64,000 nucleotides of DNA from an uncultured Eubacteriales bacterium. Its GTDB lineage: Bacteria > Bacillota > Clostridia > TANB77 > UBA1234. Positions within the stretch are counted from its first letter, which is position 1. Each line of letters opens with the position of its first letter. Both the position numbers and the translations under genes were made by a program. The DNA lies in NCBI GenBank assembly GCA_964400015.1, contig CAYNRR010000001.1, positions 113,275-177,274 of the forward strand. Reading direction: 5' to 3'. The notes under the pieces are model-generated. The model saw only the letters and a program-made list of their open reading frames with translations, was not told the origin of the DNA and did not search any database. This document shows, in pieces, positions 1-64,000 of this stretch.

Positions 1-976
1 ATGCTCGGTACACTCCCGAGAATAATTCATCAAATTTTTCTTCTTTATCTTCCTTTTTAGGATTTTTGTATATATGTTTATAGTTGAAATCTAGCAATTT
101 CTTTAGGGCCATAAATGTTTCTTTTGAAAATTCCAAATATGGTTTTTCGTAACTGTTTATTATTAGGTCTTGCACTAGTGTATTGATTATCGTCGAGTTT
201 TTGTTCCCTAATACATTTGTTATTTCTTCTGGAATGTCTTTGCGTGTTATTAAATTTACTACTATTGCATCTTCTATATCGCGACCTACATATGCTATTA
301 TATCAGATATTCTTACTACGCATCCCTCTAGTGTCATCGGGCGTATCGTTTTGTCAAAGCTCGGCTCTTTTGCAGAACGTTCGTATTCTTTCAAAAATTG
401 TTTTGCTGTTTTTTTGTAGTCCGGCTCATATTTACGATTTAGCATTTCTCCATTATGACACAAGATTCCATCTAGCACTTGTAATGTTATATTTAATCCC
501 TTGCCCTTGTTTTCAATTTCGTGTAACACTCTTACGCTTTGCACGTTATGTAAAAACAATCCTAAATTATTTTCTGTACATATCCTATTTAAACATCTTT
601 CGCCAGTATGACCAAATGGTACATGACCTAAATCGTGGCCTAGCGATATCGCTTCTATTAAATCTTCATTTAAATTTAAAGCTCGGCCTATAGTTCTTGC
701 AATTTTAGAAACAAATTGAACGTGTAATCCTCTATGCGTAATCAAGTCATTGTGAAATAATGCAAAAACTTGTGTTTTGTCCATGTATCTTGTATATGCT
801 GTAGAATGTAGTATTCTATCAACATCGCGTGAAAAGTCGGGACGCACATTAAACTCTCTTTCGTTTATAACTTTTTCTTTTCCTAATCTTATCGCGTTTT
901 TTGTTTTACACGCATATGGCGATAAGTTTTCTTCTTTTTCCAAGTATTGATTTATTATCATTTCATCAAACCTCAT
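1..976 (-). CDS. dGTP triphosphohydrolase-like HD-domain phosphohydrolase; the C-terminus is truncated by the window edge
   Basis: The reverse-strand translation starts MRFDEMIINQYLEKEE at 976 with an AAGGG RBS. It contains the HD motif ...GHDLGHVPFGHTGE... typical of the dGTPase family. It is absent from the ORF track because it runs off the window. Confidence 0.7.
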   Translation of the reverse strand, partial: MRFDEMIINQYLEKEENLSPYACKTKNAIRLGKEKVINEREFNVRPDFSRDVDRILHSTAYTRYMDKTQVFALFHNDLITHRGLHVQFVSKIARTIGRALNLNEDLIEAISLGHDLGHVPFGHTGERCLNRICTENNLGLFLHNVQSVRVLHEIENKGKGLNITLQVLDGILCHNGEMLNRKYEPDYKKTAKQFLKEYERSAKEPSFDKTIRPMTLEGCVVRISDIIAYVGRDIEDAIVVNLITRKDIPEEITNVLGNKNSTIINTLVQDLIINSYEKPYLEFSKETFMALKKLLDFNYKHIYKNPKKEDKEEKFDELFSGVYRA

Positions 977-1010
977 ACATTCAACCCTTTCTAATTTGTA
1001 TATTCGCATT

Positions 1011-1745
1011 CTATTTGCGAATCAAAGTTATTTTTATTCTACCACTTTTACTAGTTCCACCTATTTCTTTTATTTCTAGTCTTCCTTTTCCACGAACAGA
1101 AATCAAATCGCCCTGGCGTACTGCTTTTACTGGACTTTTTATGATAATATGATTCAATTTCACAAGCTCCGATTTTACTAATGATGTGCTTTTTTCTCTT
1201 GAAACGCCATATCCTGCACTAATTATATTGTCCACTCTTAGTGAAGAAACTGTAGTTTTTACTTCTTTCGATGTGTCCTCTGGCAAAACTATTTCATTCA
1301 AACCAACTTCTTCAATCTTAACTTTTATATTTCCTACATGGTTCAAATTGTTCAAAAGATATTCTACTATACTTTTTGAAACAATTATATCACATATATC
1401 TTTTTGAACAATTATATCTCCTATCATTTCACGTTTTATACCAAGTCCTAACACACTACCTAATACATTTCTGTGTGTTAATGTTTCGCCGGATGCATCA
1501 ACTCTCAACACTGTGATATATTCCTTAGCAAAATCATTTACCTCATTTTCGGCAATATCAAGACCTATCAAAATAATTTTTCTTTCTGCATTTTCAAAAC
1601 CACCCCATGAAATGTAATCAACATATTTAAGCTCACTTTTTACATTTACAATTTCAGATGGATCTAAAAAATTCGTAGCCACAACTTTTTCATACTTATA
1701 ATATTGTTCAACTTTGTCAGCAATTTTTTCATTTATATATTTCAT
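1011..1745 (-). CDS. YlmH-like RNA-binding S4-domain protein
   Basis: A 244-aa product starts MKYINEKIADKVEQYY at an internal ATG preceded by AAGGAG. It shows overall similarity to Firmicutes YlmH and has a C-terminal S4-like segment. Confidence 0.6.
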   Translation of the reverse strand: MKYINEKIADKVEQYYKYEKVVATNFLDPSEIVNVKSELKYVDYISWGGFENAERKIILIGLDIAENEVNDFAKEYITVLRVDASGETLTHRNVLGSVLGLGIKREMIGDIIVQKDICDIIVSKSIVEYLLNNLNHVGNIKVKIEEVGLNEIVLPEDTSKEVKTTVSSLRVDNIISAGYGVSREKSTSLVKSELVKLNHIIIKSPVKAVRQGDLISVRGKGRLEIKEIGGTSKSGRIKITLIRK

Positions 1746-1810
1746 TAGATACTCCTTGATTTTTGTAAAATAAAAAAGGTAGATTGTACTCAACCTACCT
1801 CTTTTGTTTA

Positions 1811-2566
1811 CTATTTGTTAACTTCAAAATAGCCGTCTTCATCAATTGAAAAAGGCATTTCAAACTCTAAAGCGCCATATTTATTAGCTGCAACCTCAGA
1901 TGGATCAAAGTACATAGTTAGCTTTCCATCACGTATATAAAACTTTTGTTTTGTAGGAAGTTTTTGTAATCCATCTCCACCCATTAAAACAATGTTTTTA
2001 TCCTTAGCTTGTTTTGTAACTTCCTCAATTATTGCATCTTCATAATCAACAGTTGCTCTAAAAATATCTTCAAGATAAATTATTCTTTCCTTTGAAACAT
2101 CTATATTATAAATTTCTTTCCATGTATTCGATCTGATTCCACCTGTTTGATAATCGTGATTAACAATAAGTGTTAAATAAGAACCCCAGTTATATCTTTC
2201 AAAAGTTGTAATATATGAATATTGTTTTACGTCTAAAGTGTAGTCATCTACAACCTCATTTATTTCATTTCTATAATCGGCAATATTTGTAGCTATTGCA
2301 TTATTTATAGATGCCTGAAACTCTTTACTTCTAAAAGATTTTATTGATGGGAACTTGTTGTCTATATTTATATGATCAGCTTTGTTATTTACTGAAACAG
2401 ATTCTACTATAACATTTTGTGCTAAATATGTGTTTTGAGACACTTGTACATTATCTCCACTCGATGGATTATCATCATTTGTATTACCAGTAATCATTTT
2501 GTAGCCAAAAATAGAACCTGCTGCAACAACCACGATTAAAGCTAATATTGCAATTATCTTTTTCAT
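1811..2566 (-). CDS. Membrane-anchored DUF3298/DUF4163-like (RsiV/PdaC-like) protein
   Basis: Starts MKKIIAILALIVVVAAG (signal anchor) after GGAGG. The extracytoplasmic domain has the architecture of anti-sigma-V RsiV-like proteins. Confidence 0.45.
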   Translation of the reverse strand: MKKIIAILALIVVVAAGSIFGYKMITGNTNDDNPSSGDNVQVSQNTYLAQNVIVESVSVNNKADHINIDNKFPSIKSFRSKEFQASINNAIATNIADYRNEINEVVDDYTLDVKQYSYITTFERYNWGSYLTLIVNHDYQTGGIRSNTWKEIYNIDVSKERIIYLEDIFRATVDYEDAIIEEVTKQAKDKNIVLMGGDGLQKLPTKQKFYIRDGKLTMYFDPSEVAANKYGALEFEMPFSIDEDGYFEVNK

Positions 2567-2650
2567 AATCTTGACCTCCAAACTTTTTTCTAAAACAATA
2601 GTATCATAACCCAAAAGTAAAAACAAGTTTAAAAATTAAAGTTACTACAA

Positions 2651-3955
2651 TTACTCTTCATCAAGGAATTTTGAAAGAAGTGTCGCAAATGGTACAGTTA
2701 TAACCATAGCTAACAACATTACTAAAATTCTTACAAATTCAATCAAGAAAATCTCAGACTGAATTATATAATCTCTTGTATAGCTCTTTACTACCAACAA
2801 CATATATTTAGGAAGTGTATTAGCAATCATAACAAAAGTTGCAACTAATGACATTTCTGAAACATATGATTTAACATCTTCACTTATAATCATAGCATCC
2901 TTAATTTTCGTTTTTTTAGCATCATACGATTCAACCGTTTTACAGGCTGTTAAAACAATTACAATAAACATAGTAAGTATAGTTACTGCAATGCTCAAAG
3001 CATGGAAATTAAATATATTTACCACTTCATTTGCAATTATGTTTGGTGTTACACCACTACTCATCAAGAATGTTTCAGTAGTTAATCCACTGAAGTTAAG
3101 CATATAATCAATAATTGCTTGAATTATAATACCCACAGCAGAAATGATAATTGTTGTAAATACTGCAACAAAACTTTTAGAATTAACACCTAATTTAATC
3201 GTACAAATCGCAATAGCATTTAGTATAATCGCAAATGCAACTAAAAGCCATAACGCAAAGCCTTGCAGAATCATAGGTCCAACAACTCCGAAAATTATAT
3301 CAACAGCTAAAAGTGCTGGAATAATTAGTTTAACAGAATTTTTACCTAAGAATACTATTACTATAAATAAAGTAATAACAGTTATTGCAATTAGTGTTGA
3401 AAACCTGTCAATATATGTATCAGGTTCTGGTGAAAAACCTACGACAGTATCATCGCCGATTTGCATTAAAGTTATATTAACAATGTCTCCAACCTTAACT
3501 TCAGGCATCGTGATATTTCCATAAACATCGTAAGTCAAGCAAGTCATGTATGTTAACTTCACACCCTCTAACTCGCCCTCGTCAATAATCTCAACTTCAC
3601 CATTTTGATAAAGTCCTCTTGCAAATTTAGCAGTAGATTGGTCTTGTGTGTATTGCATTTCTGGTTCTGAAATCGAAAGCACTTTAGCTTTAAACAACGG
3701 AACCTCCGAACCATTTTTATCTTCTTCAAGTTCTTCAATAAGTTGCTTAATATATTCAACTTTGTTAACTTCATTTTGGTCAAAACCATTCATCAACTCT
3801 TCATATTCTTCATACGTTTTCAAATAAACAGTTTCTCCACTTTCAACATCCTCTAGGAAACTAGTAGCAAAAGCTTTGCTTGGGAATACTATCAAGCAAA
3901 TCACTAAAGAACATAATATTGCAATAATTCCAAATCTCTTATTCAATAAAATCAA
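2651..3955 (-). CDS. YibE/F family membrane protein
   Basis: It has a signal peptide and a roughly 150-aa extracytoplasmic domain followed by many transmembrane helices (PALLAVDIIFGVVGPMILQGFALWLLVAFAII...), the typical YibE/F topology. The start may be TTG at 3955 or the TTG three codons later. Confidence 0.55.
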   Translation of the reverse strand: MILLNKRFGIIAILCSLVICLIVFPSKAFATSFLEDVESGETVYLKTYEEYEELMNGFDQNEVNKVEYIKQLIEELEEDKNGSEVPLFKAKVLSISEPEMQYTQDQSTAKFARGLYQNGEVEIIDEGELEGVKLTYMTCLTYDVYGNITMPEVKVGDIVNITLMQIGDDTVVGFSPEPDTYIDRFSTLIAITVITLFIVIVFLGKNSVKLIIPALLAVDIIFGVVGPMILQGFALWLLVAFAIILNAIAICTIKLGVNSKSFVAVFTTIIISAVGIIIQAIIDYMLNFSGLTTETFLMSSGVTPNIIANEVVNIFNFHALSIAVTILTMFIVIVLTACKTVESYDAKKTKIKDAMIISEDVKSYVSEMSLVATFVMIANTLPKYMLLVVKSYTRDYIIQSEIFLIEFVRILVMLLAMVITVPFATLLSKFLDEE

Positions 3956-4028
3956 CCTCTTTTATACATCAAATTTTACTTAAGTATAATATAAAAATTT
4001 TATTTAGTCCACAAACTAGTTATTTTTC

Positions 4029-4070
4029 ACATAAAAATCCCACTCCATTTTCCAGAGTGGGATTAAAAAT
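4029..4070 (-). terminator. Rho-independent terminator downstream of giant gene 1
   Basis: Perfect 10-bp stem AATCCCACTC / GAGTGGGATT with a 9-nt loop. A T-run follows on the minus strand. Confidence 0.6.
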
Positions 4071-4090
4071 ATTTTGTAAACTAAGTGACA

Positions 4091-4116
4091 CATTTAACGG
4101 ACGTCCCTAGTGTAGC
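4091..4116 (-). repeat. Copy 1 of the conserved 26-nt GC-rich motif ACATTTAACGGACGTCCCTAGTGT; it overlaps the stop codon of giant gene 1
   Basis: The 26-mer is identical to the copy at 15808 and contains the palindrome GGACGTCC. On the minus strand, CAC-TAG encodes the final His and the stop of the gene. Confidence 0.8.
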
Positions 4117-7100
4117 AGAAGGCCTTGGGTTGGTCCTATGAAGTTGGCTTGATACCACATTACTATTCCGTTATTGTTTTGGATGGATGTGTTTCCTGTG
4201 ATTGTTGGTGTTGATGTTTGGGTACTGTTTTCACCGATGATTACTAGTCCTTCGTTGTTTATGATACCTACTTCATTTCCTGTTATTTGTGTTTTTCCAT
4301 CTACTTTTAGTGTACTTTGTTTTGTGCTGTAATCTTTGTAAGTGTATGATGCGTAGTAATTTACGTTGCTGTCTACCATTGTTATTGTGTCTTTATTTTT
4401 TGATGTGATGTTTACTGGTTTTTCTTTTGAGTTTGCATCTGTTCTTACTGCTGTCCAATTGTCTTTGTGATAGTATATTCTGTATTTGTCGCCTTCTATT
4501 TCAGTTGCGATCTTGTATTGTTCTTCTGGCACTGTAATTGTTGCGCCATATGGATATGTAGCTTCTGATACTAGTTGTTCTCCATTTATTCCGTTGTCGT
4601 TGTAGAATCTTACTACATATTCTAAAACGTTCCATGTTGCGTATAGCGTCATGTCTTCGTTTCCTGTATATAAATCATTTGCTTTATATGTTTTTCCTGT
4701 ATTATCTTCTTTTGTATTCCATGAAGTGAAGTTATAACCAGCTTTTTCAAATCCATTTGCTCTTATTCTTATATCTGTATCTTTTATCTTTATTTGATAA
4801 TTTGTTTTACCTGTATAAGTTGTTGCATTTGGCTTGTAATGTATTTCATATGCTGTAATTGTTATTGCTGTAGTATTTCCTTCATAGTCTTTTACTTCAA
4901 CTGTGTAGTCACCTGATTTTGAAATATCAAATTTACCTGTTGCTGCTCCTGTTTCTGTATTCTTTTCTATTTCAATTGGGTTACCATTTACAATGATTTC
5001 GTTTACACCCGTTTCTTTGTCTTTACCTGTTACTGTTATTGTTGCTGTTCCATCTTCGTTATAATTTACTGAAGAATTTACTTCTTCTGGCGCTTCAAAG
5101 TCTCCTAATGAGATTGTTGCTTTATTTGATTCAACTGTATAATAATATGTTCCATTGCTTTGATATGCACTTCTTACAACTAGTTTGTACACGCCCTCGT
5201 CTGCATTTGTAAACGATGTTTTTGTATATGACAACGAATTTGCACCAGGTATTGCTACGCCGTCTTTGTACCATTGATATACTACATCATCTGCTATATA
5301 ACCATCTATTACTTCTACTTCAAAGTGTAATGTATCTCCACGTGCAATTTCGGCATCTGCTAATGTTGTTGTTATTTCAAATGGATAATACACTTTTGTT
5401 CTTTCTGCTGTATATTCTACATCTGGTGTTAATAAGTCTGCGACTGCTTTTGACTCTGTATAAATTATTGAATTTCTAGCCAAGTCAATAAAACGACTCT
5501 TACTTGAACTTTCACCTAATTCAGTTGACTTTAGGTACACAGCTTTCAAACTTCTACAATAGATAAATGCATGTCCTTGTATTTTATTTACACTTGCTGG
5601 TATTGTTATTTCTTCTATTGCTGTAGTTTCAAATGCACCCCAGTCTATTATTTCTAAAGTATCTGGTAATGTTACAGTTTTCAAGTATTGATTCTTTGCA
5701 AATGCAGATACACCAATGCTTACTGTACCATCTATTACTGTTGTTGTTGCATTTGTTCTTGCTGTTGGATATGCTATCAATTTATTTCCACCATACAAAG
5801 TATCATTTACAACTTTAAATCTTGTATTTTCCGCATCTACTGTAAATGATGTTAACATTGTGTCATAGAACGGATTATCATTAGCTATTGTCGTTACATT
5901 TTTAGGAATATTTACATTTCCTTTTAATGCACGCATTTTTGCAAATGCACTTGCACCGATTGCTTCCAATGAATCTGGAAGTTTCAAGCTTTCTACGTTA
6001 ATCAATCTATAGAATGTGTAATCGCCATATCTCGTTACGCCTTCTTCTAAATCTAGTTCTACTATAGTTTCACTATATTTATCAAACCATGGAATGTCTG
6101 TAAGAATCTTATCATCAATATATTCTAAAACAAACGATTTTGCTTTTCCTGTTCCACCAACTACAAGTTTATATCTTGTATTGTCTGTTATTCCATCGCC
6201 TTCCACGATTTTTATTCCTGCATATACATTGTCAACTCCTGCTGTTTTTGAGATATCCCAATATTCTATCCATGTATCATTAGTTTCTAAGTACATTTCT
6301 TTTATTGTTTCTGTTTCATTTTCAACTAAGTGATATCCTGATTGCAACGTTGTTGCTTTACCATCTAATGTTATCTTTTTATTTGTCGATACTAACTTAC
6401 CGTCATAAATATTCAAAGTTGCGTCATTATCTACTACTACATTTGCTCCTTCTATATATGGAACTTCTAGCGAAACTGTATTATCTTCTTTACCTAATGT
6501 TAATGTTCCTACATTATGAATCGTAGCTTCCGAATTATTTGAAATCACTTTACCATTTCTTAATTCAGCTTTACCATTTGCAAGCACTTCAATTGCATGG
6601 CCAGCATTAGAAGCTGATTCAATTCGAACATTACCATCAATTATCAATTCGCCTTCCACAGATATTGTTGAAGTTGTTGTTAATCCAATTTCATGTTTAA
6701 TGTAGCTCATATTTTCAGCAGAATTAGCAATTGTAAGTTTTCCTCTAACGACAATTCCGTCATTGCATACTAATTCTTTACCATTTAAATCAAGTGTATA
6801 ATCAGAATCTGCATAAATCACAATTTCTTTTATAACAGAATTTTCAAAATCACTAGAAATCATATTGTTTTCTAATAATTTAATTGTTGCTGTCGCTACA
6901 CCTTTACTGTTTAAAGTTTCAATTGCTTTGTACACATCAGAATAATATTCTGTTTTTCCATCACTAGTCACTTCTACTGTTATCTTTTCATTTGTTGTTA
7001 ATGTATACACTTCAGAAACATTTCCAGCATTATCTCTTACCCATGTATACCAAGTGCCATTTTCAGGAATCAATAATTCATTGCGTGTTTGCCATGTAGC

Positions 7101-10100
7101 TGTTGAAATATCATTTGTAGCAGAAATTGCATATGCTTCTATTCCACTTGAAATTCCGCCATCATACGTTACAAGCGAAATAACTTCATTTACGCCATCG
7201 TATCTTATTCTTTCATGTGTTACTATCTCTGGAACTGTTTTATCCAATTTAAGTTCAAATGTTGCTTCAGATGAAATGTCTTCATTATCTGCAACACCTC
7301 TTGCTTTTGCACGAATGATTGTAGATAAAGTTTCTTGTTCATAATTAAATGTATTTCCTGTTGTCCATTCAGAACCATTTATTGAATAAATGTATTCAAT
7401 AGCACCTTCTGTATACTCACTTCCACCTATTGTTACCACAACATTACCATTTGCCCAATTTCCTGAAGATATTTGAGTAGCACCTTGTGTTACCGTTATT
7501 GTTGGTACAGTTGGAATATATCTTACATATACATCTCTTTTTACACTCATTAGAGCATTACCAGTAGGCTTGTAAACTGTCCAAACCACTTCATATCTTC
7601 CTGAAACATTTTCTTTAACAGTGCTTGTAGAACTTAAAGTGTAGCCTAATCCTGTATAAATATCTGAATTTGCTACAGTTAAACCTGCAACAGTAGCACC
7701 TGATTCAGTATAAATTTCACCTGGTTTCATCACTACATATTCTTCGCCTTGAAGTTCAAGAATTGGTCTAATTCTATCTGCACCTAACTCACTTTCATAA
7801 TTTTCTGCATTCTCATAATTCGTTTCAGATACTGGATCTAAAACATACAAGATTGCATTTGGCAAGTCTTTCAAACCTGTATTTTCAGGAAGCTTAATTG
7901 CATCTGAAGGTGATGTTATTTGTCTTTCTGTAATGATGGCTTTTAGGCTATCGCAATCTTCAAATTGGCCTTTATCTAGCCATGCAAAGTCTTTGCCTAG
8001 TTGGATAATTTCAAGCGAAGTACAATCGGCAAACATATAGCTCATGTCTGCTACATTATTTGTATTGAACTTTTCGCCTAGGTTTAGTTCTGTTAAGGAA
8101 TAACACTCGTTAAACATACTATACATATCTGTTACATTACTTGTATCAAAGTTATCGCCCAAATTTAATTCTGTTAACGATTCGCAGCAATAAAACATTT
8201 CGCACATATCTGTCACATTACTTGTATCGAATTTTTCTCCCAAATTCAATTTTGTTAATGAATAACACAAGCTAAACATCTCGTCCATTCCTGTTACATT
8301 ACTTGTATCAAAGTTTTGACCCAAATTCAATTGGGTTAATACGTAACACGAACAAAACATATAATTCATGTCTTCGACGTTACTTGTATAAAATTTCTCT
8401 CCTAAGTTTAGTTCTGTCAATGAACTACAGCCACCAAACATCGCATGCATATTTACTACATTACTTGTATCAAAGTTTTTGCCCAAGCTTAACTCTTTTA
8501 GTGACCAACAATCACTAAACATATAGCCCATATCTATTACATTACTTGTGTCAAAGTTGTCGCCCAAGTTTAATTCTACAAGTGATTTACAAGCCCCAAA
8601 CATTCCATACATATCTGAAACATTGCTTGTATCAAAATTATCGCCCAAGTTTAGTTCTGTTAATGATCTACACTCTTCAAACATTCCATACATATCTGTA
8701 ACATTACTTGTATTAAAGTTTTCACCCAAGTTTAAGTTTGTTAACGAATCACAATCATAAAACATTTTAAACATATTTGTTACATCTCTTGTATCTAACA
8801 ATTCCATTCCTTTTATTTCAGTAATTTTAGTATACTTATTAAACAAATTCTCACCTGATGTAACTTTTATTTCAGATTTTGCCACTATGTATTGGTCATA
8901 ATATTGTGTGCCATCTTTTACAACTGATGGTACCAAGTATGATGTTACTGTACCTGTTGCGTTTTCAGCAGACACATCCCATTTAGCAGTAGTATTTGAT
9001 GGTACTGTATTTGTGAATATAATTTTTGTTATTCTATCTGCTGTGTAATCTTTTTCATTTGCTCTTTTTGCACCAAGTGCATAGTATACAAATTCTCCAT
9101 CGATATAATCGTAGCTTTCTCTTGCCATCAACTGAGGTGCAATATTTGCTACTGTTACTGTTCTTGTTAATTTATCTATCCTTGTTGTCATGTTTGCACT
9201 ATCTGTATATTGCAAATTGTATGTTATTGTTTTTGTTCCTAGTGTAGAAGTGTCTACTGGCAAACCTGTAACTTCAACCGTGTAACCTAAATTGTTGTAG
9301 TTTGCAGCATTTGTGCTATTCCAATCAAATACTGTTGCTCCAGCATCTACATATTCAGTATCTAATCCTATTTTGGCTGGATTAGCTCCTAATAAACTCA
9401 TGAAAGGCTTAATCTTTTCTACACCCAATACTGAAATATATGTGCTGTTTGCTTCATACAATGCTTCATCAGAAGCTGTTGGCACGTAAAGAATTGCCTT
9501 TTTGCCCGATAACCCATTATTGGTTGCAATTTGCATCAAATCGCTTTCGCTACTTACACTACGTAAAGAAATTATTCGAGTAAGTTTTGTCATGTTGCCA
9601 AACATATAAGTACCAGTAAGTCTATCGAAATTTGATGGTAATACTAACGTTTCTAGTGAAGTACAATAGTCAAACATATACCCCATATCTGTTACTTGGC
9701 TTGTATCAAATTTATCGCCTAAGTTTAGTTCTGTTAAGGAATTACAATAATAAAACATATCGTTCATATTTGTTACATTGCTTGTGTCAAAGTTTTCTCC
9801 TAAGTTTAGTTCTATTAAGGAACTACACTCTTCAAACATTCCAGACATGTATGTAACATTACTTGTATTAAATTTTTCTCCTAAGTTTAGTTCTGCCAAT
9901 GACTCACACCACCCAAACATATTACTCATGTCTGTTACTTGGCTTGTGTCAAATTTATCTCCCAAGTTTAGTTGTTCTAACGAATAACATTCGCAAAACA
10001 TAATTTCCATATCTGTTACATTTCTTGTATCAAAGTTTTCCCCTAGATTTAATTGTTCTAACGAATAACACCCGCAAAACATACCGTACATATTTGTTAC

Positions 10101-13100
10101 TTGGCTTGTATCAAATTTATCGCCTAGATTTAATTGTTCTAACGAATAGCATTCGCCAAACATAATTTCCATATCTGTTACATTACTTGTATCAAACTTT
10201 TCTCCCAAGTTTAGTTCTACTAAAGAATTACAGTAGTAAAACATATCGCTCATATCTATTACATTGCTTGTATCAAATTTTTCGCCCAAGTTTAGTTCTG
10301 TTAAGGACTCACACGCCTCAAACATCTCACACATATCTGTTACATTACTTGTATCAAATTTTTCACCTAAGTTTAGTTCTGTTAAGAAATTACAGCCGCC
10401 AAACATATCATACATATATATTACATTGCTTGTATCAAACTTATCGCCTAAGTTTAGTTTTGTTAAGGAACTACAACAGTAAAACATCCCCCCCATATCT
10501 GTTACGTTACTTGTATCAAATTTTTCACCAAAATTTAGTTCTGTTAAGGAATTACAGTAATGAAACATACTATCCATATTTGCTACATTGCTTGTATCAA
10601 ATTTTTCACCAAAATTTAGTTCTGTTAAGGAATTACAGTAGTTAAACATACCGTTCATATTTGCTACATTGCTTGTGTCTATCAATTCCATTCCTTTTAT
10701 TTCAGTAATTTTAGTATACTTACAAAACAAGTTCTTACCTGATGTAACTTTTATTTCGGATTTTGCTACTATGTATTGGTCATAATATTGCGTGCTATTT
10801 TTTATAACTGATGGTACCAAGTATGATGTTACTGTACCTGCTGCACTTGATAATGATGCATCCCAATTAACAGTAGCATTTGATGGTACTGTATTTGTGA
10901 ATATAATTTTTGTTATTCTATCTGCTGTGTAATCTTTTTCATTTGCTCTTCTCGCACCAAGTGCATAATATACAGCTTTTCCATCGATATAATCGTAGCT
11001 TTCTCTTGCCATTAGCTGAGGTGCAACACTTACTGTTACTGTTCTTGTTAATGTATCTATTATTGAGGTTATGTTTGTCTTATTTGTATATTTTAGTGTA
11101 TAAGTTATTGTCTTATCTCCTAGTGTACTTGTATCTATTGGTAATCCTGTAACTTCAAGTATATATCCTAAATCGTTGTAGTTTGTAGCATTTGCATTGT
11201 TCCAATCAAACACTGTTGCTCCTGGATCTACGTATTCAGTACCAACATTTACAGTGTCTGGATTATTGCCTACCAGACTCATGAAAGGTTTAATCTTTTC
11301 TGCACCTAATACTGAAATATATGTGGTATTTGCTTCATACAATGCTTCATCAGAAGCCGTTGGTACGTAAAGAATTGCCTTTTGGCCAGATAACCCATTG
11401 TTAGTTGCAATTTGCATCAAATCGCTTTCGCTACTTACGCTACGTAAAGAAATTATTCGTGTAAGTTTTGGCGTGTTATCGAACATATAACTACCAGTAA
11501 GTCTGTCGAAGCTTGATGGCAATACTAGAGTTTCTAGTGAAGTACAACCAGAAAACATACGATACATTTGTTCTACATTGCTTGTATCAAACTTATCGCC
11601 TAAGTTTAGTTTTGTTAATGATGTGCAGCGATAAAACATTGCTTCCATATTAGTAACTTTACTTGTGTCAAAGTTTATACCCAAGTTTAGTTCTTTTAAC
11701 GAATTGCAGTTATAAAACATATAAGACATAACTGTTACTTGGCTTGTGTCAAACTTTTCGCCTAAGTTTAGTTCTGTTAAAGAACTACAGCCGTAAAACA
11801 TACTATCCATAGTTGTTACTTTACTTGTGTCAAAGTTTATACCCAAGTTTAGTTCTTTTAACGAATTACAGTTATAAAACATATAAGACATTCTTGTTGT
11901 TACTTTACTTCTGACAAAATTTTTGCCAAAATTTAGTTCTGTTAAAGATGTACAGTTGCCAAACATCCACGACATATCTATTACATTGCTTGTGTCGAAA
12001 TTGGTACCTATATTTAATTTTGCTAATGAATTGCAATTAGCAAACATATTTACCATACTTGTTACTTGGCTTGTGTCAAACTTTTCGCCTAAATTTAGTT
12101 CTGTTAACGAATTGCAATTATAAAACATATAACTCATATCTGTTACTTGGTTTGTGTCAAACTGGGTACCTATATTTAATTTTGTTAATGAATTGCATTT
12201 AGCAAACATAGATTTCATATTTGCTACTTTACTTGTATCAAACTTTCTACCCAAGTTTAATTCTTTTAGCAAATAGCAATTGTAAAACATAGAACTCATA
12301 TTAGTTACTTGGCTTGTGTCAAAATTTGTACCTATATTTAATTTTGTTAATGAATTGCAATTAGCAAACATATTTACCATACTTGTTACTTTACTTGTAT
12401 CAAATTTTCCACCCAAGTTTAACTCTTTTAACGAATTGCAATTATAAAACATACAAGCCATACTTGTAACATTGCCTGTATCAAAATTCTCACCCAAATT
12501 TAATTCTTTTAACGAAGTACAGTTATAAAACATAAAATTCATATTTGTTACATTACTTGTATCAAATTTAGATATATCTAATGTGGTTAGTTTTTTACAA
12601 TCAAAAAACATTCCATACATATCAGTAGCATTATTAGTAGTTAAATATTCTATATTTTCTATTTGAGTCAAATTTGAATAGCCCTTAAATAAAATGTATG
12701 TATCTCTAGCATTTATTGTATCAGTTGCAACAAAGTACTGTGCATAGCATTGTGCACCGTCAATTATTGTTGACGGTACTAAATATGATGTTACCGTACC
12801 TGGTGCACTTGTTGAAGATGCATCCCAACTAACAGTGGCATTTGATGGTACTGTGTTTGTGAATACTACTTTTGTTATAAGGTCAGGTGAATATTCTGTT
12901 TTTCCAGCTCTATACGCACCTATTGCGTATTCATATGAAACATAACCATTAACTACATCTCTCCCCATTAACTGAGGTGCAACATTTACTGTTACTGTTC
13001 TTGTTAATGTATCAAATGTTGAAGTTGTGTTTGTACTATCCGTATATTGTAAATTGTATGTTATAGTTTTGGTTCCTAGTGTAGAAGTATCTACTGGTAA

Positions 13101-15182
13101 ACCTTTGGCTATATATGTTAGTCCTATATTTTGATATTTACTTGCTTCTTCATTAGTCCAACCTGCTATTGTTACGCCTTGATCAATATACGTAGCATTT
13201 TCAACAGTGCTTACTGAATCAGAACCGACAAGTTCAAGGATTGGCTTAATTCTGCTAGCACCTAAGATTGGTCCTAAATCTGTAATCTCATAAAAAGCTT
13301 TGGCAACTTGTGGTGCTACATAAAATATCGCATTTGTATTTTCAATTCCTGTATCTGACGAAACTTCCATTATGTATGACTGCGAAGGTGCTCTTCTTAA
13401 TGAAATTATTCGTGTAAGGTTTGACATGTTACCAAACATAGAAGTACCAGTAAGTCTGTCAAAGCCTGATGGTAATACCAAGGTTTCTAATGAACTACAG
13501 TGAGAAAACATGTAATTCATTGTTGTTACATTGCTTGTATCAAAGTTTGTACCAAAATTCAAATTTTTCAAAGAAGTACAGTGAGAAAACATCCAGTTCA
13601 TGTTAGTTACATTGCTTGTATCAAACTTATCGCCTAAGTTTAGTTCTGTTAAGGAACTGCACTCGTAAAACATATTACTCATGTCTGTTACATTTTCTGT
13701 GTTAAATTTTTCTCCCAAGTTTAATTCTGTTAAGGAACTACATGTAGCAAACATACAATGCATACTTTTTACATTACTCGTATTGAAATTTTTTCCCAAA
13801 TTCAGTTCTGTCAATGAATTACACTCTTGAAACATAAGATACATATATGTTACATTGCTGGTATCAAAGTTTTCTCCCAAATTCAACTTTTTTAAAGAAT
13901 TACAGTACAAAAACATGCCATACATATCTGTCACATTGCTAGTATCCAGCAACTCTATTCCTTCTATTTCTTTAACGTTAGTATAATTTTTAAACAACAG
14001 TCTACCTGATGCAAGTTTTATTTGTGTGTTTGCTACTATGTATTGAGCATAATACTGTATTCCATTATTCTTTACCGATGGTACTAAGTATGATGTTACT
14101 GTGTTTGGTGCACTTGTTGATGATACATCCCAACTATCAGCGATATTTGTTGGTACTTTATTTGTAAATATTACTTTTGTTATAAGGTTTGTAGTATATT
14201 CAGTTTTTCCCGCTCTATATGCACCAATCACAACATCTCCATTTTCTCTCTCCATCAATTCACTTTGTGTAGTCGCATATACGCTTATATTCTCTCCTAG
14301 TTGTGTTGTTATGTTGCCTACAAGTTCTGTTTCAACAAATATTGTTATATTTTTATCAACACTTAATATGTTACACACTTTTCCTTTTTCATTTTCTGTT
14401 ATTGTTATTGCACTATCTCCAGATGCAAGTGTTGATTCTATGCTTATTATCTCATAATCATCATTAGGAGCAATATTAAAGTTTAATGCTGTTCCTTGTG
14501 CTACTGTTGTGTTTCCTACTATTTCTTCTCCGTTTGTATAAAATACTTTGTAGTTTTCACCGTCAAATGTTATTTTTCTTGTATTTACTGTGATGATTAT
14601 ATATGTAGAGAAACTGCCTGTTGTAAATTCTATTTCTTCTGCTGTTAATTTGCTTATTGGCAATATCTCATAGTTTTCGTTGTTCATAATATGCATAAGT
14701 GCATATGTTTTTGAATCGTCTATGTCAAGGTTCATGTCTAAGTTTGAAAGTTTTACTTTTACTTTTTGCCCATACGCAGTTGGTTGATATTTTAGGTTTT
14801 CATTTGTTACATCGATATCGAATGCGTCTACTACTTGTTCTGGTAAAATATCTTTTTTATAGCTTTGTGCTAATGATACTGCGTCTTCTTTATTTAGTTT
14901 AGCAACTTCTACTTGCGAATTTTTGATTAGTACACCTGTGACTTGAACTTTTTCATTTGTAGAAGTTTGTTCCGATTCTATCTCATCATATTCTACGTAG
15001 TTTGAGAAAGGAAGCTTTTCACTACACAAGTCACAAATCATATCGATGTCACTATCGATATGTTCGCAAGATATTAACTTATTTTTTTCAGACTTTCTTA
15101 TAAAGCCTGCTCCTATTCCAGCCGTGGCTACCAGCACCACTATGCTCATTAAAATTAAGATAATCTTGTTCTTTTTCATCAT
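4107..15182 (-). CDS. Giant (3,691 aa) BspA-family / DUF285-repeat surface protein (putative adhesin)
   Basis: An N-terminal signal anchor MMKKNKIILILMSIVVLVATAGIGAG is followed by a Cys cluster. There are four tandem modules, each an Ig-like segment, then about seven 27-aa repeats LNLGxKFDTSNVTxMxxMFxxCxSLxE (DUF285/TIGR02167-type), then a conserved roughly 250-aa segment. The C-terminal part has beta-helix-like, Ig-like (YQWYKDG) and Listeria/Bacteroides Flg_new repeats (GYNFTSWN...LYATW). No LPXTG motif is present. Confidence 0.8.
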   Translation of the reverse strand: MMKKNKIILILMSIVVLVATAGIGAGFIRKSEKNKLISCEHIDSDIDMICDLCSEKLPFSNYVEYDEIESEQTSTNEKVQVTGVLIKNSQVEVAKLNKEDAVSLAQSYKKDILPEQVVDAFDIDVTNENLKYQPTAYGQKVKVKLSNLDMNLDIDDSKTYALMHIMNNENYEILPISKLTAEEIEFTTGSFSTYIIITVNTRKITFDGENYKVFYTNGEEIVGNTTVAQGTALNFNIAPNDDYEIISIESTLASGDSAITITENEKGKVCNILSVDKNITIFVETELVGNITTQLGENISVYATTQSELMERENGDVVIGAYRAGKTEYTTNLITKVIFTNKVPTNIADSWDVSSTSAPNTVTSYLVPSVKNNGIQYYAQYIVANTQIKLASGRLLFKNYTNVKEIEGIELLDTSNVTDMYGMFLYCNSLKKLNLGENFDTSNVTYMYLMFQECNSLTELNLGKNFNTSNVKSMHCMFATCSSLTELNLGEKFNTENVTDMSNMFYECSSLTELNLGDKFDTSNVTNMNWMFSHCTSLKNLNFGTNFDTSNVTTMNYMFSHCSSLETLVLPSGFDRLTGTSMFGNMSNLTRIISLRRAPSQSYIMEVSSDTGIENTNAIFYVAPQVAKAFYEITDLGPILGASRIKPILELVGSDSVSTVENATYIDQGVTIAGWTNEEASKYQNIGLTYIAKGLPVDTSTLGTKTITYNLQYTDSTNTTSTFDTLTRTVTVNVAPQLMGRDVVNGYVSYEYAIGAYRAGKTEYSPDLITKVVFTNTVPSNATVSWDASSTSAPGTVTSYLVPSTIIDGAQCYAQYFVATDTINARDTYILFKGYSNLTQIENIEYLTTNNATDMYGMFFDCKKLTTLDISKFDTSNVTNMNFMFYNCTSLKELNLGENFDTGNVTSMACMFYNCNSLKELNLGGKFDTSKVTSMVNMFANCNSLTKLNIGTNFDTSQVTNMSSMFYNCYLLKELNLGRKFDTSKVANMKSMFAKCNSLTKLNIGTQFDTNQVTDMSYMFYNCNSLTELNLGEKFDTSQVTSMVNMFANCNSLAKLNIGTNFDTSNVIDMSWMFGNCTSLTELNFGKNFVRSKVTTRMSYMFYNCNSLKELNLGINFDTSKVTTMDSMFYGCSSLTELNLGEKFDTSQVTVMSYMFYNCNSLKELNLGINFDTSKVTNMEAMFYRCTSLTKLNLGDKFDTSNVEQMYRMFSGCTSLETLVLPSSFDRLTGSYMFDNTPKLTRIISLRSVSSESDLMQIATNNGLSGQKAILYVPTASDEALYEANTTYISVLGAEKIKPFMSLVGNNPDTVNVGTEYVDPGATVFDWNNANATNYNDLGYILEVTGLPIDTSTLGDKTITYTLKYTNKTNITSIIDTLTRTVTVSVAPQLMARESYDYIDGKAVYYALGARRANEKDYTADRITKIIFTNTVPSNATVNWDASLSSAAGTVTSYLVPSVIKNSTQYYDQYIVAKSEIKVTSGKNLFCKYTKITEIKGMELIDTSNVANMNGMFNYCNSLTELNFGEKFDTSNVANMDSMFHYCNSLTELNFGEKFDTSNVTDMGGMFYCCSSLTKLNLGDKFDTSNVIYMYDMFGGCNFLTELNLGEKFDTSNVTDMCEMFEACESLTELNLGEKFDTSNVIDMSDMFYYCNSLVELNLGEKFDTSNVTDMEIMFGECYSLEQLNLGDKFDTSQVTNMYGMFCGCYSLEQLNLGENFDTRNVTDMEIMFCECYSLEQLNLGDKFDTSQVTDMSNMFGWCESLAELNLGEKFNTSNVTYMSGMFEECSSLIELNLGENFDTSNVTNMNDMFYYCNSLTELNLGDKFDTSQVTDMGYMFDYCTSLETLVLPSNFDRLTGTYMFGNMTKLTRIISLRSVSSESDLMQIATNNGLSGKKAILYVPTASDEALYEANSTYISVLGVEKIKPFMSLLGANPAKIGLDTEYVDAGATVFDWNSTNAANYNNLGYTVEVTGLPVDTSTLGTKTITYNLQYTDSANMTTRIDKLTRTVTVANIAPQLMARESYDYIDGEFVYYALGAKRANEKDYTADRITKIIFTNTVPSNTTAKWDVSAENATGTVTSYLVPSVVKDGTQYYDQYIVAKSEIKVTSGENLFNKYTKITEIKGMELLDTRDVTNMFKMFYDCDSLTNLNLGENFNTSNVTDMYGMFEECRSLTELNLGDNFDTSNVSDMYGMFGACKSLVELNLGDNFDTSNVIDMGYMFSDCWSLKELSLGKNFDTSNVVNMHAMFGGCSSLTELNLGEKFYTSNVEDMNYMFCSCYVLTQLNLGQNFDTSNVTGMDEMFSLCYSLTKLNLGEKFDTSNVTDMCEMFYCCESLTELNLGDNFDTSNVTDMYSMFNECYSLTELNLGEKFNTNNVADMSYMFADCTSLEIIQLGKDFAWLDKGQFEDCDSLKAIITERQITSPSDAIKLPENTGLKDLPNAILYVLDPVSETNYENAENYESELGADRIRPILELQGEEYVVMKPGEIYTESGATVAGLTVANSDIYTGLGYTLSSTSTVKENVSGRYEVVWTVYKPTGNALMSVKRDVYVRYIPTVPTITVTQGATQISSGNWANGNVVVTIGGSEYTEGAIEYIYSINGSEWTTGNTFNYEQETLSTIIRAKARGVADNEDISSEATFELKLDKTVPEIVTHERIRYDGVNEVISLVTYDGGISSGIEAYAISATNDISTATWQTRNELLIPENGTWYTWVRDNAGNVSEVYTLTTNEKITVEVTSDGKTEYYSDVYKAIETLNSKGVATATIKLLENNMISSDFENSVIKEIVIYADSDYTLDLNGKELVCNDGIVVRGKLTIANSAENMSYIKHEIGLTTTSTISVEGELIIDGNVRIESASNAGHAIEVLANGKAELRNGKVISNNSEATIHNVGTLTLGKEDNTVSLEVPYIEGANVVVDNDATLNIYDGKLVSTNKKITLDGKATTLQSGYHLVENETETIKEMYLETNDTWIEYWDISKTAGVDNVYAGIKIVEGDGITDNTRYKLVVGGTGKAKSFVLEYIDDKILTDIPWFDKYSETIVELDLEEGVTRYGDYTFYRLINVESLKLPDSLEAIGASAFAKMRALKGNVNIPKNVTTIANDNPFYDTMLTSFTVDAENTRFKVVNDTLYGGNKLIAYPTARTNATTTVIDGTVSIGVSAFAKNQYLKTVTLPDTLEIIDWGAFETTAIEEITIPASVNKIQGHAFIYCRSLKAVYLKSTELGESSSKSRFIDLARNSIIYTESKAVADLLTPDVEYTAERTKVYYPFEITTTLADAEIARGDTLHFEVEVIDGYIADDVVYQWYKDGVAIPGANSLSYTKTSFTNADEGVYKLVVRSAYQSNGTYYYTVESNKATISLGDFEAPEEVNSSVNYNEDGTATITVTGKDKETGVNEIIVNGNPIEIEKNTETGAATGKFDISKSGDYTVEVKDYEGNTTAITITAYEIHYKPNATTYTGKTNYQIKIKDTDIRIRANGFEKAGYNFTSWNTKEDNTGKTYKANDLYTGNEDMTLYATWNVLEYVVRFYNDNGINGEQLVSEATYPYGATITVPEEQYKIATEIEGDKYRIYYHKDNWTAVRTDANSKEKPVNITSKNKDTITMVDSNVNYYASYTYKDYSTKQSTLKVDGKTQITGNEVGIINNEGLVIIGENSTQTSTPTITGNTSIQNNNGIVMWYQANFIGPTQGLLLH

Positions 15183-15290
15183 TAGTTAGTCATCCTTTCA
15201 GTTTAAAAGTTTAAAACCTTTCACTAAGTAAAATATTGTAGTTTAAAACTGTGTTGCACATTCCGTTTAAAGCTATTAAGGTCTTTTATC
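14450..15290. repeat. Near-identical duplicate (about 840 bp) of the 5' end and leader of giant gene 2 (partner at about 52810..53650); it includes a remnant of the DGR RT 3' end
   Basis: The first ~290 codons of both giant genes, the RBS and about 100 bp of leader are essentially identical. The embedded plus-strand ORFs 14699..14902 and 53058..53261 are identical. Positions 15190..15290 encode the last ~23 codons of the RT (..ALNGMCNTVLNYNILLSERF*) although no RT gene is present at this locus. Confidence 0.9.
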
Positions 15291-15585
15291 CTATTCTCGC
15301 TAAATAAATTATATTTATTATTTTTTATCAAATCAACATCACACACGCGCGTATGTATGAATATATGTAGGGTTGCAAAAATTTCTGTTTATTTTATTCT
15401 TACGGAAGTATTACCTTTATTTATATTTTTTCTGAAGCGAGCTTCACATATTAAATTTTAATTTATCTTTAATTACAAAGTAATTACAAACGGCGTAATA
15501 GTTTTGTAACAAATTATAAAAACACTTATTCCCCTAGAACTTTAGAAACTCATATATTTTTTATATGGACCATTTTTTATTCTCA

Positions 15586-15640
15586 CACATTTTCCTAACG
15601 ACTTTTTAAAGAACTCGCACATTTTCCTAACGACTTTTTA
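15586..15640 (-). promoter_or_regulatory. Two 23-bp perfect direct repeats (TAAAAAGTCGTTAGGAAAATGTG on the minus strand) spaced 32 bp apart in the giant gene 1 upstream region; a candidate regulator-binding site
   Basis: Exact repeats at 15586-15608 and 15618-15640, about 400 bp upstream of the gene 1 start. Confidence 0.35.
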
Positions 15641-15682
15641 CATTTTTTGTATTTTTGATATTTTTTCGCAGATATATTGCAT

Positions 15683-15720
15683 ACAAAAAATCCCACTCTG
15701 CTTTCAGAGTGAGATTTGAC
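15683..15720 (-). terminator. Rho-independent terminator after trpS
   Basis: Stem TCCCACTCTG / CAGAGTGAGA (one mismatch) followed by a T-run on the minus strand. Confidence 0.55.
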
Positions 15721-15807
15721 TTGGTTTTACCTTATATTCATTTCAGCCTTTTATCTTTTATTTATTTTCCCTTTAATTAGTTTTTCCTTTTACTGGGAAA
15801 AAAGAGA

Positions 15808-15833
15808 CATTTAACGGACGTCCCTAGTGTCTC
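15808..15833 (-). repeat. Copy 2 of the 26-nt motif; it overlaps the trpS stop codon
   Basis: ACATTTAACGGACGTCCCTAGTGT is identical to copy 1. CAC-TAG supplies the ...LRH* end of trpS. Confidence 0.8.
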
Positions 15834-16810
15834 AAGCCGATTTTATTTTTCATCAATTCGTACTTTGCTTTTGCTATTTTTCTTGATGCTTCCATTCCGT
15901 CATTTAAGATTTTATCTAGTTCGTCGCTATTTATTAGTTCGTTATATCTTGTTTGGATAGCTTCAAACTTTTCTATAACTACATCTGCAACGGCTTGCTT
16001 GAATGTGCCGTAGTTTGCATCTGCAAATTTTGCAACTACTTCTTCTTTTGTTTCTCCTGTCATGCTTGTATAAATATTTATTAAATTACTTATTCCTGGT
16101 TGATTTTCAGGATCATAATTTACTTTGCCTATTGAGTCTGTTACTGCTGAGTTTATTTTTTTACGAATTGTTTTTACATCGTCTAAAATTCTTATAACAC
16201 CTTTTTGACTTTCTGATGATTTACTCATTTTTTTGTTTGGTTCTTGTAAGTCCATTATTTTTGTACCAGATTCTCTTATAAGTGGTTCTGGTACTACAAA
16301 TGTTTCACCATACTTTTTGTTAAATCTTATTGCTATATCTCTAGCAATTTCAACATGTTGTTTTTGGTCGATACCAACAGGAACATATTTAGTATCATAT
16401 GCTAAGATATCTGCTGCCATAAGTACTGGATATGTAAATAGTCCTGATGTGAAATTTGCATGCTTTGAACTTTTATCCTTAAACTGTGTCATTCTGCTAA
16501 GTTCTCCAAAGTATGTATTACACTCAAGCATCCATGATATATTTGCATGATATTCATTGTCCGATTGTAAAAATATCATATTCTTTTCTGGATCAATTCC
16601 ACAAGCTATATAAATTGCAAGCAATTGTTTTATATTTTGTGCTAGTGTATCGCTATCTATCGGAACTGTTATAGCGTGCATATCTGCAATAAATACAATC
16701 GATTTATATTTTTCTTGGTTTTCAACCATTTGTTTAATAGCACCTATATAATTTCCTAGTGTTATTATGCCCGTAGGTTGTAAACCTGTTAACATTATTT
16801 CCTTTCCCAT
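15824..16810 (-). CDS. trpS: Tryptophan--tRNA ligase
   Basis: Class I aaRS with the TrpRS N-terminal motif LTGLQPTG..TLGNYIG and KMSKS. GGAGG RBS. Confidence 0.85.
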   Translation of the reverse strand: MGKEIMLTGLQPTGIITLGNYIGAIKQMVENQEKYKSIVFIADMHAITVPIDSDTLAQNIKQLLAIYIACGIDPEKNMIFLQSDNEYHANISWMLECNTYFGELSRMTQFKDKSSKHANFTSGLFTYPVLMAADILAYDTKYVPVGIDQKQHVEIARDIAIRFNKKYGETFVVPEPLIRESGTKIMDLQEPNKKMSKSSESQKGVIRILDDVKTIRKKINSAVTDSIGKVNYDPENQPGISNLINIYTSMTGETKEEVVAKFADANYGTFKQAVADVVIEKFEAIQTRYNELINSDELDKILNDGMEASRKIAKAKYELMKNKIGLRH

Positions 16811-16832
16811 AAAAAACCTCCTATATACAGTT

Positions 16833-17585
16833 TTATATTCTATAAAAGTTTTTCGCGTTATTTAATGTGATTTCAGCCAAAGTTTCAAGTGACATTTCTC
16901 TCAAATCTGCAACTTTTTGTGCTGTATAAACCACGTAAGCTGCTTCATTTCTTTCACCTCTATGTGGTTCTGGAGTAAGATATGGTGCGTCTGTTTCAAT
17001 AAGTAACCTATCTGCTGGAACTATCTTTGCCACTTCTGTTAATGAACGTGCATTTTTAAAAGTGACTGGTCCTGCAATCGATACGTAGGCTCCTAACTTT
17101 AATACTTCTTTTAAAACTTCTACACTTGAAGAAAAACAGTGCATTACAAAGCCATTTTCAATCACATTGTTTTTCAAAATTTCAAGCATATCCATATCTG
17201 CATCTCTACTATGAATTACCACTGGTTTTCCTAATTCATTGGCTATTTTTATTTGTTTAACAAATAACCTTTTTTGACGTTCCTTATCGCCGCCCCAGTG
17301 ATAATCTAAACCTATCTCGCCAATTGCAACAACTTTTGGATCTTTCGCAAGTTCATATATAAAATCAAAATTTACATATTCATCGATATTTTCTGGATGC
17401 AATCCGACAGTTGCATAAACTCCATCATACTTATTTGCATCTTTAACAGCTTCACGCGAAGTAAATTCATTGTAACCAATAGTAGTCATGAACATAACTT
17501 GATTTTTGTTAGCATTTGCAACAATTTCATCACGTATTCCATTATATTGTTCATCCATCAAATGCGTATGTGAATCAAAAAACAT
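16833..17585 (-). CDS. tatD: TatD family metal-dependent DNase/hydrolase
   Basis: MFFDSHTHL...GEIGLDYHW...ETDAPYL motifs. Confidence 0.8.
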   Translation of the reverse strand: MFFDSHTHLMDEQYNGIRDEIVANANKNQVMFMTTIGYNEFTSREAVKDANKYDGVYATVGLHPENIDEYVNFDFIYELAKDPKVVAIGEIGLDYHWGGDKERQKRLFVKQIKIANELGKPVVIHSRDADMDMLEILKNNVIENGFVMHCFSSSVEVLKEVLKLGAYVSIAGPVTFKNARSLTEVAKIVPADRLLIETDAPYLTPEPHRGERNEAAYVVYTAQKVADLREMSLETLAEITLNNAKNFYRI

Positions 17586-17621
17586 CAAGATTATTTCACT
17601 CCTCTCATATTATCAACATTA

Positions 17622-19640
17622 TTAACAAACTTCTGAGCCTTCTTCAATATCTCCATCTATTGTTACAAATTTAACAACTTCATCCTCACCAGCTGCAAGA
17701 ACCATACCTTGTGATTGAATTCCTTTTAGTCTCGCTGGTTTTAAATTAGCAACAATAACTACTTTTTTATCGATTAAATCTTCTGGAGCATAATATTTTT
17801 GAAGTCCAGCAACAATTTGTCTTTGTTCGTTTCCTAACGACACTTGAAGTTTCAATAGTTTTTCAGAACCTTCAACTCGTTCTGCTTCAATAACTTTTGC
17901 AACTTTTAATTTTATTTTATCTAGATAATCAATTGAAATTAGTTCATCTGTATTATCATTTTCTTGAGATTTGTCTTTGTTGTCAGCCTTTGCCTTAGCA
18001 GCTTTTGCTGCCTTTTCAGCCTCTTTTGCAGCATCAATTTTAGCAAATTCTTCAAGAACAACTTTTTCATCTAAACGTGTAAATAATACTTCAACATTTT
18101 CTAGTTTAATTCCAGCTTGAGCCTCAACAAAATTCCAAGTAGCTTTTTCAAGGCCAAATATTTTTCTTACTTTTTCTGAAGAAGCTGGCATAAATGGTTC
18201 CATAATATTTGAAATATTTAAAATCAAAGTTGCACATGTATAAATTGTATTATTAAAAGCATTCATATCTTCTTTAAATTGAATCCAAGGCTTTTGTTCA
18301 TCATAATATTTATTAGCCTCATCGATCAATCTAATTGCTTTATCTGAAGCTTCTTTGAAATCAAGTCTTTCAATCGCAGCACCGATTTCACTGTAAGCCT
18401 TTTCAATTAACGCTTTAACATTAGCATCTAATTCACCATTAGGAATTTCAGAAATGCCTTTAAATTTCAAAGTTCTATTAACAAAATTTCCATATTTGTT
18501 AGTAATTTCATTATTATGTGTTGCAACATATTCAGAAAGAGCAAAATTTGTATCTTTTCTTTCTGGTCCGTTGTTTATCAAATGGAATCTAATTGTATCT
18601 GAATTTAACTTTTCAACAACATCTAAAGCACTAATAGCGTTGCCTTTACTCTTAGAAGCTTTTTCATTATTAAAATTCAAGTATTCAGAAGAAACAATTG
18701 TATCAGGCAATTTAAAGCCATCTTTAAGTGAAAGCAATAGTCCTGTAAAAATAATACTATGGAATACGATATTATCTTTTCCATGAACCATATATACTTT
18801 ATCTGCATTTTTCCAATAATCTTCCCAGTTAAGACCCTTGTCTTCGCAAGCTTTCATAGTTGCTGTAATATATCCCAAAACAGCCTCAATCCATACATAC
18901 AATTTTTTATCATCGTATCCATCAACAGGAACATCAACTCCCCAAGACAAATCTCTTGTGATAGCTCTATCCTTTAATCCTTCGCGAAGATATTTTTCAG
19001 TTTCGTTTTGAGCATTAACTCTCCATTTGCTTTTATTCTCAGCAACAAACTTTTCAATTTCAGGTTGCAACTTTGAAAGTGCAATATATAAATTTTTATT
19101 ATCCTTTTGAACCGTTGGATTTCCACATTCTCTACAAGTAGCATTTACCATGTCTTCTTCAGTTGGTGCATAGCCACAATCACAGCAATCGCATTTGGTT
19201 AAATTGCCACACTTAGGACAAACTATTTGCAATTCTCTGTCTGCCATAAACTTATGGCAATGTTCGCAATATGCTTGAGGCTCAACTTTTTCAAAAATCG
19301 CCCCATTATCATAAATCTTCTTAATAATTTCTTTAACCTTTTCTTTATGATAATCAGTATCAGTCAAAGTATATAAATCATACGAAAAATTTAATCCCTC
19401 AAAAGATTTTACGAATAGCTCATGATACTTATCGCAAATCTCTTTTGCAGTAATTCCCTCTAACTTAGCACGTTCTGTAATTGGTGTGCCGTGGCAATCC
19501 GAACCAGAAACATACATTACTTCGTCGCCTTTTGCTCTGTGATATCTTGCAAGTAAATCACCACCAATTAAGCCTGCAACATGCCCTAAATGTAATTTAT
19601 AATTTGCATATGGCCAAGCGCCACCTATCAATACTCTCAT
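17622..19640 (-). CDS. metG: Methionine--tRNA ligase with a C-terminal tRNA-binding domain
   Basis: HLGH and KSKGN class I motifs, zinc-knuckle cysteines, and a C-terminal EMAP/Trbp111-like domain. Confidence 0.85.
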   Translation of the reverse strand: MRVLIGGAWPYANYKLHLGHVAGLIGGDLLARYHRAKGDEVMYVSGSDCHGTPITERAKLEGITAKEICDKYHELFVKSFEGLNFSYDLYTLTDTDYHKEKVKEIIKKIYDNGAIFEKVEPQAYCEHCHKFMADRELQIVCPKCGNLTKCDCCDCGYAPTEEDMVNATCRECGNPTVQKDNKNLYIALSKLQPEIEKFVAENKSKWRVNAQNETEKYLREGLKDRAITRDLSWGVDVPVDGYDDKKLYVWIEAVLGYITATMKACEDKGLNWEDYWKNADKVYMVHGKDNIVFHSIIFTGLLLSLKDGFKLPDTIVSSEYLNFNNEKASKSKGNAISALDVVEKLNSDTIRFHLINNGPERKDTNFALSEYVATHNNEITNKYGNFVNRTLKFKGISEIPNGELDANVKALIEKAYSEIGAAIERLDFKEASDKAIRLIDEANKYYDEQKPWIQFKEDMNAFNNTIYTCATLILNISNIMEPFMPASSEKVRKIFGLEKATWNFVEAQAGIKLENVEVLFTRLDEKVVLEEFAKIDAAKEAEKAAKAAKAKADNKDKSQENDNTDELISIDYLDKIKLKVAKVIEAERVEGSEKLLKLQVSLGNEQRQIVAGLQKYYAPEDLIDKKVVIVANLKPARLKGIQSQGMVLAAGEDEVVKFVTIDGDIEEGSEVC

Positions 19641-19673
19641 GAATATAATCCCTCTTTCTATATATACTCTATT

Positions 19674-20063
19674 TTATTTTTTACTTATAACAACTGTAGC
19701 AATAGCGAAAGAATCATCATGTGATAAACTAATATCAACATCTTCATCTGCAATGCCTTTGCTTTCAACAATTTCTCTAAGTTTGCCATGAAAAGCTAAA
19801 TTAGGCTTTCCATTTTCATTTCTAACAACCTCAAAGTCACGCCAACTTACACCTTCCGATACATTTGGCGAAAGTGCTTTATAAGCTGCCTCTTTTGCAG
19901 CAAACCTCGCAGCATAACTTTGAAACTTAGACATTCGCCTAGACTCACAATAGCTGATTTCCTCGTCCGTATATATTCTTTTCAAAAAAGTGTCTCCAAA
20001 CTCTGTAATCGAATTTTTAATTCTATCCACGCTTACAATATCTGTTCCACAAAAAACTGCCAC
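19674..20063 (-). CDS. acpS: Holo-[acyl-carrier-protein] synthase
   Basis: GTDIVSVDRI and overall 4'-phosphopantetheinyl transferase similarity; about 125 aa. Confidence 0.7.
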   Translation of the reverse strand: MAVFCGTDIVSVDRIKNSITEFGDTFLKRIYTDEEISYCESRRMSKFQSYAARFAAKEAAYKALSPNVSEGVSWRDFEVVRNENGKPNLAFHGKLREIVESKGIADEDVDISLSHDDSFAIATVVISKK

Positions 20064-20118
20064 ACTTTCACCTCCTCATAACTAGTTAGAAATTATATCA
20101 TCAAAAGCACAATTTGTC

Positions 20119-20145
20119 CATTTTTTAAAATATATAGTTCATTTT
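20119..20145. repeat. Left copy of a 27-bp perfect direct repeat, CATTTTTTAAAATATATAGTTCATTTT, bracketing the toxIN unit
   Basis: Exact match to 20923..20949. Confidence 0.85.
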
Positions 20146-20173
20146 AAAATTTGTTCGCACCAGTCTTTTTACA

Positions 20174-20674
20174 TTATTTGTCATTTCTTTCTTTTATGTA
20201 TTCTAAGCACTTCTTTTCCAATATTTCAAAATTACATATATTAAATTTTTCTCTAGTCCTTTTATTCAGACCCAATTTATATACCATATTAGCTAATTTT
20301 TTTATTTTTTCCACATTTAAATTACAATATTTTAATTCTTTCATTAACAGGTTTCTATATTTCTCGTTTTCCTTTGAAAAGTCTTTTTGGCTTAAGTATT
20401 CTATTGGACATGGAAACATGAATGAAAATCTAAGAGAAGAAATTGCTTTTATTTGATTTGTCTTTTTATCTTTTTCTTTTATCAAAAATACTGTATGAGC
20501 TTTTTTGTTATATGAAGATACTGGAGCAAAATAATTAAAATTGTTAATTGTGAGAACTATTCCACAAAAAAATTTCTTATGTTTTTCATAATCTATATCT
20601 GGTATTTTATCATCTGCATTTTCTTTTAAATATTTTATATATTCACTATCTACTTCATAAAATTTTAATTTCAA
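20174..20674 (-). CDS. toxN: Type III toxin-antitoxin ToxN/AbiQ-family endoribonuclease toxin
   Basis: (M/L)KLKFYEVDSEYIKYLKE...FCGIVLTINNFNYFAPVSSYNKKAH aligns closely with the ToxN/AbiQ N-terminus. TTG start with an AGGAAG RBS. Confidence 0.8.
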   Translation of the reverse strand: MKLKFYEVDSEYIKYLKENADDKIPDIDYEKHKKFFCGIVLTINNFNYFAPVSSYNKKAHTVFLIKEKDKKTNQIKAISSLRFSFMFPCPIEYLSQKDFSKENEKYRNLLMKELKYCNLNVEKIKKLANMVYKLGLNKRTREKFNICNFEILEKKCLEYIKERNDK

Positions 20675-20687
20675 ATCTAACTTCCTT

Positions 20688-20730
20688 TCAAAAATAAAAA
20701 TAGGGAGCTAAAACATACGTTTTAACCCCC
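20688..20730 (-). terminator. Hairpin plus T-run between the ToxI-like repeats and toxN (attenuator-like)
   Basis: On the minus strand, GGGGGTTAAAAC-gtat-GTTTTAGCTCCC is followed by TATTTTTATTTTTG. Confidence 0.45.
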
Positions 20731-20745
20731 ATTAAATTACGCATT

Positions 20746-20868
20746 TTGTTGTGAGCTGCGAAACACTCGAATATATCGCTCGCACTTATTATGGGCTGCG
20801 AAACACCCAAATATATAGCTCGCCATTTATTATGAGTAGCGAAACACTCGGATTACTTTAAAGTATCC
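20746..20868 (-). ncRNA. toxI: ToxI-like antitoxin RNA: about 2.7 tandem 41-nt repeats
   Basis: Tandem imperfect repeats (plus strand ..GCTGCGAAACAC(T/C)C.AATATATCGCTCGC.. with period 41) lie immediately upstream of toxN. This is the canonical type III toxin-antitoxin arrangement. Confidence 0.65.
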
Positions 20869-20883
20869 TTTATTAGTATACTA

Positions 20884-20913
20884 ATTATACTATTTATATA
20901 TGCAAATTGTCAA
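20884..20913 (-). promoter_or_regulatory. Sigma-A-type promoter driving toxI-toxN
   Basis: On the minus strand: TTGACA, an 18-nt spacer, then TATAAT. Confidence 0.5.
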
Positions 20914-20922
20914 TCAAACCAG

Positions 20923-20949
20923 CATTTTTTAAAATATATAGTTCATTTT
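20923..20949. repeat. Right copy of the 27-bp direct repeat bracketing the toxIN unit
   Basis: Exact match to 20119..20145. Confidence 0.85.
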
Positions 20950-20988
20950 TATACTTTTACGCATATACATATTTAATGGAGGTGCCAT

Positions 20989-21144
20989 ATGAATAATGAA
21001 ATGATTTACACTATGTTTTTGAATAGCATTAGAAATATGAGTGATGAAGAATTAAAGAAGACTCTTGAAAAAACCAAAAGTATTTTGAATGAAAATGATT
21101 ACAACAAGTTATTAGAACTTATCCGAAAAGAAAGGAACATATAG
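20989..21144 (+). CDS. Small hypothetical protein (51 aa)
   Basis: GGAGGTG RBS then ATG. The product is MNNEMIYTMFLNSIRNMSDEELKK... It is below the length cutoff of the ORF track. Confidence 0.35.
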   Translation: MNNEMIYTMFLNSIRNMSDEELKKTLEKTKSILNENDYNKLLELIRKERNI

Positions 21145-21160
21145 AAACGGAGATGGGATT

Positions 21161-21484
21161 ATGGAAGAAACGCCAGATATGTCAAAAATACTTGAATTAG
21201 TTAACATTCTTAAAAATGCTGATTCATCTAGCAATAATCAAGAAAATGGCAAGAATAATGTGCCTAACAATTTTGAAATGCCTGACGTTGAAACTATAAT
21301 GAAAATCAATCAAATTATAAAAGCTATGAATTCTAGTTCAAATACTGCAAGTGCAAACTTGTTATATTCCCTCAAGCCATTTTTGCGAAAAACAAAGCAA
21401 GACAAAATTGATCAATATGTAAATATGCTCAAGCTTTCTTCTGTAATCTCTGAATTTAACAAAAACGATAAGAATTTATTTTAG
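21161..21484 (+). CDS. Hypothetical protein (107 aa)
   Basis: ORF with a Ser/Asn-rich low-complexity region. No recognisable domain. Confidence 0.4.
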   Translation: MEETPDMSKILELVNILKNADSSSNNQENGKNNVPNNFEMPDVETIMKINQIIKAMNSSSNTASANLLYSLKPFLRKTKQDKIDQYVNMLKLSSVISEFNKNDKNLF

Positions 21485-21493
21485 GGTGATTGT

Positions 21494-21634
21494 ATGGAAT
21501 TACTTTTAAAAAATTTAAAACTAGAAGAGAATTTTGATAATTACCTAATAGCAATTTTACTGATGCTATTTTTAAATGAGGGGGGTGAAGACACGGCAAT
21601 TGTGATAATATTATTTTTACTTCTATTATCATAA
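21494..21634 (+). CDS. Small hypothetical hydrophobic peptide (46 aa)
   Basis: ATG follows AGGGTGA. Sequence MELLLKNLKLEENFDNYLIAILLMLFLNEGGEDTAIVIILFLLLLS. Confidence 0.2.
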   Translation: MELLLKNLKLEENFDNYLIAILLMLFLNEGGEDTAIVIILFLLLLS

Positions 21635-21667
21635 TTGCCTGTCTTCTTTATGGATTTTTTATGGATA

Positions 21668-22159
21668 TTAGCAATTTAAAATTTTAGCAGATTCAATATA
21701 CCCTGGAAACACATCACTTTTCAGGTTCATTCCTGCCGTATTAAAAACATAATCATGCTCATCTAAAATGTTGTATAACATTGTATTTGAGTTATAAACT
21801 TCGTAACAATTTATAATTCTAAGCTCTGTAAAATTATCAGTAAGGTTTTCCAATAGATATGTATTTATTTCTTTTATAAACTCCATTGTGCCTTGTACAA
21901 CAATGTTTACAGGATTTTTTTCTTTCAATTCTAAAACAACCTCGTCATTAAACCATTCGACTTCATCTATTCCCTTTTCATTTTCAAAATGCAAATTTAA
22001 TCTTTTAACTAATCCTTTCATTCCATTTTCAAGTTTGTCTTGAGATATAACTAGCACTTTATTTTTATTTTTTAATTCCTCACGCACGTATGGCAAAAGA
22101 GCTGCAAACAGGTGCCATTCACTTACGTAAAAATTACAAGCCTTTATTATTTTATACAT
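21668..22159 (-). CDS. Hypothetical protein (163 aa)
   Basis: GGAGG RBS before MYKIIKACNFYVSEWHLF... No confident family assignment. Confidence 0.4.
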   Translation of the reverse strand: MYKIIKACNFYVSEWHLFAALLPYVREELKNKNKVLVISQDKLENGMKGLVKRLNLHFENEKGIDEVEWFNDEVVLELKEKNPVNIVVQGTMEFIKEINTYLLENLTDNFTELRIINCYEVYNSNTMLYNILDEHDYVFNTAGMNLKSDVFPGYIESAKILNC

Positions 22160-22606
22160 TGTTTTTCCTCCTTTGTTATCTTGTATTTTGATATTACCAT
22201 TTTTTACCAGTTGTGTCAATAAAATATTTCCATTTTTTGGTATTTTTATAAAACATACGGAAATACTTTATCTGGAGGTGTTGATTTTGAAAAAATTCAT
22301 ATTACTATTTGTTTATTGGTGGGCAATAATTTTTCCTTCGTTTGCATTTAATGAACAATTTAATTATTCCGAATCACAAGATATTGAATTTCATTTTAAG
22401 ATAGTCGACTGCATTCAAGAACATTTTCAAATGCCTACATCCCTACATTTTTCGTCATAACTCTACTTAAAATATCTACTTGTAAATAAAATTCATCTAT
22501 GATATATTCTTTATGGGAGTAAATCTCCTTATTTTTTGCCTTCTGCAAATACCATATAGACAGGCAAATTTTATAAAATATAAATATAGAAAAAGGTGTG
22601 ATATAA

Positions 22607-23332
22607 ATGGGAATTATAGAATTTTTTACTTCATCAGTAGCTATAGATACCCTACTAAAATTAGCATTAGCTGTACTTCTTTCCTCTATCATAGGAATTG
22701 AAAGAGAACTTGTTCATAAACCAGCAGGTATCAAAACTCATACGCTCATCTGTATTTCCGCTACGCTAGTTATGTCATTAGGCATGTTTATACGTAATTT
22801 ATATCCTGAAATGACGATGGATCCAACTAGATTACCTGCTCAAATACTTGCAGGCATCGGTTTTGTTGGTGCTGGCACAATTATCAGAGAAGGACTTTCT
22901 GTAAAAGGTATTACTACTGCTGCAAGTTTGCTTGCTATTACATGTGTAGGGCTTGCTGTTGGTGCTGGCTTTTATGAAGGTGCAATACTTACAACAATAC
23001 TTATGTTTTTCATACTTTATTTTACTTCACCTATTCAAAATATTATTTCGTCAAAAGGTAAATTGACTACGGTTTGTGTGATTAGTAAAGTTTCAACTGG
23101 AATTATAAGTAATGTTCAAGAAATTTTTGAAGGAAATAATTTAGATGTAGTTTCTATCAAACAAGAAAAATCAAATTCTTCAAAGTCAACTATCTATAAA
23201 TTTTTAGTTAGATTCAATGACTTTTCGGATAAAGAAACTTTAATTCAAGAAATTTTGAAAATACATGGCGTACATGAAGTTCATCTTTCTAGAGGAATTT
23301 CAAAGCTTGATAATGATATAGAATTAGATTAG
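22607..23332 (+). CDS. mgtC: MgtC/SapB family membrane protein
   Basis: LALAVLLSSIIGIERE...AGIGFVGAGTII...ITCVGLAVGAGFYEGA; MgtC fold with a C-terminal soluble domain. Confidence 0.75.
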   Translation: MGIIEFFTSSVAIDTLLKLALAVLLSSIIGIERELVHKPAGIKTHTLICISATLVMSLGMFIRNLYPEMTMDPTRLPAQILAGIGFVGAGTIIREGLSVKGITTAASLLAITCVGLAVGAGFYEGAILTTILMFFILYFTSPIQNIISSKGKLTTVCVISKVSTGIISNVQEIFEGNNLDVVSIKQEKSNSSKSTIYKFLVRFNDFSDKETLIQEILKIHGVHEVHLSRGISKLDNDIELD

Positions 23333-23364
23333 TAAATATCTTAAATTTAAGAAAAGAGGTACAT

Positions 23365-24633
23365 ATGGATAAGTTTGTTATAAAAGGAAGCACTCCTCTT
23401 AGAGGAACGGTTAACGTTAATGGTGCGAAAAATGCTGCTGTTGCAATTTTACCTGCTGCAGCACTTATAAATGGGAAATGCAGAATTGAAAATGTTCCAA
23501 ACATTAGTGATATTAAACGTTGTTGTGAAATACTAGAATTGCTTGGGGCAAAAATCAATTTTATAAATTCACATGAAATAGAAATAGATGCTACAAATGT
23601 ACAAGAAAAAGAAATACCACTTGATATAACTAAAAAGTTTAGAGCTTCTTATTATTTTATCGGCTCACTTTTAAGTCGTTTTGGAAAAGCTTCTGTTGGT
23701 TTCCCTGGTGGATGCAACTTTGGTTCAAGACCTATTGATCAACATATTAAAGGCTTTGAAACTCTAGGTGCAACTGTTGTTTGCGAAGGTGGAATGATTA
23801 ACGCAACTTCTGAAGATGGTCTTGTTGGTAATTCTGTATACTTAGATGTTGTTAGCGTTGGGGCTACAATAAATATAATGTTAGCTGCAGTATTAGTTCC
23901 TGGAACAACTACTATTGAAAATGCTGCTAAAGAACCTCATATAGTTGATTTAGCAAATTTCTTAAATACAATGGGAGCAAATATCAAAGGTGCAGGTACT
24001 GACATTATTAAAATAAATGGTGTTGAAGAATTACGTGGTAATGCTACTTATTCAATCGTTCCAGATCAAATAGAAGCTGGCACTTTTATGATTGCCGCAG
24101 CAGCTTCACGTGGTGACGTTACTATTAAAAATTGTATTACAAAACACTTAGATCCTATTTCTGCTAAACTAGTTGAAATGGGTGTTAATATAGAAGAATC
24201 TGACGATGGTGATGAAATAAGAGTTTGGTCAGATGAGAGAACCACAAAAGGAAATATTAAAACATTACCTTATCCTGGCTTTCCAACTGATATGCAACCT
24301 CAAATAGCTGTATTACTTGCACTTTCAGAAGGTACAAGTTATCTAACAGAAGGGGTTTATGATTCTCGTTTCCAATATACAGAAGAACTAAAAAAGATGG
24401 GAGCCAAAATTAGAGTTGAAGGAAAAACAGCTTGTATCGAAGGTGTAGAAGCACTTACTGGTTCTCAAGTTACAGCTACTGATTTAAGAGCTGGTGCTGC
24501 ACTTATTATTGCAGGAATTTGTGCAGAAGGTGAAACTGAAATATACGGAATAGAACACGTTGAAAGAGGATATGAAGCAATAGCTGAGAGATTTAATTCT
24601 CTTGGCGCAAAAATAGAAAGAGTATCAGAATAG
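23365..24633 (+). CDS. murA: UDP-N-acetylglucosamine 1-carboxyvinyltransferase
   Basis: GSTPLRGTVNVNGAKNAAVAILPAAAL... and full-length EPT-family similarity. Confidence 0.85.
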   Translation: MDKFVIKGSTPLRGTVNVNGAKNAAVAILPAAALINGKCRIENVPNISDIKRCCEILELLGAKINFINSHEIEIDATNVQEKEIPLDITKKFRASYYFIGSLLSRFGKASVGFPGGCNFGSRPIDQHIKGFETLGATVVCEGGMINATSEDGLVGNSVYLDVVSVGATINIMLAAVLVPGTTTIENAAKEPHIVDLANFLNTMGANIKGAGTDIIKINGVEELRGNATYSIVPDQIEAGTFMIAAAASRGDVTIKNCITKHLDPISAKLVEMGVNIEESDDGDEIRVWSDERTTKGNIKTLPYPGFPTDMQPQIAVLLALSEGTSYLTEGVYDSRFQYTEELKKMGAKIRVEGKTACIEGVEALTGSQVTATDLRAGAALIIAGICAEGETEIYGIEHVERGYEAIAERFNSLGAKIERVSE

Positions 24634-24645
24634 GAAGTTATACAT

Positions 24646-25428
24646 ATGATAAAATTTTGTAATTTATTTAGTGGCAGTAGTGGCAATTCAAGTTATATTG
24701 AATCTGGTTCTACTAAAATTTTAATAGATGCAGGTGTTAGTTGCCAAAGAATAACTAAAGCACTAGAATCTATCGGTACTAGTTTTGATGAAATAAGTGC
24801 AATTCTAATAACACATGAACACATAGACCACACTAAAGGTTTAACTACAATAGCTAAAAAATTTAATACACCAATATATGCAACAGCTAAGACATGGCGA
24901 CAAATGAGTACATTAAACGTCTTAGATCATTGCAAACAATTTTTTATTCCATATAAAGATTTTACAATTGGTGATTTAACAATTCATCCATTTTCTATAC
25001 CACACGATGCTGTTGACCCTTGTGGATTCAGTATTTTGAACGGTGAAAAGAAAATAACTATTGCAACCGATATTGGACATGTAGAAGAAAGCCTTATAGC
25101 AGAAATGTGTGGTAGTGATCTTTTACTTATAGAATCAAATTATGATAATGACACTCTACTTTGTGGAGCATATCCTTATTTTTTAAAGAAAAGAATTTCT
25201 AGTGATATTGGACATTTATCAAATGAAGCAACAGGTAAATTAGTAAAAACTTTATATGAAAATGGTGTAACAAAATTTATACTCGGTCATTTAAGTAAAG
25301 AAAACAATTTTCCTGAACTTGCTTATCAAACAGTTTTAAACGAACTAAACAGTTCAAATTTAAAAGTACCTTTTCATCTTTCAATTGCAGGTAGAGATAC
25401 CGTTGATGAAATTTTAGAAATTGTTTAA
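24646..25428 (+). CDS. MBL-fold metallo-hydrolase (YycJ/WalJ-like)
   Basis: THEHIDHTKGL (HxHxDH) metallo-beta-lactamase motif. Confidence 0.7.
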   Translation: MIKFCNLFSGSSGNSSYIESGSTKILIDAGVSCQRITKALESIGTSFDEISAILITHEHIDHTKGLTTIAKKFNTPIYATAKTWRQMSTLNVLDHCKQFFIPYKDFTIGDLTIHPFSIPHDAVDPCGFSILNGEKKITIATDIGHVEESLIAEMCGSDLLLIESNYDNDTLLCGAYPYFLKKRISSDIGHLSNEATGKLVKTLYENGVTKFILGHLSKENNFPELAYQTVLNELNSSNLKVPFHLSIAGRDTVDEILEIV

Positions 25429-25450
25429 TCATTTAATATGTGAGGAATTT

Positions 25451-25930
25451 ATGAATATAAAAATTATTTGTTTGGGTAAAATCAAAGAACAATCGATGTC
25501 AGACTTAATAAACGAATACAAGAAGCGTATATCTAAATATGCAAACATAGATATCATCGAACTTCCCGATGAGCCATTGCCTAGTAATCCATCTGAAAAA
25601 GAGATCTTAAATATAAAGCATATGGAAGCTACAAAAATAAAAAGCAAGTTAGGTTCATCAGATTATATAGTTTGTCTAGATCAATATGGTAAAAGTCTTA
25701 CTTCTGAAGAATTTGCAGACAAATTACAAAGCATTACCGTACAAGGATTTAGTACAATAACATTTATAATCGGTGGGACAGTTGGATTAGATAGAGAATT
25801 AGTTGCTAACAGTAATTTGTCTTTATCTTTCTCTAAACTAACATTTCCACATCAACTAATTCGATTGTTTTTGACAGAACAAATTTTTAGAGCTTTCAAA
25901 ATACAAAATAACGAACGTTATCACTGGTAG
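25451..25930 (+). CDS. rlmH: 23S rRNA (pseudouridine1915-N3)-methyltransferase RlmH
   Basis: MNIKIICLGKIKEQ... SPOUT family. The ATG at 25451 follows GAGGAA. Confidence 0.75.
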   Translation: MNIKIICLGKIKEQSMSDLINEYKKRISKYANIDIIELPDEPLPSNPSEKEILNIKHMEATKIKSKLGSSDYIVCLDQYGKSLTSEEFADKLQSITVQGFSTITFIIGGTVGLDRELVANSNLSLSFSKLTFPHQLIRLFLTEQIFRAFKIQNNERYHW

Positions 25931-25952
25931 TCATTTTCATGACTACCTTTTA
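25925..25952. terminator. Hairpin terminator between the convergent rlmH gene and the pilus cluster
   Basis: Perfect inverted repeat GGTAGTCAT-tttc-ATGACTACC followed by a T-run. Confidence 0.5.
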
Positions 25953-26338
25953 CTTACTGAATTTCTAGTGATATTCATTGGCACTTCCATACTTTCAGCA
26001 AACGGTATATCTATCTTATAATTATATTTCGCCTCCAAAAAAATAGGTTCTCCATACGCAACTCTACTAGACGTATATTTTATAAATAATTCATCTTCGT
26101 TAAACCCTTGACTTTTCAATTCATCTTTTAAATTTTTAGCTTCCACTTTAGTAAGATATCCAAACTCCTCCATTACGTATATATACTTAATACAAGTACT
26201 AGATAATTTTTCATACCAAATATATGGTGTGATAATATTTACAGATAGTACAATAAGTACTGATATAATCAACATTCCAATCGCTATTATAATCGGAGTC
26301 GTTAATATTGCACTCCCTTTATTCTTATTATTTTTCAT
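25943..26338 (-). CDS. TadE-like (Flp pilus assembly) membrane-anchored protein
   Basis: About 130 aa with an N-terminal transmembrane segment, lying in a cluster with the Flp pilin, CpaB and TadB/C genes. Confidence 0.4.
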   Translation of the reverse strand: MKNNKNKGSAILTTPIIIAIGMLIISVLIVLSVNIITPYIWYEKLSSTCIKYIYVMEEFGYLTKVEAKNLKDELKSQGFNEDELFIKYTSSRVAYGEPIFLEAKYNYKIDIPFAESMEVPMNITRNSVSKR

Positions 26339-26350
26339 TCCATCACTCCA

Positions 26351-26851
26351 CTATTTAACAACCATCGAATTTAAACTAACATCTTCATGTATTGTGAAAA
26401 CGAAAATGTTTTCCAACAAGTTTTTAAAAATTATTGGTTTTATTTTAATATTCATTACTGTATGAATCACTCTACCATCGCATCTTTTCCCCGTATATTC
26501 ATCTTTTCTGTTGTCCTCGTATATTTCATAATCAATTATTTCTACCTTGCTTATTAACTTATCCTCATTTTCCAAGTTCTCATTCAATTCATAATTACTT
26601 TTTAATCCTTTTATAAATTCATTTTTGTAAGCATTTTTATTATAGGAAAAATTATCTATACTTGTTTCATATTTATTTATAGCTATGATTGCACTTCTAT
26701 TTAACGAATACATATCTATCTTGAAATTATATAGCACATTATTTATATGACTCATAAATATTGCTAGTGTGAACATAAATATTATTATAACGATTGCGAC
26801 AAATATCATAGAAATACTTAAGATTTCTCCACTTTCTTTTCTTGTATTCAT
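26351..26851 (-). CDS. TadE/TadG-like membrane-anchored protein
   Basis: N-terminal transmembrane segment and cluster context. Confidence 0.35.
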   Translation of the reverse strand: MNTRKESGEILSISMIFVAIVIIIFMFTLAIFMSHINNVLYNFKIDMYSLNRSAIIAINKYETSIDNFSYNKNAYKNEFIKGLKSNYELNENLENEDKLISKVEIIDYEIYEDNRKDEYTGKRCDGRVIHTVMNIKIKPIIFKNLLENIFVFTIHEDVSLNSMVVK

Positions 26852-26862
26852 AATTTAAACCT

Positions 26863-28503
26863 CTATTTCACATACCTTGAAATATCTCTATTAAACAATT
26901 CATCCCATCTTTCAGCAACATCTAATCCATATGTTCTAGTACTTGTACCCAAATAATTTCCAGACATTATTACTAATCGATACGGGTTTTGTTTTTTAGT
27001 GAATAACTTCGATTCATCTATATTAAATGCATCCTTTGATTCATTTCTAAGTGAATTCCACGAATGTAAAGTCTGCGTAGTTTCATAAGGAATAATATAT
27101 GTTGCAGAAAAAATTTTATAGTTTTCAGTTTCAGCTTCTAATTTCATTTTTCTTGGCAATTTATACATATTTTCTAGTTCTTTCAAACTTGTATATACTA
27201 AGGTCTCTTGCCTACTTTTAGGTTGGTCATACAAGAATAATTTTGTAGTATCATCTAATGTTGAAATTGAGCTTAATCCATTAAAACCAAAACTACAACT
27301 CATAGCATTTGACGATGTTTTTACTTCTATTTTTATCATCTGACCGGCACAAATAAATTTACTCTTAGTTGCTAAATTAGTATACAAATCAACATATTTT
27401 TCTTTGCCTTTACTATCCGTAGTTACACGTTTTACATTTATGCTATATATAATCGGTGCATTTTCGTCGTTTACAATTGAATATTTTATTTTATCTTCAC
27501 TTTTTAGATTTATCACTACCGTTTGTTTCTTTGTTGAATACATTATTGGATCATTAGGAAAGTATGTACTCGCAAACGAATTCACTTCCAGATTTAAGAC
27601 AATTTTGTCAGTATCACTATAATCATTCTTGCTAATAGTCAAAATTCCATTTTTACTTATTTTAATCGCTTCTGAATCGCTTTTTAAAGCCTCTTGTCTA
27701 CCATTTACTTTCAATTCACTTTCAATAATTTTTATGTGTTCTGGTTTTGTATATTCAGTTAGTCCTTTAATTTCTGCACCAAATATATACGGTATCTCTA
27801 TAACATCTTCATCTTTTTCAATTGTATATTCATTTCCATTAGGCAATAGCAATATTCCATCTATGTTAGCATCATTAGCCATCGGTGGAACATTAAAAGT
27901 TGCTGCCCAATAAACATTTCCTTCACCTGGTTTTTCTGTATATATACTTCCTGCTGTTCCCCAAGTAGCATAATTTTCAACTTTAGCTTTATCTAAGCCT
28001 ATATCCAAAGCTGTAAGATCATATGTAATCCCAAATCTTGATAATTTTTGCGTTAGCATATATTCTCTTTGCAACTCATACATATATAGCGAAGTATCAC
28101 TCCAAGATTCCTCAGCGTTTTTTACAATGCGATAATTCCAATTTAATGGTGACGTTCCAGAATTATAGTCGTCTGGAAAAAGTTCATTGTGCACCACTTT
28201 ACCAGAATAATCTTGACCCAAAATCCAATATTCACCTTTCACTCCATTATTCATCCAATTGCCATTACTTACATTTTTCCAACGTTGCCTTGCAGCATTT
28301 ATTGATACTGGATCACCGTATACTAATAACTTGTATTTTTCATATATTTCTTCATTTATATAAAAACCATTTACATTTTGCTTTGCAATTCCCATCGCAT
28401 CTATCATATAACTAAATCCATCACTATATGCATAAGTTACTGATGTCATCATAAAAAGTATCATTATTGTTATTATAAATTTTCTCACATTATTTCCTTT
28501 CAA
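26863..28503 (-). CDS. Secreted hypothetical protein (546 aa) in the pilus cluster
   Basis: Signal peptide MKGNNVRKFIITIMILFMMTSVTYA. No recognised domain. Confidence 0.4.
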   Translation of the reverse strand: MKGNNVRKFIITIMILFMMTSVTYAYSDGFSYMIDAMGIAKQNVNGFYINEEIYEKYKLLVYGDPVSINAARQRWKNVSNGNWMNNGVKGEYWILGQDYSGKVVHNELFPDDYNSGTSPLNWNYRIVKNAEESWSDTSLYMYELQREYMLTQKLSRFGITYDLTALDIGLDKAKVENYATWGTAGSIYTEKPGEGNVYWAATFNVPPMANDANIDGILLLPNGNEYTIEKDEDVIEIPYIFGAEIKGLTEYTKPEHIKIIESELKVNGRQEALKSDSEAIKISKNGILTISKNDYSDTDKIVLNLEVNSFASTYFPNDPIMYSTKKQTVVINLKSEDKIKYSIVNDENAPIIYSINVKRVTTDSKGKEKYVDLYTNLATKSKFICAGQMIKIEVKTSSNAMSCSFGFNGLSSISTLDDTTKLFLYDQPKSRQETLVYTSLKELENMYKLPRKMKLEAETENYKIFSATYIIPYETTQTLHSWNSLRNESKDAFNIDESKLFTKKQNPYRLVIMSGNYLGTSTRTYGLDVAERWDELFNRDISRYVK

Positions 28504-29758
28504 TATAGAATTGTGGAAAGCCTTCCACTTTTTTATAATAATTAACTATATATTTCCCTATAACCTTCTTTTCTGCTATTTCTTCAGTAGTAGTTGAATT
28601 TGTAACATAGCTTACACTTTTATCTATAATATACTTTGAAATTTTTGTACTACTAGTTCCGAATTCAGCTTTTAAAGCTTCGTTTAATTTTTCCTTTTTG
28701 TATTCATTTACATATATCCCATTTTTGTATTCTGAATAATCGTCCCACAATTTAAGTACATCTATTCTTAGATAACAATCGTTTGAAAATTCTTCGTGCA
28801 TCGATTTATTCGCTAAGTTATACATGGCGTTTTCATAATAGTTAAAAGAAAAATCATACTCGCCGTACAAAACTTTATTTCTATTAGCACCATATAATAT
28901 TTTTAATTCGTTTATCGTATATTTTGATGGAACATATATAACTGCAACGTACGCGTTTTCATTTATCAATTTTTTAATGATTTTTATGACTTTATCTATA
29001 TCAATTTGAATGTTTGATACTTCATAGCCTTCTAAATAAGAATATCTGCCATAATCATATATTTTCAAGGAGTCATTTGATATCTCATAAAACGTTTCAA
29101 GTAAATTACTTTTTTCTTTAAGATAGTTCGATAACTCTTTTTCTTCTTCCACGTTATAAGTACGCTTAGATACTAAATTATCTCTTACGGAAATTGAATT
29201 AAGTATTACTTTTGCAGCCTCAGCCCTAGTTACATTATTGCTACCCTTAAAAGTTTTATCTGTATATCCATTTATAACACCAAGCTTTACAAGTTTTAAC
29301 ACATTTTCTAATTTATCTTTTTCTATGTCATTCACATCTTTAAATATATTTCTGCTTGCTTTGGTATCTTTTAAATTTATGAAATTTGCCACTATCTCTG
29401 ACATCTCGTATCTGGTCAATGGCTTGTTTATATTCTTTTCATCCATTGTCTGAATTATATTTTGTCTTTGAGCTGTTGCTATGTAAAAATCCGGATATAT
29501 TGCATTCCCTTCTCTTACTATCGTATATTCTCCTGCTTCAACTATCATTTTTATAAATTCAGCAAATGTAACATTATCTTCGGGTTTAAAAGTATTATCC
29601 TCGTATCCAGATACAATTTCTTTCTCTGTCAATTTAACTATGTATTCTTTTGCCCAATGATTTTGAATATCGCTAAAACATATTTCTTGTGCATTTACTT
29701 GACTAAAAGTACTACCAATGCACACTATAAAAATTCCAATTACTTTTTTAAAATTCAT
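28490..29758 (-). CDS. SLH-domain-containing cell-surface protein
   Basis: Signal peptide then three S-layer-homology repeats (FSDIQNHWAKEYIVKL...GYEDNTFKP...VTFAEF ; ...GYTDKTFKGSNNVTRAEAAKV). Confidence 0.7.
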   Translation of the reverse strand: MNFKKVIGIFIVCIGSTFSQVNAQEICFSDIQNHWAKEYIVKLTEKEIVSGYEDNTFKPEDNVTFAEFIKMIVEAGEYTIVREGNAIYPDFYIATAQRQNIIQTMDEKNINKPLTRYEMSEIVANFINLKDTKASRNIFKDVNDIEKDKLENVLKLVKLGVINGYTDKTFKGSNNVTRAEAAKVILNSISVRDNLVSKRTYNVEEEKELSNYLKEKSNLLETFYEISNDSLKIYDYGRYSYLEGYEVSNIQIDIDKVIKIIKKLINENAYVAVIYVPSKYTINELKILYGANRNKVLYGEYDFSFNYYENAMYNLANKSMHEEFSNDCYLRIDVLKLWDDYSEYKNGIYVNEYKKEKLNEALKAEFGTSSTKISKYIIDKSVSYVTNSTTTEEIAEKKVIGKYIVNYYKKVEGFPQFYIERK

Positions 29759-30465
29759 TCTATTACCATACCTTCTTCATCTGGTAAGCCAGTTATACTA
29801 AATGTAGCAATTTCCCTTAGAAGGTTAATTTCTTTAGCATCCTCTGGCGTTACAGCAATCATTATTGAATCTATATTTCCATCTTCATAACCATTAACTT
29901 CAATGCCGTCTAAGTTAAATGCCCCTAGTACTTCAACCGAATCTATTAGTTTTACTACGGTATATCCATCATATTCATCGCCTACACTCAAACGTTCTTT
30001 CATAGCAGAAAAATTTTTAGCGTAATCACTTCTAAATGTTGCATAGACAGCAATTTTTGAATTAGCTTTTATGGCATATGACAATCCATTTTCAGCATTT
30101 GAAATTTTTATAGATATTTTTTCTTTTCCATTTTCCACTTCAAATATTGAAAGATTTTCTTTTGTGTCAAACTGATTTTTCATTGCAATTTGATTTTTTA
30201 ATATATTATCTTTTGCATATAAACCATCTATTTCACTATATTTACTAACAGTTGTGGTACCAGTAATTAGTGAAATCGGTATTTCTTTTTCAATAAACAT
30301 CTCTGAACTTATTTTCTGATTTTTTTCTATATCTTGAGTCAACATCAAACATTTAATTTGAGGTTCATAATTTATAAGTTGTTTTTGCAAATGTGTTGAA
30401 ATAGCGAATACAACTATTGTTAAAACAACTGTTATACTTAGTATACTAATCTTATTTTTATTCAT
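29755..30465 (-). CDS. Flp pilus assembly CpaB/RcpC-like (SAF domain) protein
   Basis: N-terminal transmembrane segment then a SAF-like beta domain of CpaB size, adjacent to the flp pilin gene. Confidence 0.45.
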   Translation of the reverse strand: MNKNKISILSITVVLTIVVFAISTHLQKQLINYEPQIKCLMLTQDIEKNQKISSEMFIEKEIPISLITGTTTVSKYSEIDGLYAKDNILKNQIAMKNQFDTKENLSIFEVENGKEKISIKISNAENGLSYAIKANSKIAVYATFRSDYAKNFSAMKERLSVGDEYDGYTVVKLIDSVEVLGAFNLDGIEVNGYEDGNIDSIMIAVTPEDAKEINLLREIATFSITGLPDEEGMVIE

Positions 30466-30479
30466 ATTTTCTCTCCAAA

Positions 30480-30665
30480 CTACACAGTAAACGGTGCACT
30501 TCCTGTGGTCTTAAACCAATTAGTGATTGTGCTCATTACATTTTCAAATAAATTTTCCATTTGTGGGTAAAAAACTGTAATTATTATTACTAGTAATACG
30601 CCTGCAATAAGTATTACTTGCAATATTTCAGAACCTCTTTCTGATTTCATATTTTCTTTTTTCAT
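30480..30665 (-). CDS. flp: Flp/Fap-family type IVb pilin (61 aa)
   Basis: Short prepilin: charged leader, then ERGSEILQVILIAGVLLVIIITVF hydrophobic helix. Confidence 0.55.
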   Translation of the reverse strand: MKKENMKSERGSEILQVILIAGVLLVIIITVFYPQMENLFENVMSTITNWFKTTGSAPFTV

Positions 30666-30678
30666 GTCATTGCTCCTT

Positions 30679-31518
30679 TTAACTAAATATATTGTTAAAC
30701 CCCTGTCCTATCGAAATAAACAAAGGATAAAATGTTATTAGAATAATATTGCCCAACGCGATAATTACTCCCAATGTTATATACAAAACTTTAGCGCGCG
30801 TATCTTCTTTTACTTTTTCTATGTATTTTGTTTTAAGCATTTCCGATAAGTTTTCTAATATATCCACAATATTCTCTACTTTGTTATATTCTTTTAGAGA
30901 ATTGCAAAACATATTTAATTCCAATATATCGAACTTGTCCTTTAATTTTTCTATTGATTTTTCAATATTCAATTCGGAAAAAGCGTACTGCGTTGAAAAC
31001 TCTAACATTGCTTTTCTAAAATCTTCATTCTTGCAATTTCGATATTGATATTTTATAGAATCTTTAAGTGAAATTTCTGCCGACATTTGCAGAATTATCG
31101 AATCTACCACTTTTAATAAATCTACACAAATTTCATTATTACGATTTTTCTTGTGCAAAAAAATATATACGTCTACACAAAAATATCCTAACAAACTCAG
31201 AAGTATGCTAGCCATTACGGAACCGTAGTTAATTGTTCCTGCAATTAGAAATAAACCTACTAAAAAAATTTTTAATGAATAATATGAAATTGCATTTAAT
31301 TTCAGTGGATAACCTTGTTTAGATAAATAATTTTCTTTGGAATTTATAAAATTGATTTTTGAAAAAAAGTTTTTTAAAGAATTTTCTTTGGTTTGAACTT
31401 TAATGTTGTTTCGTTTTTTATAATTATTGGATTCAATAGAAATATTTATTTGATAAATAACAATGTATACTATCACAAAAAGCGAAACAAACAGAAGTAC
31501 ATCAATCAAAAGCTTCAC
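30679..31518 (-). CDS. TadB/TadC-like type II secretion system F-domain membrane protein
   Basis: Topology TM, cytoplasmic helical domain, two TMs, matching T2SSF. Located adjacent to the pilin gene. Confidence 0.45.
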   Translation of the reverse strand: MKLLIDVLLFVSLFVIVYIVIYQINISIESNNYKKRNNIKVQTKENSLKNFFSKINFINSKENYLSKQGYPLKLNAISYYSLKIFLVGLFLIAGTINYGSVMASILLSLLGYFCVDVYIFLHKKNRNNEICVDLLKVVDSIILQMSAEISLKDSIKYQYRNCKNEDFRKAMLEFSTQYAFSELNIEKSIEKLKDKFDILELNMFCNSLKEYNKVENIVDILENLSEMLKTKYIEKVKEDTRAKVLYITLGVIIALGNIILITFYPLFISIGQGFNNIFS

Positions 31519-31632
31519 TTCCCAACAGTTTCTTTTTAGAAAATAAAATCATAGATTTAAATTTATGACCCCATAATAAACCCCTGTCTAAAGTTTGTCA
31601 AACACTTTCACTCGACAAAAGTCGACAAATTA

Positions 31633-32176
31633 TCAGCTCAATACCTGCAGTTGCCATATCCAAGTTGCTATCAAAAAAGCTATCAGATCGCAAAATAATC
31701 CAACAAACAATGTGAACTTTTCTTTTGAAATTCCCACAGCAGATGTATATATCGCAAGTACATATAAAGTTGTATCGCTTGCGCCCATTATGGTTGAGGC
31801 CACTTTGCCTATAAAAGAATCAGGTCCATTGTCATTAAAAATATCTGTTAAAAATCCTAAAGCTCCACCACCAGAAATACTTCTCATAAGTCCTATTGGT
31901 ATTACTTCTGCTGGTATTTTAATCATTGAAAATATTGGCGTTAGTATCTTTACAAGGAAATTCATTCCACCGTGAAACCTTAAATAAATTTATCATTAAA
32001 AGAATTGCCAACATGCTTGGAAAAATATTTAGTATTACTGAAAAGCTTTCTTTTACCCCCTCGATAAAAGTATCATAAACTGAAATCTTAGTTTTGGCAC
32101 TCATACCAATTACAAAAACTATTAGTATCGGAATTAGTAAATACGAAATGTACTCAACAAAATTTATCATTTTCAT
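31633..32176 (-). pseudogene. spmB: Spore maturation protein B with a 1-nt frameshift (or sequencing error)
   Basis: Two overlapping minus-strand ORFs (32176..31919 and 31965..31633) cover the N- and C-terminal halves of SpmB. Deleting one base in ..AAGGTTTCA-C-GGTGGAATG.. (about 31958-31965) restores ..LFKVSGGMNFLVKILTP.., which matches SpmB. Confidence 0.65.
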
Positions 32177-32214
32177 TTTTCACTCCTTTAGTAAAATTCC
32201 ATATCCTGTCAAAA

Positions 32215-32240
32215 AATGAACATTTAACGGACGTCCCCGG
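32215..32240 (-). repeat. Copy 3 of the 26-nt motif (variant ACATTTAACGGACGTCCCCGGTGT) overlapping the spmA stop
   Basis: 24 of 26 positions identical to copies 1 and 2 (TA to CG). Here spmA reads through CACACCGGGGACGTCCGTTAA and stops at the TAA inside the motif. A tandem GTGTGTCGCT(T/G)CGG repeat follows. Confidence 0.75.
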
Positions 32241-32826
32241 TGTGTCGCTTCGGTGTGTCGCTGCGGCTGCTGCCCGATGCTAAGAGGAGGCCGACGGTGG
32301 TGGCTGTGAGGCTGGCTATTAGGATTGGGAGGACGACTTCTGTGGGGTTTTGGGAGTTGTAGGATGTTCTTAGGCCGATTATTGTTGTGGGGATTAGCTG
32401 AATTGATGACATGTTTAAGATTAGCAGGGTTCGCATTGATTTACTTAGTTTTTCTTTGTTTGGGTTTTCTTTTTGGAGTTCTTTCATTGCTTGTATTCCT
32501 AGTGGTGTGGCTATGTTGCCTAATCCTATTATGTTGGCTGTGATGTTTAGGGCTATGCTTTTTATTGCTGGGCTGTTCTTTTTTAGTTCGGGAAATAGGA
32601 GTTTTATTATTGGATATGATAGTACTTGTAGTTTTGCCATTACTCCTGATTTTTCTGCTATTTTCATTATTCCTGACCATACTGCTATTGTTCCAAATAT
32701 TTTGATGCATGTTGTGATTGCAAGTTCTGATGATTCTAGTATTGTTGTTGTTAGTTCTGCTGCCTTGCCGTTTAGTATTCCTATAAGCAATGATATTAGT
32801 ATTAAATTCCCCCAAATTATATTCAT
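32224..32826 (-). CDS. spmA: Spore maturation protein A (nucleoside-recognition-domain membrane protein)
   Basis: MNIIWGNLILISLLIGILNGKA...NITANIIGLGNIATPLGIQAMKELQKENP matches the SpmA family. Confidence 0.75.
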   Translation of the reverse strand: MNIIWGNLILISLLIGILNGKAAELTTTILESSELAITTCIKIFGTIAVWSGIMKIAEKSGVMAKLQVLSYPIIKLLFPELKKNSPAIKSIALNITANIIGLGNIATPLGIQAMKELQKENPNKEKLSKSMRTLLILNMSSIQLIPTTIIGLRTSYNSQNPTEVVLPILIASLTATTVGLLLASGSSRSDTPKRHTGDVR

Positions 32827-33197
32827 TTTTTCACCTATTTTTACCTTTCTTTGATTTTTCTTGATGTCCTTTAACCCTTGGGAATACTTAATTTTATTCG
32901 GCTTTTTGTGATTTTATTCCTCTTTAAAAATGTTACTTATAGTCTACATTTTTTAAAATCATTTTTCAGCTTATTACTTAATCATTTTTCAAATTATTTT
33001 TTATCACTTTTCCCGTTCGGCTCCCTTTTTAAAGCGAACATAAAGTGTACATAATTTGAACGCATTATCGAACATTTTTTGACTTTATATGGCTTTTTTA
33101 CAATTTTTCGAAAAAAATTTTATTCCTGCAAAGCCTACGCGTTAGGCTGTTTTACATAATTTTCTTACATATCTTTCCATAATTTTACTTAATTATC

Positions 33198-33226
33198 TTG
33201 ACATTTTTTGTAAATGATGATATATT
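33198..33226 (+). promoter_or_regulatory. Sigma-A promoter for abrB
   Basis: TTGACA, 17-nt spacer, TATATT. An AAGGAGG RBS lies 11 nt before the ATG. Confidence 0.5.
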
Positions 33227-33283
33227 TATGTTGCCTTGAAAAAGTAAGGATATATTTAGAAATTTTGTAAGGAGGTATTTAGC

Positions 33284-33526
33284 ATGAAATCAACTGGCAT
33301 AGTTAGAAAAGTAGATGAGCTAGGAAGAATCGTGTTACCAATCGAATTAAGAAGAACTTTAGGTATTGATATTAAAGATTCTATCGAAATTTACGTTGAT
33401 AATTCTACAATCGTATTAAAAAAATATGAACCTACTTGCATTTTCTGTGGCGAATCTGAAAATGTAGTAACTCATAAGGATAAAAATGTTTGCAAAAAAT
33501 GTTTAGAAGAAATTAAAAGTTTATAA
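33284..33526 (+). CDS. abrB: AbrB-family transition-state regulator (clostridial type with a C-terminal Cys cluster)
   Basis: MKSTGIVRKVDELGRIVLPIELRRTLGI (SpoVT/AbrB swapped-hairpin) plus C-terminal CIFCG...CKKC. Confidence 0.85.
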   Translation: MKSTGIVRKVDELGRIVLPIELRRTLGIDIKDSIEIYVDNSTIVLKKYEPTCIFCGESENVVTHKDKNVCKKCLEEIKSL

Positions 33527-33605
33527 TTTGTATATACAATAGAAAAAGGATCCATTCACTTTGTGGGAGACATTGTGGATGGGTTTTAATTTTTATTTTT
33601 ATTTT

Positions 33606-33658
33606 TTAAAAAAGTACCAACGGAAAATAATTTCCATTGGTACTTTTGTTTTTTTTAC
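33606..33658. terminator. Bidirectional rho-independent terminator between the convergent abrB and giant gene 2
   Basis: AAAAAAGTACCAACGGAAA-taa-TTTCCATTGGTACTTTTGTTTTTTTT; a long near-perfect stem flanked by A- and T-runs. Confidence 0.65.
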
Positions 33659-33708
33659 TTTTTATTTTACTTGAGTTTTTATTTTACTTCATCTTTACTA
33701 TGTACTTT

Positions 33709-36700
33709 TTAGTTTATTGTGTATACTGCAGTGTTTCCACATTTGTCTATTGTTTCTAGTTTAGTTCCACTTACAAGTTCTATATCGTATTTTGCTTTTA
33801 AGTCTGATTTTGTTATGCTTCCGTTGCTTAGTTTTATTGTTTTACCATCTATCTTGATTACGTTCATTGAGTGATTGTCTGCATCTGTTACAGTAACTGT
33901 TGTGCTACTAACTGTTATAACTGGTTTGTTTAATTCAACTACTACATCTGTTTCTAATTCTAGTTTTGCAGTTGCTATCTTATTTCCTGCTTTATCTACT
34001 TCTACAGTATCTCTAAAGCATAGATATACGATACCTTCTCCAGCTATATTTTGAGCTGTTACGTAATAGTATCTACCACTCATTGCTTGTGAACCTTCTT
34101 GAATTGGTCCGTATACTACTGGTGTTTTTGCTAGGACAATGCCTTCACCGTAGTCACCTGTGTATGTTTCTGCTCCTGTAGTATCTTTTACTTTGATGTA
34201 TAAGTCGTCTGCTGTTAATTCTTTTCCATAGTTATAGTTTGCATCTTTTGATAAGAATTTGAATGAAGTACTATTCTCACCATTGTTACCTATATACTGT
34301 GCAAGTAATTTTGTTGTTGCTGTTGATGTTTTACTTATTCTATTTGCTTTGTCTTTAACCCATACGTATATTGTCTTTTCTCCATCACCTATTGGTAATG
34401 TCCAAATTACGTCTTCTGTATATGGTACCCATTCTTCTGAATCTAATACTTGATTATTTGTTAATAGTTTGTTACTTATTAAGATTTCTTTTACGCCTGT
34501 ATCATCTTCGGCATCTACTTTTATCATTACAACTGAACTGTTTGCAAAGCCTCTGTCGTTGTCTACTATTTCTAGTGATTTGATTACTGGTGCTGATGCA
34601 TCAACGTCTGTAATGTCTATCACTGAATTGTATTTTCCGATATTACCTGCATCGTCAATTGCGTATAAATAATATTTACCGTTTGATGTTACTGAAATGT
34701 CTAACTCAACTTTTGTCATTATTTTGTTTAGTTCTTTCCATTTTGTTGGTTCTACTTCGTATTTGCTTAATAAGTATCCTCTTACACCTGACGCATTATC
34801 TTTTACTGTAACAGTTAATGTTACTTCTTTTTGATTTGCCATCGCTGTGTATGATAAATTCTCAAATGTTGGTGATTCTTTATCAATGTTAGTTATTGTA
34901 ATACTTTCCTCTGCTGTGTTTCCTGCGAAGTCTATTGCTTTGAATGTATATGTTCCATTTTGTTCAACTTCTACTGTTATCATGTTGTTTACAAGTGTTA
35001 CTTCTGTTTCACCGTAGTATGCGTTTTGAACACCTGATTCTTCATCTATAAACTTAGCTTGAATTGTAACTTTATCGTTTGTCCAATCTGGAGTTAAGTT
35101 TTTCAATTCAATTATTGGTTTTGATACATCGAAGTCTAGGTATGCTTTTTCACGATCTCCTACTAGTTTTTTAATTAGTGCGTATCCTGGAACAACTTTC
35201 ACTTCATTTGTGTAAAGTGATCTGTATGCTTCACCTTCGATAACACCATCGTAGAATTCTAGTTTTCCTCCTACGTTTCTTAAACCATCTTTTGTACTAT
35301 AAATTATTGGTGATTCTTTACTTATTGATTCGTCATTTTTACCTGATACATAAGTTCCTTTTTCGATATATACACCTGTTGTTGTTCCTTTGTTTCCAGA
35401 TAATAATCTTGAAGTGATTTGACCACCTGTTACATTTACATTACCATTAGCTACATACAATGCGTATGTTTTGCCTTCTATTGTTGAAGATGTAATTGTA
35501 CCGTTTTCCATTTTTAATGTGCCTTCGTTATACATACCATAACTTGTGCCCTCTGTGTTTACAGCACTTATAGTTCCACCTGTTATATTTACTTCGCCTT
35601 TATTTAATACACCGTATGCTAATCCTGTTTTTAATGTCTGTGCTCTTATTACACCACTGACTAATTTCAATGTGCCTTCATTTTCTATTGCACATGCATC
35701 TAATCCTGTACTAATAGTACTTAGTTCACCTGCACCAGAGTCAATAACGGTTAATGTACCATTGTTCTTAATCAATCTTGTGTCTTCTGATTGGTCACAG
35801 TTTAAGCTAACTTTCTTACCATTTATATCAAGTGTTACTAACGTGTTAGCTTTAAATGTTGCAACTTTCATTGCATCTTCATTTAATAGCATTGTTAATT
35901 TTCCTGTGCTTGTAATATATTCTGTTGCATCACTTAATCTTGGGAAGTATTTATTTTCTTCAAAGTCGCTTTCTAAAAGCACTCCACTTCTTGCATATAT
36001 GTTGCCATCTATTGTCTTTGGACCTTTAAATTCACTCTTATTATCAAGTTCATCGTATAGTTCACCATCGAATGATACACATTCTAATTGACCTAAATCA
36101 TCTTTAGTAATTGTATATGTGTATTTGATGTTTCTGCCATCTACTCCATTTGGTTGAAGTTTTATAACAGAGCCACTACCAAATTCTATTGATAATTCTG
36201 GTATTGTTCCTTTTATAGTCAAGAAGTTTTCTGACATTATAGCTGTAATTTCTAATACTGTACCTGCTGAATATGTACCATTTTCACGGTTTGTAACTTT
36301 CAAACTCATTAGTCTTGGTCCGATTTCATCTATCATGATGAAGTCTACATTTATGTCTGGATAGTATTTTGCATACTCTTCCATTGCATTACAGCCTTCA
36401 TAATAATATACTTTAGCATTTTCAGGGAAATTGCTTCCCATTTTTTCAAATACATTTCTAACATTTTCTTCATCAGCTAAAATATTAGCTATCGTTCTAT
36501 ATACTTTCAATGTTTGTAGGTTTTTCAAATTAGCAAATGCATGATGATCAAGTGTTTTTAATTCTGTACATAATATCATTTCGATTTCTGTAATCATATT
36601 ACAATTGCTAAATGCATATGAACCAATATAAGTTACATCTTTAGACATTTCGATACCACTTAGTTTTGAACAGTTTTCAAACACATAACTTTCTATTCTA

Positions 36701-39700
36701 GTTCCACCAATCTCACCATTTATTTTCTCTAGTGTATTGTTGTTATTGAATGCTCCTTCTAATAATGTTGGATTTGATGTTGTAGTAATTGTTACAATAT
36801 TTGAATTGTTTGCAAATGCGTATTCACCAATTGTTTTTACGTTTTCATCTATTGTGTATGTTATGTTTTGATCTCTGTTTGAATGTACATATAAGATGCT
36901 CTTATCCATTGAATATAATGTATAACCATCGTAAATAAATGTTTCTGTTCCGTTTGGGAAAGTTATTTCATAGAAGTTATTTGTTTTTGCAAATGTTGAT
37001 GTTTCAACTTTTGTAAGTGATTTTGGTAACGAGATTTCTCCTACATTTGTCATATCAGCAAGTGTATATTTTTGAAGTTCTGTTACGCCCTCACGCACTT
37101 CTATTTTATTTACTTTTTCTAGGTAATCTTTCCATGGAATATCTTCTTTTGCAAAATATCTTACTGCACCTTCACCCTCAAATATAATCGTGTTATCAAA
37201 TGAGATTGAAGCAAATACTTTGTTTGGCACTACACCAACATCCCATATTGCAGCACATATATTTTCTGCTTTTACAGTTTCCATTGCTACATTACCAGCT
37301 TCGTCTTTTACCCATACAAACCATTCACCATTTTGAGTTGCATATACTACATTTGAAGTGCTCCATACATCTGAATCTAAGATTGGTTGTGTATCAGTTT
37401 GAGTTATTGCATATCCTGCAATCTTATGATTATCTGATGCTATAATTTCAAATTTTTCTCTTTGTGCTTGTGCAACATCTAATGTAATAATCTTTTCAAT
37501 TACTGGTGGTGTTGTATCTTGAACTTTTACATTTCTTGAAAGTTCTGTTCTCGCATTACCATTCAATTTCAAAATATAATTTACTGTTTGATTTCCTAGT
37601 TTTGCTGTATTTACATTTGAGTTAATTTCAACAGTAATATTATCTATATCTGGGTATGTTGATGTTGATGCAAATAATACATCTATCGCATATACACCAG
37701 AGTCTATATATTCTGTTCCAGCCTCAATAGTAATATTTTCATCACCATTTAATCTGAAGATTGAATATATTCTATCTGCAATTGCAGTCCAACTAGCAGA
37801 TTCTTTATACATTTCTTTTTCTAACACATAAACTTTTGTATTTTCATTTAATAATGAAACATTATCAATATCGCATACATAGTCTGCACTTGTAAAGATT
37901 ACAAGTTGTTTCAATGCTGAAGTGTTTTCAAAAGCGTTTGCTTTGATACTTCTTGCATTTTCTAGAATTACTGTACTTAGTGAAGTACAATCTGCAAATA
38001 GATATTCAGGAATTGCTTGTATGTTTGAATTCAATTCAAATATTGTAAGTCCTGTATTTCTAAATGCTTCTCTACCAACCATTGTATAATTATCTTTAAT
38101 ACTTAACTTTTGGATGTTTGTAGCATTCATGAATGCACCTTCGCCAATCTTCTTAATTCCGATTGAAGGACATTCTAAAGAAATTGTTCCTTTTCCTGTT
38201 GCATATTGTATTAAAGTACCCGTTGTAGTATCTAATAACAAGCTGTCTTCATGTACTTTAAATTTAGAAGTTACATTTTCATCGTCTAAAACAATCTTAT
38301 CTATTAAGCTTCCTGCAAATGCACCCTCAGCTATATTATCAATACTTGCTAATATAGTTAGTCTTTCTGTGTCTAAAGCATTTCTAAATGCTCTTGTTTC
38401 AATACTCTTTAATAATTGTGAATTATTAAGTGTAGTAATGTGAGCATTTTCAAAAGCTCCTTCTTTGATTACTCTGACATTTTTATTCGTATCAAGAGCT
38501 TTTAATCCTGTATTCTTGAATGCATTTTCTTCAATTGTTAAAACATTGTATTCAATATTTATTGATTCTAATTTTGTACAATTTACGAATGCATTTTTAC
38601 CTACATGAATTATTGTAGTTGGCAATTCTACAGTTGTTGTATTTACATCTACTACTGGATTTTCATCTAAGCTTTCGATTTCAATTACTCTGTACGCTAT
38701 GCCTCCATCTGTTACTATTTCAGGGAATACTACATTTGTTGAACCTGAATATTTAACAATCTTAGCATAGTTCTTGTCAGTATGTTTTACAAAATCAAAT
38801 CCGTTTTCACTAAAGATTGTTGTTCCCCAACTATCTTCAATTACATCTACTGTTTTGTAAAATTCTCCTGCTGGAGTTCCATAGTAATCTAACGAATAAA
38901 CTATTTGTTTTTCGCCAACAGTTGTTACGTCTATATTAGCATTAACTGTTACTGTAACTCCTTCAGTTTCAATTGAATAGTTGCCTTGTACTTCTTCATT
39001 GAATTCATAATATCCTTTTCCAGTTCTATCAACATATTGAACAATAGTATCATTATGTTCAAACGCAAAGTCATTTGCACCTAATATAATTGTGTCTGTT
39101 GCGTATTGCTCACATATGTTTCCACTCGTATCCATTACCCAAACGTAAAGTATTTTTATACCATTTCCACCTGTAAGTGTATATGCTACTTCTTTTTCGC
39201 CTGCGTAATCTGTCCAACGAGGATCACCTGAAGTAATATTTTCAGATAATGTTGTTTCAATAATAATCTTGCTTATTGCTTTATTATCTGTAGCATCAAT
39301 ATTTAATGTTACATTTTCATTATCTGTTGAAACTTCATTATTGTTGATTACGAAGTTTTTAATTACTGGTTTGATATCATCAATTTCAATAAATTCAGTT
39401 TCACTGCCGTATGCTTTTACGTATTCTACCATTGCATCACAAGATGAATAGTAGTAGATTGGTCCACGGGTTCCTGCAAATACTTTTTCTCCGATTTTAT
39501 TTAACGTTTTTGGTATGTATTGATTTGCAAAGTGTGTGCATCCGTTGAATGCGTAACTTTGAATTTCTTTAACATTTGTTAAATCTAATCTTGATATATA
39601 AATACTATTTGCAAATGCTGCTGCACATATCTTTTGAACGTTTGATGGAATTTCATAATCATTTGTATGTTTAGTTGTATGTACATATAATTCTGTCTTA

Positions 39701-42700
39701 TCAGCATTATACAATGTACCATTTTCATATACTAAATGAGTGTTGTTTCCTAATTCAATATTTTCAAAATTGTTTGTGTATGCAAATGCACCATCTATTA
39801 CTTTTTCAAGTGTGTTTGGTAATGTAATCGTCAATACGTTTGGCATATATCCAAGTAGATAATCGCCAATTGATGTTACACCATCTTCTACTGTTATTGT
39901 TGTAACAGTATCTTTATAATCTTCATACCATGGAGTTTCTTTTTCTGCATAATTTTTAGTTTCGCCATTACCTTTAATAATTAAAGTTTTGCCGTCTAAA
40001 GTAATTATTCCATGTACTGAATTATCTTGGTTTTTGCTTACATCCCATTTGCCTGCTGCAACCCAAGTTGATATTACTTGATAACGTGTTGAAATATTTC
40101 CTGCAGCATCTTTTGCGAAGATGTACCATATTTGGTTTGCATCAACTTTTAGTTTTTCAGATGTTTGCCATCTTGAATCATCTACTGATGGAACTGTATT
40201 TTCAGTAGTAATGATATATGCTGTAACAGCTATATTATCTGTTGCTTTTACTACAAATGTTTGATATGGAGATACCCAATCGCTGTCTGTAGTTACACTT
40301 TCAATAACTGGTGCGATATTGTCTTGAATATCAACTATTCTTTCTATTCTATCAACTTCCACGCCGTTGTACTTAGCAATATAAACAATTGTATTTCTAA
40401 GTGACTTGCTTGGATCAACTGTTCCATCTATTACAAGTTCTAATCCTTTTACAGTAGAACTATTAGCAGATGTTTTTAATGTTTCGCCTGCTAGTTTTAC
40501 ACCATCTTCAACATATTCATTGTTTATTGTCCATACAATTTCTTGATTTCCAATTAGTTCAAGAATAGGTTGAATTTTTTCTGTACAATTTTCATATTGA
40601 CTATATATGCTATCTGATTCATATATAACTTCCATACTTGTTGGTACATAAATTGTTGTGCTATCTGGAATTGAAGTTTTATCTGCTATTGTTACAATAC
40701 CCGTATTGTTTGTAAATACAGCAGTCTTCAATGATGTACAATTTTCAAATGCACTAATAGAGATTGATGGCTTACCTTCTATAACAACTGATTTTAATGT
40801 TGTTATTCCTTTGAATGCCTCAGCCTTTATTGATGTGATTTTTGAATGTATTGAAACATCAGTTAATTTAGAGTTTTCAAATGCACCTTTAGAAATATTA
40901 TTTAAGTTTCTATTAAATGCAAAACTTGTTACTCCTGAATTTAAGAATGCATATTCTCCAATGTTTGTTAATAGTTCTGAATAATTTACTTTTTCAAGAT
41001 TTGTAGCACCTTCAAAAGCATATTCGTTTACTGTATTTGCACTGCTTGAAACATTTACAATTTTTAGTTTTTCAGCATCTTTGAATGCTTTTCTACCTAT
41101 AGTTGTTACACCTTGTGGAATATCGTATTCCTCAAAATCACTAGCTATTGGATACAATACTAACATTTCTTCATCATTTGTTAATAAAGAAATTCCGTCA
41201 TCATCAATTATGAATTTGTTGTTGCCTTCTTCAACTGTAATATCATAAATCTTTGTTGACTCGAATGTATCTAATCCTAAAGCATCTAATGACGCTGGTA
41301 ATTTTAATACAAAGTTTTCTGGCACTCTAACATTTGCGAATGCGTTATCGCCCAAGTATTTTACCATGCTACCAAAATCTATATCACTTATTCTAGCATT
41401 TTTAAATGCTTCTGCTTTAATCTCTCTAAAGTTTGAACCTAATTTAACAAATATTCCGTTCATTAAACCTGCACTTGCGAAAGCATTTTCGTCAATGCTC
41501 ATTACTGCATCCGGTATATCAACATTTTCTAATTCATTAAACTCGGCAAATGCTCTGTTACCTATGTTTATAAGTGTATCTGGTAACTCTACAGTTTCGA
41601 CGATTCTATTAGCTCCTATGCTTTCAACATCAATTACTTTGTATTCAGTTCCATCTAGAGTAACACTAGCTGGTATTCTTAATACTCTTGTAAATTCGCC
41701 TGTATAGCCTGTAATCTTTGCATATTTTCCATTTGTATGAATTACATATGTAAATTCATCTTGAGTAGTACCTTTAGCTCCTGTCCATGAATTTTCGATT
41801 ACGTTTACTGTTCTTGTTAAAGTTTGCATCTCTATGTCGTTAAGCATAACACTATACTTAATTTCATATTCGCCTGAAACTTTATGATTTACGCTACCTG
41901 TTACATTTACAGTAACGTTGCTCTTACTTGTGTATCCACCTTGTACTGATTCAATGTATTTATAATAATCTTTACCAGTTGTGTCTACGTATTGAACTAT
42001 TTCTGCTTGGTTTAACAATTTAACTTCTATATCACCATAGAAAATCGAATCGTTTACAGATGATGAAATGTTTCCACTTGAATCTTTAACCCATACGTAT
42101 ACTGTCTTTGTACCAGTACCACTTGATACTGTATATGGATATTCAGTACCGTTGTAGCTTATCCATTCGCTATTTGCTTTGTTTCTTATTTCTTCATCCG
42201 TATAATATTGTTCAGAAATAAATACGTTTGAAACTTTAACATCATCTTTTGCGATAATTGTTAATGTTACATCTTGACTTATTGTAGAAATATCATCGTT
42301 GTTTATTACAAAAGACTCAATTACAGGTTTAACATCGTCTATTGCAATAAAGTTAGCTTCTTCTGAATTTGCTAAAGCATATTCTTTCATAGTTTCGCAT
42401 GATGTGTAGTAATATACATCAGCTTTGAAACCTTCAAAAGCATCTTCGCCAACACTTGTTATATTCTTGTTTGTTCTAATTTCTACAAGTGTTCCATTTT
42501 CGTAGAATAATCCTGTTACAAGTGTTTTAACTGTATCTGGTATTGTAAAGTCTATCTCTGTATTCTTTTTACTATAAGAATATAATGTTGTTTTGCTTAT
42601 GTCGTATATACTCAACTCGTCTATTGTGAAATGTGTATTACCAGAAATGTTTATTGAAGAATAATTATTTGTTCTATACAATGCTGATTCTGCAATTTCT

Positions 42701-45700
42701 GTAAGTGATCTTGGTAATGTTATTGAATCTGCAACTATCATGTTAGATAATCCATATTCCCCAATCTTTGCGATGCCCTCTGAAACTACTACACTTGTTA
42801 CTCTAGTATCATTACTCCATGGAGCATTTGATACTGTGTAATCTTTAATGTATCCAATTGTTCCATTTACTACTTCAAATAACAATGTTCCATCAAGTTT
42901 TAATATTGCTCTTGTGTCTGTTCCTGATTCACCTGTTGTATCCCAAATTTCTAAGCATATCCATTTTGCAACAAATTCTTTACTTACTACATTTCCAGCT
43001 GCGTCTTTAACCCATACAAAGTATGATTTATTTTCTGTAACTGTAAATGTGTTTGCTGTATTCCAAACATTACTATCTAAAGCAGGCATTTCATTTGTTT
43101 CTGTTAATGCATATCCTGTAACTTTAATATTATCTCTTGCAATTATTTCAAGTGTTTGTGAATTTTTCACCCAGTCTGTTTGAGAAATAATATTTTCAAT
43201 TACTGGTGCTTCTGTATCACGTACAACATATCTCGTTTCTTTATTACCATTTATTTCACTACAAATAGCAATAGATTCTTCAAGAATTGGTTCTACGCCA
43301 GAATATATTGTAGCTGCATTTGCAGTTATTTGACCATCATACCAGTAGAATTCGCCTACGTTTTCAATAGCAGTTTGTGTAGCTATTACTTCAACTAAAT
43401 CTCTTTGAGTAACATCTCCTGCTACACCAAAAGTTAATTTACCTTTATTTACTATACCTGTAATACCTGTAATTTTTACATTTTCAGATACGTTAACAAT
43501 TCCTTTTGAAGTAATTGCTGTATTAGAGCCATTTACTTCTACTGCTCCTTTTAATGTTAATGTTCCACCATCAACTACAATTAGGCTTGATGTACTTGTT
43601 CCATCTGTTGTGCTTTGTGAAATTGTTCCTAATCCTTCAATTGTTAAGTTACCTTTTACAGTTATAAAGTCATTAACTTTTATTGTTGAATTATTTCCAT
43701 TAAGTTTTAATGTTAAAGTTTTTGAGCTTTCAACTACTGCAACTGTATTTTCAGTTACTTCGTTTAATTGAATTATTATTGCTCCATCTTTAGCACCTGC
43801 AAATGCTGATGCTAATGTTTCATAATAATTTGTACCATCAGTGTAATTTGCACTTAATGTACCAACTACTACTGTTGCAGTTGCTGCAGAGTAGTTAATT
43901 GATTCATCCAATGTAACAGTAATAATTGTAGAACCTGTGCCTTTTGAAATAATTTCAATAGTCTTTCCTGTCAAATCTATGTTTCCAGCAGTTGCTACGC
44001 TAGTATCTGCTGATTCAACTGTAATCGTACTTTCAACATTTGATGTGTAATTTAAAATTCCTGTGTTACCTTGTGTTATGTTTAACTGAGTTGGTGTAAC
44101 TACAAATTCAGGAGTTGCTTTATTTATCTTAAAGCTTGCTGTTTCATTTATTAGTACGTAGTTGTTTGCATTTGCTCTTCCACCTGTTACACTTGCGATT
44201 CTTGTTTTAGCTATATAGTTACCAGCATCTACTTTAATATATTTTGTAAGTGTTACTACTTCGCCATCAACTACAGATTCTGTATGTACTTCTGGTCCTT
44301 GCTCTGTTCCGTTATATGTGAATGTAAATGGTCCATCCCAAATTGCTGCAATTGATTTTTTAGCAATTGTCCATATTACTTCTTCAGTAATTTCTTCACC
44401 TTTATCCCATTCGCAATCATCTGGATCTGTTAATATATATTCGGCTTTATATGTACCTGCATCAGTTCCAGTGTTGCCTGTAACTTCCATGTATTTTTCG
44501 TTATATCCATCTGGTATAAATTCTTGTTCTTCACCGTTATATACAAGTGAATTATCATCTTTTGGAAGTGTTACAACTTTTTTAGCTATTGTATCGCTAA
44601 CATTATTAGCTTCATCTGCTAAATCATAGAATTTTGCTTCTTCATATTCGCCATAATTTCCTGTAACTTCAACATAGATATACTTTCCAACTAATCCTTT
44701 GCCTACTGTATAAGTCTTGTTTGTTGCACCCTCAATTGGTGTTCCACCGTTTGTAGACTTTATGTCACATATGTACCATTGGTAAGTATAATTTTCTTCT
44801 GGTATTGTTGATGAAGTAATCTTCGCTGTTAATGTAGAATCGTATTCATTTTTACCTTCTACCTTAACTGTTGCTTCAATTCCTCCAACTTGTACTTTTC
44901 TTGTTAATGACATAAATGTTGTATATGTTGCATTTTCGTCATATGGATTTTTGTATTCAAGTGTATATACTACGTCATAAACACCCATTGTACTAAAGTC
45001 TATATCTTCAACACCTGTAATTGTTACTCTGTAATCTCCGATATTTTCATCTTCTAAAGTTTCTGGCATTTCATCTGCAATCTTGTATCCGTATTCTGTA
45101 TATGAACCACCTAGATTTACTTTCACTCTTTCATCGCCTATTAGTGATAATAGAGATTTAATTCTATCGGCAGTAAATTGATTGATATATGAACTATTTG
45201 CTTCATATAAAGCTTCTGCTGTTTGGCTTGATACATATAAAGTAGCTGGTGTATTTCTTACACCTATACCAACACTATTTATAGCCATCATATCTGATGA
45301 TGTTTCAACACTTCTGTTTGAGATTATCTTTTGAAGGTTTTCACAACCATTAAACATGTAATAACCATTTAAAGTATTAAATTTTTCACCTAATACTAAT
45401 GTTTCTAAATTTGTACAATTTTGGAACATAGAGAACAGTGGACCTCTTCCACGCAATTGTTGAGGTTCTCCTGCATTGCTTGTATCAAAGCTACTCAAAT
45501 CTAATTTTGTTAAAGAACTACAATTTGTAAACATACCGTACATTGCTGTAACTTCACTAGTATTAAAATTAGTTACGTCTAATGATAATAAAGAAGAACA
45601 ATTATTAAACATCTCAGCCATTACTGTTACGTTAGATGTTTCAAAACTTCTTAAGTCTAATTCTTCTAAACTTGTACATCCACTAAACATGCTTTCAAAT

Positions 45701-48700
45701 GATGTTGCATCTTGTGTTGATATATATTCTATGTTATCTATTTCAGTCATATTGCTATATCCATAGAATAATTTTGCACCATATGCTGCTGTTATTCTAG
45801 CTGATGCTACTATGTATTGATCATAATATTGTGTTCCATCTTTTAGCTCTGATGGTACTATGTATGACATTACTGTCTTATGACCATTTACAAGTGATAC
45901 GTCCCATGAATCAACATAGTTTGTTGGTATTTTGTTAGTGAATATAACTTTTGTTACTTGTGAAGCGTTATATGTAGTTGCTTCATTTGCTCTATATGCA
46001 CCCAACATAGCTCCTGTTGCAGTTTCTCTCTCCATAAGTTCTGGCGCACCTTTTATAACGATTTCTCTTGTTATATTCATTACTTCTTTTGTCGTACCAT
46101 TTTCTGTGTAATTTAAAGTATATGTTATTGTTTGTGTGCATACTTCACTTGTGTCAATTGATGTTTTATCTACGGTTACTGAGTATCCGTATTTTGTATA
46201 ATTTGTTGCATTAGCACTATCAAATCCTGCAACTGTTGCTCCTTTTTCTGTGTAGCTTTCGCCTTTTATCTTGTATGTTGGATTATCTCCATTTAGTTCT
46301 AGTATTGTTCTTATTCTGTCTGAACCTAGTGCTGTTTCATAAGGAGTTGTTGCCTCATAATTTACTTTTGCAGTTTGGTTTGGCACATATAAGATTGCAT
46401 TTGTTGCTGTGTCAAATCCAACTGAAGCTGTTGTTGTCATCGACTCTGCTCTTTGTGCAATAATTCTGCTTAAAGAAGTATCGCCTGCAAACATATTTGC
46501 TCCAGATATTTTTGTAAAGTTTTCGCCTAGTACTATTGTTTCTAAGTTTGTGCAATTTTCAAACATTGATTTCATTGATGTAACATTTGTTGTATTAAAG
46601 TTTCTTAAATCTAATTCTTTTAGTCCTGTACATTCTGCAAATGTGTAATCTGTTTTTGTTATCTTTGAAGTATCGATATTAGACCAATCGAAAGTTTGCA
46701 TTGATTTAATATTTTTAAACATTCCATACATACTTGTAGCTCTTGATACGTCAACAATTTCAAAATTATTGATCGAAATACAATTTGTATAGTCTGCAAA
46801 TAACATAGACAATCCAAGTGGTGATATTAAAACTTTGTTATCTGAACCTATATATAAATTGTCATCTTTTACCCATGCTAATATGCTTTCATCTTGTGCC
46901 TCAGATACATCCCAGCTAGTAGCACCTGCTGGTACATTTGTATTTTCTACAAATGTAACTGATTTAATTTTGTCTGATGTAAATTGTGTATATCCAGCTT
47001 CTTCTGCACCTATTACATATGTAGCATATGGTTTTGATGTGGCATCTAACGAATAGTTTCTAATCATTAGATATGGTGCTAAGTATGCTGTTTCGTATTT
47101 TTTACCGTTTATTGTTTCTTCACTCTTATATACATCATATCCATCTGCAATCGATGTTATATCTCCACTATAGGCATTAGTTCTACCTTTTAATATACCA
47201 TCATAAAATCCAAAACCGTTCGGTGAAGTAATAGCATATGTTTTACCTATAATGCTTGGTGTAGTTGTACTAACTGTTTCATCATTTGAACCAATTACAA
47301 TTTTACCAGTTGATGGATTGTTAATTGCTTCTCCATATTCTGATATTAGAGTACCACCAGTAATATTTACTGTATTTGATGTTGAATAATTTCTGATTGC
47401 GTAACTGCCTTTTGATTTAAGCTCTCCACCAGATATGTTTACTATACCTGTTTGTTTTTCATCTGTTCTAATTGCATATCCGTTTGATTCAATTGTACCA
47501 CCACTAATATTTATTATGAATTCTTTAGTTTTATATAGATTACAATATATACCATTAGTTTCACTAATAATTTTTCCACCTGTTACATTAACTGTTGCCT
47601 GTTCTTCATCAATTATTATCGCAGCATTTCCATCGTTTAATGTGATTTGGCCTGCCTTAATATTTAGTATTCCAGCTTTTAAATGAAGCACACAGTTCAT
47701 ATTATTTATTAGTGTAACTTCTTCTATATTTAGAGTTCCATACGTCGAAATCAAATATTCTAAAGTTGTATTATCGTCTGCTAGTTTTATCACACCATCG
47801 CCGTTAATTGTCAATGTACCTAAATTAGCAATTCTTTTGCCTGTTAGTGTTATTGTATGTCCGTTTGTGTTGATTGTTATATCTTTTCCACTTTCAACTA
47901 TTAGTTCTGATGTATCTGTATTATCTGCTTCTACTTTAATTGTTCCTTTTGTTCCTGTGATTGATGCATAAGCTTCTGCTAATGTATCGAACATTACTCC
48001 ATCTACACTATAGTTTGATGCTGTTACTGTTACTTTGGCTGAATTTGATATTGTTCCTACAAGTTTTTCTTGTGTCATTTTTGCATTTGGATATGCACTA
48101 TTTGATAATACGCATCTGTATTCATAACCATTCATTGCTTGTGTTAGACCTGTTGTTGTAAATGTTGCCGTTGTTCCATTTGTTCCTTGTGCATCTGTTA
48201 CGTTTGTCCAAGTACCTGTAGCACTTGTTCTGTATTGCCATTGATAATTTATATCTGCTGGATTACCTGCTGTTGCAGTAACTGTGAATGTTGCTTTATG
48301 TCCTGCATTTACACTTACGTCTGTAGGTTGTGCATCTATCATTGGTGGATAATATATCTTTGTATTTTCAGCAGTATAGTGAGTTCCACTTACAAATTTA
48401 TCTGCAACATCTTTTGACATTGTATATATTACAGAGTTTGCTTGAAGATTTGTAAATGCTTCTGTTCCTATTTCTATAATTGATGTTGATTTCAAGTATA
48501 CTTCTGCTATATTTTTTGCTCCTGCATATGCGTAATCTGCTATGTTTTCAACATTTGCATTTATTATATGAGTTGCTGTGCCATTTCCTGCTGGATATGA
48601 TACAACTGTTTTTCCGTCATATGTTAGCAATGCTATGTTTTCTACTTTGTAATTTGTATTACCTGTTGCTATTGAGAAGCCTGTAATGTTTGATCCCATA

Positions 48701-51700
48701 AATGGATTTGCTCCCATGCTTGCAACTTGTACAGGTATTGTTAAAATACCTGTCATGTTTTTAGTATCTGCTAATGCAAAATCTCCTATTGCTTTTAGTT
48801 GTGTTGGTAATGTAATTGTTGTAATTGCAGTACCTCTAAAAGCATTGTTTCCTATGCTTGTTACGGTTGAGTCAATACTAATTTCAGTAATTTTTGAAGT
48901 ATATGAATTCCATGGTGTATCTGCTGTTGTAAAGTCTTTCATTTCTCCCATACCTGTTATTAGTAATTGGTATTTTGTATTGTCTTCGTTGTTTATTAAG
49001 TATGCCCAAACATTATCTACTCCTGCATTTTTTGAAATATTCCATGCTTGTTTTAATGATGCAACTTCGTAGTGCATTCCATCAATTTCTTCGTGATAAT
49101 TGTATATTGCTGTGTTGTTTGGTGTCACTACGTTTGTTTTATCTACTGCATTTATTCCACCTTTTATTAAACCATCATAGAAAACTATATTTGAGCCATC
49201 AGTATATACCCCATAACCTTCACCAATGATTGTTACTAAGTTATCGTTTATAATTCCATCATCTGTACCAATAGTTAATATGGCGTTATCAGATATATAT
49301 ATAGCTGATGTGTATGTTGCTCCACCGTTATCTACGGCACTAATAGTTCCACCATTTACATTTAAAGTACCACCATTTACATGCATATATAGAGCAATTG
49401 TATAAAGACCATCTTCCATAGTTGTATCACGGTTTATTGCAATAGTTCCACCATTTACATTTATTGTGCCACCATAATCTAATATTGTACTTTGTATGAT
49501 TCCAACATTTTCAGCACTTACTGTACTTGTTAACGTACCTGAATTTATATTTGTAACAGCTCCATAATTATTAAATAAAATTTCATACTCTCCCGTTCTT
49601 TCACTTACATTTAATTCTATTGTCGCTGTTTCTATATTTAGTTCTCTGTCATTTTGAATTAAGTTAATGTCGTTTCCAACAAGTGATCCAGCACCAGTTA
49701 TATTAAGTACGCCGTAGTTTACTATTCCTCTTTCATTTTTTGTTAGAGCGTATGTACTTAAATCTAATGTAATATTTTTGTTTGTTGGAATTATTGCATT
49801 TACAACATCTGTGCAATCTCTCATAACTTCAACTGTACCTGTTGTAGTAATTGATTCGATTGCAGATTCTAATGTTGAGTAATATTTTTCTCCAACACGA
49901 TAATTTCCTAAAGCAATTGCTATAGTTCTTGTTTGTGTATCTACTACTGTTGTTTCATTTGCTTTATTTGTATATTTCAATGTGTAAGTAATTGTTTTGT
50001 CACCTAGTGTGCTTGTATCTATTGGTAATCCTGCTGTTTCAACTGTGTAACCTAAATCGTTGTAATTTGTAGCGTTTGTGCTATCCCAATCAAATACTGT
50101 TACTCCAGCGTCTACATATTCAGTACCTGCTTCCATTTTTGCTGGGTTATCCCCTAATAAGCTCATGAAAGGCTTAATCTTTTCTGCACCTAGCAATGAA
50201 ATATATGTGCTGTTTGCTTCATACAATGCTTCATCAGAAGTCGTTGGCACGTAAAGAATTGCTTTTTTATCAGATAAGCTGTTATCTGTTGCAATTTGCA
50301 TTAAATCGCTTTCACTCCTTACACTACGTAAAGAAATTATTCTTTCAAGTTTTGTGTTGTTAAGGAAAATGTATTTACCATCAAGTCTAGTAAATTTTTC
50401 ACCTAGTATTACAGTTCTTAAATTTGTACAGTTAGATATTAAAGCAGTTGTATCTGTAAGTGCTTTGCCTGTATCTGCCCACTTATACGCACCTGTAACG
50501 CCATCTAATGCAGAAGTGTCAAAGCTCGATAAATCTAAGAATGTTAAACTTCTACAGTTGTCAAACATTGATGCCATACACTTAGCAGACGAAGTATCGA
50601 AACTTGTAACATTTAATTCCGTTAGAGAATAGCATCCCTTGAACATATGATCAAAATTCGTAACTTTAGATGTATTAAACATAGATACATCTACGCTCTT
50701 TAGTGATTGACAATCTGCAAACATTTCGGCCATATTTGTTATTTTACTTGTATCGAATTGATTGCCTAAATCTAACTCTGTTAAAGCTTTACAGTTATAG
50801 AAAATATGATACATGTTTGTTACATTGCTTGTATTGAACTGAGTTCCCAAATTTAATGTTTCTATCGATGTACAACTTGCGAACATATAACTCATATCTG
50901 TTACTTTACTTGTATCAAATTTTTCTCCCAAATCTATTGCTGACAATAATGTACATCCTCTGAACATAAGTCTTGTAGTAGTAAGTGCTCTTGTGTCAAA
51001 TTGTTTTCCTAAATCTAATGTTGTTAATGAGCTACAATTTTGTAACATGTTACTCATATTCTTTACTTTTATTGTATTAAAGTTTTCACCTAAATTTAAT
51101 TTTGTTAATGAACCACAAGAATAAAACATAGCAGACATACTTGTTACATTGCTTGTATCAAAGTTCGTACCTAAGTTTAATTCTTTTAGTGCACTACAAC
51201 CTGAAAACATTGATTCCATCAATGTTACATTGCTTGTATCAAATCTAGATATGTCTAATGTCTTTAATTTTTTACAATTTCTAAACATTCCAAACATGTT
51301 AGTTGCATTGTTTGTTGTTAAATATTCTATGTTTTTTATCTCTGTCAAATTTGAATATCCATCAAATAACATACACGTATATTTAGCATTTATTGTATTA
51401 GTTGCAACAAAATATTGTGCATAGCATTGTGTATCGCCACTCATTGTTGATGGTACTAAGTATGATGTTACTGTATCTGGTGCACTTGTTGAAGAAACAT
51501 CCCAACTAACAGTAGCATTTGATGCTGCTGTGTCTGTGAATATTACTTTTGTTATAAGGTCAGGTGTATATTCTGTTTTTCCTGCTCTATATGCACCTAT
51601 TACATATTTGTTTGTAATGTATCCATCAATTCCTTCTCTTTCCATCAACTCTATTTTTACTTCTGCATATACACTTTCTGTTTCTATTGGTTGTACTACG

Positions 51701-53541
51701 CTTAGTGCTGCTACGTCTGATGTTTTTTTGTAATCGGCAATTGATGAATTCCATATTACGCATCTTAATTCAAATCCATCTGCACAGTCACCTGATGTCA
51801 TTTTGCTTGTATCCATTGTTAATTTTGCTGTGTTATATCCTGTTGCAATTGATGATGTTACATCTTCCCAGTAGATGTTATCTCCTGATTTGTATTGCCA
51901 TTGGTATTTGTTTGCACCTTTTGCTGTTATTTCAAAAGTTGCTTTTTCGCCATAGTTTATTTTTTGTGTTTCTGGTTGCTTTGTATATTCTAATTCAAAT
52001 TTTGCTGCTTTTATTGAAATGTCGCCTTCTGCTACGGATACAGTAACTATGTCTGATTTTACCGCATCGTGTTCTTTGTAATAATTGTTTCCTACTAAGC
52101 AACGATATTGATAATCTGTGTTACTATATAATCTTGTTTTTGTTGTGAATGTTGACTTCTTTAGTGGTTTTTCTGTTGTTGAATTTGATGGTGTTGATGT
52201 GCTTGAACTACCTTGAGTTGATGTTGCATCTTTCCAGTAGTCATTTTCACTTTCTCTGTATTGCCATGTAAATGTTAAGTTTGTTCCCATTGCCACTACG
52301 CTAAACTTAGCAGTTCCACTTTGAACTTTTACTTTAGTTAAATCTAAAGTTGGTTGTTCCATGATTATTGGAATTTCTCCTACAGATATACTTGTGGCTG
52401 GTGTTAATGATAGTGCCGCTATATCTGATGAAACTCTTTGTTCTTCTGTAAAATATGTGTTACCAACTAAACATCTATATGTGTATTCTTCCATTACTGG
52501 ATATGTTGATACGCTAAGTGTTGCTGATGTTGAACTTGAGCTTACATTTTTCCAATATGTATTTTCGTTTTCTCTATATTGCCATTGGTAAGTTGTTGCA
52601 TTTTCTGCTACTACTTTGAATGTAGCAGTATTTCCTACTATTACTTTTTGTGTTGCTGGTTGTGTTGTTATGCTTGGTGCAAGCGCTGTTGTAACTGTTA
52701 TTGCTATATCTTCATCAACACTTGAGATATTGCATACTTTACCTCTAACATTTCCTAGTGTTGTGATTGCACTATCTCCTGATGCAAGTGTTGATTCTAT
52801 GCTTGCTATACCGTAATTGTTGTTTGGAACAATATTAAAGTTTAATGCTGTTCCTTCTGCTACTGTTGTGTTTCCTACTATTTCTTCTCCGTTTGTATCA
52901 AACACTTTGTAGTTTTCGCCGTCAAATGTTATTTTTCTTGTATTTACTGTGATGATTATATATGTAGAGAAACTGCCTGTTGTAAATTCTATTTCTTCTG
53001 CTGTTAATTTGCTTATTGGCAATATCTCATAGTTTTCGTTGTTCATAATATGCATAAGTGCATATGTTTTTGAATCGTCTATGTCAAGGTTCATGTCTAA
53101 GTTTGAAAGTTTTACTTTTACTTTTTGCCCATACGCAGTTGGTTGATATTTTAGGTTTTCATTTGTTACATCGATATCGAATGCGTCTACTACTTGTTCT
53201 GGTAAAATATCTTTTTTATAGCTTTGTGCTAATGATACTGCGTCTTCTTTATTTAGTTTAGCAACTTCTACTTGCGAATTTTTGATTAGTACACCTGTGA
53301 CTTGAACTTTTTCATTTGTAGAAGTTTGTTCCGATTCTATCTCATCATATTCTACGTAGTTTGAGAAAGGAAGCTTTTCACTACACAAGTCACAAATCAT
53401 ATCGATGTCACTATCGATATGTTCGCAAGATATTAACTTATTTTTTTCAGACTTTCTTATAAAGCCTGCTCCTATTCCAGCCGTGGCTACCAGCACCACT
53501 ATGCTCATTAAAATTAAGATAATCTTGTTCTTTTTCATCAT
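33709..53541 (-). CDS. Giant (6,610 aa) multidomain surface protein: Ig-like domains, DUF285/BspA-type repeats, LRR_5 (BspA-like) repeats and beta-helix regions
   Basis: Single uninterrupted ORF. Its N-terminal ~290 aa are near-identical to giant gene 1. It contains Ig-like domains with a QWQYR motif, three DUF285 arrays (..FDTSNVT.M..MF..C.SL..L), several arrays of FxxxxxLxxIxLPxxLxxIGxxAF (LRR_5), parallel beta-helix-like Gly/Asn-rich repeats, and SbsA-type Ig domains. Its start codon is only 28 bp from the DGR RT stop codon. Confidence 0.8.
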   Translation of the reverse strand: MMKKNKIILILMSIVVLVATAGIGAGFIRKSEKNKLISCEHIDSDIDMICDLCSEKLPFSNYVEYDEIESEQTSTNEKVQVTGVLIKNSQVEVAKLNKEDAVSLAQSYKKDILPEQVVDAFDIDVTNENLKYQPTAYGQKVKVKLSNLDMNLDIDDSKTYALMHIMNNENYEILPISKLTAEEIEFTTGSFSTYIIITVNTRKITFDGENYKVFDTNGEEIVGNTTVAEGTALNFNIVPNNNYGIASIESTLASGDSAITTLGNVRGKVCNISSVDEDIAITVTTALAPSITTQPATQKVIVGNTATFKVVAENATTYQWQYRENENTYWKNVSSSSTSATLSVSTYPVMEEYTYRCLVGNTYFTEEQRVSSDIAALSLTPATSISVGEIPIIMEQPTLDLTKVKVQSGTAKFSVVAMGTNLTFTWQYRESENDYWKDATSTQGSSSTSTPSNSTTEKPLKKSTFTTKTRLYSNTDYQYRCLVGNNYYKEHDAVKSDIVTVSVAEGDISIKAAKFELEYTKQPETQKINYGEKATFEITAKGANKYQWQYKSGDNIYWEDVTSSIATGYNTAKLTMDTSKMTSGDCADGFELRCVIWNSSIADYKKTSDVAALSVVQPIETESVYAEVKIELMEREGIDGYITNKYVIGAYRAGKTEYTPDLITKVIFTDTAASNATVSWDVSSTSAPDTVTSYLVPSTMSGDTQCYAQYFVATNTINAKYTCMLFDGYSNLTEIKNIEYLTTNNATNMFGMFRNCKKLKTLDISRFDTSNVTLMESMFSGCSALKELNLGTNFDTSNVTSMSAMFYSCGSLTKLNLGENFNTIKVKNMSNMLQNCSSLTTLDLGKQFDTRALTTTRLMFRGCTLLSAIDLGEKFDTSKVTDMSYMFASCTSIETLNLGTQFNTSNVTNMYHIFYNCKALTELDLGNQFDTSKITNMAEMFADCQSLKSVDVSMFNTSKVTNFDHMFKGCYSLTELNVTSFDTSSAKCMASMFDNCRSLTFLDLSSFDTSALDGVTGAYKWADTGKALTDTTALISNCTNLRTVILGEKFTRLDGKYIFLNNTKLERIISLRSVRSESDLMQIATDNSLSDKKAILYVPTTSDEALYEANSTYISLLGAEKIKPFMSLLGDNPAKMEAGTEYVDAGVTVFDWDSTNATNYNDLGYTVETAGLPIDTSTLGDKTITYTLKYTNKANETTVVDTQTRTIAIALGNYRVGEKYYSTLESAIESITTTGTVEVMRDCTDVVNAIIPTNKNITLDLSTYALTKNERGIVNYGVLNITGAGSLVGNDINLIQNDRELNIETATIELNVSERTGEYEILFNNYGAVTNINSGTLTSTVSAENVGIIQSTILDYGGTINVNGGTIAINRDTTMEDGLYTIALYMHVNGGTLNVNGGTISAVDNGGATYTSAIYISDNAILTIGTDDGIINDNLVTIIGEGYGVYTDGSNIVFYDGLIKGGINAVDKTNVVTPNNTAIYNYHEEIDGMHYEVASLKQAWNISKNAGVDNVWAYLINNEDNTKYQLLITGMGEMKDFTTADTPWNSYTSKITEISIDSTVTSIGNNAFRGTAITTITLPTQLKAIGDFALADTKNMTGILTIPVQVASMGANPFMGSNITGFSIATGNTNYKVENIALLTYDGKTVVSYPAGNGTATHIINANVENIADYAYAGAKNIAEVYLKSTSIIEIGTEAFTNLQANSVIYTMSKDVADKFVSGTHYTAENTKIYYPPMIDAQPTDVSVNAGHKATFTVTATAGNPADINYQWQYRTSATGTWTNVTDAQGTNGTTATFTTTGLTQAMNGYEYRCVLSNSAYPNAKMTQEKLVGTISNSAKVTVTASNYSVDGVMFDTLAEAYASITGTKGTIKVEADNTDTSELIVESGKDITINTNGHTITLTGKRIANLGTLTINGDGVIKLADDNTTLEYLISTYGTLNIEEVTLINNMNCVLHLKAGILNIKAGQITLNDGNAAIIIDEEQATVNVTGGKIISETNGIYCNLYKTKEFIINISGGTIESNGYAIRTDEKQTGIVNISGGELKSKGSYAIRNYSTSNTVNITGGTLISEYGEAINNPSTGKIVIGSNDETVSTTTPSIIGKTYAITSPNGFGFYDGILKGRTNAYSGDITSIADGYDVYKSEETINGKKYETAYLAPYLMIRNYSLDATSKPYATYVIGAEEAGYTQFTSDKIKSVTFVENTNVPAGATSWDVSEAQDESILAWVKDDNLYIGSDNKVLISPLGLSMLFADYTNCISINNFEIVDVSRATSMYGMFKNIKSMQTFDWSNIDTSKITKTDYTFAECTGLKELDLRNFNTTNVTSMKSMFENCTNLETIVLGENFTKISGANMFAGDTSLSRIIAQRAESMTTTASVGFDTATNAILYVPNQTAKVNYEATTPYETALGSDRIRTILELNGDNPTYKIKGESYTEKGATVAGFDSANATNYTKYGYSVTVDKTSIDTSEVCTQTITYTLNYTENGTTKEVMNITREIVIKGAPELMERETATGAMLGAYRANEATTYNASQVTKVIFTNKIPTNYVDSWDVSLVNGHKTVMSYIVPSELKDGTQYYDQYIVASARITAAYGAKLFYGYSNMTEIDNIEYISTQDATSFESMFSGCTSLEELDLRSFETSNVTVMAEMFNNCSSLLSLDVTNFNTSEVTAMYGMFTNCSSLTKLDLSSFDTSNAGEPQQLRGRGPLFSMFQNCTNLETLVLGEKFNTLNGYYMFNGCENLQKIISNRSVETSSDMMAINSVGIGVRNTPATLYVSSQTAEALYEANSSYINQFTADRIKSLLSLIGDERVKVNLGGSYTEYGYKIADEMPETLEDENIGDYRVTITGVEDIDFSTMGVYDVVYTLEYKNPYDENATYTTFMSLTRKVQVGGIEATVKVEGKNEYDSTLTAKITSSTIPEENYTYQWYICDIKSTNGGTPIEGATNKTYTVGKGLVGKYIYVEVTGNYGEYEEAKFYDLADEANNVSDTIAKKVVTLPKDDNSLVYNGEEQEFIPDGYNEKYMEVTGNTGTDAGTYKAEYILTDPDDCEWDKGEEITEEVIWTIAKKSIAAIWDGPFTFTYNGTEQGPEVHTESVVDGEVVTLTKYIKVDAGNYIAKTRIASVTGGRANANNYVLINETASFKINKATPEFVVTPTQLNITQGNTGILNYTSNVESTITVESADTSVATAGNIDLTGKTIEIISKGTGSTIITVTLDESINYSAATATVVVGTLSANYTDGTNYYETLASAFAGAKDGAIIIQLNEVTENTVAVVESSKTLTLKLNGNNSTIKVNDFITVKGNLTIEGLGTISQSTTDGTSTSSLIVVDGGTLTLKGAVEVNGSNTAITSKGIVNVSENVKITGITGIVNKGKLTFGVAGDVTQRDLVEVIATQTAIENVGEFYWYDGQITANAATIYSGVEPILEESIAICSEINGNKETRYVVRDTEAPVIENIISQTDWVKNSQTLEIIARDNIKVTGYALTETNEMPALDSNVWNTANTFTVTENKSYFVWVKDAAGNVVSKEFVAKWICLEIWDTTGESGTDTRAILKLDGTLLFEVVNGTIGYIKDYTVSNAPWSNDTRVTSVVVSEGIAKIGEYGLSNMIVADSITLPRSLTEIAESALYRTNNYSSINISGNTHFTIDELSIYDISKTTLYSYSKKNTEIDFTIPDTVKTLVTGLFYENGTLVEIRTNKNITSVGEDAFEGFKADVYYYTSCETMKEYALANSEEANFIAIDDVKPVIESFVINNDDISTISQDVTLTIIAKDDVKVSNVFISEQYYTDEEIRNKANSEWISYNGTEYPYTVSSGTGTKTVYVWVKDSSGNISSSVNDSIFYGDIEVKLLNQAEIVQYVDTTGKDYYKYIESVQGGYTSKSNVTVNVTGSVNHKVSGEYEIKYSVMLNDIEMQTLTRTVNVIENSWTGAKGTTQDEFTYVIHTNGKYAKITGYTGEFTRVLRIPASVTLDGTEYKVIDVESIGANRIVETVELPDTLINIGNRAFAEFNELENVDIPDAVMSIDENAFASAGLMNGIFVKLGSNFREIKAEAFKNARISDIDFGSMVKYLGDNAFANVRVPENFVLKLPASLDALGLDTFESTKIYDITVEEGNNKFIIDDDGISLLTNDEEMLVLYPIASDFEEYDIPQGVTTIGRKAFKDAEKLKIVNVSSSANTVNEYAFEGATNLEKVNYSELLTNIGEYAFLNSGVTSFAFNRNLNNISKGAFENSKLTDVSIHSKITSIKAEAFKGITTLKSVVIEGKPSISISAFENCTSLKTAVFTNNTGIVTIADKTSIPDSTTIYVPTSMEVIYESDSIYSQYENCTEKIQPILELIGNQEIVWTINNEYVEDGVKLAGETLKTSANSSTVKGLELVIDGTVDPSKSLRNTIVYIAKYNGVEVDRIERIVDIQDNIAPVIESVTTDSDWVSPYQTFVVKATDNIAVTAYIITTENTVPSVDDSRWQTSEKLKVDANQIWYIFAKDAAGNISTRYQVISTWVAAGKWDVSKNQDNSVHGIITLDGKTLIIKGNGETKNYAEKETPWYEDYKDTVTTITVEDGVTSIGDYLLGYMPNVLTITLPNTLEKVIDGAFAYTNNFENIELGNNTHLVYENGTLYNADKTELYVHTTKHTNDYEIPSNVQKICAAAFANSIYISRLDLTNVKEIQSYAFNGCTHFANQYIPKTLNKIGEKVFAGTRGPIYYYSSCDAMVEYVKAYGSETEFIEIDDIKPVIKNFVINNNEVSTDNENVTLNIDATDNKAISKIIIETTLSENITSGDPRWTDYAGEKEVAYTLTGGNGIKILYVWVMDTSGNICEQYATDTIILGANDFAFEHNDTIVQYVDRTGKGYYEFNEEVQGNYSIETEGVTVTVNANIDVTTVGEKQIVYSLDYYGTPAGEFYKTVDVIEDSWGTTIFSENGFDFVKHTDKNYAKIVKYSGSTNVVFPEIVTDGGIAYRVIEIESLDENPVVDVNTTTVELPTTIIHVGKNAFVNCTKLESINIEYNVLTIEENAFKNTGLKALDTNKNVRVIKEGAFENAHITTLNNSQLLKSIETRAFRNALDTERLTILASIDNIAEGAFAGSLIDKIVLDDENVTSKFKVHEDSLLLDTTTGTLIQYATGKGTISLECPSIGIKKIGEGAFMNATNIQKLSIKDNYTMVGREAFRNTGLTIFELNSNIQAIPEYLFADCTSLSTVILENARSIKANAFENTSALKQLVIFTSADYVCDIDNVSLLNENTKVYVLEKEMYKESASWTAIADRIYSIFRLNGDENITIEAGTEYIDSGVYAIDVLFASTSTYPDIDNITVEINSNVNTAKLGNQTVNYILKLNGNARTELSRNVKVQDTTPPVIEKIITLDVAQAQREKFEIIASDNHKIAGYAITQTDTQPILDSDVWSTSNVVYATQNGEWFVWVKDEAGNVAMETVKAENICAAIWDVGVVPNKVFASISFDNTIIFEGEGAVRYFAKEDIPWKDYLEKVNKIEVREGVTELQKYTLADMTNVGEISLPKSLTKVETSTFAKTNNFYEITFPNGTETFIYDGYTLYSMDKSILYVHSNRDQNITYTIDENVKTIGEYAFANNSNIVTITTTSNPTLLEGAFNNNNTLEKINGEIGGTRIESYVFENCSKLSGIEMSKDVTYIGSYAFSNCNMITEIEMILCTELKTLDHHAFANLKNLQTLKVYRTIANILADEENVRNVFEKMGSNFPENAKVYYYEGCNAMEEYAKYYPDINVDFIMIDEIGPRLMSLKVTNRENGTYSAGTVLEITAIMSENFLTIKGTIPELSIEFGSGSVIKLQPNGVDGRNIKYTYTITKDDLGQLECVSFDGELYDELDNKSEFKGPKTIDGNIYARSGVLLESDFEENKYFPRLSDATEYITSTGKLTMLLNEDAMKVATFKANTLVTLDINGKKVSLNCDQSEDTRLIKNNGTLTVIDSGAGELSTISTGLDACAIENEGTLKLVSGVIRAQTLKTGLAYGVLNKGEVNITGGTISAVNTEGTSYGMYNEGTLKMENGTITSSTIEGKTYALYVANGNVNVTGGQITSRLLSGNKGTTTGVYIEKGTYVSGKNDESISKESPIIYSTKDGLRNVGGKLEFYDGVIEGEAYRSLYTNEVKVVPGYALIKKLVGDREKAYLDFDVSKPIIELKNLTPDWTNDKVTIQAKFIDEESGVQNAYYGETEVTLVNNMITVEVEQNGTYTFKAIDFAGNTAEESITITNIDKESPTFENLSYTAMANQKEVTLTVTVKDNASGVRGYLLSKYEVEPTKWKELNKIMTKVELDISVTSNGKYYLYAIDDAGNIGKYNSVIDITDVDASAPVIKSLEIVDNDRGFANSSVVMIKVDAEDDTGVKEILISNKLLTNNQVLDSEEWVPYTEDVIWTLPIGDGEKTIYVWVKDKANRISKTSTATTKLLAQYIGNNGENSTSFKFLSKDANYNYGKELTADDLYIKVKDTTGAETYTGDYGEGIVLAKTPVVYGPIQEGSQAMSGRYYYVTAQNIAGEGIVYLCFRDTVEVDKAGNKIATAKLELETDVVVELNKPVITVSSTTVTVTDADNHSMNVIKIDGKTIKLSNGSITKSDLKAKYDIELVSGTKLETIDKCGNTAVYTIN

Positions 53542-53569
53542 TAGTTAGTCATCCTTTCAGTTTAAAAGT

Positions 53570-54517
53570 TTAAAACCTTTCACTAAGTAAAATATTGTAG
53601 TTTAAAACTGTGTTGCACATTCCGTTTAAAGCTATCTTTCCTATTTGGTAGAGATATAATCTCCTTTTTATTTTTCTTTTTGCCGTTCTGTATTTACTGT
53701 ATCTTCCATACGAATTTCTTCCCAGGAAAATGAAATTGTCGGTGTCTTTATAAATTCTTGTTTTTTGATTTAATACTAATTTTTCTTTTTCTAAAAATTT
53801 TTCAATTTTTATCAAGCATTCTTTTAAATATTCTTTCGATTGATGCATTACTAATGCATCATCTTGATACCTAATGTAATACTTTATTTTTAGCTCTTCT
53901 TTTATATAATGATCTAAATCATTAAGATAAAAAATTGCTAATATTTGAGATGTCATATTGCCTATCCCTAATCCATGTTCTTCATTATCTATAATTCTAT
54001 AGATAATATCTAAAGCATCTTTGTCTTTTATTTTTTTACTAACTTTATCTTTTAGTATTTCTTTGTCGATACTGAAAAAGAATTTTCTTATATCGAGTTT
54101 TAAAATATAGTAATTACCATATTTATTTTTGCAAATTTTTGAATAGTTTCTAAAATATCTAAGCCCTGCACCCGTTCCTTTATTTGGTCTACTTGCAACG
54201 TTTGTTTCTATAAGTGACGGTACAAGTGCCGGATATAGTATGTATCTGCTCACTAAATGATTTACTAATTTATCTTCCATACTTTGGCTTTCTATTCTTC
54301 TTTCTTTTGGTTCATAGATAGTAAATACATATGGCTTGCTAGGTACGTATTTTTTGCTTTTTAATATTTCGTACACTCTAAAAATATTTCTACATTTGTG
54401 TTCTTTATATCTTGCAACTTTTCTTTTGTTTTTTGTATTTCTGCAAATTTCATCGTAAACTGTCATTATATTTTCTAAATTATATATATCTTTATACAGA
54501 TTACTTTTTCTTTTCAT
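53570..54517 (-). CDS. Diversity-generating retroelement reverse transcriptase
   Basis: RT motifs including YQDD and the DGR-specific GIGNMTSQILAIFYLNDLDHYIKEE (I/LGxxxSQ). 315 aa. GGAGG RBS. Confidence 0.85.
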   Translation of the reverse strand: MKRKSNLYKDIYNLENIMTVYDEICRNTKNKRKVARYKEHKCRNIFRVYEILKSKKYVPSKPYVFTIYEPKERRIESQSMEDKLVNHLVSRYILYPALVPSLIETNVASRPNKGTGAGLRYFRNYSKICKNKYGNYYILKLDIRKFFFSIDKEILKDKVSKKIKDKDALDIIYRIIDNEEHGLGIGNMTSQILAIFYLNDLDHYIKEELKIKYYIRYQDDALVMHQSKEYLKECLIKIEKFLEKEKLVLNQKTRIYKDTDNFIFLGRNSYGRYSKYRTAKRKIKRRLYLYQIGKIALNGMCNTVLNYNILLSERF

Positions 54518-54731
54518 CTCGCCTCCGAAAAAGTAGCACAGGTGAAATTTTATTTCACCTTTTGCACCACTTAAAAATAGTACTAGTATTTACTCCCTTT
54601 CGCTTGTGCTACTAACAAATAAACACATCTATTTTTTATTCTTACTTAAATTGCTTTAAGTAATGGATAACAGTTTGTTTCTAAGATTCTCGTATATCAC
54701 CTTTAGTAGATATACCCACATTTGATAGAAG

Positions 54732-54830
54732 CTACAGGGCGCACCCCATTCGTGTTGTTGTTGTTGTTGTTCACGTTGCCGTTGTTATTCACGTACCACA
54801 AGTTGTTAGAGTTATAAGCAGAGGCTAGCC
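54732..54830 (-). repeat. DGR template repeat (TR), 99 bp
   Basis: 99 bp aligned to the VR at 55810..55908 with 14 mismatches. On the coding (minus) strand the TR carries runs of AAC codons (six consecutive) that align with varied codons in the VR. Confidence 0.85.
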
Positions 54831-54860
54831 TTTTCAACCGTACCCTATGTAATACCCTTT

Positions 54861-55235
54861 TTAAGGTTTATTACCAATTTCTTTTTTGTATGAATTTATC
54901 CATCCTGCATAGTACCTAACGATATTATCTAGTGACTCTCCAAATCTAAAATATCTTTTTGCATTTATGATTTCTTTGTCATAACATTGATTGATTAAAA
55001 AATCTAAAAGTTTTATGTGTGCAACTCCTTTTTCTTGCAAATCTCTTCGTTTATTTTCATCAATTGTTATATTGGCTTCATATGTTATGTACAACAAATC
55101 GTATGCACAGTCTTTTATTTTTCTTTTTAATTCAATTTCTTTGTTTGGGAAATTGACTAAATATTTATCTATTGCTGTAATTAAATCTTTTATCATTTCT
55201 ATTATTTTAAATTTTTCAGTTGGCTTATAATTCAT
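54861..55235 (-). CDS. avd: DGR accessory variability determinant (Avd; four-helix-bundle family)
   Basis: About 124 aa, helical, with a basic patch. The position between target/VR and TR-RT is canonical. Similar to the 23S rRNA intervening-sequence four-helix-bundle protein family. Confidence 0.65.
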   Translation of the reverse strand: MNYKPTEKFKIIEMIKDLITAIDKYLVNFPNKEIELKRKIKDCAYDLLYITYEANITIDENKRRDLQEKGVAHIKLLDFLINQCYDKEIINAKRYFRFGESLDNIVRYYAGWINSYKKEIGNKP

Positions 55236-55665
55236 CAAATATTATCTCCTCTATATTTTGAATTTTCTTTTTTATTGTTGGAGAATTTATATTTTCAATT
55301 AAATAATTGTATATTGCATTTATTCTGTTTTTTATTGTTACATACTTATATGCTTTTTCATAAAGTGAAGTATATTCGTTTTTATCTTTATATTTCATTT
55401 CATGTGATACTTCATAATTTTGTGATTTTACTGTTACGATATAGCTTACTTTGTTATCTTCTAATAATTTTAAGTTTTTATTTAATCCTGCTTTTGGGAA
55501 ACCACATGTATTGTAACTATTTTCTAAGGTTTTAATTTGATACCCACATAAATATGATAGTATGTACGAATCTTTGCCATACACGTGATAAAATGCACCG
55601 ATTTGTATCAATATTATTGTTTCAGGATTTATTTGTTTCATTGTTTTTATCATGGTATCTTTCAT
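55225..55665 (-). CDS. MutS-domain-I-like (mismatch-binding-domain-like) small protein encoded inside the DGR cassette
   Basis: 146 aa. NPETIILIQIGAFYHVYGKDSYIL...NTCGFPKAGLNKNLKLLEDNKVSYIVTVKSQ aligns with MutS domain I (E. coli [21 protein letters not shown]...[29 protein letters not shown]). The phenylalanine of the GxFxE motif is conserved, but the glutamate is replaced by histidine. Confidence 0.5.
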   Translation of the reverse strand: MKDTMIKTMKQINPETIILIQIGAFYHVYGKDSYILSYLCGYQIKTLENSYNTCGFPKAGLNKNLKLLEDNKVSYIVTVKSQNYEVSHEMKYKDKNEYTSLYEKAYKYVTIKNRINAIYNYLIENINSPTIKKKIQNIEEIIFDEL

Positions 55666-55738
55666 TTTATTCCCCCCATTTTTTGTTTTTTCTCCGTAAG
55701 CAGACCTTAGGCCTGCTCACGGACATACTGTTCAAGTT

Positions 55739-57172
55739 TTATTCCATATTTATATTCCATGCACCTATCATGTCTGTGCCTTCGGCTAGGACCTCAGACT
55801 TTAGAGAAACTACAGGGCGCACCCCATTCGCGTAGTAGCTGTTGCTGTACACGTAGCCGCTGCTATCCACGCACCACAAGTCGCGAGAGTTATAAGCAGA
55901 GGCTAGCCAGTAGTATGCGTAGTTGCCACTATTAGTAGCAGGTACAGCTAATAAGTCTTGATACTTAGCTGCTGTTACAGATGTACCAGATTTGGTGGTT
56001 GTATTCCCTGTTGGATCGTATACTTTATCCAAATCTTCTTTTGTCATTGCACGTACTTTTAAAGTACCTGCCTTTTTTTCTCCTGTAACAGTAGTTGTAG
56101 CTCCAGAATATTGTGTACTAGTATATGTAACTGTTGTATCTTGTGTATATGTTGCTGTATATTTATTAGTAAAAACTTCTGTTAATGTTTGAAAAGGATT
56201 AAATCCTGTTGTTCTATAGGTATTATCATCTGATGAAGAAAACGCTGTTGTTAAAAAATTTATAGCTAAATTTTTTATACTTGTAGTTGGATAACTATAA
56301 TGACGATAAGTTAAAGGTACACCAGCACTTACCAGGTTCACCGTTCCTGGTGCAGGATTTCCGTCTATATCTACATCTTTACTTAGAACTCTCCATCCTC
56401 TTCTTTTAGCAATGTAACTACTACCACCATTACTTGATACATTATCATAATAAACCGGATAATTTACGTAGTCCCCTATTTCTACTACTTCTGAAAGTTG
56501 TGGCAATGCACCTAAACTTGTTGTCCATACTGCATAAAGCGTTGCTGATGTTTCTGTTCCTATTTGTACTGCAGCAGGAATTATATCTCCTTGTCTGTAG
56601 CTTGGTGTTGTTGCGTTTTTGTCTGTGCTCCAACCTAAAAAGTAGTATCCCTCTCTTGTAGGTGTTTGACTTGTTACTACAAATGGTGCGCCGTGAACTC
56701 TTGTTGTTGCAAGACCTGTAGGCATTGTTGCATCTGTTGCATTTACATCGTATGTTACTGTTTGAGATACTGAGCTGTCATATATTATTGAAGTATTTCC
56801 GTTTGCATCTTTAAGTGCAAGGTATAGAGTATTTGTACCACTTAGGTTTGGAAGTGTCATTTCAATAACCTTGTTTGTTTCATAATCTTCCCAAGCTGTA
56901 ATTTTTTCAGTATTAGAAATTGGGCTTGTGCTTATGTAGTACTTAATCTCGTTATCTGCACACATATTGTCTGCTGCAAAAATTTGCACTTGAACTTTTG
57001 CTCTGTCTACGTAATTTACATTATTTACTTCTGTCGCTCCTATTATTTGAAGTCTGCCCCATGGAGCAACTACATCATTGTCGTAATAAAGGTTTTCTGC
57101 AAAAGCTATACTACTCATTCCAAGTATTAGCCCTGCTCCACAGCATAACTTTTTTAAATATTTTTTATTCAT
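55739..57172 (-). CDS. DGR target protein: secreted, with a Flg_new repeat and a C-terminal DUF1566-like C-type-lectin-fold domain carrying the VR
   Basis: Signal peptide MNKKYLKKLCCGAGLILGMSSIAFA, GYYFLGWSTDKN...LYAVW (Listeria/Bacteroides repeat), and C-terminal ...YYWLASAYNSRDLWCVDSSGYVYSNSYYANGVRPVVSL, in which the diversified codons lie. Confidence 0.8.
   Translation of the reverse strand: MNKKYLKKLCCGAGLILGMSSIAFAENLYYDNDVVAPWGRLQIIGATEVNNVNYVDRAKVQVQIFAADNMCADNEIKYYISTSPISNTEKITAWEDYETNKVIEMTLPNLSGTNTLYLALKDANGNTSIIYDSSVSQTVTYDVNATDATMPTGLATTRVHGAPFVVTSQTPTREGYYFLGWSTDKNATTPSYRQGDIIPAAVQIGTETSATLYAVWTTSLGALPQLSEVVEIGDYVNYPVYYDNVSSNGGSSYIAKRRGWRVLSKDVDIDGNPAPGTVNLVSAGVPLTYRHYSYPTTSIKNLAINFLTTAFSSSDDNTYRTTGFNPFQTLTEVFTNKYTATYTQDTTVTYTSTQYSGATTTVTGEKKAGTLKVRAMTKEDLDKVYDPTGNTTTKSGTSVTAAKYQDLLAVPATNSGNYAYYWLASAYNSRDLWCVDSSGYVYSNSYYANGVRPVVSLKSEVLAEGTDMIGAWNINME
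55810..55908 (-). repeat. DGR variable repeat (VR) inside the 3' end of the target gene
   Basis: See TR. The IMH-like GC-rich end GGGGTGCGCCCTGTAG is on the minus strand. Confidence 0.85.
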
Positions 57173-57192
57173 TAAAATTCTCCTCTCTTTAA

Positions 57193-57741
57193 CTAGTTGT
57201 CGTTATTTGCAATTTCTATTTTTACATCGCTGGCATAAGTAATATCTTCAAGCACATATGTTTTAAACTTGCTACTCTCTAGCCCTGCAAGGTCGGTTAA
57301 AATTCCACCAAAAACATCTTGTACTTCGCCACTTTCATTTAGTGCTTTAATACTCAAGCTTTCTGCTTTTGAATATTCTTCTGATGTATTTTTTACATCT
57401 GCTGTAAAAGTGCATTTGCCACTATCTATCTTGCCGATTTTCATGTTTGAAAACTCAACATTTCCAAGCTTTTGCACGCCAGAAACATTTACATACTCCA
57501 TTACTGTATCGTTGTTATCTAGTCTTCCTTGTATGCTACCCTCATACTCTGGAATGTTTTCATAGTCCTTATCTACAACATCGTCATCTCCGATTTCATC
57601 ACCAGAGCTAGTTTCTATTTTCTGCTCTTTTTTCCTCATCAAATCGTTAGAAGAACTTGAAAGAGTAAAAGCTTTTATAAACAGCAGTATTAACCCCATC
57701 ATTGCAGCCAGCAAACAAATGTAACCAATGTTTTTTTTCAT
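57193..57741 (-). CDS. Membrane-anchored hypothetical protein immediately upstream of, and likely co-transcribed with, the DGR target
   Basis: AAGGAG RBS then MKKNIGYICLLAAMMGLILLFI. The gap to the target gene start is 21 bp. Confidence 0.45.
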   Translation of the reverse strand: MKKNIGYICLLAAMMGLILLFIKAFTLSSSSNDLMRKKEQKIETSSGDEIGDDDVVDKDYENIPEYEGSIQGRLDNNDTVMEYVNVSGVQKLGNVEFSNMKIGKIDSGKCTFTADVKNTSEEYSKAESLSIKALNESGEVQDVFGGILTDLAGLESSKFKTYVLEDITYASDVKIEIANNDN

Positions 57742-58117
57742 TCTTCTCACTCCTTTCATCCAGAATAAATCATCTTGGCTTGATTATAGCTTTTTCGCCA
57801 CACCAATTCAACACGCGTATACGCGCGAAATATAATTATAGGTAGGGTTTGCGAGCTTCAGCAACTTGTTTTTACTTTACGGAAGATAGTTTCACGCAAA
57901 TTATTTGTGTTGCTATTTTACGTTTTATTAAGTTTAACTTACTTTTTTATTACACACCTGTTACAAGAGCAACAAACTGCGTGGCTGAAAGTCCTTTAAA
58001 ATATGGTTTCCGTAAGTGAAGAAGTATAAAAAAATAGAAAATGTACAGGAACTATCCTGCACATTTTCTATTTTTAGTTTTTATTACTTTTTAGGACTAT
58101 TAGTTTGTTTCATATTT

Positions 58118-59317
58118 TTATACACTCTTATCTAATAACCATTCCAACACATTTTGAATTATAATACCTTCTTCGTTATATACTGGAATATGATCCATGG
58201 TTAATATGGTTTTGGTGTAATTATCAGGTATCTTTTGCAATGAATTTAACTCTCGTGCTAATATTCTATTTTCATTATCTCTTAAAGTTTCACAAACTTG
58301 GATATATTGTTTTCCTTTGCTATTTATAGCTACAAAGTCAACTTCTAGGTTATCAACTTTTCCAATAAAAACTTCATAACCTCGTCTTAATAATTCCAAG
58401 TAAACAACGTTTTCCAATATATGACCACTATCGCCTGGCTTTCTTCCCAACATAAAATATCTTAGCCCCAGGTCTGAAACGTAGTATTTTTCACCTGTTT
58501 TCAAATATTGTTTTCCTTTTATATCATACCTTGTTGCTTTATATAAGAAAAATGACTCTATAAAACCTTCAAGATATCTTTCAACAGTTCTAGAGTTTAT
58601 GGTTCTACCGTCACTTGTTAAAGTGTTTGCAATAGTATTTGCAGAAGTCAAATTGCCAATATTGTCTAACGCAAAATTTGCAACACTTTTTAACATTGAT
58701 TCACTAGTTATATTCTTTCTTATCATTACATCTTTTATAATTACATCGTTATATAATCCACCTAAATATTTTCCGATTTCATCTTCTTCTAACTCAGTTG
58801 TGTAAGGGAAACTACCCAATGAAACATAATTGCTATAAATCTTTTCTAAGTTATCGGTATTCATTGTACTGCAATATTCTTTAAAAGATAACGGCAACAT
58901 TTTAATTTCTATATATCTTCCAGATAAAAGTGTAGCAAGCTCAGATGACAACAAATTAGCGTTAGATCCAGTTATATATAAATCAATGTTTTTATTTATA
59001 TATAAACTATCAATTGCTTTTTGGAAGTTTTCGATTTGTTGAACTTCATCTATAAACACATAATTCTTTTTATTTTCTACTAGGTTATCAACTACATAAG
59101 TATATAAATCCATATATGTTTTTATAAAGTTATATCGTAAATCTTCCAAATTTATGCTTATAATCTGCTTTTCATCGATGCCATTTTCGAGTAGATATTT
59201 TCTAAACATCTCTAAAATAGTACTTTTACCACATCTCTTAATTCCCGTAACGACTTTTATTAAATCTTTATCTTTAAATTTCTTTAATTCATTTATGTAT
59301 TCAGTTCTTTCTATCAT
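58118..59317 (-). CDS. AAA-family ATPase (AAA_14 + DUF4143 architecture)
   Basis: Walker A GIKRCGKST, a Walker B-like VFIDEVQ, and a C-terminal DUF4143-like region. Confidence 0.7.
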   Translation of the reverse strand: MIERTEYINELKKFKDKDLIKVVTGIKRCGKSTILEMFRKYLLENGIDEKQIISINLEDLRYNFIKTYMDLYTYVVDNLVENKKNYVFIDEVQQIENFQKAIDSLYINKNIDLYITGSNANLLSSELATLLSGRYIEIKMLPLSFKEYCSTMNTDNLEKIYSNYVSLGSFPYTTELEEDEIGKYLGGLYNDVIIKDVMIRKNITSESMLKSVANFALDNIGNLTSANTIANTLTSDGRTINSRTVERYLEGFIESFFLYKATRYDIKGKQYLKTGEKYYVSDLGLRYFMLGRKPGDSGHILENVVYLELLRRGYEVFIGKVDNLEVDFVAINSKGKQYIQVCETLRDNENRILARELNSLQKIPDNYTKTILTMDHIPVYNEEGIIIQNVLEWLLDKSV

Positions 59318-59342
59318 AATAAATTTATCCTTTTTCTTCTTT

Positions 59343-59597
59343 CTATATTTTATCTATTTCATCACGTAGTTCTTCTTCCGAAAATTTTTCGCCGTTTTCT
59401 AATGAATCAATTCCTTTCTTTAGTTCTTTATATAGTACTTGAGTATTTGTTAAAACTTCAAATAATTCAATACTCATTACAGCTAAGTCACCATAACCAT
59501 TTTTGGTAATATATACAGGATTGTTTGTTTTATGGCAAATCTCTGAAATTTCATTGTATTTATTTCTTAAATCTGAACTTGGTCTAATAAGTGGCAT
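59343..59597 (-). CDS. Phd/YefM-family type II antitoxin-like protein
   Basis: MPLIRPSSDLRNKYNEISEICHKTNNPVYITKNGYGDLAVMSIELFE is a canonical Phd/YefM N-terminal fold. No Doc, YoeB or RelE toxin is adjacent; the next gene is the AAA ATPase. Confidence 0.65.
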   Translation of the reverse strand: MPLIRPSSDLRNKYNEISEICHKTNNPVYITKNGYGDLAVMSIELFEVLTNTQVLYKELKKGIDSLENGEKFSEEELRDEIDKI

Positions 59598-59741
59598 ATT
59601 AACTCCCTCCCTATAAATTCTATCGATATATTATCGTAATATTGATATTTTATCAATATATTTTCAGTGGAGTAATAGAAATCTAGTCAAATTATAAAAA
59701 CAAAATTATATTATCGACAAGAAAGAAAAAATGTGCTAAAA

Positions 59742-59779
59742 TGTAACAAAAGGGTGTGAAAATACATACTTTTGTTACA
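59742..59779 (+). promoter_or_regulatory. Inverted-repeat operator (TGTAACAAAAG-N16-CTTTTGTTACA) upstream of abiEi
   Basis: Perfect 11-bp inverted repeat ending 19 bp before the abiEi ATG. AbiEi antitoxins autoregulate through inverted repeats. Confidence 0.45.
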
Positions 59780-59797
59780 AAAAGCGTGGGGATATAA

Positions 59798-60550
59798 ATG
59801 AAAAGATATGAAAAAGTACTAGCATTAAAAGTTTTTAATGTGAAAGACGTATGTGATTTGACTGGTAATATAAATACAGCCAAAAGTCTAATAAGGAACC
59901 TATTATTATTTGGATACATAAAAAGAGTGAAACACAATTTATATGTTGTATGTAATATAGAATTTAAAAATACAATTCCAGATCAATATATGATAGCCTC
60001 AAAAATAAAAGATGATGCGTATATATCATATCATTCTGCATTAGAATATTATGGAGTTAAGAATCAGCTTTTTTATGAGGTATATGTTTCTACAAAGAAA
60101 AGGTTTACAAATTTTGAATTTGAAGGCATATCATACAAATATGTAGATAGTAAATACGATTTTGGAATAGTAGAAAACAATAAAGTTAGGGTAACAGATA
60201 AAGAAAGAACATTTATAGATTGTATAGATAAAACGGAATTAGCCGGTGGAAATGAAGAACTAATAATGTGTTTAGAGCTATTGGGGAAACTAAATGGAGA
60301 AAAAATACTAAAATATTTAGAATATTATAATTCAAACAAATTGTATTTAAAAGTAGGTTTTTTCTTGGAATTATATAAAGAACATTATGGAATAGAATAC
60401 GACGTAATAGATATCTGCAGAAAAAAAAGTGAAAACAAAAGATTATATTTTAATGAAGAAACAAAAAGAATGAAAGGAAAATATATAGAAGAATGGAATT
60501 TAATTGTTCCAAAAATATTTTTAAATAAAGGAAGAGGTTTGTATTGGTAG
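59798..60550 (+). CDS. abiEi: Type IV TA / abortive infection AbiEi-family antitoxin (transcriptional regulator)
   Basis: N-terminal wHTH (LTGNINTAKSLIRNLLLFGYIKRVKHNLY) plus a C-terminal AbiEi domain. It overlaps the downstream nucleotidyltransferase gene by 7 bp. Confidence 0.7.
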   Translation: MKRYEKVLALKVFNVKDVCDLTGNINTAKSLIRNLLLFGYIKRVKHNLYVVCNIEFKNTIPDQYMIASKIKDDAYISYHSALEYYGVKNQLFYEVYVSTKKRFTNFEFEGISYKYVDSKYDFGIVENNKVRVTDKERTFIDCIDKTELAGGNEELIMCLELLGKLNGEKILKYLEYYNSNKLYLKVGFFLELYKEHYGIEYDVIDICRKKSENKRLYFNEETKRMKGKYIEEWNLIVPKIFLNKGRGLYW

Positions 60551-61503
60551 AAAATTATAGAAATTATATAGAGAATATTTCAAAAGAGACAGGCTTTATT
60601 CAATCAACACTTGAAAAAGTAGAAAGACTGTTGAGAATTTTGGAGTGGATGAACAATGACGAAAAATTAAACAAACTATTAGCATTAAAGGGTGGCACTG
60701 CAATAAATACAGCAATTTTTAATTTTCCAAGATTATCAGTAGACATTGATTTGGATCTAACTAAAAATTTAAAAAGGGATGAACTGATAAAGGAAAGAGA
60801 AAATATACACAACTTATTAGTTAATTATTTGAGTGGTAATAATTATAAAGTCAATGTTGAAAAGTCTAAAAATGTATATGCACTAGATTCAATTGTTGCA
60901 GAATATATTGATATAAAAGGAAACGTTGATAATATTAAAATCGAAATAAATTATATGAATAGAGTACATATTTTAGAAACGAAAAAAATAGATGTTAATA
61001 CTGATATTTTTAGTGACAAACATTTAACAATACATTGCATTCACCCAATAGAAATTTACGCTGCAAAGCTTTGTGCTTTATTAAATAGAACTACTGCAAG
61101 AGATTTATATGATGTTTATACATTAAGCAAATATAATTTGTTTGATAAAGAAGAAAAACAACTGTTAAGACAATGCTTTATGTTAGAGTATATTGCTGTC
61201 AATGATTACAAATTAAAGGATATGAAAATTGATAATATTGAAAAATTAAAAAGACAAGATATAAAAACTATGTTGTTACCAACGTTAAAAGATAGAAATC
61301 CTAAAAATAATAATGTGGATGTAATGAAAAATGCTGTAAGAGAATATTTAAAAGATATTTTAATTATGGATGATAAGGTAAATGAATTTTATGATAAATT
61401 TCAAAAAGGAATTTATGAACCCGAATTATTATTTGATAATAAAGAAATAATAGAAAGAGTAAAAGAACATCCAATGGTAATATGGAAATTAAATAAAAGG
61501 TAA
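60544..61503 (+). CDS. abiEii: AbiEii/AbiGii-family nucleotidyltransferase toxin (DUF1814)
   Basis: LALKGGTAINTAIFNFPRLSVDIDLD (NTase motif GS/G...D.D) and size of about 320 aa. Confidence 0.75.
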   Translation: MVENYRNYIENISKETGFIQSTLEKVERLLRILEWMNNDEKLNKLLALKGGTAINTAIFNFPRLSVDIDLDLTKNLKRDELIKERENIHNLLVNYLSGNNYKVNVEKSKNVYALDSIVAEYIDIKGNVDNIKIEINYMNRVHILETKKIDVNTDIFSDKHLTIHCIHPIEIYAAKLCALLNRTTARDLYDVYTLSKYNLFDKEEKQLLRQCFMLEYIAVNDYKLKDMKIDNIEKLKRQDIKTMLLPTLKDRNPKNNNVDVMKNAVREYLKDILIMDDKVNEFYDKFQKGIYEPELLFDNKEIIERVKEHPMVIWKLNKR

Positions 61504-61879
61504 TAAAAAAGTAAGTTAACCCTAAAAGAGAGTTAGTATAGAAACATAAATAGACACTTTTGTAATTTGTCGCAGTAGTGTCGCAGCTTTACTGCATATA
61601 AAAATAACTAACAGATACTCAAGTACTATATAAAGAACTAAAAAAATGAATTGATTCATTAGATAACGGCGAAAAAGATTGATAATTTGTGTAAACTAAT
61701 AAAATCCTTTCTATGTTAGTTTGTATATAACATAGAAAGGATTTATTTTTTCGTCAGTCCTCGCAAATATTTTTACATACTCAAGATTTTAATTTTCTAG
61801 AGCTTTTAACGTTTTTTGTATCAAAAAGGTGTATTTTCACATTCTTTCAATACATTTTTCGTGTTTTGGCTTATTCATT

Positions 61880-62497
61880 TTATTTTATTATTCTTATCTC
61901 GCCCATTTCTATTTTTGCACATTCAAATCCTTCTTCATTGTCTATTTTTTCTATGTTGGCTTTCATGATTATGTCTGCAATTCTTAGTTGCGTAGGGTTT
62001 ATTTCATTTGCTGCTATGAATGCACTTCTGTTTCCTTTTGCTCCTGCATGTGCAAATCCTCTAAGTTTTCCTAATACTATTACGTTGCCTTCTGCTATTA
62101 TTTCTGCTCCTGAATTTACATCACCTAGTACTATTATGCTTCCCTCAAAGTCTACTCTTCTTCCTGATCTTAGGACTCCTTTTATTACTTTTGTTTGTGT
62201 TATTGTTGTGTCTTTTGTGAATATGTTGTTTATTGTTGCCAGTCCCATTTGCTTTGGTCTTTCTATTTTTACTTCTAAATCTGTTTTTGTTTTTATCATT
62301 GCTTCTATTTCGGTTTCTTCACCATCTAGTAGACGCTTTCCTGTTACTATTATTGGTGGTTTTACTTTTTCAAATAACGTGTCTGATGCTGATAATATTT
62401 TTGTTAGTTTTGATTTTATTTCTGGGTAACTTACATCTTTATTTAGTGTTATTACCAATTTGTTATTTTTATTTTCAAAAAGTACTTCTGTATTCAT
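61880..62497 (-). CDS. minC: Septum site-determining protein MinC
   Basis: C-terminal beta-helix motif IIVLGDVNSGAEIIAEGNVIVLGKLRGFAHAG. Confidence 0.8.
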   Translation of the reverse strand: MNTEVLFENKNNKLVITLNKDVSYPEIKSKLTKILSASDTLFEKVKPPIIVTGKRLLDGEETEIEAMIKTKTDLEVKIERPKQMGLATINNIFTKDTTITQTKVIKGVLRSGRRVDFEGSIIVLGDVNSGAEIIAEGNVIVLGKLRGFAHAGAKGNRSAFIAANEINPTQLRIADIIMKANIEKIDNEEGFECAKIEMGEIRIIK

Positions 62498-62509
62498 TTT
62501 TCTTTCTCC

Positions 62510-64000
62510 TTACCTTATTAAAATATCATCTATCGGCTTCATTTCTAGTGTTTCGTCTATTGTGTTGTTGTATCCAAAGTATTCTTCCATTACTTCTTTT
62601 ACTGCTGGTGCTGTGTATGCACCGTGTCCACCGTGTTCTATCATGCACACTACTGCTATTTCTGGATCGTCATATGGTGCAAATCCTACAAACCATGCAT
62701 GTGCTGAACCTGAACTTGCTGTAGCTGTTCCTGTTTTTCCTGCTACTTCTATTGGAAATGATGCAAATGCACTGTATGCTGTTCCTCCACTTTCTCCTGT
62801 TACTGAACGCATTCCTTTATACACTACATCTAGTGTTTCTTGACTTATATTTAGGTCTGCTGCTGTACTTTCTGTTTTTCCTATTTTTGCATCTACTACT
62901 GAGTCTACAGACATCATTGATACTTCATTTCCTTCTGCTGATATTACATCTTTTAAAATTGTTATTTCGTTTTTTATTCCACCGTTTGCTAGTGTTGCTA
63001 TATAATATGCCATTTGTAATGGCGTGAAACTGTTGTATGATTGTCCTATTGCAGCTGATAATGTGTCTGCAACCATCCATTGTCTTTTCTTTCCGTCTTT
63101 TTCTGTTAATTTATTTATATATTCTTTTGATGCGATTGTTCCTGTGCTTTCTCCAAATAGTTCTATTCCTGTCTTGCTTCCTAGTCCAAACATTTTTACG
63201 TACTTGGCTAATGTGTCTATTCCCATTCTGTATGCTACTTCATAAAAATAATAGTTACATGATACTTTTAATGCTTTTTCTGCGTTTACGTATCCATGTG
63301 TTTGTCTGTAACTGTTCCATAACCAACATGCTGGTTTGTGACCTTTATCGTATTTTCCTTGAGTTAGTATTGTTTCTGTTGAACCTATTACTCCTGATTC
63401 GATTGCTGCTATTGCTGTTATCATTTTGAATGTTGAACCTGGTGAGTATGTTCCTTGTATTGAACGATCATACATTGGCCTATCTTCACTTAAGAAATAT
63501 TTTTCATATTCTGTGTTGCTTATACCGTTTGTGAATTCGTCGGGATTGTAATTTGGATAGCTTGCAAGTGCTAGTACTTCTGATGTTTTTACATCTACTA
63601 CTACTAATGCTCCTGCATTTGCGTCTTCACATTTTTCTGTGAAGCCTCCTGTACGTATTTTTTCAATGTATTTTTCTAGTACTTCTTCTGCTTTTTTTTG
63701 CAAGTCTAAATCTATTGTTAAGACTACACTATCTCCCATTCGGCTTTCTTCTACTTCTTCTTTGCTTGTTACTCGTCCTTCTGAGTCCATCTCTAGTCTT
63801 ACTGTACCGTCTTTTCCTCTCAAGTAGTCTTCTAGTGTTGCTTCTACTCCTGCTTTTCCTACTACATCATTTTGTGTATATCCTTGTGACTTTTTTTCTT
63901 TGTATTCGTCGCTACTAATTTTTCCAACGTATCCGACAATATGTGATGCAACTTCTCCTGCAACGTATTTTCGTATCGGATATGTTGTTATTACTATTCC
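62510..64000 (-). CDS. Penicillin-binding protein 2-type transpeptidase (the N-terminus lies outside the window)
   Basis: ..SHIVGYVGKI.. dimerisation-domain motif, STFK active-site serine motif (GSTFKMITAIAAIESG), and SxN/KTG-type motifs downstream. The frame is open through to position 64000. The ORF track starts it at an internal TTG at 63823. Confidence 0.8.
   Translation of the reverse strand, partial: GIVITTYPIRKYVAGEVASHIVGYVGKISSDEYKEKKSQGYTQNDVVGKAGVEATLEDYLRGKDGTVRLEMDSEGRVTSKEEVEESRMGDSVVLTIDLDLQKKAEEVLEKYIEKIRTGGFTEKCEDANAGALVVVDVKTSEVLALASYPNYNPDEFTNGISNTEYEKYFLSEDRPMYDRSIQGTYSPGSTFKMITAIAAIESGVIGSTETILTQGKYDKGHKPACWLWNSYRQTHGYVNAEKALKVSCNYYFYEVAYRMGIDTLAKYVKMFGLGSKTGIELFGESTGTIASKEYINKLTEKDGKKRQWMVADTLSAAIGQSYNSFTPLQMAYYIATLANGGIKNEITILKDVISAEGNEVSMMSVDSVVDAKIGKTESTAADLNISQETLDVVYKGMRSVTGESGGTAYSAFASFPIEVAGKTGTATASSGSAHAWFVGFAPYDDPEIAVVCMIEHGGHGAYTAPAVKEVMEEYFGYNNTIDETLEMKPIDDILIR

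Follow-up and report, generated by a model that had tools for sequence, protein, structure and literature searches.

Two giant DUF285/BspA-type paralogs of an uncultured gut Firmicute: probable slow birth-and-death of repeats, occasional gene conversion and a neighbouring DGR

The window considered here, by which we mean the whole stretch of 64,000 nt that was analysed (GC ~31%), carries two intact giant ORFs on its minus strand. The reading that we judge likely is that these are paralogous genes shaped by slow birth-and-death of their repeats and by occasional gene conversion, that they form no contingency switch, and that the DGR found beside one of them is a separate system. Each giant would then be a string of LRR solenoids (27-aa DUF285 and BspA-type LRR_5) with Ig-like spacers; growth would have been slow, by in-frame duplication of 81-nt units in steps of one, two or four, and whole modules of ~1.9 kb would also have been duplicated in tandem and diverged for a long time afterwards, while paralogous segments would now and then have undergone gene conversion. 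The most recent such event would have covered 717 nt at the 5' end, taking in the RBS, the membrane anchor and the greater part of a shared N-domain of ~290 aa, with gene 2 as the donor, and would have carried along a piece of the abutting RT gene that now lies upstream of gene 1. Giant repeat adhesins are often taken to be fast-switching merely for being repetitive; synonymous-site analysis shows the repeats studied here to be ancient and kept alike by protein constraint, a caution that 81-nt periodicity alone is no evidence of active recombination.

The original prediction had called two giant ORFs, of 3,691 and 6,610 aa, and both lie where it placed them:

4107..15182, minus strand: giant gene 1, 3691 aa (ORF and Pfam)
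33709..53541, minus strand: giant gene 2, 6610 aa (ORF and Pfam)

Their neighbours are ordinary chromosomal genes, namely metG, tatD, trpS (our working name for a class-I W/Y tRNA synthetase gene), an EPSP-synthase-family gene, and genes for MgtC, MinC and a PBP transpeptidase. Rfam models at their gathering thresholds had 0 matches in the window, where no recombinase gene and no site for site-specific recombination could be identified either. The stop codons of trpS and of gene 1 each lie within a copy of an exact 24-nt direct repeat, ACACTAGGGACGTCCGTTAAATGT (15807-15830 and 4090-4113, respectively), and a similar terminator hairpin follows 3' of both of these copies. An att site, a target duplication and an insertion scar were considered for this repeat and rejected; because a third copy is present at 32220-32243 and further copies are found in a relative (L001), it is a dispersed motif.

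Both giants are BspA/DUF285-type repeat proteins, as had been proposed: the Pfam models DUF285, LRR_5 and Bact_surface_Ig-like match well above their cut-offs in each, and I-set/Ig_3 and Flg_new domains are likewise found in both with scores far over the Pfam cut-offs. Gene 1 matches DUF285 (PF03382) in 15 stretches (E=1.6e-224, 731.8 bits against a cut-off of 25), LRR_5 (PF13306; E=2.3e-88, 293 bits) and Bact_surface_Ig-like. It encodes, in order, an N-terminal TM anchor, the N-domain, four modules, an LRR_5 (BspA) region and an I-set/Flg_new C-terminal region, each module consisting of an N-cap, a DUF285 LRR array, a C-cap and an Ig-like domain. Gene 2 opens with the same N-domain, followed by three I-set Ig domains, one DUF285 module and many LRR_5/Ig super-modules (DUF285, 260.7 bits; LRR_5, 144 bits in one half of the protein and 461 in the other).

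For module 3 (aa 1419-2048), AF2 modelling that drew on the seven paralogous modules of the window itself gave a pLDDT of 90.7 and a pTM of 0.82. The predicted structure has a beta N-cap, then a solenoid in which a short strand recurs every 27 residues, an alpha/beta C-cap and, at the end, a beta-sandwich. Its top Foldseek matches in the PDB (E<=1e-4, probability 0.99-1.0) are LRR ectodomains and domains, among them those of plant receptor kinases, TLRs, LGR5 and Shoc2, with TM values of only ~0.2, so that there is no close solved structure. The shared N-domain has a hydrophobic helix at residues 5-20 in its model, then an invariant C-x-H-x8-C-x2-C motif and beta-rich domains; the model reached a pLDDT of only 64, and the domain matched no Pfam family and, in this pLDDT-64 form, no Foldseek entry at E<=0.001. 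From the hydrophobic helix and the extracellular-type domain families we infer that the giants are N-terminally anchored proteins exposed at the surface, and their domain families make them presumably multivalent scaffolds for binding or adhesion.

Unit HMM and motif mapping resolved gene 1 into 43 DUF285 units of 27 aa (consensus TSNVTxMxxMFxxCxSLTELNLGxxFD), distributed over four arrays, and placed a single array in gene 2:

13458..13943, minus strand: array A of gene 1 (6 units, aa 414-575)
11505..12638, minus strand: array B of gene 1 (14 units, aa 849-1226)
9624..10676, minus strand: array C of gene 1 (13 units, aa 1503-1853)
7983..8792, minus strand: array D of gene 1 (10 units, aa 2131-2400)
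8793..9623, minus strand: module 3 linker of gene 1 (C-cap, Ig-like and next N-cap), with a DNA identity of 86% to its counterpart in module 2 (10677-11516)
50515..51315, minus strand: array G, the sole DUF285 array of gene 2 (~9-10 units, aa 743-1009; unit mapping)

The prediction of four tandem modules of about 1.9 kb, each with seven 81-nt repeats and a conserved linker, thus stands in part. Four arrays are indeed present; their starts (aa 414, 849, 1503 and 2131) are 1305, 1962 and 1884 nt apart, which makes the module size approximate only, and the counts of 6, 14, 13 and 10 replace seven. A conserved linker is seen for modules 2 and 3 (86% of nucleotides), whereas those of module 1 (64%) and module 4 (43%, unrelated) do not share it. 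The 81-nt period was recovered by TRF in four stretches of gene 1 (8043-8795, 9658-10676, 11574-12570 and 13524-13946, with 70-79% matches). At an offset of 1884 nt the gene aligns with itself over 2674 nt (8030-10676 against 9914-12560, 77.7%, E=0), and the paired segments put at about 90% identity measure 87.3% (9331-9620 against 11212-11501), so that the estimate was roughly right. Recurrence of a gene 1 module in gene 2 was also borne out, at 83% between 9160-9590 and 49925-50355, with a second match of 80% between 11041-11504 and 49925-50388; overall, the gene 2 DUF285 array is 52-55% identical to the gene 1 modules in amino acids and 77-83% in local DNA. The predicted antisense ORF 10187..10645 on the plus strand is present (152 aa), as one would expect from a coding repeat that is periodic and poor in stops.

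The description of these modules as highly similar proved to be an overstatement. Between units of gene 1 the DNA identity averages 65-75% with a maximum of 94%, and the only close pair of modules is 2/3; no identical pair of units was found in the identity matrix of the gene 1 arrays. Across the 16 conserved positions of the unit, pS between units is 0.65, near saturation, against a pN of 0.08. Because of this difference, the 65-75% unit identity would mainly be a by-product of amino-acid conservation, and the similarity of the units at the DNA level appears mainly to mirror protein constraint rather than ongoing homogenisation. Frequent unequal exchange would be expected to homogenise synonymous sites, and the pattern seen here is the opposite. 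At the hypervariable unit positions 8, 9, 12, 13, 15 and 24, pN/pS is 0.7-0.9; positive selection at these positions was rejected, as the ratio is not above 1, and their change may be called relaxed or diversifying. Ligand contact and specificity would be expected to reside at these six positions in each 27-aa turn.

Gain of units in the past is nevertheless evident, and to this extent the predicted repeat expansion was supported. Young duplicates are seen in the pairs B4/B8 and C1/C2 (94% each), C7/C9 (89%) and B4/B6 (88%), and the best match of a unit usually lies within its own array. Exact tracts of 73, 50, 50, 45 and 44 nt recur in gene 1 at in-frame offsets: the longest joins 8994 to 10878 in the linkers of modules 2 and 3 (offset 1884), the two of 50 nt have offsets of 81 and 162 nt (one of them 10510/10591, in array C), and that of 44 nt lies in array B (12024/12348, offset 324 nt). 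Between arrays B and C pS is 0.51, and in the module 2/3 linker it falls from 0.355 in the first half to 0.165 in the second (Fisher p=0.004). We read the graded pS and the young pairs as probable traces of a slow birth and death affecting both units and modules, accompanied at times by partial conversion, although the uneven pS could in part stem from differing ages of duplication instead of conversion.

The alternative, implied by the original prediction, is that of contingency adhesin loci, in which the number of units or modules shifts at high frequency, among strains or inside populations, through homologous recombination or slipped-strand mispairing. The in-frame exact tracts just listed (those of 44, 50 and 73 nt), the 94% unit pairs and the unequal arrays of 6, 14, 13 and 10 units would all suit it, and such tracts of 44-73 nt could support low-frequency RecA-dependent or slippage events; yet we consider the alternative unlikely, for there are no identical or near-identical adjacent units, and the mean unit identity of 65-75% with near-saturated synonymous sites is the opposite of the homogenisation that it predicts. 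Simple-sequence repeats are likewise missing from the TRF results for the giant genes, which contain only periods of 81, 162 and 243 nt with 70-79% matches. Without such repeats, without identical units and with a pS of 0.65 near saturation, the proposed contingency-gene architecture was not upheld. Gene 2, moreover, all but lacks internal repeats at the DNA level: no self-matches were found among the top blastn matches of its span, TRF returned a single weak 2-copy array of 81 nt (51072-51243), and the repeats visible in the protein share only 25-50% of their residues. Repeats under about 70% DNA identity had been named as those for which homologous recombination is unlikely; relative to this level, modules 2 and 3 lie above (77.7%, linkers 86%), as does the shared 5' block described below (717 nt perfect), the units lie on it, and the module 1 linker at 64%, the module 4 linker at 43% and the internal repeats of gene 2 fall below.

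Size differences among related species also bear on this question. Judged by TrpRS, the closest relatives (77-87% identical) are gut MAGs of uncultured organisms, obtained from roe deer, human and Hadza samples and carrying the labels Clostridia, Eubacteriales or Bacilli. A giant ORF with a quite different array layout comes after trpS in three relatives (1,618, at least 1,882 and at least 3,131 aa) and is missing there in four others; another species has an ortholog of gene 2 with a total of only ~1,870 aa, against 6,610 aa here. Such differences between orthologous or syntenic genes might be expected of contingency loci, as might the strain-variable numbers of DUF285/BspA genes in mycoplasmas (PMC12103780), but those seen here are differences between species, not strains, and show a giant-gene family that is very plastic between species. 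The genome, metagenome, viral and protein collections yielded no sequence of the same species: a search of genome and metagenome contigs with the N-domain gave no conspecific or close match, exact look-up of the TrpRS and RT sequences gave none, and the RT had no match among viral contigs. The module 3 linker, searched as protein, had no match at E<=1e-10. Slow birth-and-death with occasional conversion is the reading that we retain for the repeats.

The signal of recent recombination appears to sit not in the repeat modules but in a block shared by the 5' ends of the two giants. The strongest self-match of the window pairs 14297-15276 with 52656-53635 (95.4% over 981 nt), and it includes 717 nt of perfect identity (14560-15276 = 52919-53635), made up of 94 nt upstream of the ATG and the first 623 nt of coding sequence:

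14297..15276, minus strand: 5' cassette, gene 1 copy, with an RT 3'-end fragment and RBS (94 nt) and codons 1-294
52656..53635, minus strand: 5' cassette, gene 2 copy, taken as the source, in which the 94 nt upstream are the true RT ORF end and a 28-nt spacer

Codons 1-207 show 0 differences over ~125 synonymous sites and codons 208-294 a pS of 0.28, so the block looks like a recent conversion tract laid over older homology, and it is conversion that we infer as the mechanism of the 5' identity. The upstream edge of the identity is abrupt, 94 nt before the ATG and, in the gene 2 copy, inside the RT ORF, whose stop lies 28 nt before the gene 2 ATG; upstream of gene 1 the RT-derived bases are an orphan fragment (15183-15276). 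On the 3' side the identity decays gradually: single mismatches begin at +624, and past +713 they become dense. Gene 1 has a promoter-like site at 15336-15308. The 981-nt block and the DGR upstream of gene 2 had gone unmentioned in the original prediction.

The direction of this event can be argued from the relatives. The order of DGR, RT and N-domain gene is kept in another species (L081-L083/L085, three samples; RT 75% and N-domain ~50% identical), and the trpS-linked giants of relatives begin directly with an LRR module, without an N-domain. Because the RT-to-N-domain order is thus kept elsewhere, and because those trpS-linked giants have no N-domain, gene 2 was the donor and gene 1 the recipient, and the RT fragment upstream of gene 1 would be the directional scar of a conversion from gene 2 to gene 1. 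The copies stand in direct orientation at a distance of 38,359 nt; since metG and trpS lie within this 38-kb interval, only non-crossover outcomes are expected to survive, crossover (deletion) products presumably being lethal. With the RT fragment as its directional scar, the locus would be a clean, polarised case of gene conversion between giant paralogs.

Long perfect repeats and 81-nt arrays are also classic causes of misassembly, and contigs of relatives often break off inside such genes (L001, L003). It is, however, extremely improbable in our estimation that the 717-nt identity, and perhaps some of the modular build, arose in assembly from a repeat that was collapsed or wrongly joined: both ORFs stay open across the junctions, over 11 and 19.8 kb; each copy has different unique flanks on both sides; the identity decays gradually at its 3' side, as at the end of a conversion tract; and an N-domain followed by Ig or LRR modules is seen independently in other species.

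Immediately upstream of gene 2, the gene for the 6,610-aa LRR protein, this uncultured gut Firmicute carries a complete MSL-type DGR, with target, MSL, Avd, TR and RT all on the minus strand:

57193..57759, minus strand: ORF of 188 aa, upstream of the DGR target
55739..57172, minus strand: DGR target protein, 477 aa, with Flg_new and DUF6273 and a signal-peptide-like hydrophobic N-terminus (read from the sequence)
55795-55908, minus strand: VR, C-terminal, aa 422-460 of the 477-aa target
55225..55665, minus strand: MSL accessory protein (MutS domain I), 146 aa (PF01624, 34.3 bits against a cut-off of 20.6)
54861..55238, minus strand: Avd-like protein, 125 aa (bAvd-like PF22296, E=4.8e-7, under the Pfam gathering score)
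54717..54830, minus strand: TR, adenine/AAC-rich (TR/VR alignment)
53570..54517, minus strand: DGR RT, 315 aa (RVT_1)

Among solved structures the RT comes closest to 8ub7_A (E=1e-27), a reverse transcriptase of 328 aa which we take to be the Bordetella phage DGR enzyme bRT; retron and group II RTs rank behind it. TR and VR form a pair of 114 nt, and in its first 99 nt 14/14 mismatches coincide with an adenine of the TR, for the most part in the first or second position of an AAC codon; by chance this has a probability of ~1e-7, given a TR adenine fraction of ~0.34. An invariant GC-rich stretch, GAATGGGGTGCGCCCTGTAG, follows these 99 nt, and the last 15 nt have mixed mismatches. The DGR would here be a programmed hypervariation device that rewrites the lectin-type C-terminal VR of the 477-aa protein. 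The giants were considered as DGR targets and rejected, because a sensitive blastn of the TR region found no further VR in the window (other matches are 19-45 nt, E>=0.002), the sole one being that at 55795-55908 in the 477-aa protein.

The proximity of gene 2 to this cassette raises the question of whether the two work together. No terminator-like site was seen between the RT stop and the start of gene 2, and co-transcription of gene 2 with the DGR operon is for this reason possible; the nearest strong terminator and promoter-like pair is at 58075-57783, upstream of the 188-aa ORF. The promoter-like site of that pair occupies 57811-57783. If gene 2 and the DGR were one functional unit, they would be co-transcribed, the LRR scaffold would display or cooperate with the diversified lectin-fold protein of 477 aa, and the 5' cassette would recruit gene 1. 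The spacing of 28 nt between RT stop and gene 2 with no terminator-like site, and a target in which no anchoring domain could be recognised, would agree with such a unit, as would the order target-MSL-Avd-TR-RT-N-domain gene, which is kept in the second species and its three samples, where L081 has a 67% Avd ortholog at the matching position and a cassette with its own adenine-specific TR/VR pair. But the giants contain no VR, and adjacency in two related species can be inherited synteny. The MSL and Avd order is kept both in L081 and in more than 10 related loci, and none of these >10 MSL-Avd-RT DGRs, whose RTs are 56-65% identical, has a giant gene alongside; a third N-domain gene (L084), in turn, has no RT upstream. 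Such a unit is to us a very doubtful proposition, and an obligatory coupling of DGR and giant was rejected on these last two observations. Because of them, too, the adjacency is better described as lineage-specific synteny.

A further version of this idea, which we regard as just as doubtful, is that the 5' cassette, instead of recording a single conversion, is a maintained portable leader (RBS, anchor and N-domain with its Cys/His motif) by which various giant LRR bodies could be fitted into a DGR-linked surface system, in which gene 2 would belong to the DGR transcript and the 477-aa protein would dock via the N-domain. Were it true, the locus would encode a two-tier variable adhesin, with slow LRR shuffling and fast DGR mutagenesis. 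A functional link between DGR and giant would, if true, be new biology; the present evidence favours lineage-specific synteny, and we continue to treat the DGR as a separate system beside two slowly evolving paralogs.

Among known systems, the giants belong to the DUF285/BspA family of LRR surface proteins, known for its variable gene content (PMC12103780; PMC2843621), the number of such genes varying by strain in mycoplasmas (PMC12103780). With the BspA-like/DUF285 proteins of Bacteroidota, Firmicutes, mycoplasmas and trichomonads they share HMM matches, a 27-aa LRR-type solenoid (by model and fold search) and the joining of LRR arrays with Ig-like domains. They differ in their extreme size (3,691 and 6,610 aa), in having several arrays per protein, and in being apparently anchored by an N-terminal TM helix and a family-less N-domain rather than by a lipobox or a C-terminal sorting signal.

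Contingency or repeat-variable adhesins include the staphylococcal and streptococcal repeat adhesins and the mycoplasma Vlp/Vsa proteins, and known contingency loci have near-identical repeats or homopolymer/SSR tracts. Gene 1 resembles them in its in-frame tandem coding repeats of a surface protein and in past gain of units; it differs in that its units are 65-75% identical, its synonymous sites are nearly saturated and it has no SSR. Concerted evolution of 5' leader or expression cassettes is known from the mycoplasma vsp/vpma families, with their conserved 5' regions. The giants are alike in that the upstream region, RBS, anchor and first domain are identical while the bodies differ. Unlike these families, they comprise only two copies, in direct orientation and 38 kb apart, with no recombinase found in the window, and both copies look expressible, gene 1 having its own promoter-like site.

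For the DGR the correspondence is close. The combination of MSL and Avd is that of DGR architecture D (Wu et al., 2018; PMC5758913), to which the cassette conforms in the one-strand order of target, MSL, Avd, TR and RT, in adenine-specific changes from TR to VR, in a C-terminal VR and in the signal-peptide-like N-terminus of the target. Nothing essential differs, save that it sits beside a giant LRR gene without targeting it; the DGR is an added example of a described architecture.

A complete diversity-generating retroelement (DGR), comprising a template repeat (TR), a variable repeat (VR), a reverse transcriptase (RT) and accessory genes, lies directly upstream of gene 2, which encodes one of the two giant DUF285/BspA-type proteins. 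All 14 mismatches between the TR and VR cores fall at TR adenines.

Components of the DGR upstream of gene 2, 53570-57759 (-)
54717-54830 (-), TR
55795-55908 (-), VR, in the gene for a 477-aa target protein
within 53570-57759 (-), RT, 315 aa
within 53570-57759 (-), Avd-like gene (accessory variability determinant)
within 53570-57759 (-), MutS-like accessory gene
within 53570-57759 (-), 188-aa ORF

In the locus L103, a related DGR RT gene (7242-11527) is apparently broken up by about 3.4 kb: residues 1-186 of the RT are encoded at 7242-7799, whereas 11249-11527 encodes residues 185-277. An insertion into the RT could account for this interruption. In a related species (L081, 3775-9446; also L082, L083 and L085), a stop codon that follows the first Ig domain divides the gene 2 ortholog into ORFs of 373 aa and 1,498 aa, with 54 nt between them. 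The same split is found in three independent gut metagenome samples, and it therefore reflects either two genuine separate genes or a pseudogenisation that has become fixed.

Immediately past the N-terminal membrane helix, both giant proteins carry an invariant C-x-H-x8-C-x2-C motif, which in the alignment is kept in five of five known members of this family-less N-terminal domain; it may serve in metal binding or disulfide formation.

15000-15070, C-x-H-x8-C-x2-C motif of gene 1, aa 39-53
53360-53430, C-x-H-x8-C-x2-C motif of gene 2, aa 39-53

Envelope-related genes are clustered at 26863-30465 (-).

within 26863-30465 (-), Athe_2463-domain protein, 546 aa
within 26863-30465 (-), SLH-domain protein, 422 aa
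within 26863-30465 (-), SAF/RcpC-like protein, 236 aa

Because of this cluster, the organism appears to possess an S-layer or cell-wall anchoring system, one that the giant proteins seem not to use.

A dispersed 24-nt motif, ACAC(TA/CG)GGGACGTCCGTTAAATGT, occurs at 4090-4113, 15807-15830 and 32220-32243, in each case spanning the stop codon of a different, unrelated gene (gene 1, trpS and a Gate-domain ORF, respectively), with a similar terminator hairpin 3' of it in two of these three cases. It recurs in a related MAG (L001, at 5439 and 12836, and on the reverse strand) and may be a REP-like or terminator-associated element. Between trpS and gene 1 lies a 640-nt spacer with an exact 23-nt direct repeat, AAAAGTCGTTAGGAAAATGTG..., at 32-nt spacing (15586-15640, -); this repeat is upstream of the promoter-like site of gene 1 and may represent an operator or a remnant.

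A 28-nt perfect inverted repeat (59419-59446 and 61615-61642) encloses an AT-rich segment (GC about 25%), which is possibly a small, mobile cassette for defence.

60544-61503, AbiEii nucleotidyltransferase toxin, inside 59419-61642
inside 59419-61642, ORF, 250 aa

For the adjoining gene (58118-59317), PADLOC gives a match to its candidate system PDC-S01 (AAA_14 + DUF4143, E=7e-154). Elsewhere, a ToxN/AbiQ-family toxin gene (PF13958, E=3.5e-33; PADLOC: AbiQ) is part of a unit at 20174-20847 (-) flanked by an exact 27-nt direct repeat (20119 and 20923). Just upstream of the toxin gene is a tandem repeat of 40 nt x 2.4 (20752-20847), a layout as in type III toxin-antitoxin systems with an RNA antitoxin.

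Follow-up and report, generated by a model that had tools for sequence, protein, structure and literature searches.

How did two genes for giant surface proteins, 38 kb apart on the same strand of a 64,000-nt stretch of DNA (the whole of which we refer to as the window), come to share a 5′ end, and does this end serve the exchange of what lies behind it? The two genes are the following:

4107 to 15182, minus strand: gene 1, 3691 aa, an N-terminal module followed by DUF285/BspA-type LRR arrays and bacterial Ig-like domains
33709 to 53541, minus strand: gene 2, 6610 aa, the same module followed by an Ig-like array and then DUF285, LRR_5 and Ig-like domains

Using blastn of both regions and a comparison of the whole window with itself, we found that positions 14297-15276 match positions 52656-53635 at an offset of 38359, with 95.4% identity over 981 nt. 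The self-comparison, which the original prediction had proposed as a check, returned this pair as the sole repeat of the 64,000-nt window with at least 85% identity and a length above ~110 nt. Base by base, there is no mismatch across the 717 nt from 15276 to 14560 (53635 to 52919), a perfect identity that consensus polishing with mis-mapped reads might have slightly inflated, versus 38 mismatches in the adjoining 230 nt (~83% identical). Over the diverged stretch, identity drops from ~83% to ~75%, and past ~14297 (codon ~295) the base-by-base comparison found no similarity between the two copies, in line with the predicted end of protein similarity near residue 290. The upstream edge at 15276/53635 is sharp, the following 60 nt being only 32% identical. 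The ranges first given (14450-15290 and 52810-53650) had captured a real repeat, but ran 14 nt past its upstream edge, included ~110 nt that are not identical and missed ~150 nt of weaker homology. The block is composed of the following parts:

14297 to 15276, minus strand: copy A of the shared 5′ block, on the gene 1 side, 980 nt
14560 to 15276, minus strand: perfect-identity tract in copy A, 717 nt
14297 to 14559, minus strand: gene 1 codons 208-295, an older layer of the module that has diverged, defined by codon differences and distance from relatives
52656 to 53635, minus strand: copy B of the shared 5′ block, on the gene 2/DGR side, with the perfect tract at 52919-53635 (blastn and base-by-base comparison)

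In the identical part of the block, the end of a reverse transcriptase (RT) gene (21 codons and the stop) is followed, after 28 nt of spacer that contain the ribosome-binding site, by 623 nt of coding sequence. The start codons at 15182 (gene 1) and 53541 (gene 2) are equivalent, and the two proteins are identical over residues 1-207 and diverged over residues 208-295. All codon differences within the first 300 codons (12 synonymous and 28 non-synonymous) are located at codon 208 or beyond, with ~22 of the non-synonymous ones within codons 208-295. Furthermore, the RT fragment and the spacer are identical in both copies though non-coding at gene 1, and so are all synonymous sites, which indicates a copy at the DNA level as opposed to conservation of the protein. 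The near-identity that had been claimed is consequently one of DNA and not of a protein family. The plus-strand open reading frames reported at 14699 and 53058 are indeed identical, because they lie inside the perfect tract, but the one at 14699 (67 aa) is antisense, of low complexity and without independent meaning.

We asked whether the assembler could have produced copy A or made it perfectly identical to copy B, as a 717-nt perfect repeat exceeds the length of a short read and the source is a contig of an uncultured organism. However, the reading frame of copy A continues through another 3400 codons of gene 1, the diverged 3′ part that belongs to copy A (~83%) joins smoothly, and the flanks are unique on both sides. 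A mis-join via a direct repeat would lead to loss or doubling of the interval rather than to the observed layout, and polishing is able to inflate identity but unable to create homology. An assembly or polishing artefact is therefore very unlikely.

Were the 16.5% divergence of the adjacent stretch to apply throughout the block, the probability of 717 nt in a row without a mismatch would be ~1e-56. The two genes were said to carry different payloads, and this is just partly right because they are paralogous along much of their length: their DUF285 blocks are 66-80% identical at the nucleotide level, which indicates whole-gene paralogy, and the same domain families recur in both. What does differ is the Ig-like array at residues ~296-630 of gene 2, which gene 1 lacks, and the C-terminal parts, between which we found neither relatedness nor a common 3′ arm. 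Identity of 100% over 717 nt, against ~83% in the adjoining sequence and 66-80% elsewhere, is the contrast expected of conversion between paralogs, and we read the tract at 14560-15276 as a probable recent gene-conversion tract. It stops at codon 207, near the boundary between two beta-sandwich domains in the domain layout predicted by AF2.

The sequence upstream of both genes bears on the origin of the block. Next to gene 1 we found:

15183 to 15210, minus strand: 28-nt spacer with the ribosome-binding site GAAAGGA, the same in both copies by base-by-base comparison
15211 to 15276, minus strand: 66-nt fossil of an RT gene 3′ end, 21 codons IALNGMCNTVLNYNILLSERF plus stop, identical to 53570-53635
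15308 to 15336, minus strand: promoter-like site of gene 1, TTGATT-17-TATAAT, a consensus match at 10 of 12 positions
15341 to 15356, no strand assigned: palindrome ACACACGCGCGTATGT adjoining the -35 element, unique in the window
15688 to 15717, minus strand: terminator-like hairpin after the TrpRS gene, which sets this gene apart from the gene 1 transcription unit and is also conserved in a relative (L014)

The corresponding region upstream of gene 2 carries a DGR:

53570 to 54517, minus strand: DGR reverse transcriptase, 315 aa (RVT_1, E=2e-16), 75% identical to the RT of the related contig L001
54727 to 54830, minus strand: DGR template repeat (TR), an 85.6% match to the VR, with 14 of the 15 differences at TR adenines
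54861 to 55238, minus strand: Avd-like accessory gene, 125 aa (bAvd, E=5e-7, below the gathering score of Pfam)
55225 to 55665, minus strand: MutS_I-like (MSL) accessory gene, 146 aa (MutS_I, E=3e-8; MSL class per PMC5758913)
55739 to 57172, minus strand: target gene of the DGR, 477 aa; the window's single VR (55805-55908) is at its C-terminus

This element combines an RT, an adenine-biased TR/VR pair, Avd and MSL accessories and a VR at the 3′ end of the target, and the locus has the same components as the MSL/Avd-type DGR described as ‘Architecture D’ (Wu et al. 2018, PMC5758913): a target with C-terminal VR, MSL, Avd, TR and RT. The difference is that the duplicated block is neither TR nor VR, the DGR having contributed only a bystander fragment of its RT gene. 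At copy B, positions 53570-53635 form the end of the intact 315-aa RVT_1 reading frame, whose stop lies 28 nt ahead of the gene 2 start; this frame is intact at copy B only, and at gene 1 no RT gene accompanies the fossil. The tail IALNGMCNTVLNYNILLSERF is homologous to the C-terminus of the L001 RT, and the predicted RT tail upstream of gene 1 is thus a true RT 3′ end, though of 21 codons and a stop and not of 23 codons.

Related metagenome contigs argue for the direction of the original copy. The order RT then module, with a spacer of 27-28 nt, recurs in L001-L003 and L010, and the spacer core TTGAAAGGATGACTAC is conserved in L001, L005 and L009. In the relatives syntenic for MetRS-TatD-TrpRS (L014, with 87% nt; also L015 and L016), the surface-protein genes at this locus are different ones and lack the module. 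Furthermore, residues 206-297 of gene 2 are nearer than those of gene 1 to seven of seven relatives (55% vs 45%, and ~40% vs ~34%). For these three reasons the sequences support an original copy from the gene 2/DGR locus to gene 1, as had been proposed, with the ~295-codon module and its leader native to the gene directly behind an MSL/Avd-type DGR. In the diverged stretch, 23 of the 38 differences are G/C in gene 2 versus A/T in gene 1; the gene 1 stretch shows AT-biased drift. The perfect tract itself carries no polarity and gives no direction for the latest conversion.

An alternative origin of the fossil is that the whole DGR was duplicated together with the module and that gene 1 then lost its own DGR core except for the final 66 nt of the RT gene. 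Presence of the core is indeed polymorphic among relatives, with at least two differing core-less junctions: the core is present in L001, missing from L009, where the spacer measures 84 nt, and missing from L005 and L017, where it measures 22 nt. In these core-less relatives, however, the junction is located beyond the RT stop, and hence no RT fragment is left. Upstream of gene 1 there is no remnant of a target, TR, Avd or MSL gene, and the TrpRS terminator and a promoter region similar to that of L014 lie directly at the block edge. As this route also takes one event more than a duplication starting inside the RT gene, we regard it as improbable.

The RT itself could in principle have made the copy, if a read-through transcript from the end of the RT gene into the start of gene 2 had been turned into cDNA by the DGR RT and recombined into gene 1. 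An RT gene is present at the donor locus, and a search for a terminator in the interval between RT and gene 2 found none, so that such a transcript is plausible. The adenine misincorporation expected of this enzyme from its TR/VR pair is nonetheless absent, with all 303 adenines of the 717-nt tract unchanged and, in the older layer, just 8 of the 38 differences at adenines of gene 2 against an A content of 44%. In addition, the downstream end of the block is a decay of homology and not a cDNA end, and DGR RTs are highly specific for their own TR RNA. Retro-duplication is accordingly extremely unlikely.

We also considered the giant genes as DGR targets and the repeat as a DGR product, and rejected both: a window-wide search found no VR in gene 1, gene 2 or the repeat, and no adenine-specific differences are present. 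For annotation, this speaks against listing the giant genes among DGR targets and against labelling the RT remnant ahead of gene 1 a second or degenerate DGR.

We consider it likely that an old segmental duplication, with its upstream breakpoint inside the RT gene, came first and that gene conversion recently renewed the 5′ end. Under this hypothesis, a duplication with a breakpoint 66 nt inside the RT reading frame would have placed a copy behind a resident promoter downstream of TrpRS, giving rise to gene 1, or at least to its 5′ end. The copies would then have diverged to 66-83% nucleotide identity, gene 1 changing faster and standing without the Ig array. Much later, a non-reciprocal homologous exchange (gene conversion) would have overwritten the first 717 nt, leaving everything from the RT fossil through the ribosome-binding site to codon 207 at 100% identity. 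We infer both this order of events and a RecA-type conversion as the mechanism, and likewise the functional role of the module. A single recent event could also account for the block, if an illegitimate upstream junction had been combined with homologous downstream resolution inside older paralogous sequence.

The promoter-like site of gene 1 and the terminator lie just beyond the block edge, as the proposed duplication followed by conversion would have it; the block begins ~30 nt downstream of the -10 element.

A known parallel for such homogenisation is found in the babA and babB genes of H. pylori, paralogous adhesin genes at separate loci with near-identical 5′ regions that are homogenised by non-reciprocal exchange. 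The present pair resembles them in being paralogous adhesin genes at separate loci with near-identical 5′ regions, where exchange can carry flanking non-coding sequence. The bab genes have homology at both ends, their middle segments are exchanged and chimeras are documented, whereas the pair described here has a 5′ arm only and encodes giant Gram-positive-type LRR/Ig proteins.

The original prediction went further and saw the shared 5′ end as a homology arm for swapping payloads between the two loci, which would make it a maintained part of programmed antigenic variation between two expression sites. The perfect tract shows that both loci do recombine, and the block, with its leader of 94 nt and ~620 nt of coding sequence, resembles the conserved 5′ regions of the Campylobacter fetus sap genes. 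In that S-layer system a conserved leader and approximately the first 600 bp of coding sequence, of which the N-terminal part attaches to the cell surface, precede divergent 3′ parts, and many cassettes in opposing orientations are clustered around one promoter on an invertible segment. Here, by contrast, two complete genes with separate transcription contexts point in the same direction, and the 38 kb between them include essential genes. Since the copies are direct repeats and the interval holds MetRS, TrpRS, TatD, a MurA/AroA-family enzyme and RlmH, a reciprocal crossover would delete 38 kb including these housekeeping genes. A second, 3′ homology arm is lacking, with unrelated C-termini and internal blocks merely 66-80% identical, and no recombinase gene or invertible promoter is found nearby. 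The window holds two copies only, both complete genes, and neither the multiple or silent cassettes of systems of the sap, pilE/pilS and vlsE type nor a geometry for exchange without loss; further copies of the module could exist elsewhere in the genome. That the same module stands ahead of very different payloads in other lineages (L009; L006 and L012) could be taken in favour of switching, but differences at the level of lineages reflect long-term evolution. Payload swapping as a programmed function is thus decidedly unlikely.

A looser variant, to which we likewise give little probability, is that the DGR-linked gene supplies a ‘master’ 5′ cassette, its leader and anchor module, which is repeatedly copied onto other giant adhesin genes of the genome, occasional exchange (e.g. 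unequal sister-chromatid recombination) placing alternative payloads behind the DGR operon or the regulated TrpRS-side promoter. If true, this would amount to a slow payload- and promoter-shuffling system linked to the DGR island, in which the export and anchoring ends are kept identical.

Under duplication followed by conversion, which we favour, both proteins would have one translation-initiation region, one membrane anchor and one membrane-proximal stalk in common. In each giant protein, an N-terminal membrane anchor is accompanied by a conserved C-x-H-x8-C-x2-C motif and a pair of predicted beta-sandwich domains, all ahead of the DUF285/BspA-type LRR and Ig-like arrays. The transcription contexts differ, gene 1 having its own predicted promoter and gene 2 lying behind the DGR operon. 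Apart from this shared export and anchoring end, the locus would be an ordinary outcome of duplication and gene conversion, and would be of greater interest only if population data revealed active exchange. It would also provide a clean, dated example of giant adhesin gene assembly in uncultured gut Clostridia, in which a rare N-terminal anchor module, along with its leader, was transferred from one locus to another, and a 66-nt RT fossil gives the direction.

Both genes resemble BspA-like/DUF285 LRR giant surface proteins in consisting mostly of DUF285, LRR_5 and bacterial Ig-like domains, and differ from them in their common 295-residue N-terminal module, which matches no Pfam family. Homologs of this module form only three clusters among 5.8 billion proteins, and three GTDB genomes carry it, in one copy apiece. 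As for the alternative payloads that the original prediction had proposed to seek in related strains, the module heads very different ones in other lineages, namely DUF285 in L009 and Big_2/fn3 in L006 and L012. Finally, the palindrome ACACACGCGCGTATGT is a possible operator: similar motifs occur upstream of surface-protein genes in L014 and L004, in L014 with a similar promoter arrangement.

The two giant surface-protein genes carry a common block at their 5′ ends, with both copies on the minus strand:

4107–15182, minus strand: gene 1, 3691 aa, one of the two largest ORFs (copy A of the block)
33709–53541, minus strand: gene 2, 6610 aa, the other of the two largest ORFs (copy B of the block)

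As the initial repeat scan was dominated by 81-nt DUF285 tandem units, we used a targeted blastn instead, together with a whole-window self-comparison, and found that 14297–15276 matches 52656–53635 (offset 38359) with 95.4% identity over 981 nt, the sole repeat in the window of at least 85% identity and more than ~110 nt. The original prediction of a near-identical 5′ block on both genes is therefore borne out, with a profile in two layers. Per-base counting on the alignment gives 0 differences between the copies over the 717 nt from 15276 to 14560 (100% identity) and 38 differences in the 230 nt directly beyond, and the similarity ends at ~14297, which is codon 295. Were the tract as diverged as the stretch next to it, 717 nt in a row without a mismatch would have a probability of ~1e-56.

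The block includes 623 nt of coding sequence, with residues 1–207 identical and residues 208–295 diverged. It also holds a 28-nt spacer that contains the ribosome-binding site, and a 66-nt piece which at copy B forms the end (final 21 codons and stop) of a 315-aa RVT_1 ORF (53570–54517), the reverse transcriptase (RT). The same RT 3′ end lies upstream of gene 1 at 15211–15276; the prediction had placed the block slightly differently and counted 23 codons, which leaves the underlying observation intact. As claimed, a plus-strand ORF at 14699 is identical in both copies, an identity due only to its position within the perfect tract; it is antisense and of low complexity, and has no meaning beyond that tract.

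Beyond codon 295, gene 2 continues with a ~330-residue Ig-like array with TTYQWQYR motifs, which gene 1 does not have and which is also found in two further proteins, P0002 and P0003. Past this array the DUF285 super-modules of the two genes align at 66–80% nucleotide identity, with the following aligned segments:

12973–12030 (gene 1) and 51650–50706 (gene 2): DUF285 segment, 76% nucleotide identity
11504–11041 (gene 1) and 50388–49925 (gene 2): DUF285 segment, 80% nucleotide identity

This renewed alignment indicates that the two genes are paralogs throughout. Judged from these identities, the old layer of the module (~83%) would be roughly as old as the remainder of the genes, and the 717-nt tract appears to be a much younger overlay on it. 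Gene 1 contains ~50 tandem 81-nt (27-aa) DUF285/LRR units at 7900–14200, grouped in ~1.9-kb super-modules (three to four repeats), and parts of gene 2 hold comparable repeats. The first super-module of gene 2 is nearest to the second of gene 1 (76–80% nucleotide identity) and not to its first, which suggests internal shuffling of modules within the giant genes.

Upstream of gene 2 and on the same strand, we found a complete diversity-generating retroelement (DGR) in the order target, MSL, Avd-like, template repeat (TR), RT:

VR at 55805–55908, minus strand: DGR target gene with its variable repeat, 477 aa
upstream of gene 2, minus strand: MutS_I-like (MSL) gene, DGR accessory
upstream of gene 2, minus strand: Avd-like gene, DGR accessory
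54727–54830, minus strand: TR

This is the MSL plus Avd architecture described by Wu et al. (PMC5758913). The differences between TR and VR fall at TR adenines in 14 of 15 cases. A scan with an adenine-wildcard TR yielded no further VR in the window, and neither giant gene is therefore a DGR target. No terminator was found between the RT gene and gene 2, and a literature search on DGRs together with DUF285 returned nothing usable. Participation of the DGR RT in the copying of the block is unlikely, since the adenine signature of the same RT's TR/VR pair is absent from the block: 0 of the 303 adenines in the tract differ, and the older differences are not adenine-specific.

The gene 2 arrangement recurs in relatives. 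In contigs L001–L003 and L010, the target, MSL, Avd, TR and RT are followed by a 27-nt spacer and a module gene, with a module identity of ~48–51%. The L001 RT is 75% identical to that of the window. An alignment of its C-terminal end, KIKLSGMTNTIINFKSLMKESF*, with the 66-nt piece ahead of gene 1 shows this piece to be a genuine RT 3′ end. On the TrpRS side, where gene 1 lies, the closest relative is L014 (92% amino acid identity in TrpRS; 87% nucleotide identity), whose MetRS-TatD-TrpRS synteny reaches window position 15800 and is followed by genes for a membrane protein of 150 aa and for a large protein whose N-terminus is different. L015 and L016 (TrpRS 87% identical) encode a DUF285 protein of 11,275 aa that starts with an ordinary signal peptide, and the module is absent from the TrpRS-side loci of L014, L015 and L016. 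Three GTDB genomes contain the module, each as a single copy. Over residues 206–297, gene 2 is nearer than gene 1 to all seven of seven relatives (55% against 45% identity for the closest two, ~40% against ~34% for the others), and 23 of the 38 differences in the diverged part are G/C in gene 2 and A/T in gene 1. Collectively, the RT-module order, the module-free TrpRS-side loci, the single GTDB copies, the nearer residues 206–297 and the G/C to A/T bias favour a reading in which gene 2 is native and conservative and gene 1 is derived.

The 2.1-kb DGR core (MSL, Avd, TR, RT) is itself present or absent between target gene and module gene in closely related strains with flanks 93–98% identical (L001 1614–3753 against L009 9755–9775, L005 and L017). 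The core-less junctions are of at least two kinds, with a spacer of 84 nt in L009 and 22 nt in L005/L017, and these relatives keep the target gene, the VR and the hairpin after the target gene. The DGR-adjacent module gene has in-frame stops in L005/L017 (codon 296) and L001–L003 (codon 374), which could reflect pseudogenisation or on/off variation, and is an intact 1887-aa ORF in L009.

Between the TrpRS gene and gene 1 there is first a terminator-like hairpin (15717–15688) and then a sigma-70-like site (15336–15308; TTGATT-17-TATAAT, a good match) whose −10 element ends ~30 nt short of the copied block. The upstream edge of the block is sharp, at 15276/53635; a 7-nt AATAGGA found near both upstream edges in a junction microhomology search is not distinguishable from chance in this AT-rich sequence. 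The most economical history of the copies has two steps. First, a segmental duplication whose upstream breakpoint lay 66 nt inside the RT gene would have been inserted behind the promoter already present downstream of TrpRS; later, once the copies had diverged, a recent non-reciprocal homologous exchange would have made the first 717 nt uniform again, up to the boundary of the old homology. Alternatively, there may have been one recent event, illegitimate at its upstream junction and resolved by homology downstream. The direction of the original copy, from gene 2 to gene 1, is well supported, whereas the sequence carries no polarity for the last conversion. The finding is a real, nicely polarised example, from an uncultured gut Clostridia bacterium, of how duplication plus gene conversion can act on giant surface-protein genes.

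The proposal that the shared 5′ end serves as an arm for swapping surface-exposed payloads is not supported. As the two copies are direct repeats, recombination between them would remove MetRS, TrpRS and other housekeeping genes; the two genes are unrelated in their C-terminal parts, which leaves no second homology arm; and only two copies are visible in the window, each a complete gene. The 38 kb between them encode TrpRS, TatD, MetRS, ToxN (a type III toxin-family gene at 20174–20674, between MetRS and MgtC), MgtC, a MurA/AroA-family enzyme, RlmH and an SLH protein, which indicates that the window is chromosomal; MinC, PBP and YlmH point the same way. We found no invertible promoter or recombinase near the copies. 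Those hallmarks of a programmed cassette system that were tested were absent. The module heads different payloads by lineage (DUF285 in L009, Big_2/fn3 in L006 and L012), which reflects long-term domain shuffling and not switching. The nearest known counterpart is gene conversion between paralogous adhesin genes, such as babA and babB of H. pylori. With the C. fetus sap genes and their conserved 5′ regions, the likeness is in layout only; literature searches on that sap region returned nothing usable.

The module has no Pfam family over residues 1–295. Among 5.8 billion proteins searched, its homologs form only three clusters (39–48% identity), all from human-gut metagenomes; three loci came from the genome scan and five from the metagenome scan, none of the same species, and viral contigs gave no match. 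The alignment has a basic N-terminus, a ~22-residue hydrophobic helix, from which we infer a signal anchor, and conserved beta-rich sequence. After the anchor, an invariant KLISC-x-H-x8-C-x2-C motif (residues 36–53, window region 15065–15068; five of five module sequences) could be a metal-binding knuckle. LISC is lipobox-like, although it is set apart from the helix by seven charged residues. AlphaFold2 on a shallow alignment predicts two beta-sandwich domains (~60–200 and 200–290; mean pLDDT 67.6). Foldseek found no significant match in the PDB, the best being Gram-positive adhesin/pilin stalks (E = 1.5e-3, TM ≤0.25), so no function can be assigned to the module from its fold; a putative membrane-proximal stalk is a reasonable reading of the model.

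No Rfam family reached the gathering threshold anywhere in the window, and a shared riboregulator in the leader was rejected, the leader RNA being unstructured (z = +0.76). The palindrome ACACACGCGCGTATGT (15341–15356), GC-rich with alternating purines and pyrimidines, occurs once in the window and abuts the −35 element of the gene 1 promoter. It or its variants lie directly upstream of the −35 of a surface-protein promoter in three organisms (the window, L014 ~2985–3005 and L004 ~420–440), and it is a possible operator. Two tandem 27-nt direct repeats, CTCRCACATTTTCCTAACGACTTTTTA, also lie between TrpRS and gene 1, at 15582–15640 with 32-nt spacing. Elsewhere, 68-nt inverted repeats (94% complementary) surround a 250-aa ORF and an AbiEii-family toxin gene (60544–61503) at 59385–61676, an arrangement suggestive of a small toxin-antitoxin or defence island, and an AAA_14/DUF4143 ATPase gene (58118–59317) adjoins it.

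Follow-up and report, generated by a model that had tools for sequence, protein, structure and literature searches.

A conserved region upstream of two giant-adhesin operons, one containing a DGR, is a probable cis-regulatory module shared by descent in uncultured gut Clostridia

Clostridial surface proteins can be placed under invertible promoter or leader switches, such as the cwpV-type switch of C. difficile, and long operons often use antitermination signals encoded in their leaders. Among operators of the OmpR/PhoB family, that of WalR (YycF/VicR) has the published consensus TGTWAH-N5-TGTWAH, and a C. difficile study found 29 intergenic matches to a WalR-type consensus (PMC9210968). Alternating purine/pyrimidine DNA is firmly established to form Z-DNA under negative supercoiling (for example PMC2116181, PMC8053131). 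Z-DNA-forming tracts near promoters are supercoiling-dependent elements that have been studied mostly as synthetic (CG)n or (TG)n inserts, and a limited literature search found no natural bacterial precedent for a Z-DNA-prone promoter tract.

The window, which is the whole 64-kb stretch of DNA analysed, contains two upstream regions in which an earlier note had recognized shared sequence blocks. One precedes giant gene 1 (module A) and the other an operon with a diversity-generating retroelement, or DGR (module B). Modules A and B are probably paralogous copies of one conserved cis-regulatory region of ~220 bp that was inherited by descent. The surface-protein operons that this region likely serves form a family within a clade of uncultured gut Clostridia; they encode giant BspA/DUF285 adhesins, in some cases together with a lectin-like DGR target and its DGR. 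The gene strand of both modules is the minus strand, and each module ends at a predicted sigma-70-type promoter. Reading along the gene strand, TGTWAY hexamers 11 bp apart (approximately -170 to -215) are followed by TTCCGTAA (approximately -100), a CG-rich alternating tract (approximately -60 to -40) and the promoter. The features are listed in Table 1.

Table 1. Features of modules A and B and of the genes behind them. Positions are those of the window; block names in parentheses are the forms in which the blocks were first noted.
Feature	Position	Strand	Remarks
Module A, four phased hexamers	15472..15511	-	TGTTAC-N5-TATTAC-N6-TGTAAT-N5-TGTAAT; at -104, -93, -81, -70 from TTCCGTAA
Module A, TGAAGCTCGC (GCGAGCTTCA)	15437..15446	-	within small dyad TGAAGC-TC-GCTTCA
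Module A, CTTCCGTAA (TTACGGAAG)	15400..15408	-	94 nt upstream of -10
Module A, GCAACCCTAC (GTAGGGTTGC)	15367..15376	-	conserved in sub-clade A, B, L015, L023 only
Module A, tract CATACATACGCGCGTGTGTG	15340..15359	-	20 nt, strictly alternating pyrimidine/purine, CG-rich; about -58 to -39
Module A, predicted sigma-70-type promoter of giant gene 1	15308..15336	-	TTGATT-17-TATAAT; 10/12 matches
Giant gene 1, 5' leader	15183..15276	-	100% identical to 53542..53635 (identity map)
Giant gene 1	4107..15182	-	3691 aa; DUF285, BspA-type LRR, Listeria-Bacteroides repeat domains
Inverted copy TTACGGAAA	58007..58015	-	~131 nt before CTTCCGTAA of module B
Module B, phased hexamers	57927..57965	-	TGTAAC-N5-TGTAAT-N5-AGTAAG-N5-CTTAAT; first two at -81, -70 from TTCCGTAA
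Module B, CTTCCGTAA	57877..57885	-	96 nt upstream of -10
Module B, TGAAGCTCGCAAACCCTAC (GCGAGCTTCA + GTAGGGTTTGC)	57842..57860	-	2-nt overlap of the two blocks (57851..57852)
Module B, tract CGCGCGTATACGCGTGT	57811..57827	-	17 nt, alternating, CG-rich; about -51 to -35, abuts -35 box
Module B, predicted sigma-70-type promoter of hypothetical-target-DGR-giant gene 2 operon	57783..57811	-	TTGAAT-17-TATAAT; 10/12 matches
Operon behind module B	33709..57741	-	from the hypothetical protein gene to giant gene 2
Hypothetical protein, first gene of operon	start 57741	-	182 aa
DGR target	55739..57172	-	C-terminal VR 55795..55908
MutS_I-like gene	55225..55665	-	
bAvd	54861..55238	-	bAvd domain
TR	54717..54830	-	
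RT	53570..54517	-	RVT_1 domain
Giant gene 2	33709..53541	-	starts 28 nt after RT gene

The operon behind module B contains an RT, bAvd and a TR/VR pair with mismatches at TR adenines. It is a canonical DGR in its target-Avd-TR-RT order and in the C-terminal VR of the target. It differs from canonical cassettes in that the DGR sits inside a larger adhesin operon with an extra MutS_I-like gene. Unlike a DGR cassette promoter the module is not DGR-specific, being found also before operons without RT (L010, L023) and before giant genes alone (L007-L009, L013). Module B had been placed upstream of a DGR target operon, which is correct but incomplete, as giant gene 2 is also included. No strong terminator or promoter was found between the module B promoter and giant gene 2, and the gene order is matched in L001, L002, L015 and L019. 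Giant genes 1 and 2 are identical (100%) from -94 to about +620. Within the giant gene 1 leader, 15211..15276 repeats the final 22 codons of the RT gene, whose C-terminus is native at locus B. Because giant gene 2 belongs to the DGR operon and the two giant genes start identically, both modules appear to drive paralogous giant-adhesin operons.

All of the blocks first noted are present. GCGAGCTTCA occurs at 15437..15446 and 57851..57860 and nowhere else in the window, even with one mismatch; it is the most informative shared block (22.8 bits in a composition-aware block count). The two copies of TTACGGAAG are the only exact ones, GTAGGGTT(T)GC lies at 15367..15376 and 57842..57852, and the earlier description also holds for ACGCGCG and for the two palindromes, ACGCGCGT at 15345..15352 and CGCGTATACGCG at 57814..57825. 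Their order had been thought to be shared, but two blocks are swapped. On the plus strand module A reads CG-tract, GTAGGG, TTACGGAAG, GCGAGCTTCA and module B reads CG-tract, GTAGGG, GCGAGCTTCA (abutting GTAGGGTTTGC), TTACGGAAG, so that the placement of TGAAGCTCGC relative to the other blocks differs between A and B. The flanking DNA, previously considered unrelated, is weakly homologous; A and B align colinearly over ~220 nt, from the TGTWAY hexamer array to the -10 box.

The significance of the similarity between A and B depends on the test used. Composition-blind Smith-Waterman alignment with blastn-like scores gave 28 against 23.9 +/- 2.7 for shuffled sequences, and 110/1000 shuffles reached 28, which is not significant. 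The proposed comparison with shuffled controls failed under strict scoring but succeeded with lenient gaps (z ~7; 0/500 shuffles reached the score) and with composition-aware counting of shared exact blocks (80 bits against 8 +/- 13, reached in 1/2000 shuffles). With A as query, nhmmer found B at E = 1.5e-4 in the whole window. In the 64-kb window a cross-species profile built only from L002, L007, L008 and L009 ranked A first (E 3.1e-4) and B second (E 8e-3), no other hit falling below E 0.7; L022, which was outside the model, was matched at E 9e-5. Over 249 kb of window and compared loci the profile found only these upstream regions and, in L007, a third copy that is partial and stands before a homologue of the DGR target.

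Upstream regions colinear with A and B were found in L002/L010, L004/L008/L009/L013, L007, L015, L022 and L023. Among uncultured gut Clostridia, at least four other lineages have the module architecture before homologous operons, and the proteins behind the aligned regions are 37-78% identical to those of the window. The region is thus conserved in related genomes, and one of the two readings first offered, common descent of the two regulatory regions, is borne out: A and B are homologous both mutually and with the DNA upstream of orthologous operons. TTCCGTAA is invariant in 9/9 upstream regions compared. It lies either 94-96 nt or 85 nt from the -10 box, and the two distances differ by one helical turn. 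GTAGGGTT(T)GC and GCGAGCTTCA are conserved in a sub-clade only, GCGAGCTTCA being absent from more distant species; the conserved counterpart of the TGAAGCTCGCAAACCCTAC block reads AAGCTCGCAAACCCTAC in L015 and AACTCGCAAACCCTAC in L023. Equivalents of the inverted copy upstream of module B (TACGGCAA or TTCGGAAA) occur 131-140 nt upstream in L002 and L007-L009. The inverted copy is not universal, since it is weak in A and the matching bases in L023 are part of a terminator stem.

A promoter common to A and B, as first proposed, is strongly supported by comparison. A -35/-10 pair occupies the aligned position in 8/8 aligned upstream regions; the module A promoter aligns with those of other lineages, and L015 and L023 have theirs at a position identical to that of module B. 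In A and B the hexamers are near TTGACA/TATAAT with a 17-nt spacer on the strand of the downstream gene, as expected from sequence of a sigma-70/SigA-type promoter, and they are conserved at the orthologous position in related genomes. The -10 box is TATAAT in 7/8 aligned sequences and AAAAAT in L023; the -35 box is TAGACA, TTGAAT or TTTACA, 16-17 nt upstream. The promoters probably fire.

The upstream hexamers lie at -104, -93, -81 and -70 (+/-2) from TTCCGTAA in every lineage that has them. L002, L008, L009 and L007 have all four of A's positions (+/-2 nt), while B, L015 and L023 are without the first two; the B-type array is found also in L015 and L023. No phased array of four hexamers other than A's occurs in the 64-kb window (shuffle mean 0.37 per window), and such arrays are almost confined to the modules in about 203 kb (406 kb counting both strands). 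At more than 130 nt upstream of the promoter, the array is unusually distant from it.

The hexamers fit the WalR/OmpR-type consensus. TGTWAH-N5-TGTWAH, with its 11-bp hexamer spacing, is matched exactly on the gene strand at 15472..15488 in A (TGTAAT-N5-TGTAAT) and 57949..57965 in B (TGTAAC-N5-TGTAAT). Exact matches also occur at the aligned place in L002, L004, L007-L010 and L013, the pair being TGTTAC-N5-TGTTAC in L002 and L007-L010. Since the array is dyad-symmetric, it matches on both strands. The consensus is loose, and the window contains 5 two-hexamer matches against 2.5 expected, a number reached by 6/100 shuffles. As with WalR/OmpR operators, the genes behind the modules encode cell-surface proteins of a Firmicute. 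The modules differ in having four to six hexamers in dyad-symmetric arrangement more than 130 nt upstream of the -35 box. No WalRK genes or cell-wall hydrolase targets are involved, and the operons are at most candidate members of the Wal regulon.

In the likeliest mechanism, one or more DNA-binding regulators, bound to sites of the module along a single face of the helix, would either activate RNA polymerase or repress it. Each copy ends in a predicted housekeeping-sigma promoter, with three positionally fixed elements upstream, and the hexamer array would provide direct-repeat sites of the kind used by OmpR/WalR-type response regulators. A search of the window and the compared loci turned up no gene for a response regulator, and the loci share no neighbouring regulator gene.

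The palindromes had been proposed as a common operator. Each tract does hold a palindrome, but those of different copies (ACGCGCGT, CGCGTATACGCG, CACGCGTG, GCGTGCACGC) differ in sequence, length and centre. The conserved dyad expected of a palindromic repressor operator was not found, either between copies or between species. What is conserved in the tract is purine/pyrimidine alternation and CG-richness only. The tract therefore allows readings other than a classical palindromic operator, and one of these may suit it better.

The tract is 15-20 nt long across lineages and is the longest of its kind in every locus examined. That of A is the longest alternating tract in the 64-kb window, and that of B is its most CpG-dense 20-mer. 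It starts 35-37, 46-48 or 57 nt after TTCCGTAA, in steps of ~10 nt. We wondered whether it could be a structural DNA element, flipping to Z-DNA or otherwise absorbing negative supercoils just upstream of the -35 box, rather than a protein operator. The promoter would then be sensitive to supercoiling; this reading competes only for the tract, and the rest would stay a promoter region. The tract sequence drifts (CGCGCGTATACGCGTGT, TACGCACGTATGCACGTGCG, GCGCACGTACACGCGTGT, ACGCGCATGCGTGCACGC, CATACATACGCGCGTGTGTG) while 15-20 nt of alternation are kept, and no dyad is common to the lineages. Between L009 and L007, 7/16 tract positions differ and 7/7 changes are transitions, against 22:28 transitions to transversions outside the tract; between B and L023 the ratios are 4:0 inside and 27:54 outside. 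This contrast is partly circular, as the tract is defined by its alternation, and a mutational bias, for instance CpG deamination, could explain the exclusive occurrence of transitions instead of selection. Furthermore, the tracts are short and interrupted by TA steps, which makes a B-Z transition in vivo uncertain, alternation is broken once in L002, the third L007 copy has no tract and yet functions, or has at any rate survived, and a regulator reading a degenerate RY pattern is also conceivable. On balance we consider a structural tract rather unlikely.

The conserved Z-DNA-prone tract is the sole unusual feature of the region. Like the Z-DNA-forming inserts, the tracts are CG-rich alternating stretches of 15-20 nt, here in an AT-rich genome with alternation conserved and sequence not, and they are sited where transcription-driven negative supercoils accumulate. 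They differ from those inserts in being natural, short and mixed (CG, CA/TG and TA steps), and their Z-form is putative. That the tract is a naturally selected, supercoil-absorbing element at -60 to -40, with selection on alternation and not on base identity, is a speculative and unlikely proposal.

The homology could be real but a relic, the regions having been duplicated with their operons and the shared blocks having no regulatory role beyond the core promoter. The giant genes do recombine with each other, as their identical starts indicate, GCAA(A)CCCTAC and AGCTCGC are confined to a sub-clade, and every known copy in the window and loci precedes the same gene family, with no unrelated regulon member known. 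Yet the conserved positions are clustered: the -10 box, TTCCGTAA and the hexamers are invariant or nearly so, while the spacers are saturated with changes and ~40-50% of positions outside the tract differ between clades. The genes that follow encode proteins with only 37-48% identity. Spacings stay within +/-2 nt or shift by about one helical turn, as neutral decay would not leave them. A relic is thus improbable.

Conserved blocks might instead belong to a transcribed 5' leader, as a riboswitch, antitermination signal or small RNA. Some inverted repeats have the potential to fold into hairpins, among them TGAAGC-TC-GCTTCA in A and GTTACAAGTT..AACTTGTAAC in L009. However, all blocks lie upstream of the conserved -35/-10 pair, and intrinsic terminators of upstream genes stand just before the modules. 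Rfam gave no match at the gathering score, the E-value threshold giving only weak matches on the terminator hairpin, and RNAalifold found 0 consensus pairs in the eight-sequence alignment. A leader is very unlikely.

Like the cwpV-type switch, the modules are regulatory DNA upstream of large surface-protein genes with short inverted repeats. They differ from it in that the repeats are only 8 nt and flank neither promoter nor terminator, no recombinase gene is nearby, and a single orientation is found in all assemblies. Chance similarity in AT-rich DNA, or an element that moves or inverts (a MITE, or a phase-variation switch between inverted repeats), can be set aside as scarcely credible in spite of the strict Smith-Waterman result and the inverted pair TTACGGAA..TTCCGTAA ~131-140 nt apart in several lineages, since the profile matches across species and the composition-aware block test exclude chance, the 8-nt pair flanks the hexamer array and not a promoter, neither recombinase nor transposase is consistently nearby (no recombinase among the neighbouring genes, and no sign of an invertible switch), and the profile over 249 kb matches only upstream regions of family members, including the third L007 copy.

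Sharing of a conserved cis-regulatory region by descent makes co-regulation of both operons likely. It is reasonable to infer that the DGR-diversified protein and the giant adhesins are co-regulated. This is strengthened by the presence of giant gene 2 in the same operon as the DGR target, and by the module preceding giant genes alone and a target-like gene alone in other genomes. A single switch would then act on both giant adhesins, 1 and 2, and on the diversified protein. If the tract does absorb supercoils, expression of the operons for giant adhesins and the DGR would depend on how supercoiled the DNA is locally, and thereby perhaps on growth phase or on whether neighbouring genes are being transcribed.

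The control regions of about 220 bp in front of giant gene 1 (module A, heading locus A) and in front of hyp, a small hypothetical gene that begins locus B (module B), were compared. The minus strand carries all relevant genes. All four sequence blocks that an earlier note had described as shared by the two regions are present and are rare in the window; within these 64 kb the 10-mer GCGAGCTTCA and the 9-mer TTACGGAAG occur as exact copies at modules A and B only. The blocks had been described as identically ordered, and here the last two proved to be swapped between A and B. The surrounding DNA had been called unrelated, and it instead aligns colinearly on the gene strand, from an array of TGTWAY hexamers through the -10 box. 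The 10-mer TGAAGCTCGC is displaced in module A, which suggests a small rearrangement.

How significant the similarity appears depends on the method. Local alignment against shuffled sequence, the check that had been proposed, gave a divided answer: composition-blind Smith-Waterman with strict scores was not significant (28, against 23.9 +/- 2.7 in shuffles), whereas alignment with lenient gaps reached a z of ~7. Shared exact blocks, scored with composition taken into account, amounted to 80 bits against 8 +/- 13, and 1/2000 shuffles scored as high. When module A was the query, nhmmer picked module B out of the whole window with E 1.5e-4. A cross-species profile was built only from four related loci of other uncultured gut Clostridia (L002, L007, L008 and L009), leaving modules A and B out. 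This profile ranked module A first (E 3.1e-4) and module B second (E 8e-3) in the window, with everything else at E of at least 0.7, so that chance similarity is unsupported. The full profile recovered a further related locus absent from its training set, L022, at E 9e-5.

Features of the two operons and of related loci from other uncultured gut Clostridia (L numbers)
Feature	Position	Strand	Remarks
Giant gene 1	4107..15182	-	3691 aa; DUF285, BspA-type LRR, Listeria-Bacteroides repeat domains
Tryptophanyl-tRNA synthetase (TrpRS) gene	15824..16810	-	precedes giant gene 1
hyp gene	start ATG 57741	-	182 aa; first of locus B
DGR target	55739..57172	-	after hyp
MutS_I-like gene	55225..55665	-	146 aa; MutS domain I match; between DGR target and bAvd
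bAvd gene	between MutS_I-like gene and RT	-	locus B
RT gene	53570..54517	-	locus B
Giant gene 2	33709..53541	-	6610 aa; begins 28 nt past RT gene
TR; VR	54717..54830; 55795..55908		mismatches at TR adenines
Predicted sigma-70-type promoter, module A	15336..15308	-	TTGATT-17-TATAAT
Predicted sigma-70-type promoter, module B	57811..57783	-	TTGAAT-17-TATAAT
Terminators of upstream genes	15717..15688 (A); 58075..58030 (B)		just ahead of modules
Identical block of giant genes 1 and 2	15183..15276 = 53542..53635, on to ~14560 / 52920	-
AAA_14 + DUF4143 ATPase gene	window 58118..59317; L015 7982..9181; L007 6937..8223	- (window)
L002/L010/L011			hyp-target-(MutS_I-Avd-RT)-giant; L010 without RT cassette
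L004, L008, L009, L013, L007			giant gene directly after upstream region; MAGs labelled uncultured Clostridia or Clostridiales UBA4698
L015			small protein 78% identical; PBP-MinC-AAA_14 neighbourhood as at locus B
L022/L019			DGR present
L023	1..6126		TrpRS-module-hyp-target-like-giant, without RT; positional equivalent of window locus A

A -35/-10 pair lies at the aligned position in every lineage of the alignment. Given the positions of the predicted promoters, the CG-rich "palindromes" of the earlier note fall at about -60 to -35. Upstream of them are GCAA(A)CCCTAC (~ -75), TTCCGTAA (~ -105) and, farther out, the hexamers. TTCCGTAA is invariant across the compared upstream regions. Its distance to the -10 box is 94-96 nt in A, B, L015, L023, L022 and L002 and 85 nt in L004/L008/L009/L013 and L007, a difference of one helical turn. 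Hexamers stand at -104, -93, -81 and -70 (+/-2) from TTCCGTAA in A, L002, L008/L009 and L007, and at the last two of these positions only in B, L015 and L023. Phased arrays of four hexamers are almost confined to the modules in ~203 kb (406 kb on both strands), and the shuffled window gave 0.37. GCAA(A)CCCTAC and (A)AGCTCGC are limited to a sub-clade made up of the window modules, L015 and L023. Between the TrpRS terminator and module A lies a direct repeat of ~23 nt, TAAAAAGTCGTTAGGAAAATGTG, in two copies 32 nt apart (15584..15638, minus-strand reading), which has no counterpart in module B.

The single unusual feature of the region is a CG-rich tract in which the alternation itself is conserved. 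It is a strictly alternating purine/pyrimidine run of 15-20 nt that begins 35-37, 46-48 or 57 nt past TTCCGTAA. Only six alternating tracts of at least 14 nt occur in the window; the two longest and most GC-rich are those of modules A and B, and the module B tract has the highest CpG density of any 20-mer there. Every related locus examined has its sole alternating tract of at least 14 nt at the module. The tract sequence drifts between lineages while the alternation is kept, and no dyad common to the lineages' tracts was found. The palindromes of the earlier note are present at both modules, and they are conserved neither as a sequence nor as a dyad. Comparison of L009 with L007 gives 7 transitions and no transversions within the tract, and a ratio of 22:28 outside it. 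Since alternation is what defines the tract, this contrast is circular in part, and it serves as supporting evidence only. The tract may be the target of a protein that reads a degenerate RY consensus, or it may be a structural, supercoil-sensitive (Z-DNA-prone) element.

Homologues of the N-terminal 330 aa of the giant proteins form only four clusters among 5.8 billion proteins, all from gut metagenomes. The conservation in relatives that had been proposed as a check was found, as one common architecture lies upstream in all related loci compared. A search with the full profile also revealed a third, partial copy of the module in L007 (5511..5591, minus strand). It lies upstream of a gene (4675..5388, minus strand) whose 237-aa product shares 44% identity with the DGR target of the window, over the N-terminal half of the latter. 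This copy keeps the hexamers, TTTCCGTAG and a ACTAGACA..TATAAT promoter; the CG tract is missing. The module is thus found in front of complete operons, of giant genes on their own and of a lone target-like gene, and so goes with the gene family and not with the DGR. Operons of hyp, a target-like gene and a giant gene also exist without the MutS_I/Avd/TR/RT cassette (L010 7572..15460, L023 1407..6125, L014 1..1027). The DGR is thus a presence/absence insertion inside an older adhesin operon, and the promoter predates it because the RT-less versions use the same promoter region.

The DGR of locus B is genuine, its TR/VR differences being at TR adenines. The start of hyp was taken as the true one because an identical 182-aa protein is present in NCBI. 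No strong terminator or promoter was found between the start of the locus B operon and giant gene 2. Therefore what had been called the DGR target operon is most likely the operon of giant gene 2 too. The MutS_I-like 146-aa gene, unusual as a DGR accessory, is kept in every DGR-bearing relative (L001, L002, L015, L019). Long arrays of 81-nt (27-aa) repeats, 60-80% identical, occur in both giant genes (7900..14100 and 45400..51600), with >40 copies in giant gene 1, and several longer repeat families are common to the two.

The sequences of giant genes 1 and 2 match at 100% identity from 94 nt before the ATG to about +620 and then diverge, which indicates recent gene conversion or recombination between loci A and B. 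The last 22 codons of the RT gene lie inside this block. They are native to locus B, as shown by alignment of the C-terminal end of its RT with the counterparts in L002 and L019; locus A therefore holds an RT 3' fragment (15211..15276) downstream of its promoter and ahead of giant gene 1. Directly after TrpRS the window has module A and giant gene 1, whereas hyp and a target-like gene intervene in L023. The fragment and L023 suggest that locus A once carried a hyp-target(-DGR) segment, since lost, and that locus B sequence was then copied into the 5' end of giant gene 1, or the two were homogenised. The similarity of the modules falls outside the identical block and is much older.

The best-supported reading of these comparisons is a conserved promoter with upstream protein sites. 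Proteins would bind in helical register upstream of the promoter, and through such sites both operons would come under common control. The hexamers are exact matches to TGTWAH-N5-TGTWAH, the WalR consensus quoted in PMC9210968, and their array resembles OmpR/WalR-type response-regulator operators. Unlike those operators, the array here lies a long way from the promoter and has dyad symmetry, and the consensus itself is loose. An OmpR/WalR-type regulator is thus a possible lead, not a finding. SigD, TnrA/GlnR, SinR and cre sites were rejected as readings of TTCCGTAA or the hexamers, for wrong spacing or for matches that are not conserved. An ECF-sigma promoter (TGAAAC ... CGTAA) was rejected, as the spacing of its elements varies from 7 to >20 nt across lineages. 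A leader RNA is not supported: neither a scan of the whole window at gathering score nor E-value scans of the two intergenic regions gave a real Rfam match, and RNAalifold predicted no pairs in an eight-sequence alignment. An invertible switch or MITE was rejected, since inverted repeats do not surround the promoter, the neighbouring genes include no recombinase and the profile found no dispersed copies in the window and related loci.

No conserved transcription-factor gene was found beside the loci in the neighbourhoods of the window and its relatives. Only one neighbour recurs upstream of the module, an AAA_14 + DUF4143 ATPase gene that B, L015 and L007 each carry in the same orientation; it may reflect chance synteny or be a candidate DNA-binding partner. 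Giant gene 1 is followed downstream by a gene with a DUF3298/PdaC domain (1811..2626, minus strand). In L002 (67..1372) and L010 (2813..4118), a DUF3298 gene and an ECF-type sigma factor gene are found a few kb upstream of the module, a pairing that could be a lead to a regulator.

Other genes of the window were also noted. A ToxN-family toxin gene (20174..20674, minus strand) has a 40-nt tandem repeat of 2.4 copies just upstream (20752..20847), an arrangement like that of type III toxin-antitoxin systems, in which the antitoxin is a repeated RNA. The plus strand carries an AbiEii-type nucleotidyltransferase toxin gene (60544..61503) overlapping a preceding 250-aa ORF (span 59798..61503) that had no Pfam match; the two are probably an AbiE-like pair. 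Convergent with giant gene 2 and just past it is a gene for an 80-aa AbrB/MazE-fold protein (PF04014; 33284..33523, plus strand), the C-terminal part of which is zinc-ribbon-like. Near this gene is a hairpin, AGCCTA-ACGCG-TAGGCT (33128..33145), that partially resembles the GTAGGGTTTGC block.

The earlier observation was real, and its interpretation is essentially right after three corrections, to how the blocks are ordered, how far the homology extends and what the second operon contains. The object is an uncharacterised conserved cis-regulatory region common to paralogous operons, a kind that is itself familiar. To our knowledge no member of the clade is both cultured and genetically tractable. 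Defined short conserved targets for pull-down, EMSA or reporter assays are now available in the TGTWAY hexamers, in TTCCGTAA and in the alternating CG tract. Should the tract prove to be a structural sensor, this would be a rare case in nature of bacteria conserving DNA conformation rather than sequence. The two giant BspA/DUF285 adhesins and the hypervariable DGR target probably form a single regulatory unit, in which three very large surface investments would be tied to one inherited control region.

Follow-up and report, generated by a model that had tools for sequence, protein, structure and literature searches.

Type III toxin-antitoxin (TA) loci are recognized by a published criterion, the succession of a promoter, an array of repeats, a terminator, and a toxin gene (PMC3401426). 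The repeats of published toxIN loci are 31 to 62 nt long (mean, 38.1 nt) and are present in 1.9 to 5.6 copies (PMC3401426, Table 2). The antitoxin RNA of ToxIN, ToxI, is an H-type pseudoknot with tails (PMC5086642), and the catalytic residues of the Pectobacterium atrosepticum and Escherichia coli ToxN toxins are Lys33, Thr52, Ser53, and Lys55 (PMC8860590). Here, we analyzed a locus in a 64-kb stretch of DNA (hereafter, the window, to which all coordinates refer). In all likelihood, it is a canonical ToxIN/AbiQ type III TA module that was inserted, as a 777-bp promoter-to-stop cassette, into the spacer between orf51 and acpS. This type of module is already well known, and only its tidy insertion scar is mildly new.

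The toxin gene and its control elements

The toxN gene (20174 to 20674, minus strand) has a TTG start and encodes a 166-residue protein; a ribosome binding site, AAGGAAG, is located at 20687 to 20681 on the same strand. The Pfam profile ToxN_toxin (PF13958) matched the product with an E value of 3.5e-33 and 115.5 bits (cutoff, 25) over profile positions 1 to 159 of 159, i.e., at full length. The PADLOC AbiQ model matched it as well (E = 9.3e-31), as did, all at full length, the ToxN structures 2xd0 (1.1e-15), 7d8o (1.7e-14), and 4ato (3e-14) and the AbiQ structure 4glk (9e-9). NCBIfam models gave no match to this product. Its nearest annotated plasmid homologues are titled “type III toxin-antitoxin system ToxN/AbiQ family toxin.” Among the open reading frames (ORFs) located between the 27-bp repeats considered below, only toxN has a family match. 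In pairwise alignments, K34, S53, and S54 of the product are opposite the catalytic Lys33, Thr52, and Ser53 of ToxN. The position of ToxN Lys55 is occupied by Asn56, with Lys57 beside it, a pattern similar to the corresponding stretch in Bacillus thuringiensis, TSRNDK.

The toxIN promoter (20884 to 20913, minus strand) consists of a −35 element TTGACA (20913 to 20908) and a −10 element TATAAT (20889 to 20884) separated by 18 nt. It matches the sigma-70 consensus at 12 of 12 positions and is the best-scoring site of the region, and both hexamers are kept in nearly all related toxIN loci. A 5′ leader hairpin, GGAUAC-UUUAAA-GUAAUCC (20850 to 20868, minus strand), extends into repeat unit 1 by 4 nt and has a minimum free energy (MFE) of −4.6 kcal/mol (z = −2.5). 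As judged by eye, most relatives have another palindrome, GAAUAG/CUAUUC, at this site. Between the repeats and toxN, an intrinsic terminator or attenuator composed of a hairpin and a T-run occupies positions 20691 to 20730 (minus strand). The hairpin itself (20730 to 20703) has a 12-bp stem and an MFE of −16.6 kcal/mol (z = −5.05); in 200 shuffles, no fold was as stable. Related loci also carry a hairpin at this position, and this terminator was the single one detected in the region from 19600 to 21500.

A preliminary description of this DNA had placed a ToxN/AbiQ-family endoribonuclease at 20674 to 20174, preceded by a consensus promoter with an 18-nt spacer and by a hairpin with a T-run. The profile and structure matches bear out the toxin assignment, and both control elements are present. 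The outcome that the description had named as speaking against it, a lack of any ToxN-family HMM hit, was not observed.

The antitoxin repeats and their fold

The ToxI-like antitoxin array (20734 to 20853, minus strand) comprises, when read in register with the RNA fold, three complete units of 41, 40, and 39 nt (20853 to 20813, 20812 to 20773, and 20772 to 20734). TRF reported a period of 40 with 2.4 copies (20752 to 20847), and a direct repeat search revealed three copies of the unit at spacings of 40 and 41 nt. Of the tandem 41-nt repeats described earlier, the repeats upstream of toxN hold, but their number, given as about 2.7 copies, has to be replaced by three complete units. As had been pointed out, the ToxI (36 nt) and AntiQ (35 nt) repeats are indeed shorter than 41 nt, but the difference is not distinctive: since this period is within the published range and is the norm in the gut Clostridia toxIN clade, it does not constitute a novelty. 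Of 31 related loci, 30 have three units of 37 to 44 nt each; L048 has two units, and none were detected in L051.

Each unit contains, in order, the 5′ arm of stem A (GAGU or GGGU), the 5′ arm of stem B (UUCGC), the 3′ arm of stem A (ACUC or GCCC), an A-rich linker, and the 3′ arm of stem B (GCGAG or GCG). Nested MFE folds of single units were no more stable than those of shuffled sequences (z of about 0). Since nested MFE is uninformative for a pseudoknot, we used covariation instead, and the support for the RNA fold therefore comes from covariation alone. The set consisted of 84 distinct units from 31 related loci in a MAFFT alignment that was not fitted to the structure. For the H-type pseudoknot, 91.3% of cells were paired, and seven of nine pairs had changed on both sides. 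The observed value was not reached in any of 500 shuffles, and slid controls gave 28 to 60%. In an alignment-free arm-swap analysis, a unit’s own stem-B arm found an exact downstream complement in 56 of 84 units, compared to 1.2% for foreign arms. The covariation check that had been proposed for the repeat thus supports the folding of the units as a ToxI-like H-type pseudoknot. Many relatives carry a third unit whose stem B differs in sequence, and the changes are compensatory. Rfam searches of the region (E values up to 10), of the whole window (gathering threshold), and of three related loci revealed neither ToxI nor any other credible family.

A processing cut in the A-rich linker (AA/AU) was considered and is disfavored, as covariation puts the linker, which connects the 3′ arms of stems A and B, inside the pseudoknot. 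A cut between units, between the 3′ arm of stem B and the next 5′ arm of stem A (...GAUAU/AUUC...), is therefore predicted, by analogy with ToxI, to be more likely.

Overall, a toxin of the appropriate family, upstream repeats on the same strand, a terminator before the toxin gene, and a covarying pseudoknot in the repeats were all found, in agreement with the type III (ToxIN/AbiQ-like) identity proposed initially. The toxIN module is apparently intact at the level of sequence.

The insertion site, the proposed mechanism, and its alternatives

On the downstream side, the cassette is followed by acpS (holo-ACP synthase; 19674 to 20063, minus strand; PF01648). The acpS promoter, TGGACA-17 nt-(TG)TATAAT (20092 to 20120, minus strand), matches the consensus at 11 of 12 positions, has an extended −10 element, lies outside the cassette, and is conserved in the related loci L008, L011, and L014. 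On the other side, the small conserved orf51 (20989 to 21144, plus strand; no significant Pfam match) points away from the insertion site, and its orthologues (86 to 92% identity) flank the site in L008 and L011 to L014. In L011 to L013, the site is empty and the distance between orf51 and acpS is 132 nt. Homology of these relatives to the window ends at 20925 and resumes at 20120, with 10 nt of their own in between, and the spacer segment that is duplicated in the window is present in them as a single homologous copy. From these breakpoints, the window has an extra 804 nt that correspond to the 777-nt cassette and one extra copy of the spacer segment.

The orf51-side copy of the direct repeat (20923 to 20949) aligns with the single-copy spacer of the empty-site relatives, and the acpS-side copy (20119 to 20145) adjoins the −35 element of acpS. 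The copies are exact 27-mers, identical at 27 of 27 positions, and no further match was present in the 64-kb window at up to three mismatches. With three mismatches allowed, no match was found in 100 shuffles of the window, and the longest flank-to-flank match between shuffled flanks was 9 nt on average and 14 nt at most. Extended without gaps to 41 nt, the two copies are 88% identical, with 9 of the 14 added positions matching; this extension and the likeness of the two −35 regions (GACAATTTG versus GACAAATTG) are too weak to be claimed. A 28-nt junction filler (20146 to 20173) separates the toxN stop codon from the acpS-side repeat, and homology to other cassettes ends at 20193 to 20175. The filler is homologous neither to other toxIN loci nor to the empty site, and the terminator scan gave no hit in it. 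Neither a transposase or integrase gene between the repeats nor terminal inverted repeats were found, so that of the features of a transposon, insertion sequence, or integrative element, the locus has the flanking direct repeat only. A length of 27 bp far exceeds the target duplications of classical transposition, and “target duplication” is used here as a descriptive term only.

The perfect 27-bp repeat bracketing toxIN had been noted in the preliminary description and taken to suggest that a cassette was inserted, with duplication of its target, between acpS and a cluster of small ORFs. The empty-site breakpoints coincide with the two copies, which agrees with this reading. Of the two outcomes anticipated for related genomes, one homologous copy of the spacer without toxIN was found in L011 to L013, and the 27-mer did not occur twice in any genome lacking toxIN. 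A same-species genome with an empty site was not found, there were no AcpS homologues between 88 and 100% identity, and a metagenome scan with a 25-mer that straddles the repeat and the −35 element of acpS gave no matches. Searches for identical proteins likewise returned no record for ToxN, AcpS, the orf51 product, or protein P0001 of the window.

About 35 loci from unrelated contexts are homologous to the cassette region only within the promoter-to-stop interval (20918/20914 to 20193/20175), and flanking repeats above chance were found in none of 26 other toxIN loci. Together with the empty-site relatives, this supports the insertion of a cassette, although no vehicle was recognized at the locus. 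Four loci (L001, L002, L056, and L057) have the same toxIN-acpS-metG order as the window and about 87% nucleotide identity to it, in the flanks and the cassette alike. In L001, a 36-nt stretch that includes the acpS-side copy and the −35 element is identical to the window (36 of 36), while only an 18-nt core remains of the orf51-side copy. This core is duplicated at the same two positions as in the window and is absent from the other 14 loci compared. The L001 filler occupies the same position but is 52 nt long and cannot be aligned to that of the window. A single ancestral insertion that predates the split from the L001 lineage is the parsimonious explanation, but the unlike fillers and the shortened orf51-side copy of L001 leave it short of proof.

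At the protein level, MetG of L001 is 99% identical to that of the window and AcpS only 88%. Acquisition of the acpS-toxIN segment by L001 through recombination was rejected as an explanation, since metG, acpS, and toxIN have similar nucleotide identities of about 85 to 95%; MetG is simply under stronger purifying selection. The 3′ third of toxN is low in identity between the window and L001. Mosaic recombination as a cause was also rejected, since all pairs of relatives are most divergent there.

ToxN copies with 86 to 89% identity to that of the window are found in conjugative elements (ICE context; L003 to L006, L054, and L055). There, toxIN is located between trbL and traC/virB4-like genes, and a recombinase of the serine type (PF07508) is present. 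Some other relatives are truncated: ToxN of L038 has 95 residues, and L044 to L053 gave partial matches.

In the mechanism that we favor, the strong constitutive promoter would direct synthesis of a short leader with a 5′ hairpin followed by three ~40-nt ToxI-like repeats. The terminator hairpin would stop most transcripts, while read-through would yield toxN mRNA; such partial read-through would keep the RNA antitoxin in excess over the toxin. By analogy with the Pectobacterium, Bacillus, and E. coli ToxIN systems, ToxN may cut the repeat precursor to single units, each an H-type pseudoknot with single-stranded tails, whose head-to-tail binding by ToxN would produce a closed, inactive RNA-protein ring. 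Upon phage infection, when host transcription is shut off or RNA turnover becomes faster, the labile antitoxin RNA would not be replenished, and freed ToxN would cleave cellular and phage RNAs and abort the infection. We infer processing, complex formation, toxicity, antitoxicity, and phage resistance from family membership. The cassette itself probably entered the narrow stretch that separates the divergent promoters of orf51 and acpS, in an ancestor common with the L001 lineage, leaving at least 27 bp of native spacer, with one copy on each side. Both copies may have persisted because each preserves the upstream promoter region of one flanking gene.

An alternative explanation, which we regard as possible but not favored, is that the duplication was a by-product of illegitimate or replication-based insertion (template switching or microhomology repair) and that the identity of the copies reflects selection or gene conversion rather than recency. 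The copies would then be upstream promoter DNA, a UP-like element on the acpS side and a −35 region on the orf51 side. Such constraint would account for copies that are still identical in the window after an insertion old enough to be common to L001 at about 87% nucleotide identity, and for the unchanged 36-nt stretch on the acpS side, where the copy adjoins the TGGACA element. On the orf51 side, a promoter-like TTTAAA-16 nt-TATACT facing orf51 (20928 to 20955) crosses the copy. In L001, where this copy is reduced to its core, the flank beyond it is not clearly orf51-like. However, the L001 contig ends 28 nt past the repeat, which makes a lost neighborhood with orf51 tentative at best. The promoter calls are consensus matches, and AT-rich DNA gave 18 such sites versus 11.7 expected. 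Moreover, by a rough estimate, a lineage divergence of about 5% would leave 54 nt unchanged with a probability of about 0.07; therefore, selection is not strictly required.

With respect to function, it seems to us rather unlikely that the module is mainly an addiction or stabilization element derived from a conjugative element, or a decaying relic, rather than an active phage defense. The location of its closest relatives inside conjugation gene clusters, from trbL to traC/virB4-like genes, and the visible truncation of some relatives (L038 and L044 to L053) are in line with this view, and type III systems can stabilize plasmids (PMC5086642). Yet, ToxIN and AbiQ were found through abortive-infection phenotypes (PMC3401426, PMC5086642). 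Here, the ORF is full length, the promoter, three units, terminator, and ribosome binding site are intact and conserved relative to relatives, and the module has been kept at the site in two lineages that are about 13% diverged.

The 27-bp repeat could also be an att-like core. The cassette, or a larger integrative element later reduced to toxIN, would then have come in when identical 27-bp sequences on a circular donor and on the chromosome underwent site-specific recombination, and it could still be excised or mobilized in trans. A direct repeat as long as this one typifies attL/attR cores and not transposition duplications, the closest ToxN relatives are in the recombinase-carrying conjugative elements, and unrelated cargo occupies the same spacer in L008 (a DUF1016/YhcG nuclease) and L014 (a small-peptide module). 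The different fillers of the window and L001 at coinciding junctions are also what independent site-specific events would give. We nevertheless consider this route improbable: There is no integrase nearby, no ICE-derived sequence is left outside the promoter-to-stop unit, and the repeat is homologous to the native spacer and to no flank of a toxIN donor. The absence of the 18-nt core from the other 14 loci compared and of flanking repeats from the 26 other toxIN loci argues in the same direction, as does the finding of no repeats flanking the L008 and L014 cargos. Moreover, the relatives in ICEs carry a serine-type recombinase, and serine recombinases are not known to leave long repeats.

We give still less credence to the idea that the orf51-acpS spacer is a dedicated integration hot spot of this Clostridia lineage, where an undescribed mechanism acting in trans captures minimal defense or TA cassettes, from promoter to stop, and copies about 27 bp of target; if it is, the 27-bp repeats might still allow excision of the toxIN cassette. 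Last, although the region is very AT-rich and 8- to 12-nt repeats are common in it, a chance match is next to negligible in view of the shuffling results, the coincidence of the copies with the empty-site breakpoints, and the 18-nt core duplicated at the same positions in L001.

Comparison with known systems

Insertion of a bare cassette thus remains the preferred reading. The locus adds a ToxIN module that is chromosomal and apparently intact, from an uncultured low-GC lineage of gut Clostridia, and its scar, seen against the empty site, suggests that toxIN can move between conjugative elements and a chromosomal spacer as a bare ~0.75-kb promoter-to-stop unit. With the other accessory cargo that it holds in sister lineages, the orf51-acpS spacer may serve as a small example of a defense/TA “hot spot” without recognizable mobility genes. 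The set of 84 units supports a pseudoknot of the ToxI type in which the A-rich linker is longer and the processing sequence has probably shifted; it can be used for an Rfam-type model, as no current model detects these antitoxins. The practical value is modest, and the current understanding of type III systems is unchallenged.

The P. atrosepticum (pECA1039) and E. coli ToxIN systems share the toxin fold family and the promoter-repeats-terminator-toxin order with the window, although protein identity of the toxins, read from the alignment, is only about 25 to 30%. The P. atrosepticum ToxI repeat, AGGUGAUUUGCUACCUUUAAG... (PMC5772629), has the same order of RNA elements as the window unit: stem 1 5′ (GGUG in ToxI and GAGUG in the window), UUUGC or UUUCGC, stem 1 3′ (ACC or ACUC), an A/U-rich loop, stem 2 3′, and a single-stranded AUUC tail. 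While P. atrosepticum ToxI has 5.5 repeats of 36 nt, the window has three units of 39 to 41 nt, and the extra length is in the A-rich linker from stem A 3′ to stem B 3′. The sequence between units also differs, (G/A)AUAU-AUUC in the window versus GAA-AUUC in ToxI; if the cut is made at the analogous place, the recognition sequence would therefore differ. The P. atrosepticum module is plasmid-borne, whereas that of the window is chromosomal.

Two Firmicute members of the same family, ToxIN of B. thuringiensis pAW63 and AbiQ/antiQ of Lactococcus lactis pSRQ900, have about 2.8 to 2.9 repeats. Their repeats are 34 to 35 nt long, compared to 39 to 41 nt in the window. Their active-site stretch is of the TS-x-N-x-K type, which resembles SSYNKK in the window. 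Both systems are plasmid-borne with demonstrated Abi phenotypes, whereas the module of the window is chromosomal and its phenotype is a predicted one.

CptIN of Eubacterium rectale and TenpIN follow the same general logic of a repeat RNA antitoxin, a terminator, and an endoribonuclease toxin. Their repeats, 40 to 48 nt and 39 to 57 nt, respectively, both overlap 41 nt (PMC3401426), and the CptI pseudoknot and its heterotetrameric complex differ from those of ToxI (PMC5086642). The window protein fits the ToxN/AbiQ profile and structures and not the CptIN or TenpIN families.

The closest systems belong to an uncharacterized toxIN clade of gut Clostridia metagenome-assembled genomes and their conjugative elements (L003 to L007 and L017 to L055), with 73 to 89% ToxN identity to the window. 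Unlike the window, these copies are found in other contexts without flanking direct repeats, and those in ICEs have a terminator 3′ of toxN that the window lacks. DNA homology to the window begins at the −35 element and ends at the stop codon, and the predicted layout of promoter, 5′ hairpin, three 37- to 44-nt units, terminator, and ribosome binding site, to which the window conforms, is standard across this large clade of toxIN loci.

The toxN gene and its control elements

Both strands of the locus were inspected. The preliminary description placed a ToxN/AbiQ-family endoribonuclease at 20174..20674 on the minus strand, and independent matches agree on this assignment. The product (166 aa, TTG start with AAGGAAG upstream) covers the entire Pfam ToxN_toxin profile (E 3.5e-33; 115.5 bits, cutoff 25), matches the PADLOC AbiQ model (9.3e-31), and aligns at full length with the solved ToxN/AbiQ chains 2xd0, 7d8o, 4ato, and 4glk (1e-15 to 9e-9). 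In pairwise alignment to solved ToxN, with catalytic residues taken from PMC8860590, it has aligned equivalents of Lys33, Thr52, and Ser53; the position of Lys55 is occupied by Asn56, which Lys57 adjoins. Judged from its sequence, the window ToxN appears intact. Plasmid homologues with 41 to 47% identity are already annotated as "type III toxin-antitoxin system ToxN/AbiQ family toxin," and relatives are also found in a few phage records.

The promoter and hairpin first described around the repeats are both present on the minus strand. The promoter scan found a perfect TTGACA-18 nt-TATAAT upstream of the repeats at 20913..20884, and a 12-bp hairpin with a T-run follows them at 20730..20703 (−16.6 kcal/mol, z = −5.05). 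A terminator scan of the locus detected none 3′ of toxN in the window, so read-through into acpS is possible; unlike the window copy, toxIN copies in conjugative elements (ICEs) have their own terminator after toxN.

A small 5′ leader hairpin at 20850-20868 (−) occupies the same position in L017-L043, loci from gut Clostridia metagenome-assembled genomes (MAGs). Its sequence varies by sub-clade: the window and the ICE copies have GGAUAC...GUAAUCC, and most MAG copies have GAAUAG/CUAUUC. The hairpin is nevertheless palindromic throughout, and it extends into the AUUC tail of unit 1. This hairpin may be a 5′ stabiliser or mark the first processing site. Several MAG loci (L019:3800-3990, L048:1436-1558, and, similarly, L023 and L026) carry an extra ~100 to 130 nt, apparently structured, between the toxI terminator and toxN. 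This sequence (e.g., ...GGTTAAGTTACCTTGGGCTGTGCGGTTTGCAAAGCAAACCTGTACATGTGGCGAAGCCAC...) is conserved between L019 and L048 and matched no Rfam family with E up to 0.1.

The antitoxin repeats and their pseudoknot

A tandem repeat with a period of 40 to 41 lies upstream of toxN, as first noted, but it comprises three complete units rather than 2.4 to 2.7 copies. In the register of the RNA fold, units 1, 2, and 3 are located at 20853..20813, 20812..20773, and 20772..20734 on the minus strand. Scanning one genome per species yielded 37 loci encoding relatives, all in MAGs of uncultured gut Clostridia; exact-protein look-ups added ICE copies and a sister lineage. Upstream regions were compared at 32 loci, including the window. 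Nearly all are built alike: TTGACA and TATAAT are followed by a short leader containing a small palindrome, then by three 37- to 44-nt units, a GGGGG...CCCC terminator, and an RBS.

Side-by-side comparison of the units revealed two helices that interleave. In stem A, GAGU...ACUC is replaced by GGGU...GCCC in window unit 2 and by GAGG...CCUC or GAGC...GCUC in other loci; in stem B, UUCGC...GCGAA gives way elsewhere to UUCAC...GUGAA, AUGCU...AGCAU, AGGUU...AACCU, or ACGCU...AGCGU. Their order along the RNA is A5′, B5′, A3′, A-rich linker, B3′. In a MAFFT alignment of 84 distinct units, made with no fitting to structure, standard pairs occupied 91.3% of cells, and seven of nine pairs changed on both sides; none of 500 shuffles matched the observed pairing or covariation, and pairing fell to 28 to 60% when the 3′ partners were slid. 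In an alignment-free test, 56 of 84 units contained downstream an exact Watson-Crick complement of their own stem-B arm, compared to 1.2% of cases with arms taken from other units. Covariation and the arm test together support an H-type pseudoknot, in line with the ToxI-like pseudoknot that the preliminary description suggested checking for. The register was set by covariation. Because stem B pairs with a segment downstream of the A-rich linker, the linker lies inside the pseudoknot. No Rfam model detected the repeats of the window or of three related loci.

Units within one array are not equivalent in many relatives. In the 84-unit alignment, the third and sometimes the second unit of these relatives has a wholly different stem B (divergent third units in L018-L032, L036, L039, and L043), with compensatory changes that match (AAGGUUA/UAACCU, AAUGCU/AGCAU, AACGCU/AGCGU). 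All three window units have UUCGC.

Insertion between orf51 and acpS

The 27-bp direct repeat said to bracket the module is exact (20119..20145 and 20923..20949). It is the sole such pair in the window, even allowing three mismatches, and never arose in shuffles; the longest match between shuffled flanks was at most 14 nt. The proposed insertion with target duplication is supported by syntenic relatives, found through an AcpS search and look-ups, with the gene order murA-mgtC-orf183-orf107-orf51/insertion site/acpS-metG-tatD. In the empty-site relatives L011-L013, 132 nt separate orf51 from acpS. When the window was compared with all loci by BLASTN, the left-flank homology of these relatives stopped at 20925 and the right flank restarted at 20120, with no more than 10 nt of relative-specific sequence in between. 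The window therefore has an additional 804 nt, consisting of a 777-nt cassette (20146..20922) and a second copy of the 27-nt spacer segment, whose L011 homologue, GAAAAGTGAACAAGAATGTGTTGTAAAAAAATG, is single-copy.

For some 35 toxIN loci found in unrelated contexts, alignment to the window is limited to 20918/20914 through 20193/20175; it begins shortly before the −35 element and ends at the stop codon. The cassette thus amounts to the module alone, promoter to stop, with junction fillers of 4 and 28 nt at its two ends. Flanking direct repeats above chance were confined to the window (27 nt) and sister-lineage locus L001 (18 nt), with 0 of 26 other toxIN loci having them, and the 18-nt core was absent from the other 14 loci compared. 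Taken together, these comparisons indicate that the repeat is target-derived and specific to this event, not a mobile-element feature.

The sister-lineage loci L001, L002, L056, and L057 also have toxIN-acpS-metG in this order. At the nucleotide level they are about 87% identical to the window overall, with comparable values over metG, acpS, and the cassette. The simplest reading is therefore a single insertion in a common ancestor. Since over most segments the window toxIN is about as distant from the L001 copy as from ICE copies, and the window and L001 junction fillers are unalignable, independent insertions may have occurred at the same spot in the two lineages. Single insertion stays the simpler account. 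Over the acpS-side repeat copy together with the acpS −35 element, the window and L001 are identical (36/36); of the other L001 copy, only the 18-nt core is left. The acpS promoter (TGGACA-17 nt-TGnTATAAT) adjoins one repeat copy, and a promoter-like site facing orf51 spans the other. We infer that the copies were kept because each gives promoter-upstream DNA to one divergent gene.

Two relatives carry other cargo at this spacer. L008 (AcpS 79% identical) has a 1.1-kb insert at exactly the same spacer (L008:3799-4939), whose gene (3895-4902) encodes a DUF1016_N + YhcG_C PDDEXK nuclease (Pfam 5.9e-41 and 4.2e-54); its flank breakpoints (window 20932 and 20125) fall inside segments homologous to the 27-bp repeat. 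The 548-nt L014 insert (L014:4391-4938), without a called gene, contains a 22-aa hydrophobic peptide ORF (4741-4809; MRDLLKMLALIIVYLVVNDKKD), with a hairpin and T-run behind it and a short ORF fragment upstream. The 12-nt motif AAATGCGTGATT occurs twice, 126 nt apart, and overlaps the start of the ORF; it is similar to AAAATGCGTAATT, with which the third window ToxI unit ends. The insert may represent either a toxIN remnant or a module resembling type I TA systems. No flanking direct repeats were found around either insert. Just two features of the locus are mildly new: the scar left by the insertion and the use of this spacer by other cargo.

The small flanking ORFs orf51, orf107, and the 183-aa ORF (window 20989-21484 (+), 21668-22219 (−)) occur in every syntenic relative at 58 to 92% identity; they have no significant Pfam family, only sub-threshold matches to Ribosomal_L29 and MEDS. 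A T-box often lies upstream of metG in Firmicutes; Rfam found none before metG in the 64-kb window, where no Rfam family reached the gathering threshold and ARAGORN found no tRNA genes.

Relation to known type III systems

Outside the acpS site, the nearest ToxN relatives (86 to 89% amino acid identity; L003-L006:4756-5498, L054:1429-2171, L055:531-1272) lie within ICE gene clusters with MobL, VirD4/TraG, TrbL, TraC-like, and VirB4-like genes and a large serine recombinase; an Apyc1-like metallo-beta-lactamase-fold gene is nearby. The MAG locus L025 has a second, divergent ToxN-like coding region (L025:2882-3348; 33 to 35% identity, two pieces) ~650 nt upstream of its main toxN, an indication that type III modules in this MAG are tandem or decayed.

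The window sequence combines a strong promoter with a repeat RNA and an attenuating terminator, and its ToxN appears intact. By analogy with the characterised family (PMC3401426, PMC5086642, PMC8860590), ToxN would cut the repeat precursor into units, and these would bind it head-to-tail to form a cyclic complex that is inactive; when phage infection depletes the labile RNA, ToxN would be freed to degrade RNA and abort infection. ToxI of P. atrosepticum (AGGUGAUUUGCUACCUUUAAG...; PMC5772629), an H-type pseudoknot with single-stranded tails (PMC5086642), has the same element order as the window units. Based on this analogy, the processing site is predicted between units, ...GAUAU/AUUCGAG..., and not in the AA/AU-rich linker.

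Compared to the 67 toxIN loci of Blower et al. (PMC3401426, Table 2), the window falls mid-range: repeat length is 39 to 41 nt (31 to 62 nt, mean 38.1, in the published set), there are three units (1.9 to 5.6 copies, mean 2.8), and the toxin has 166 aa (mean 168 aa). By homology, the module belongs to an already known type, from which its presumed mechanism is likewise known.
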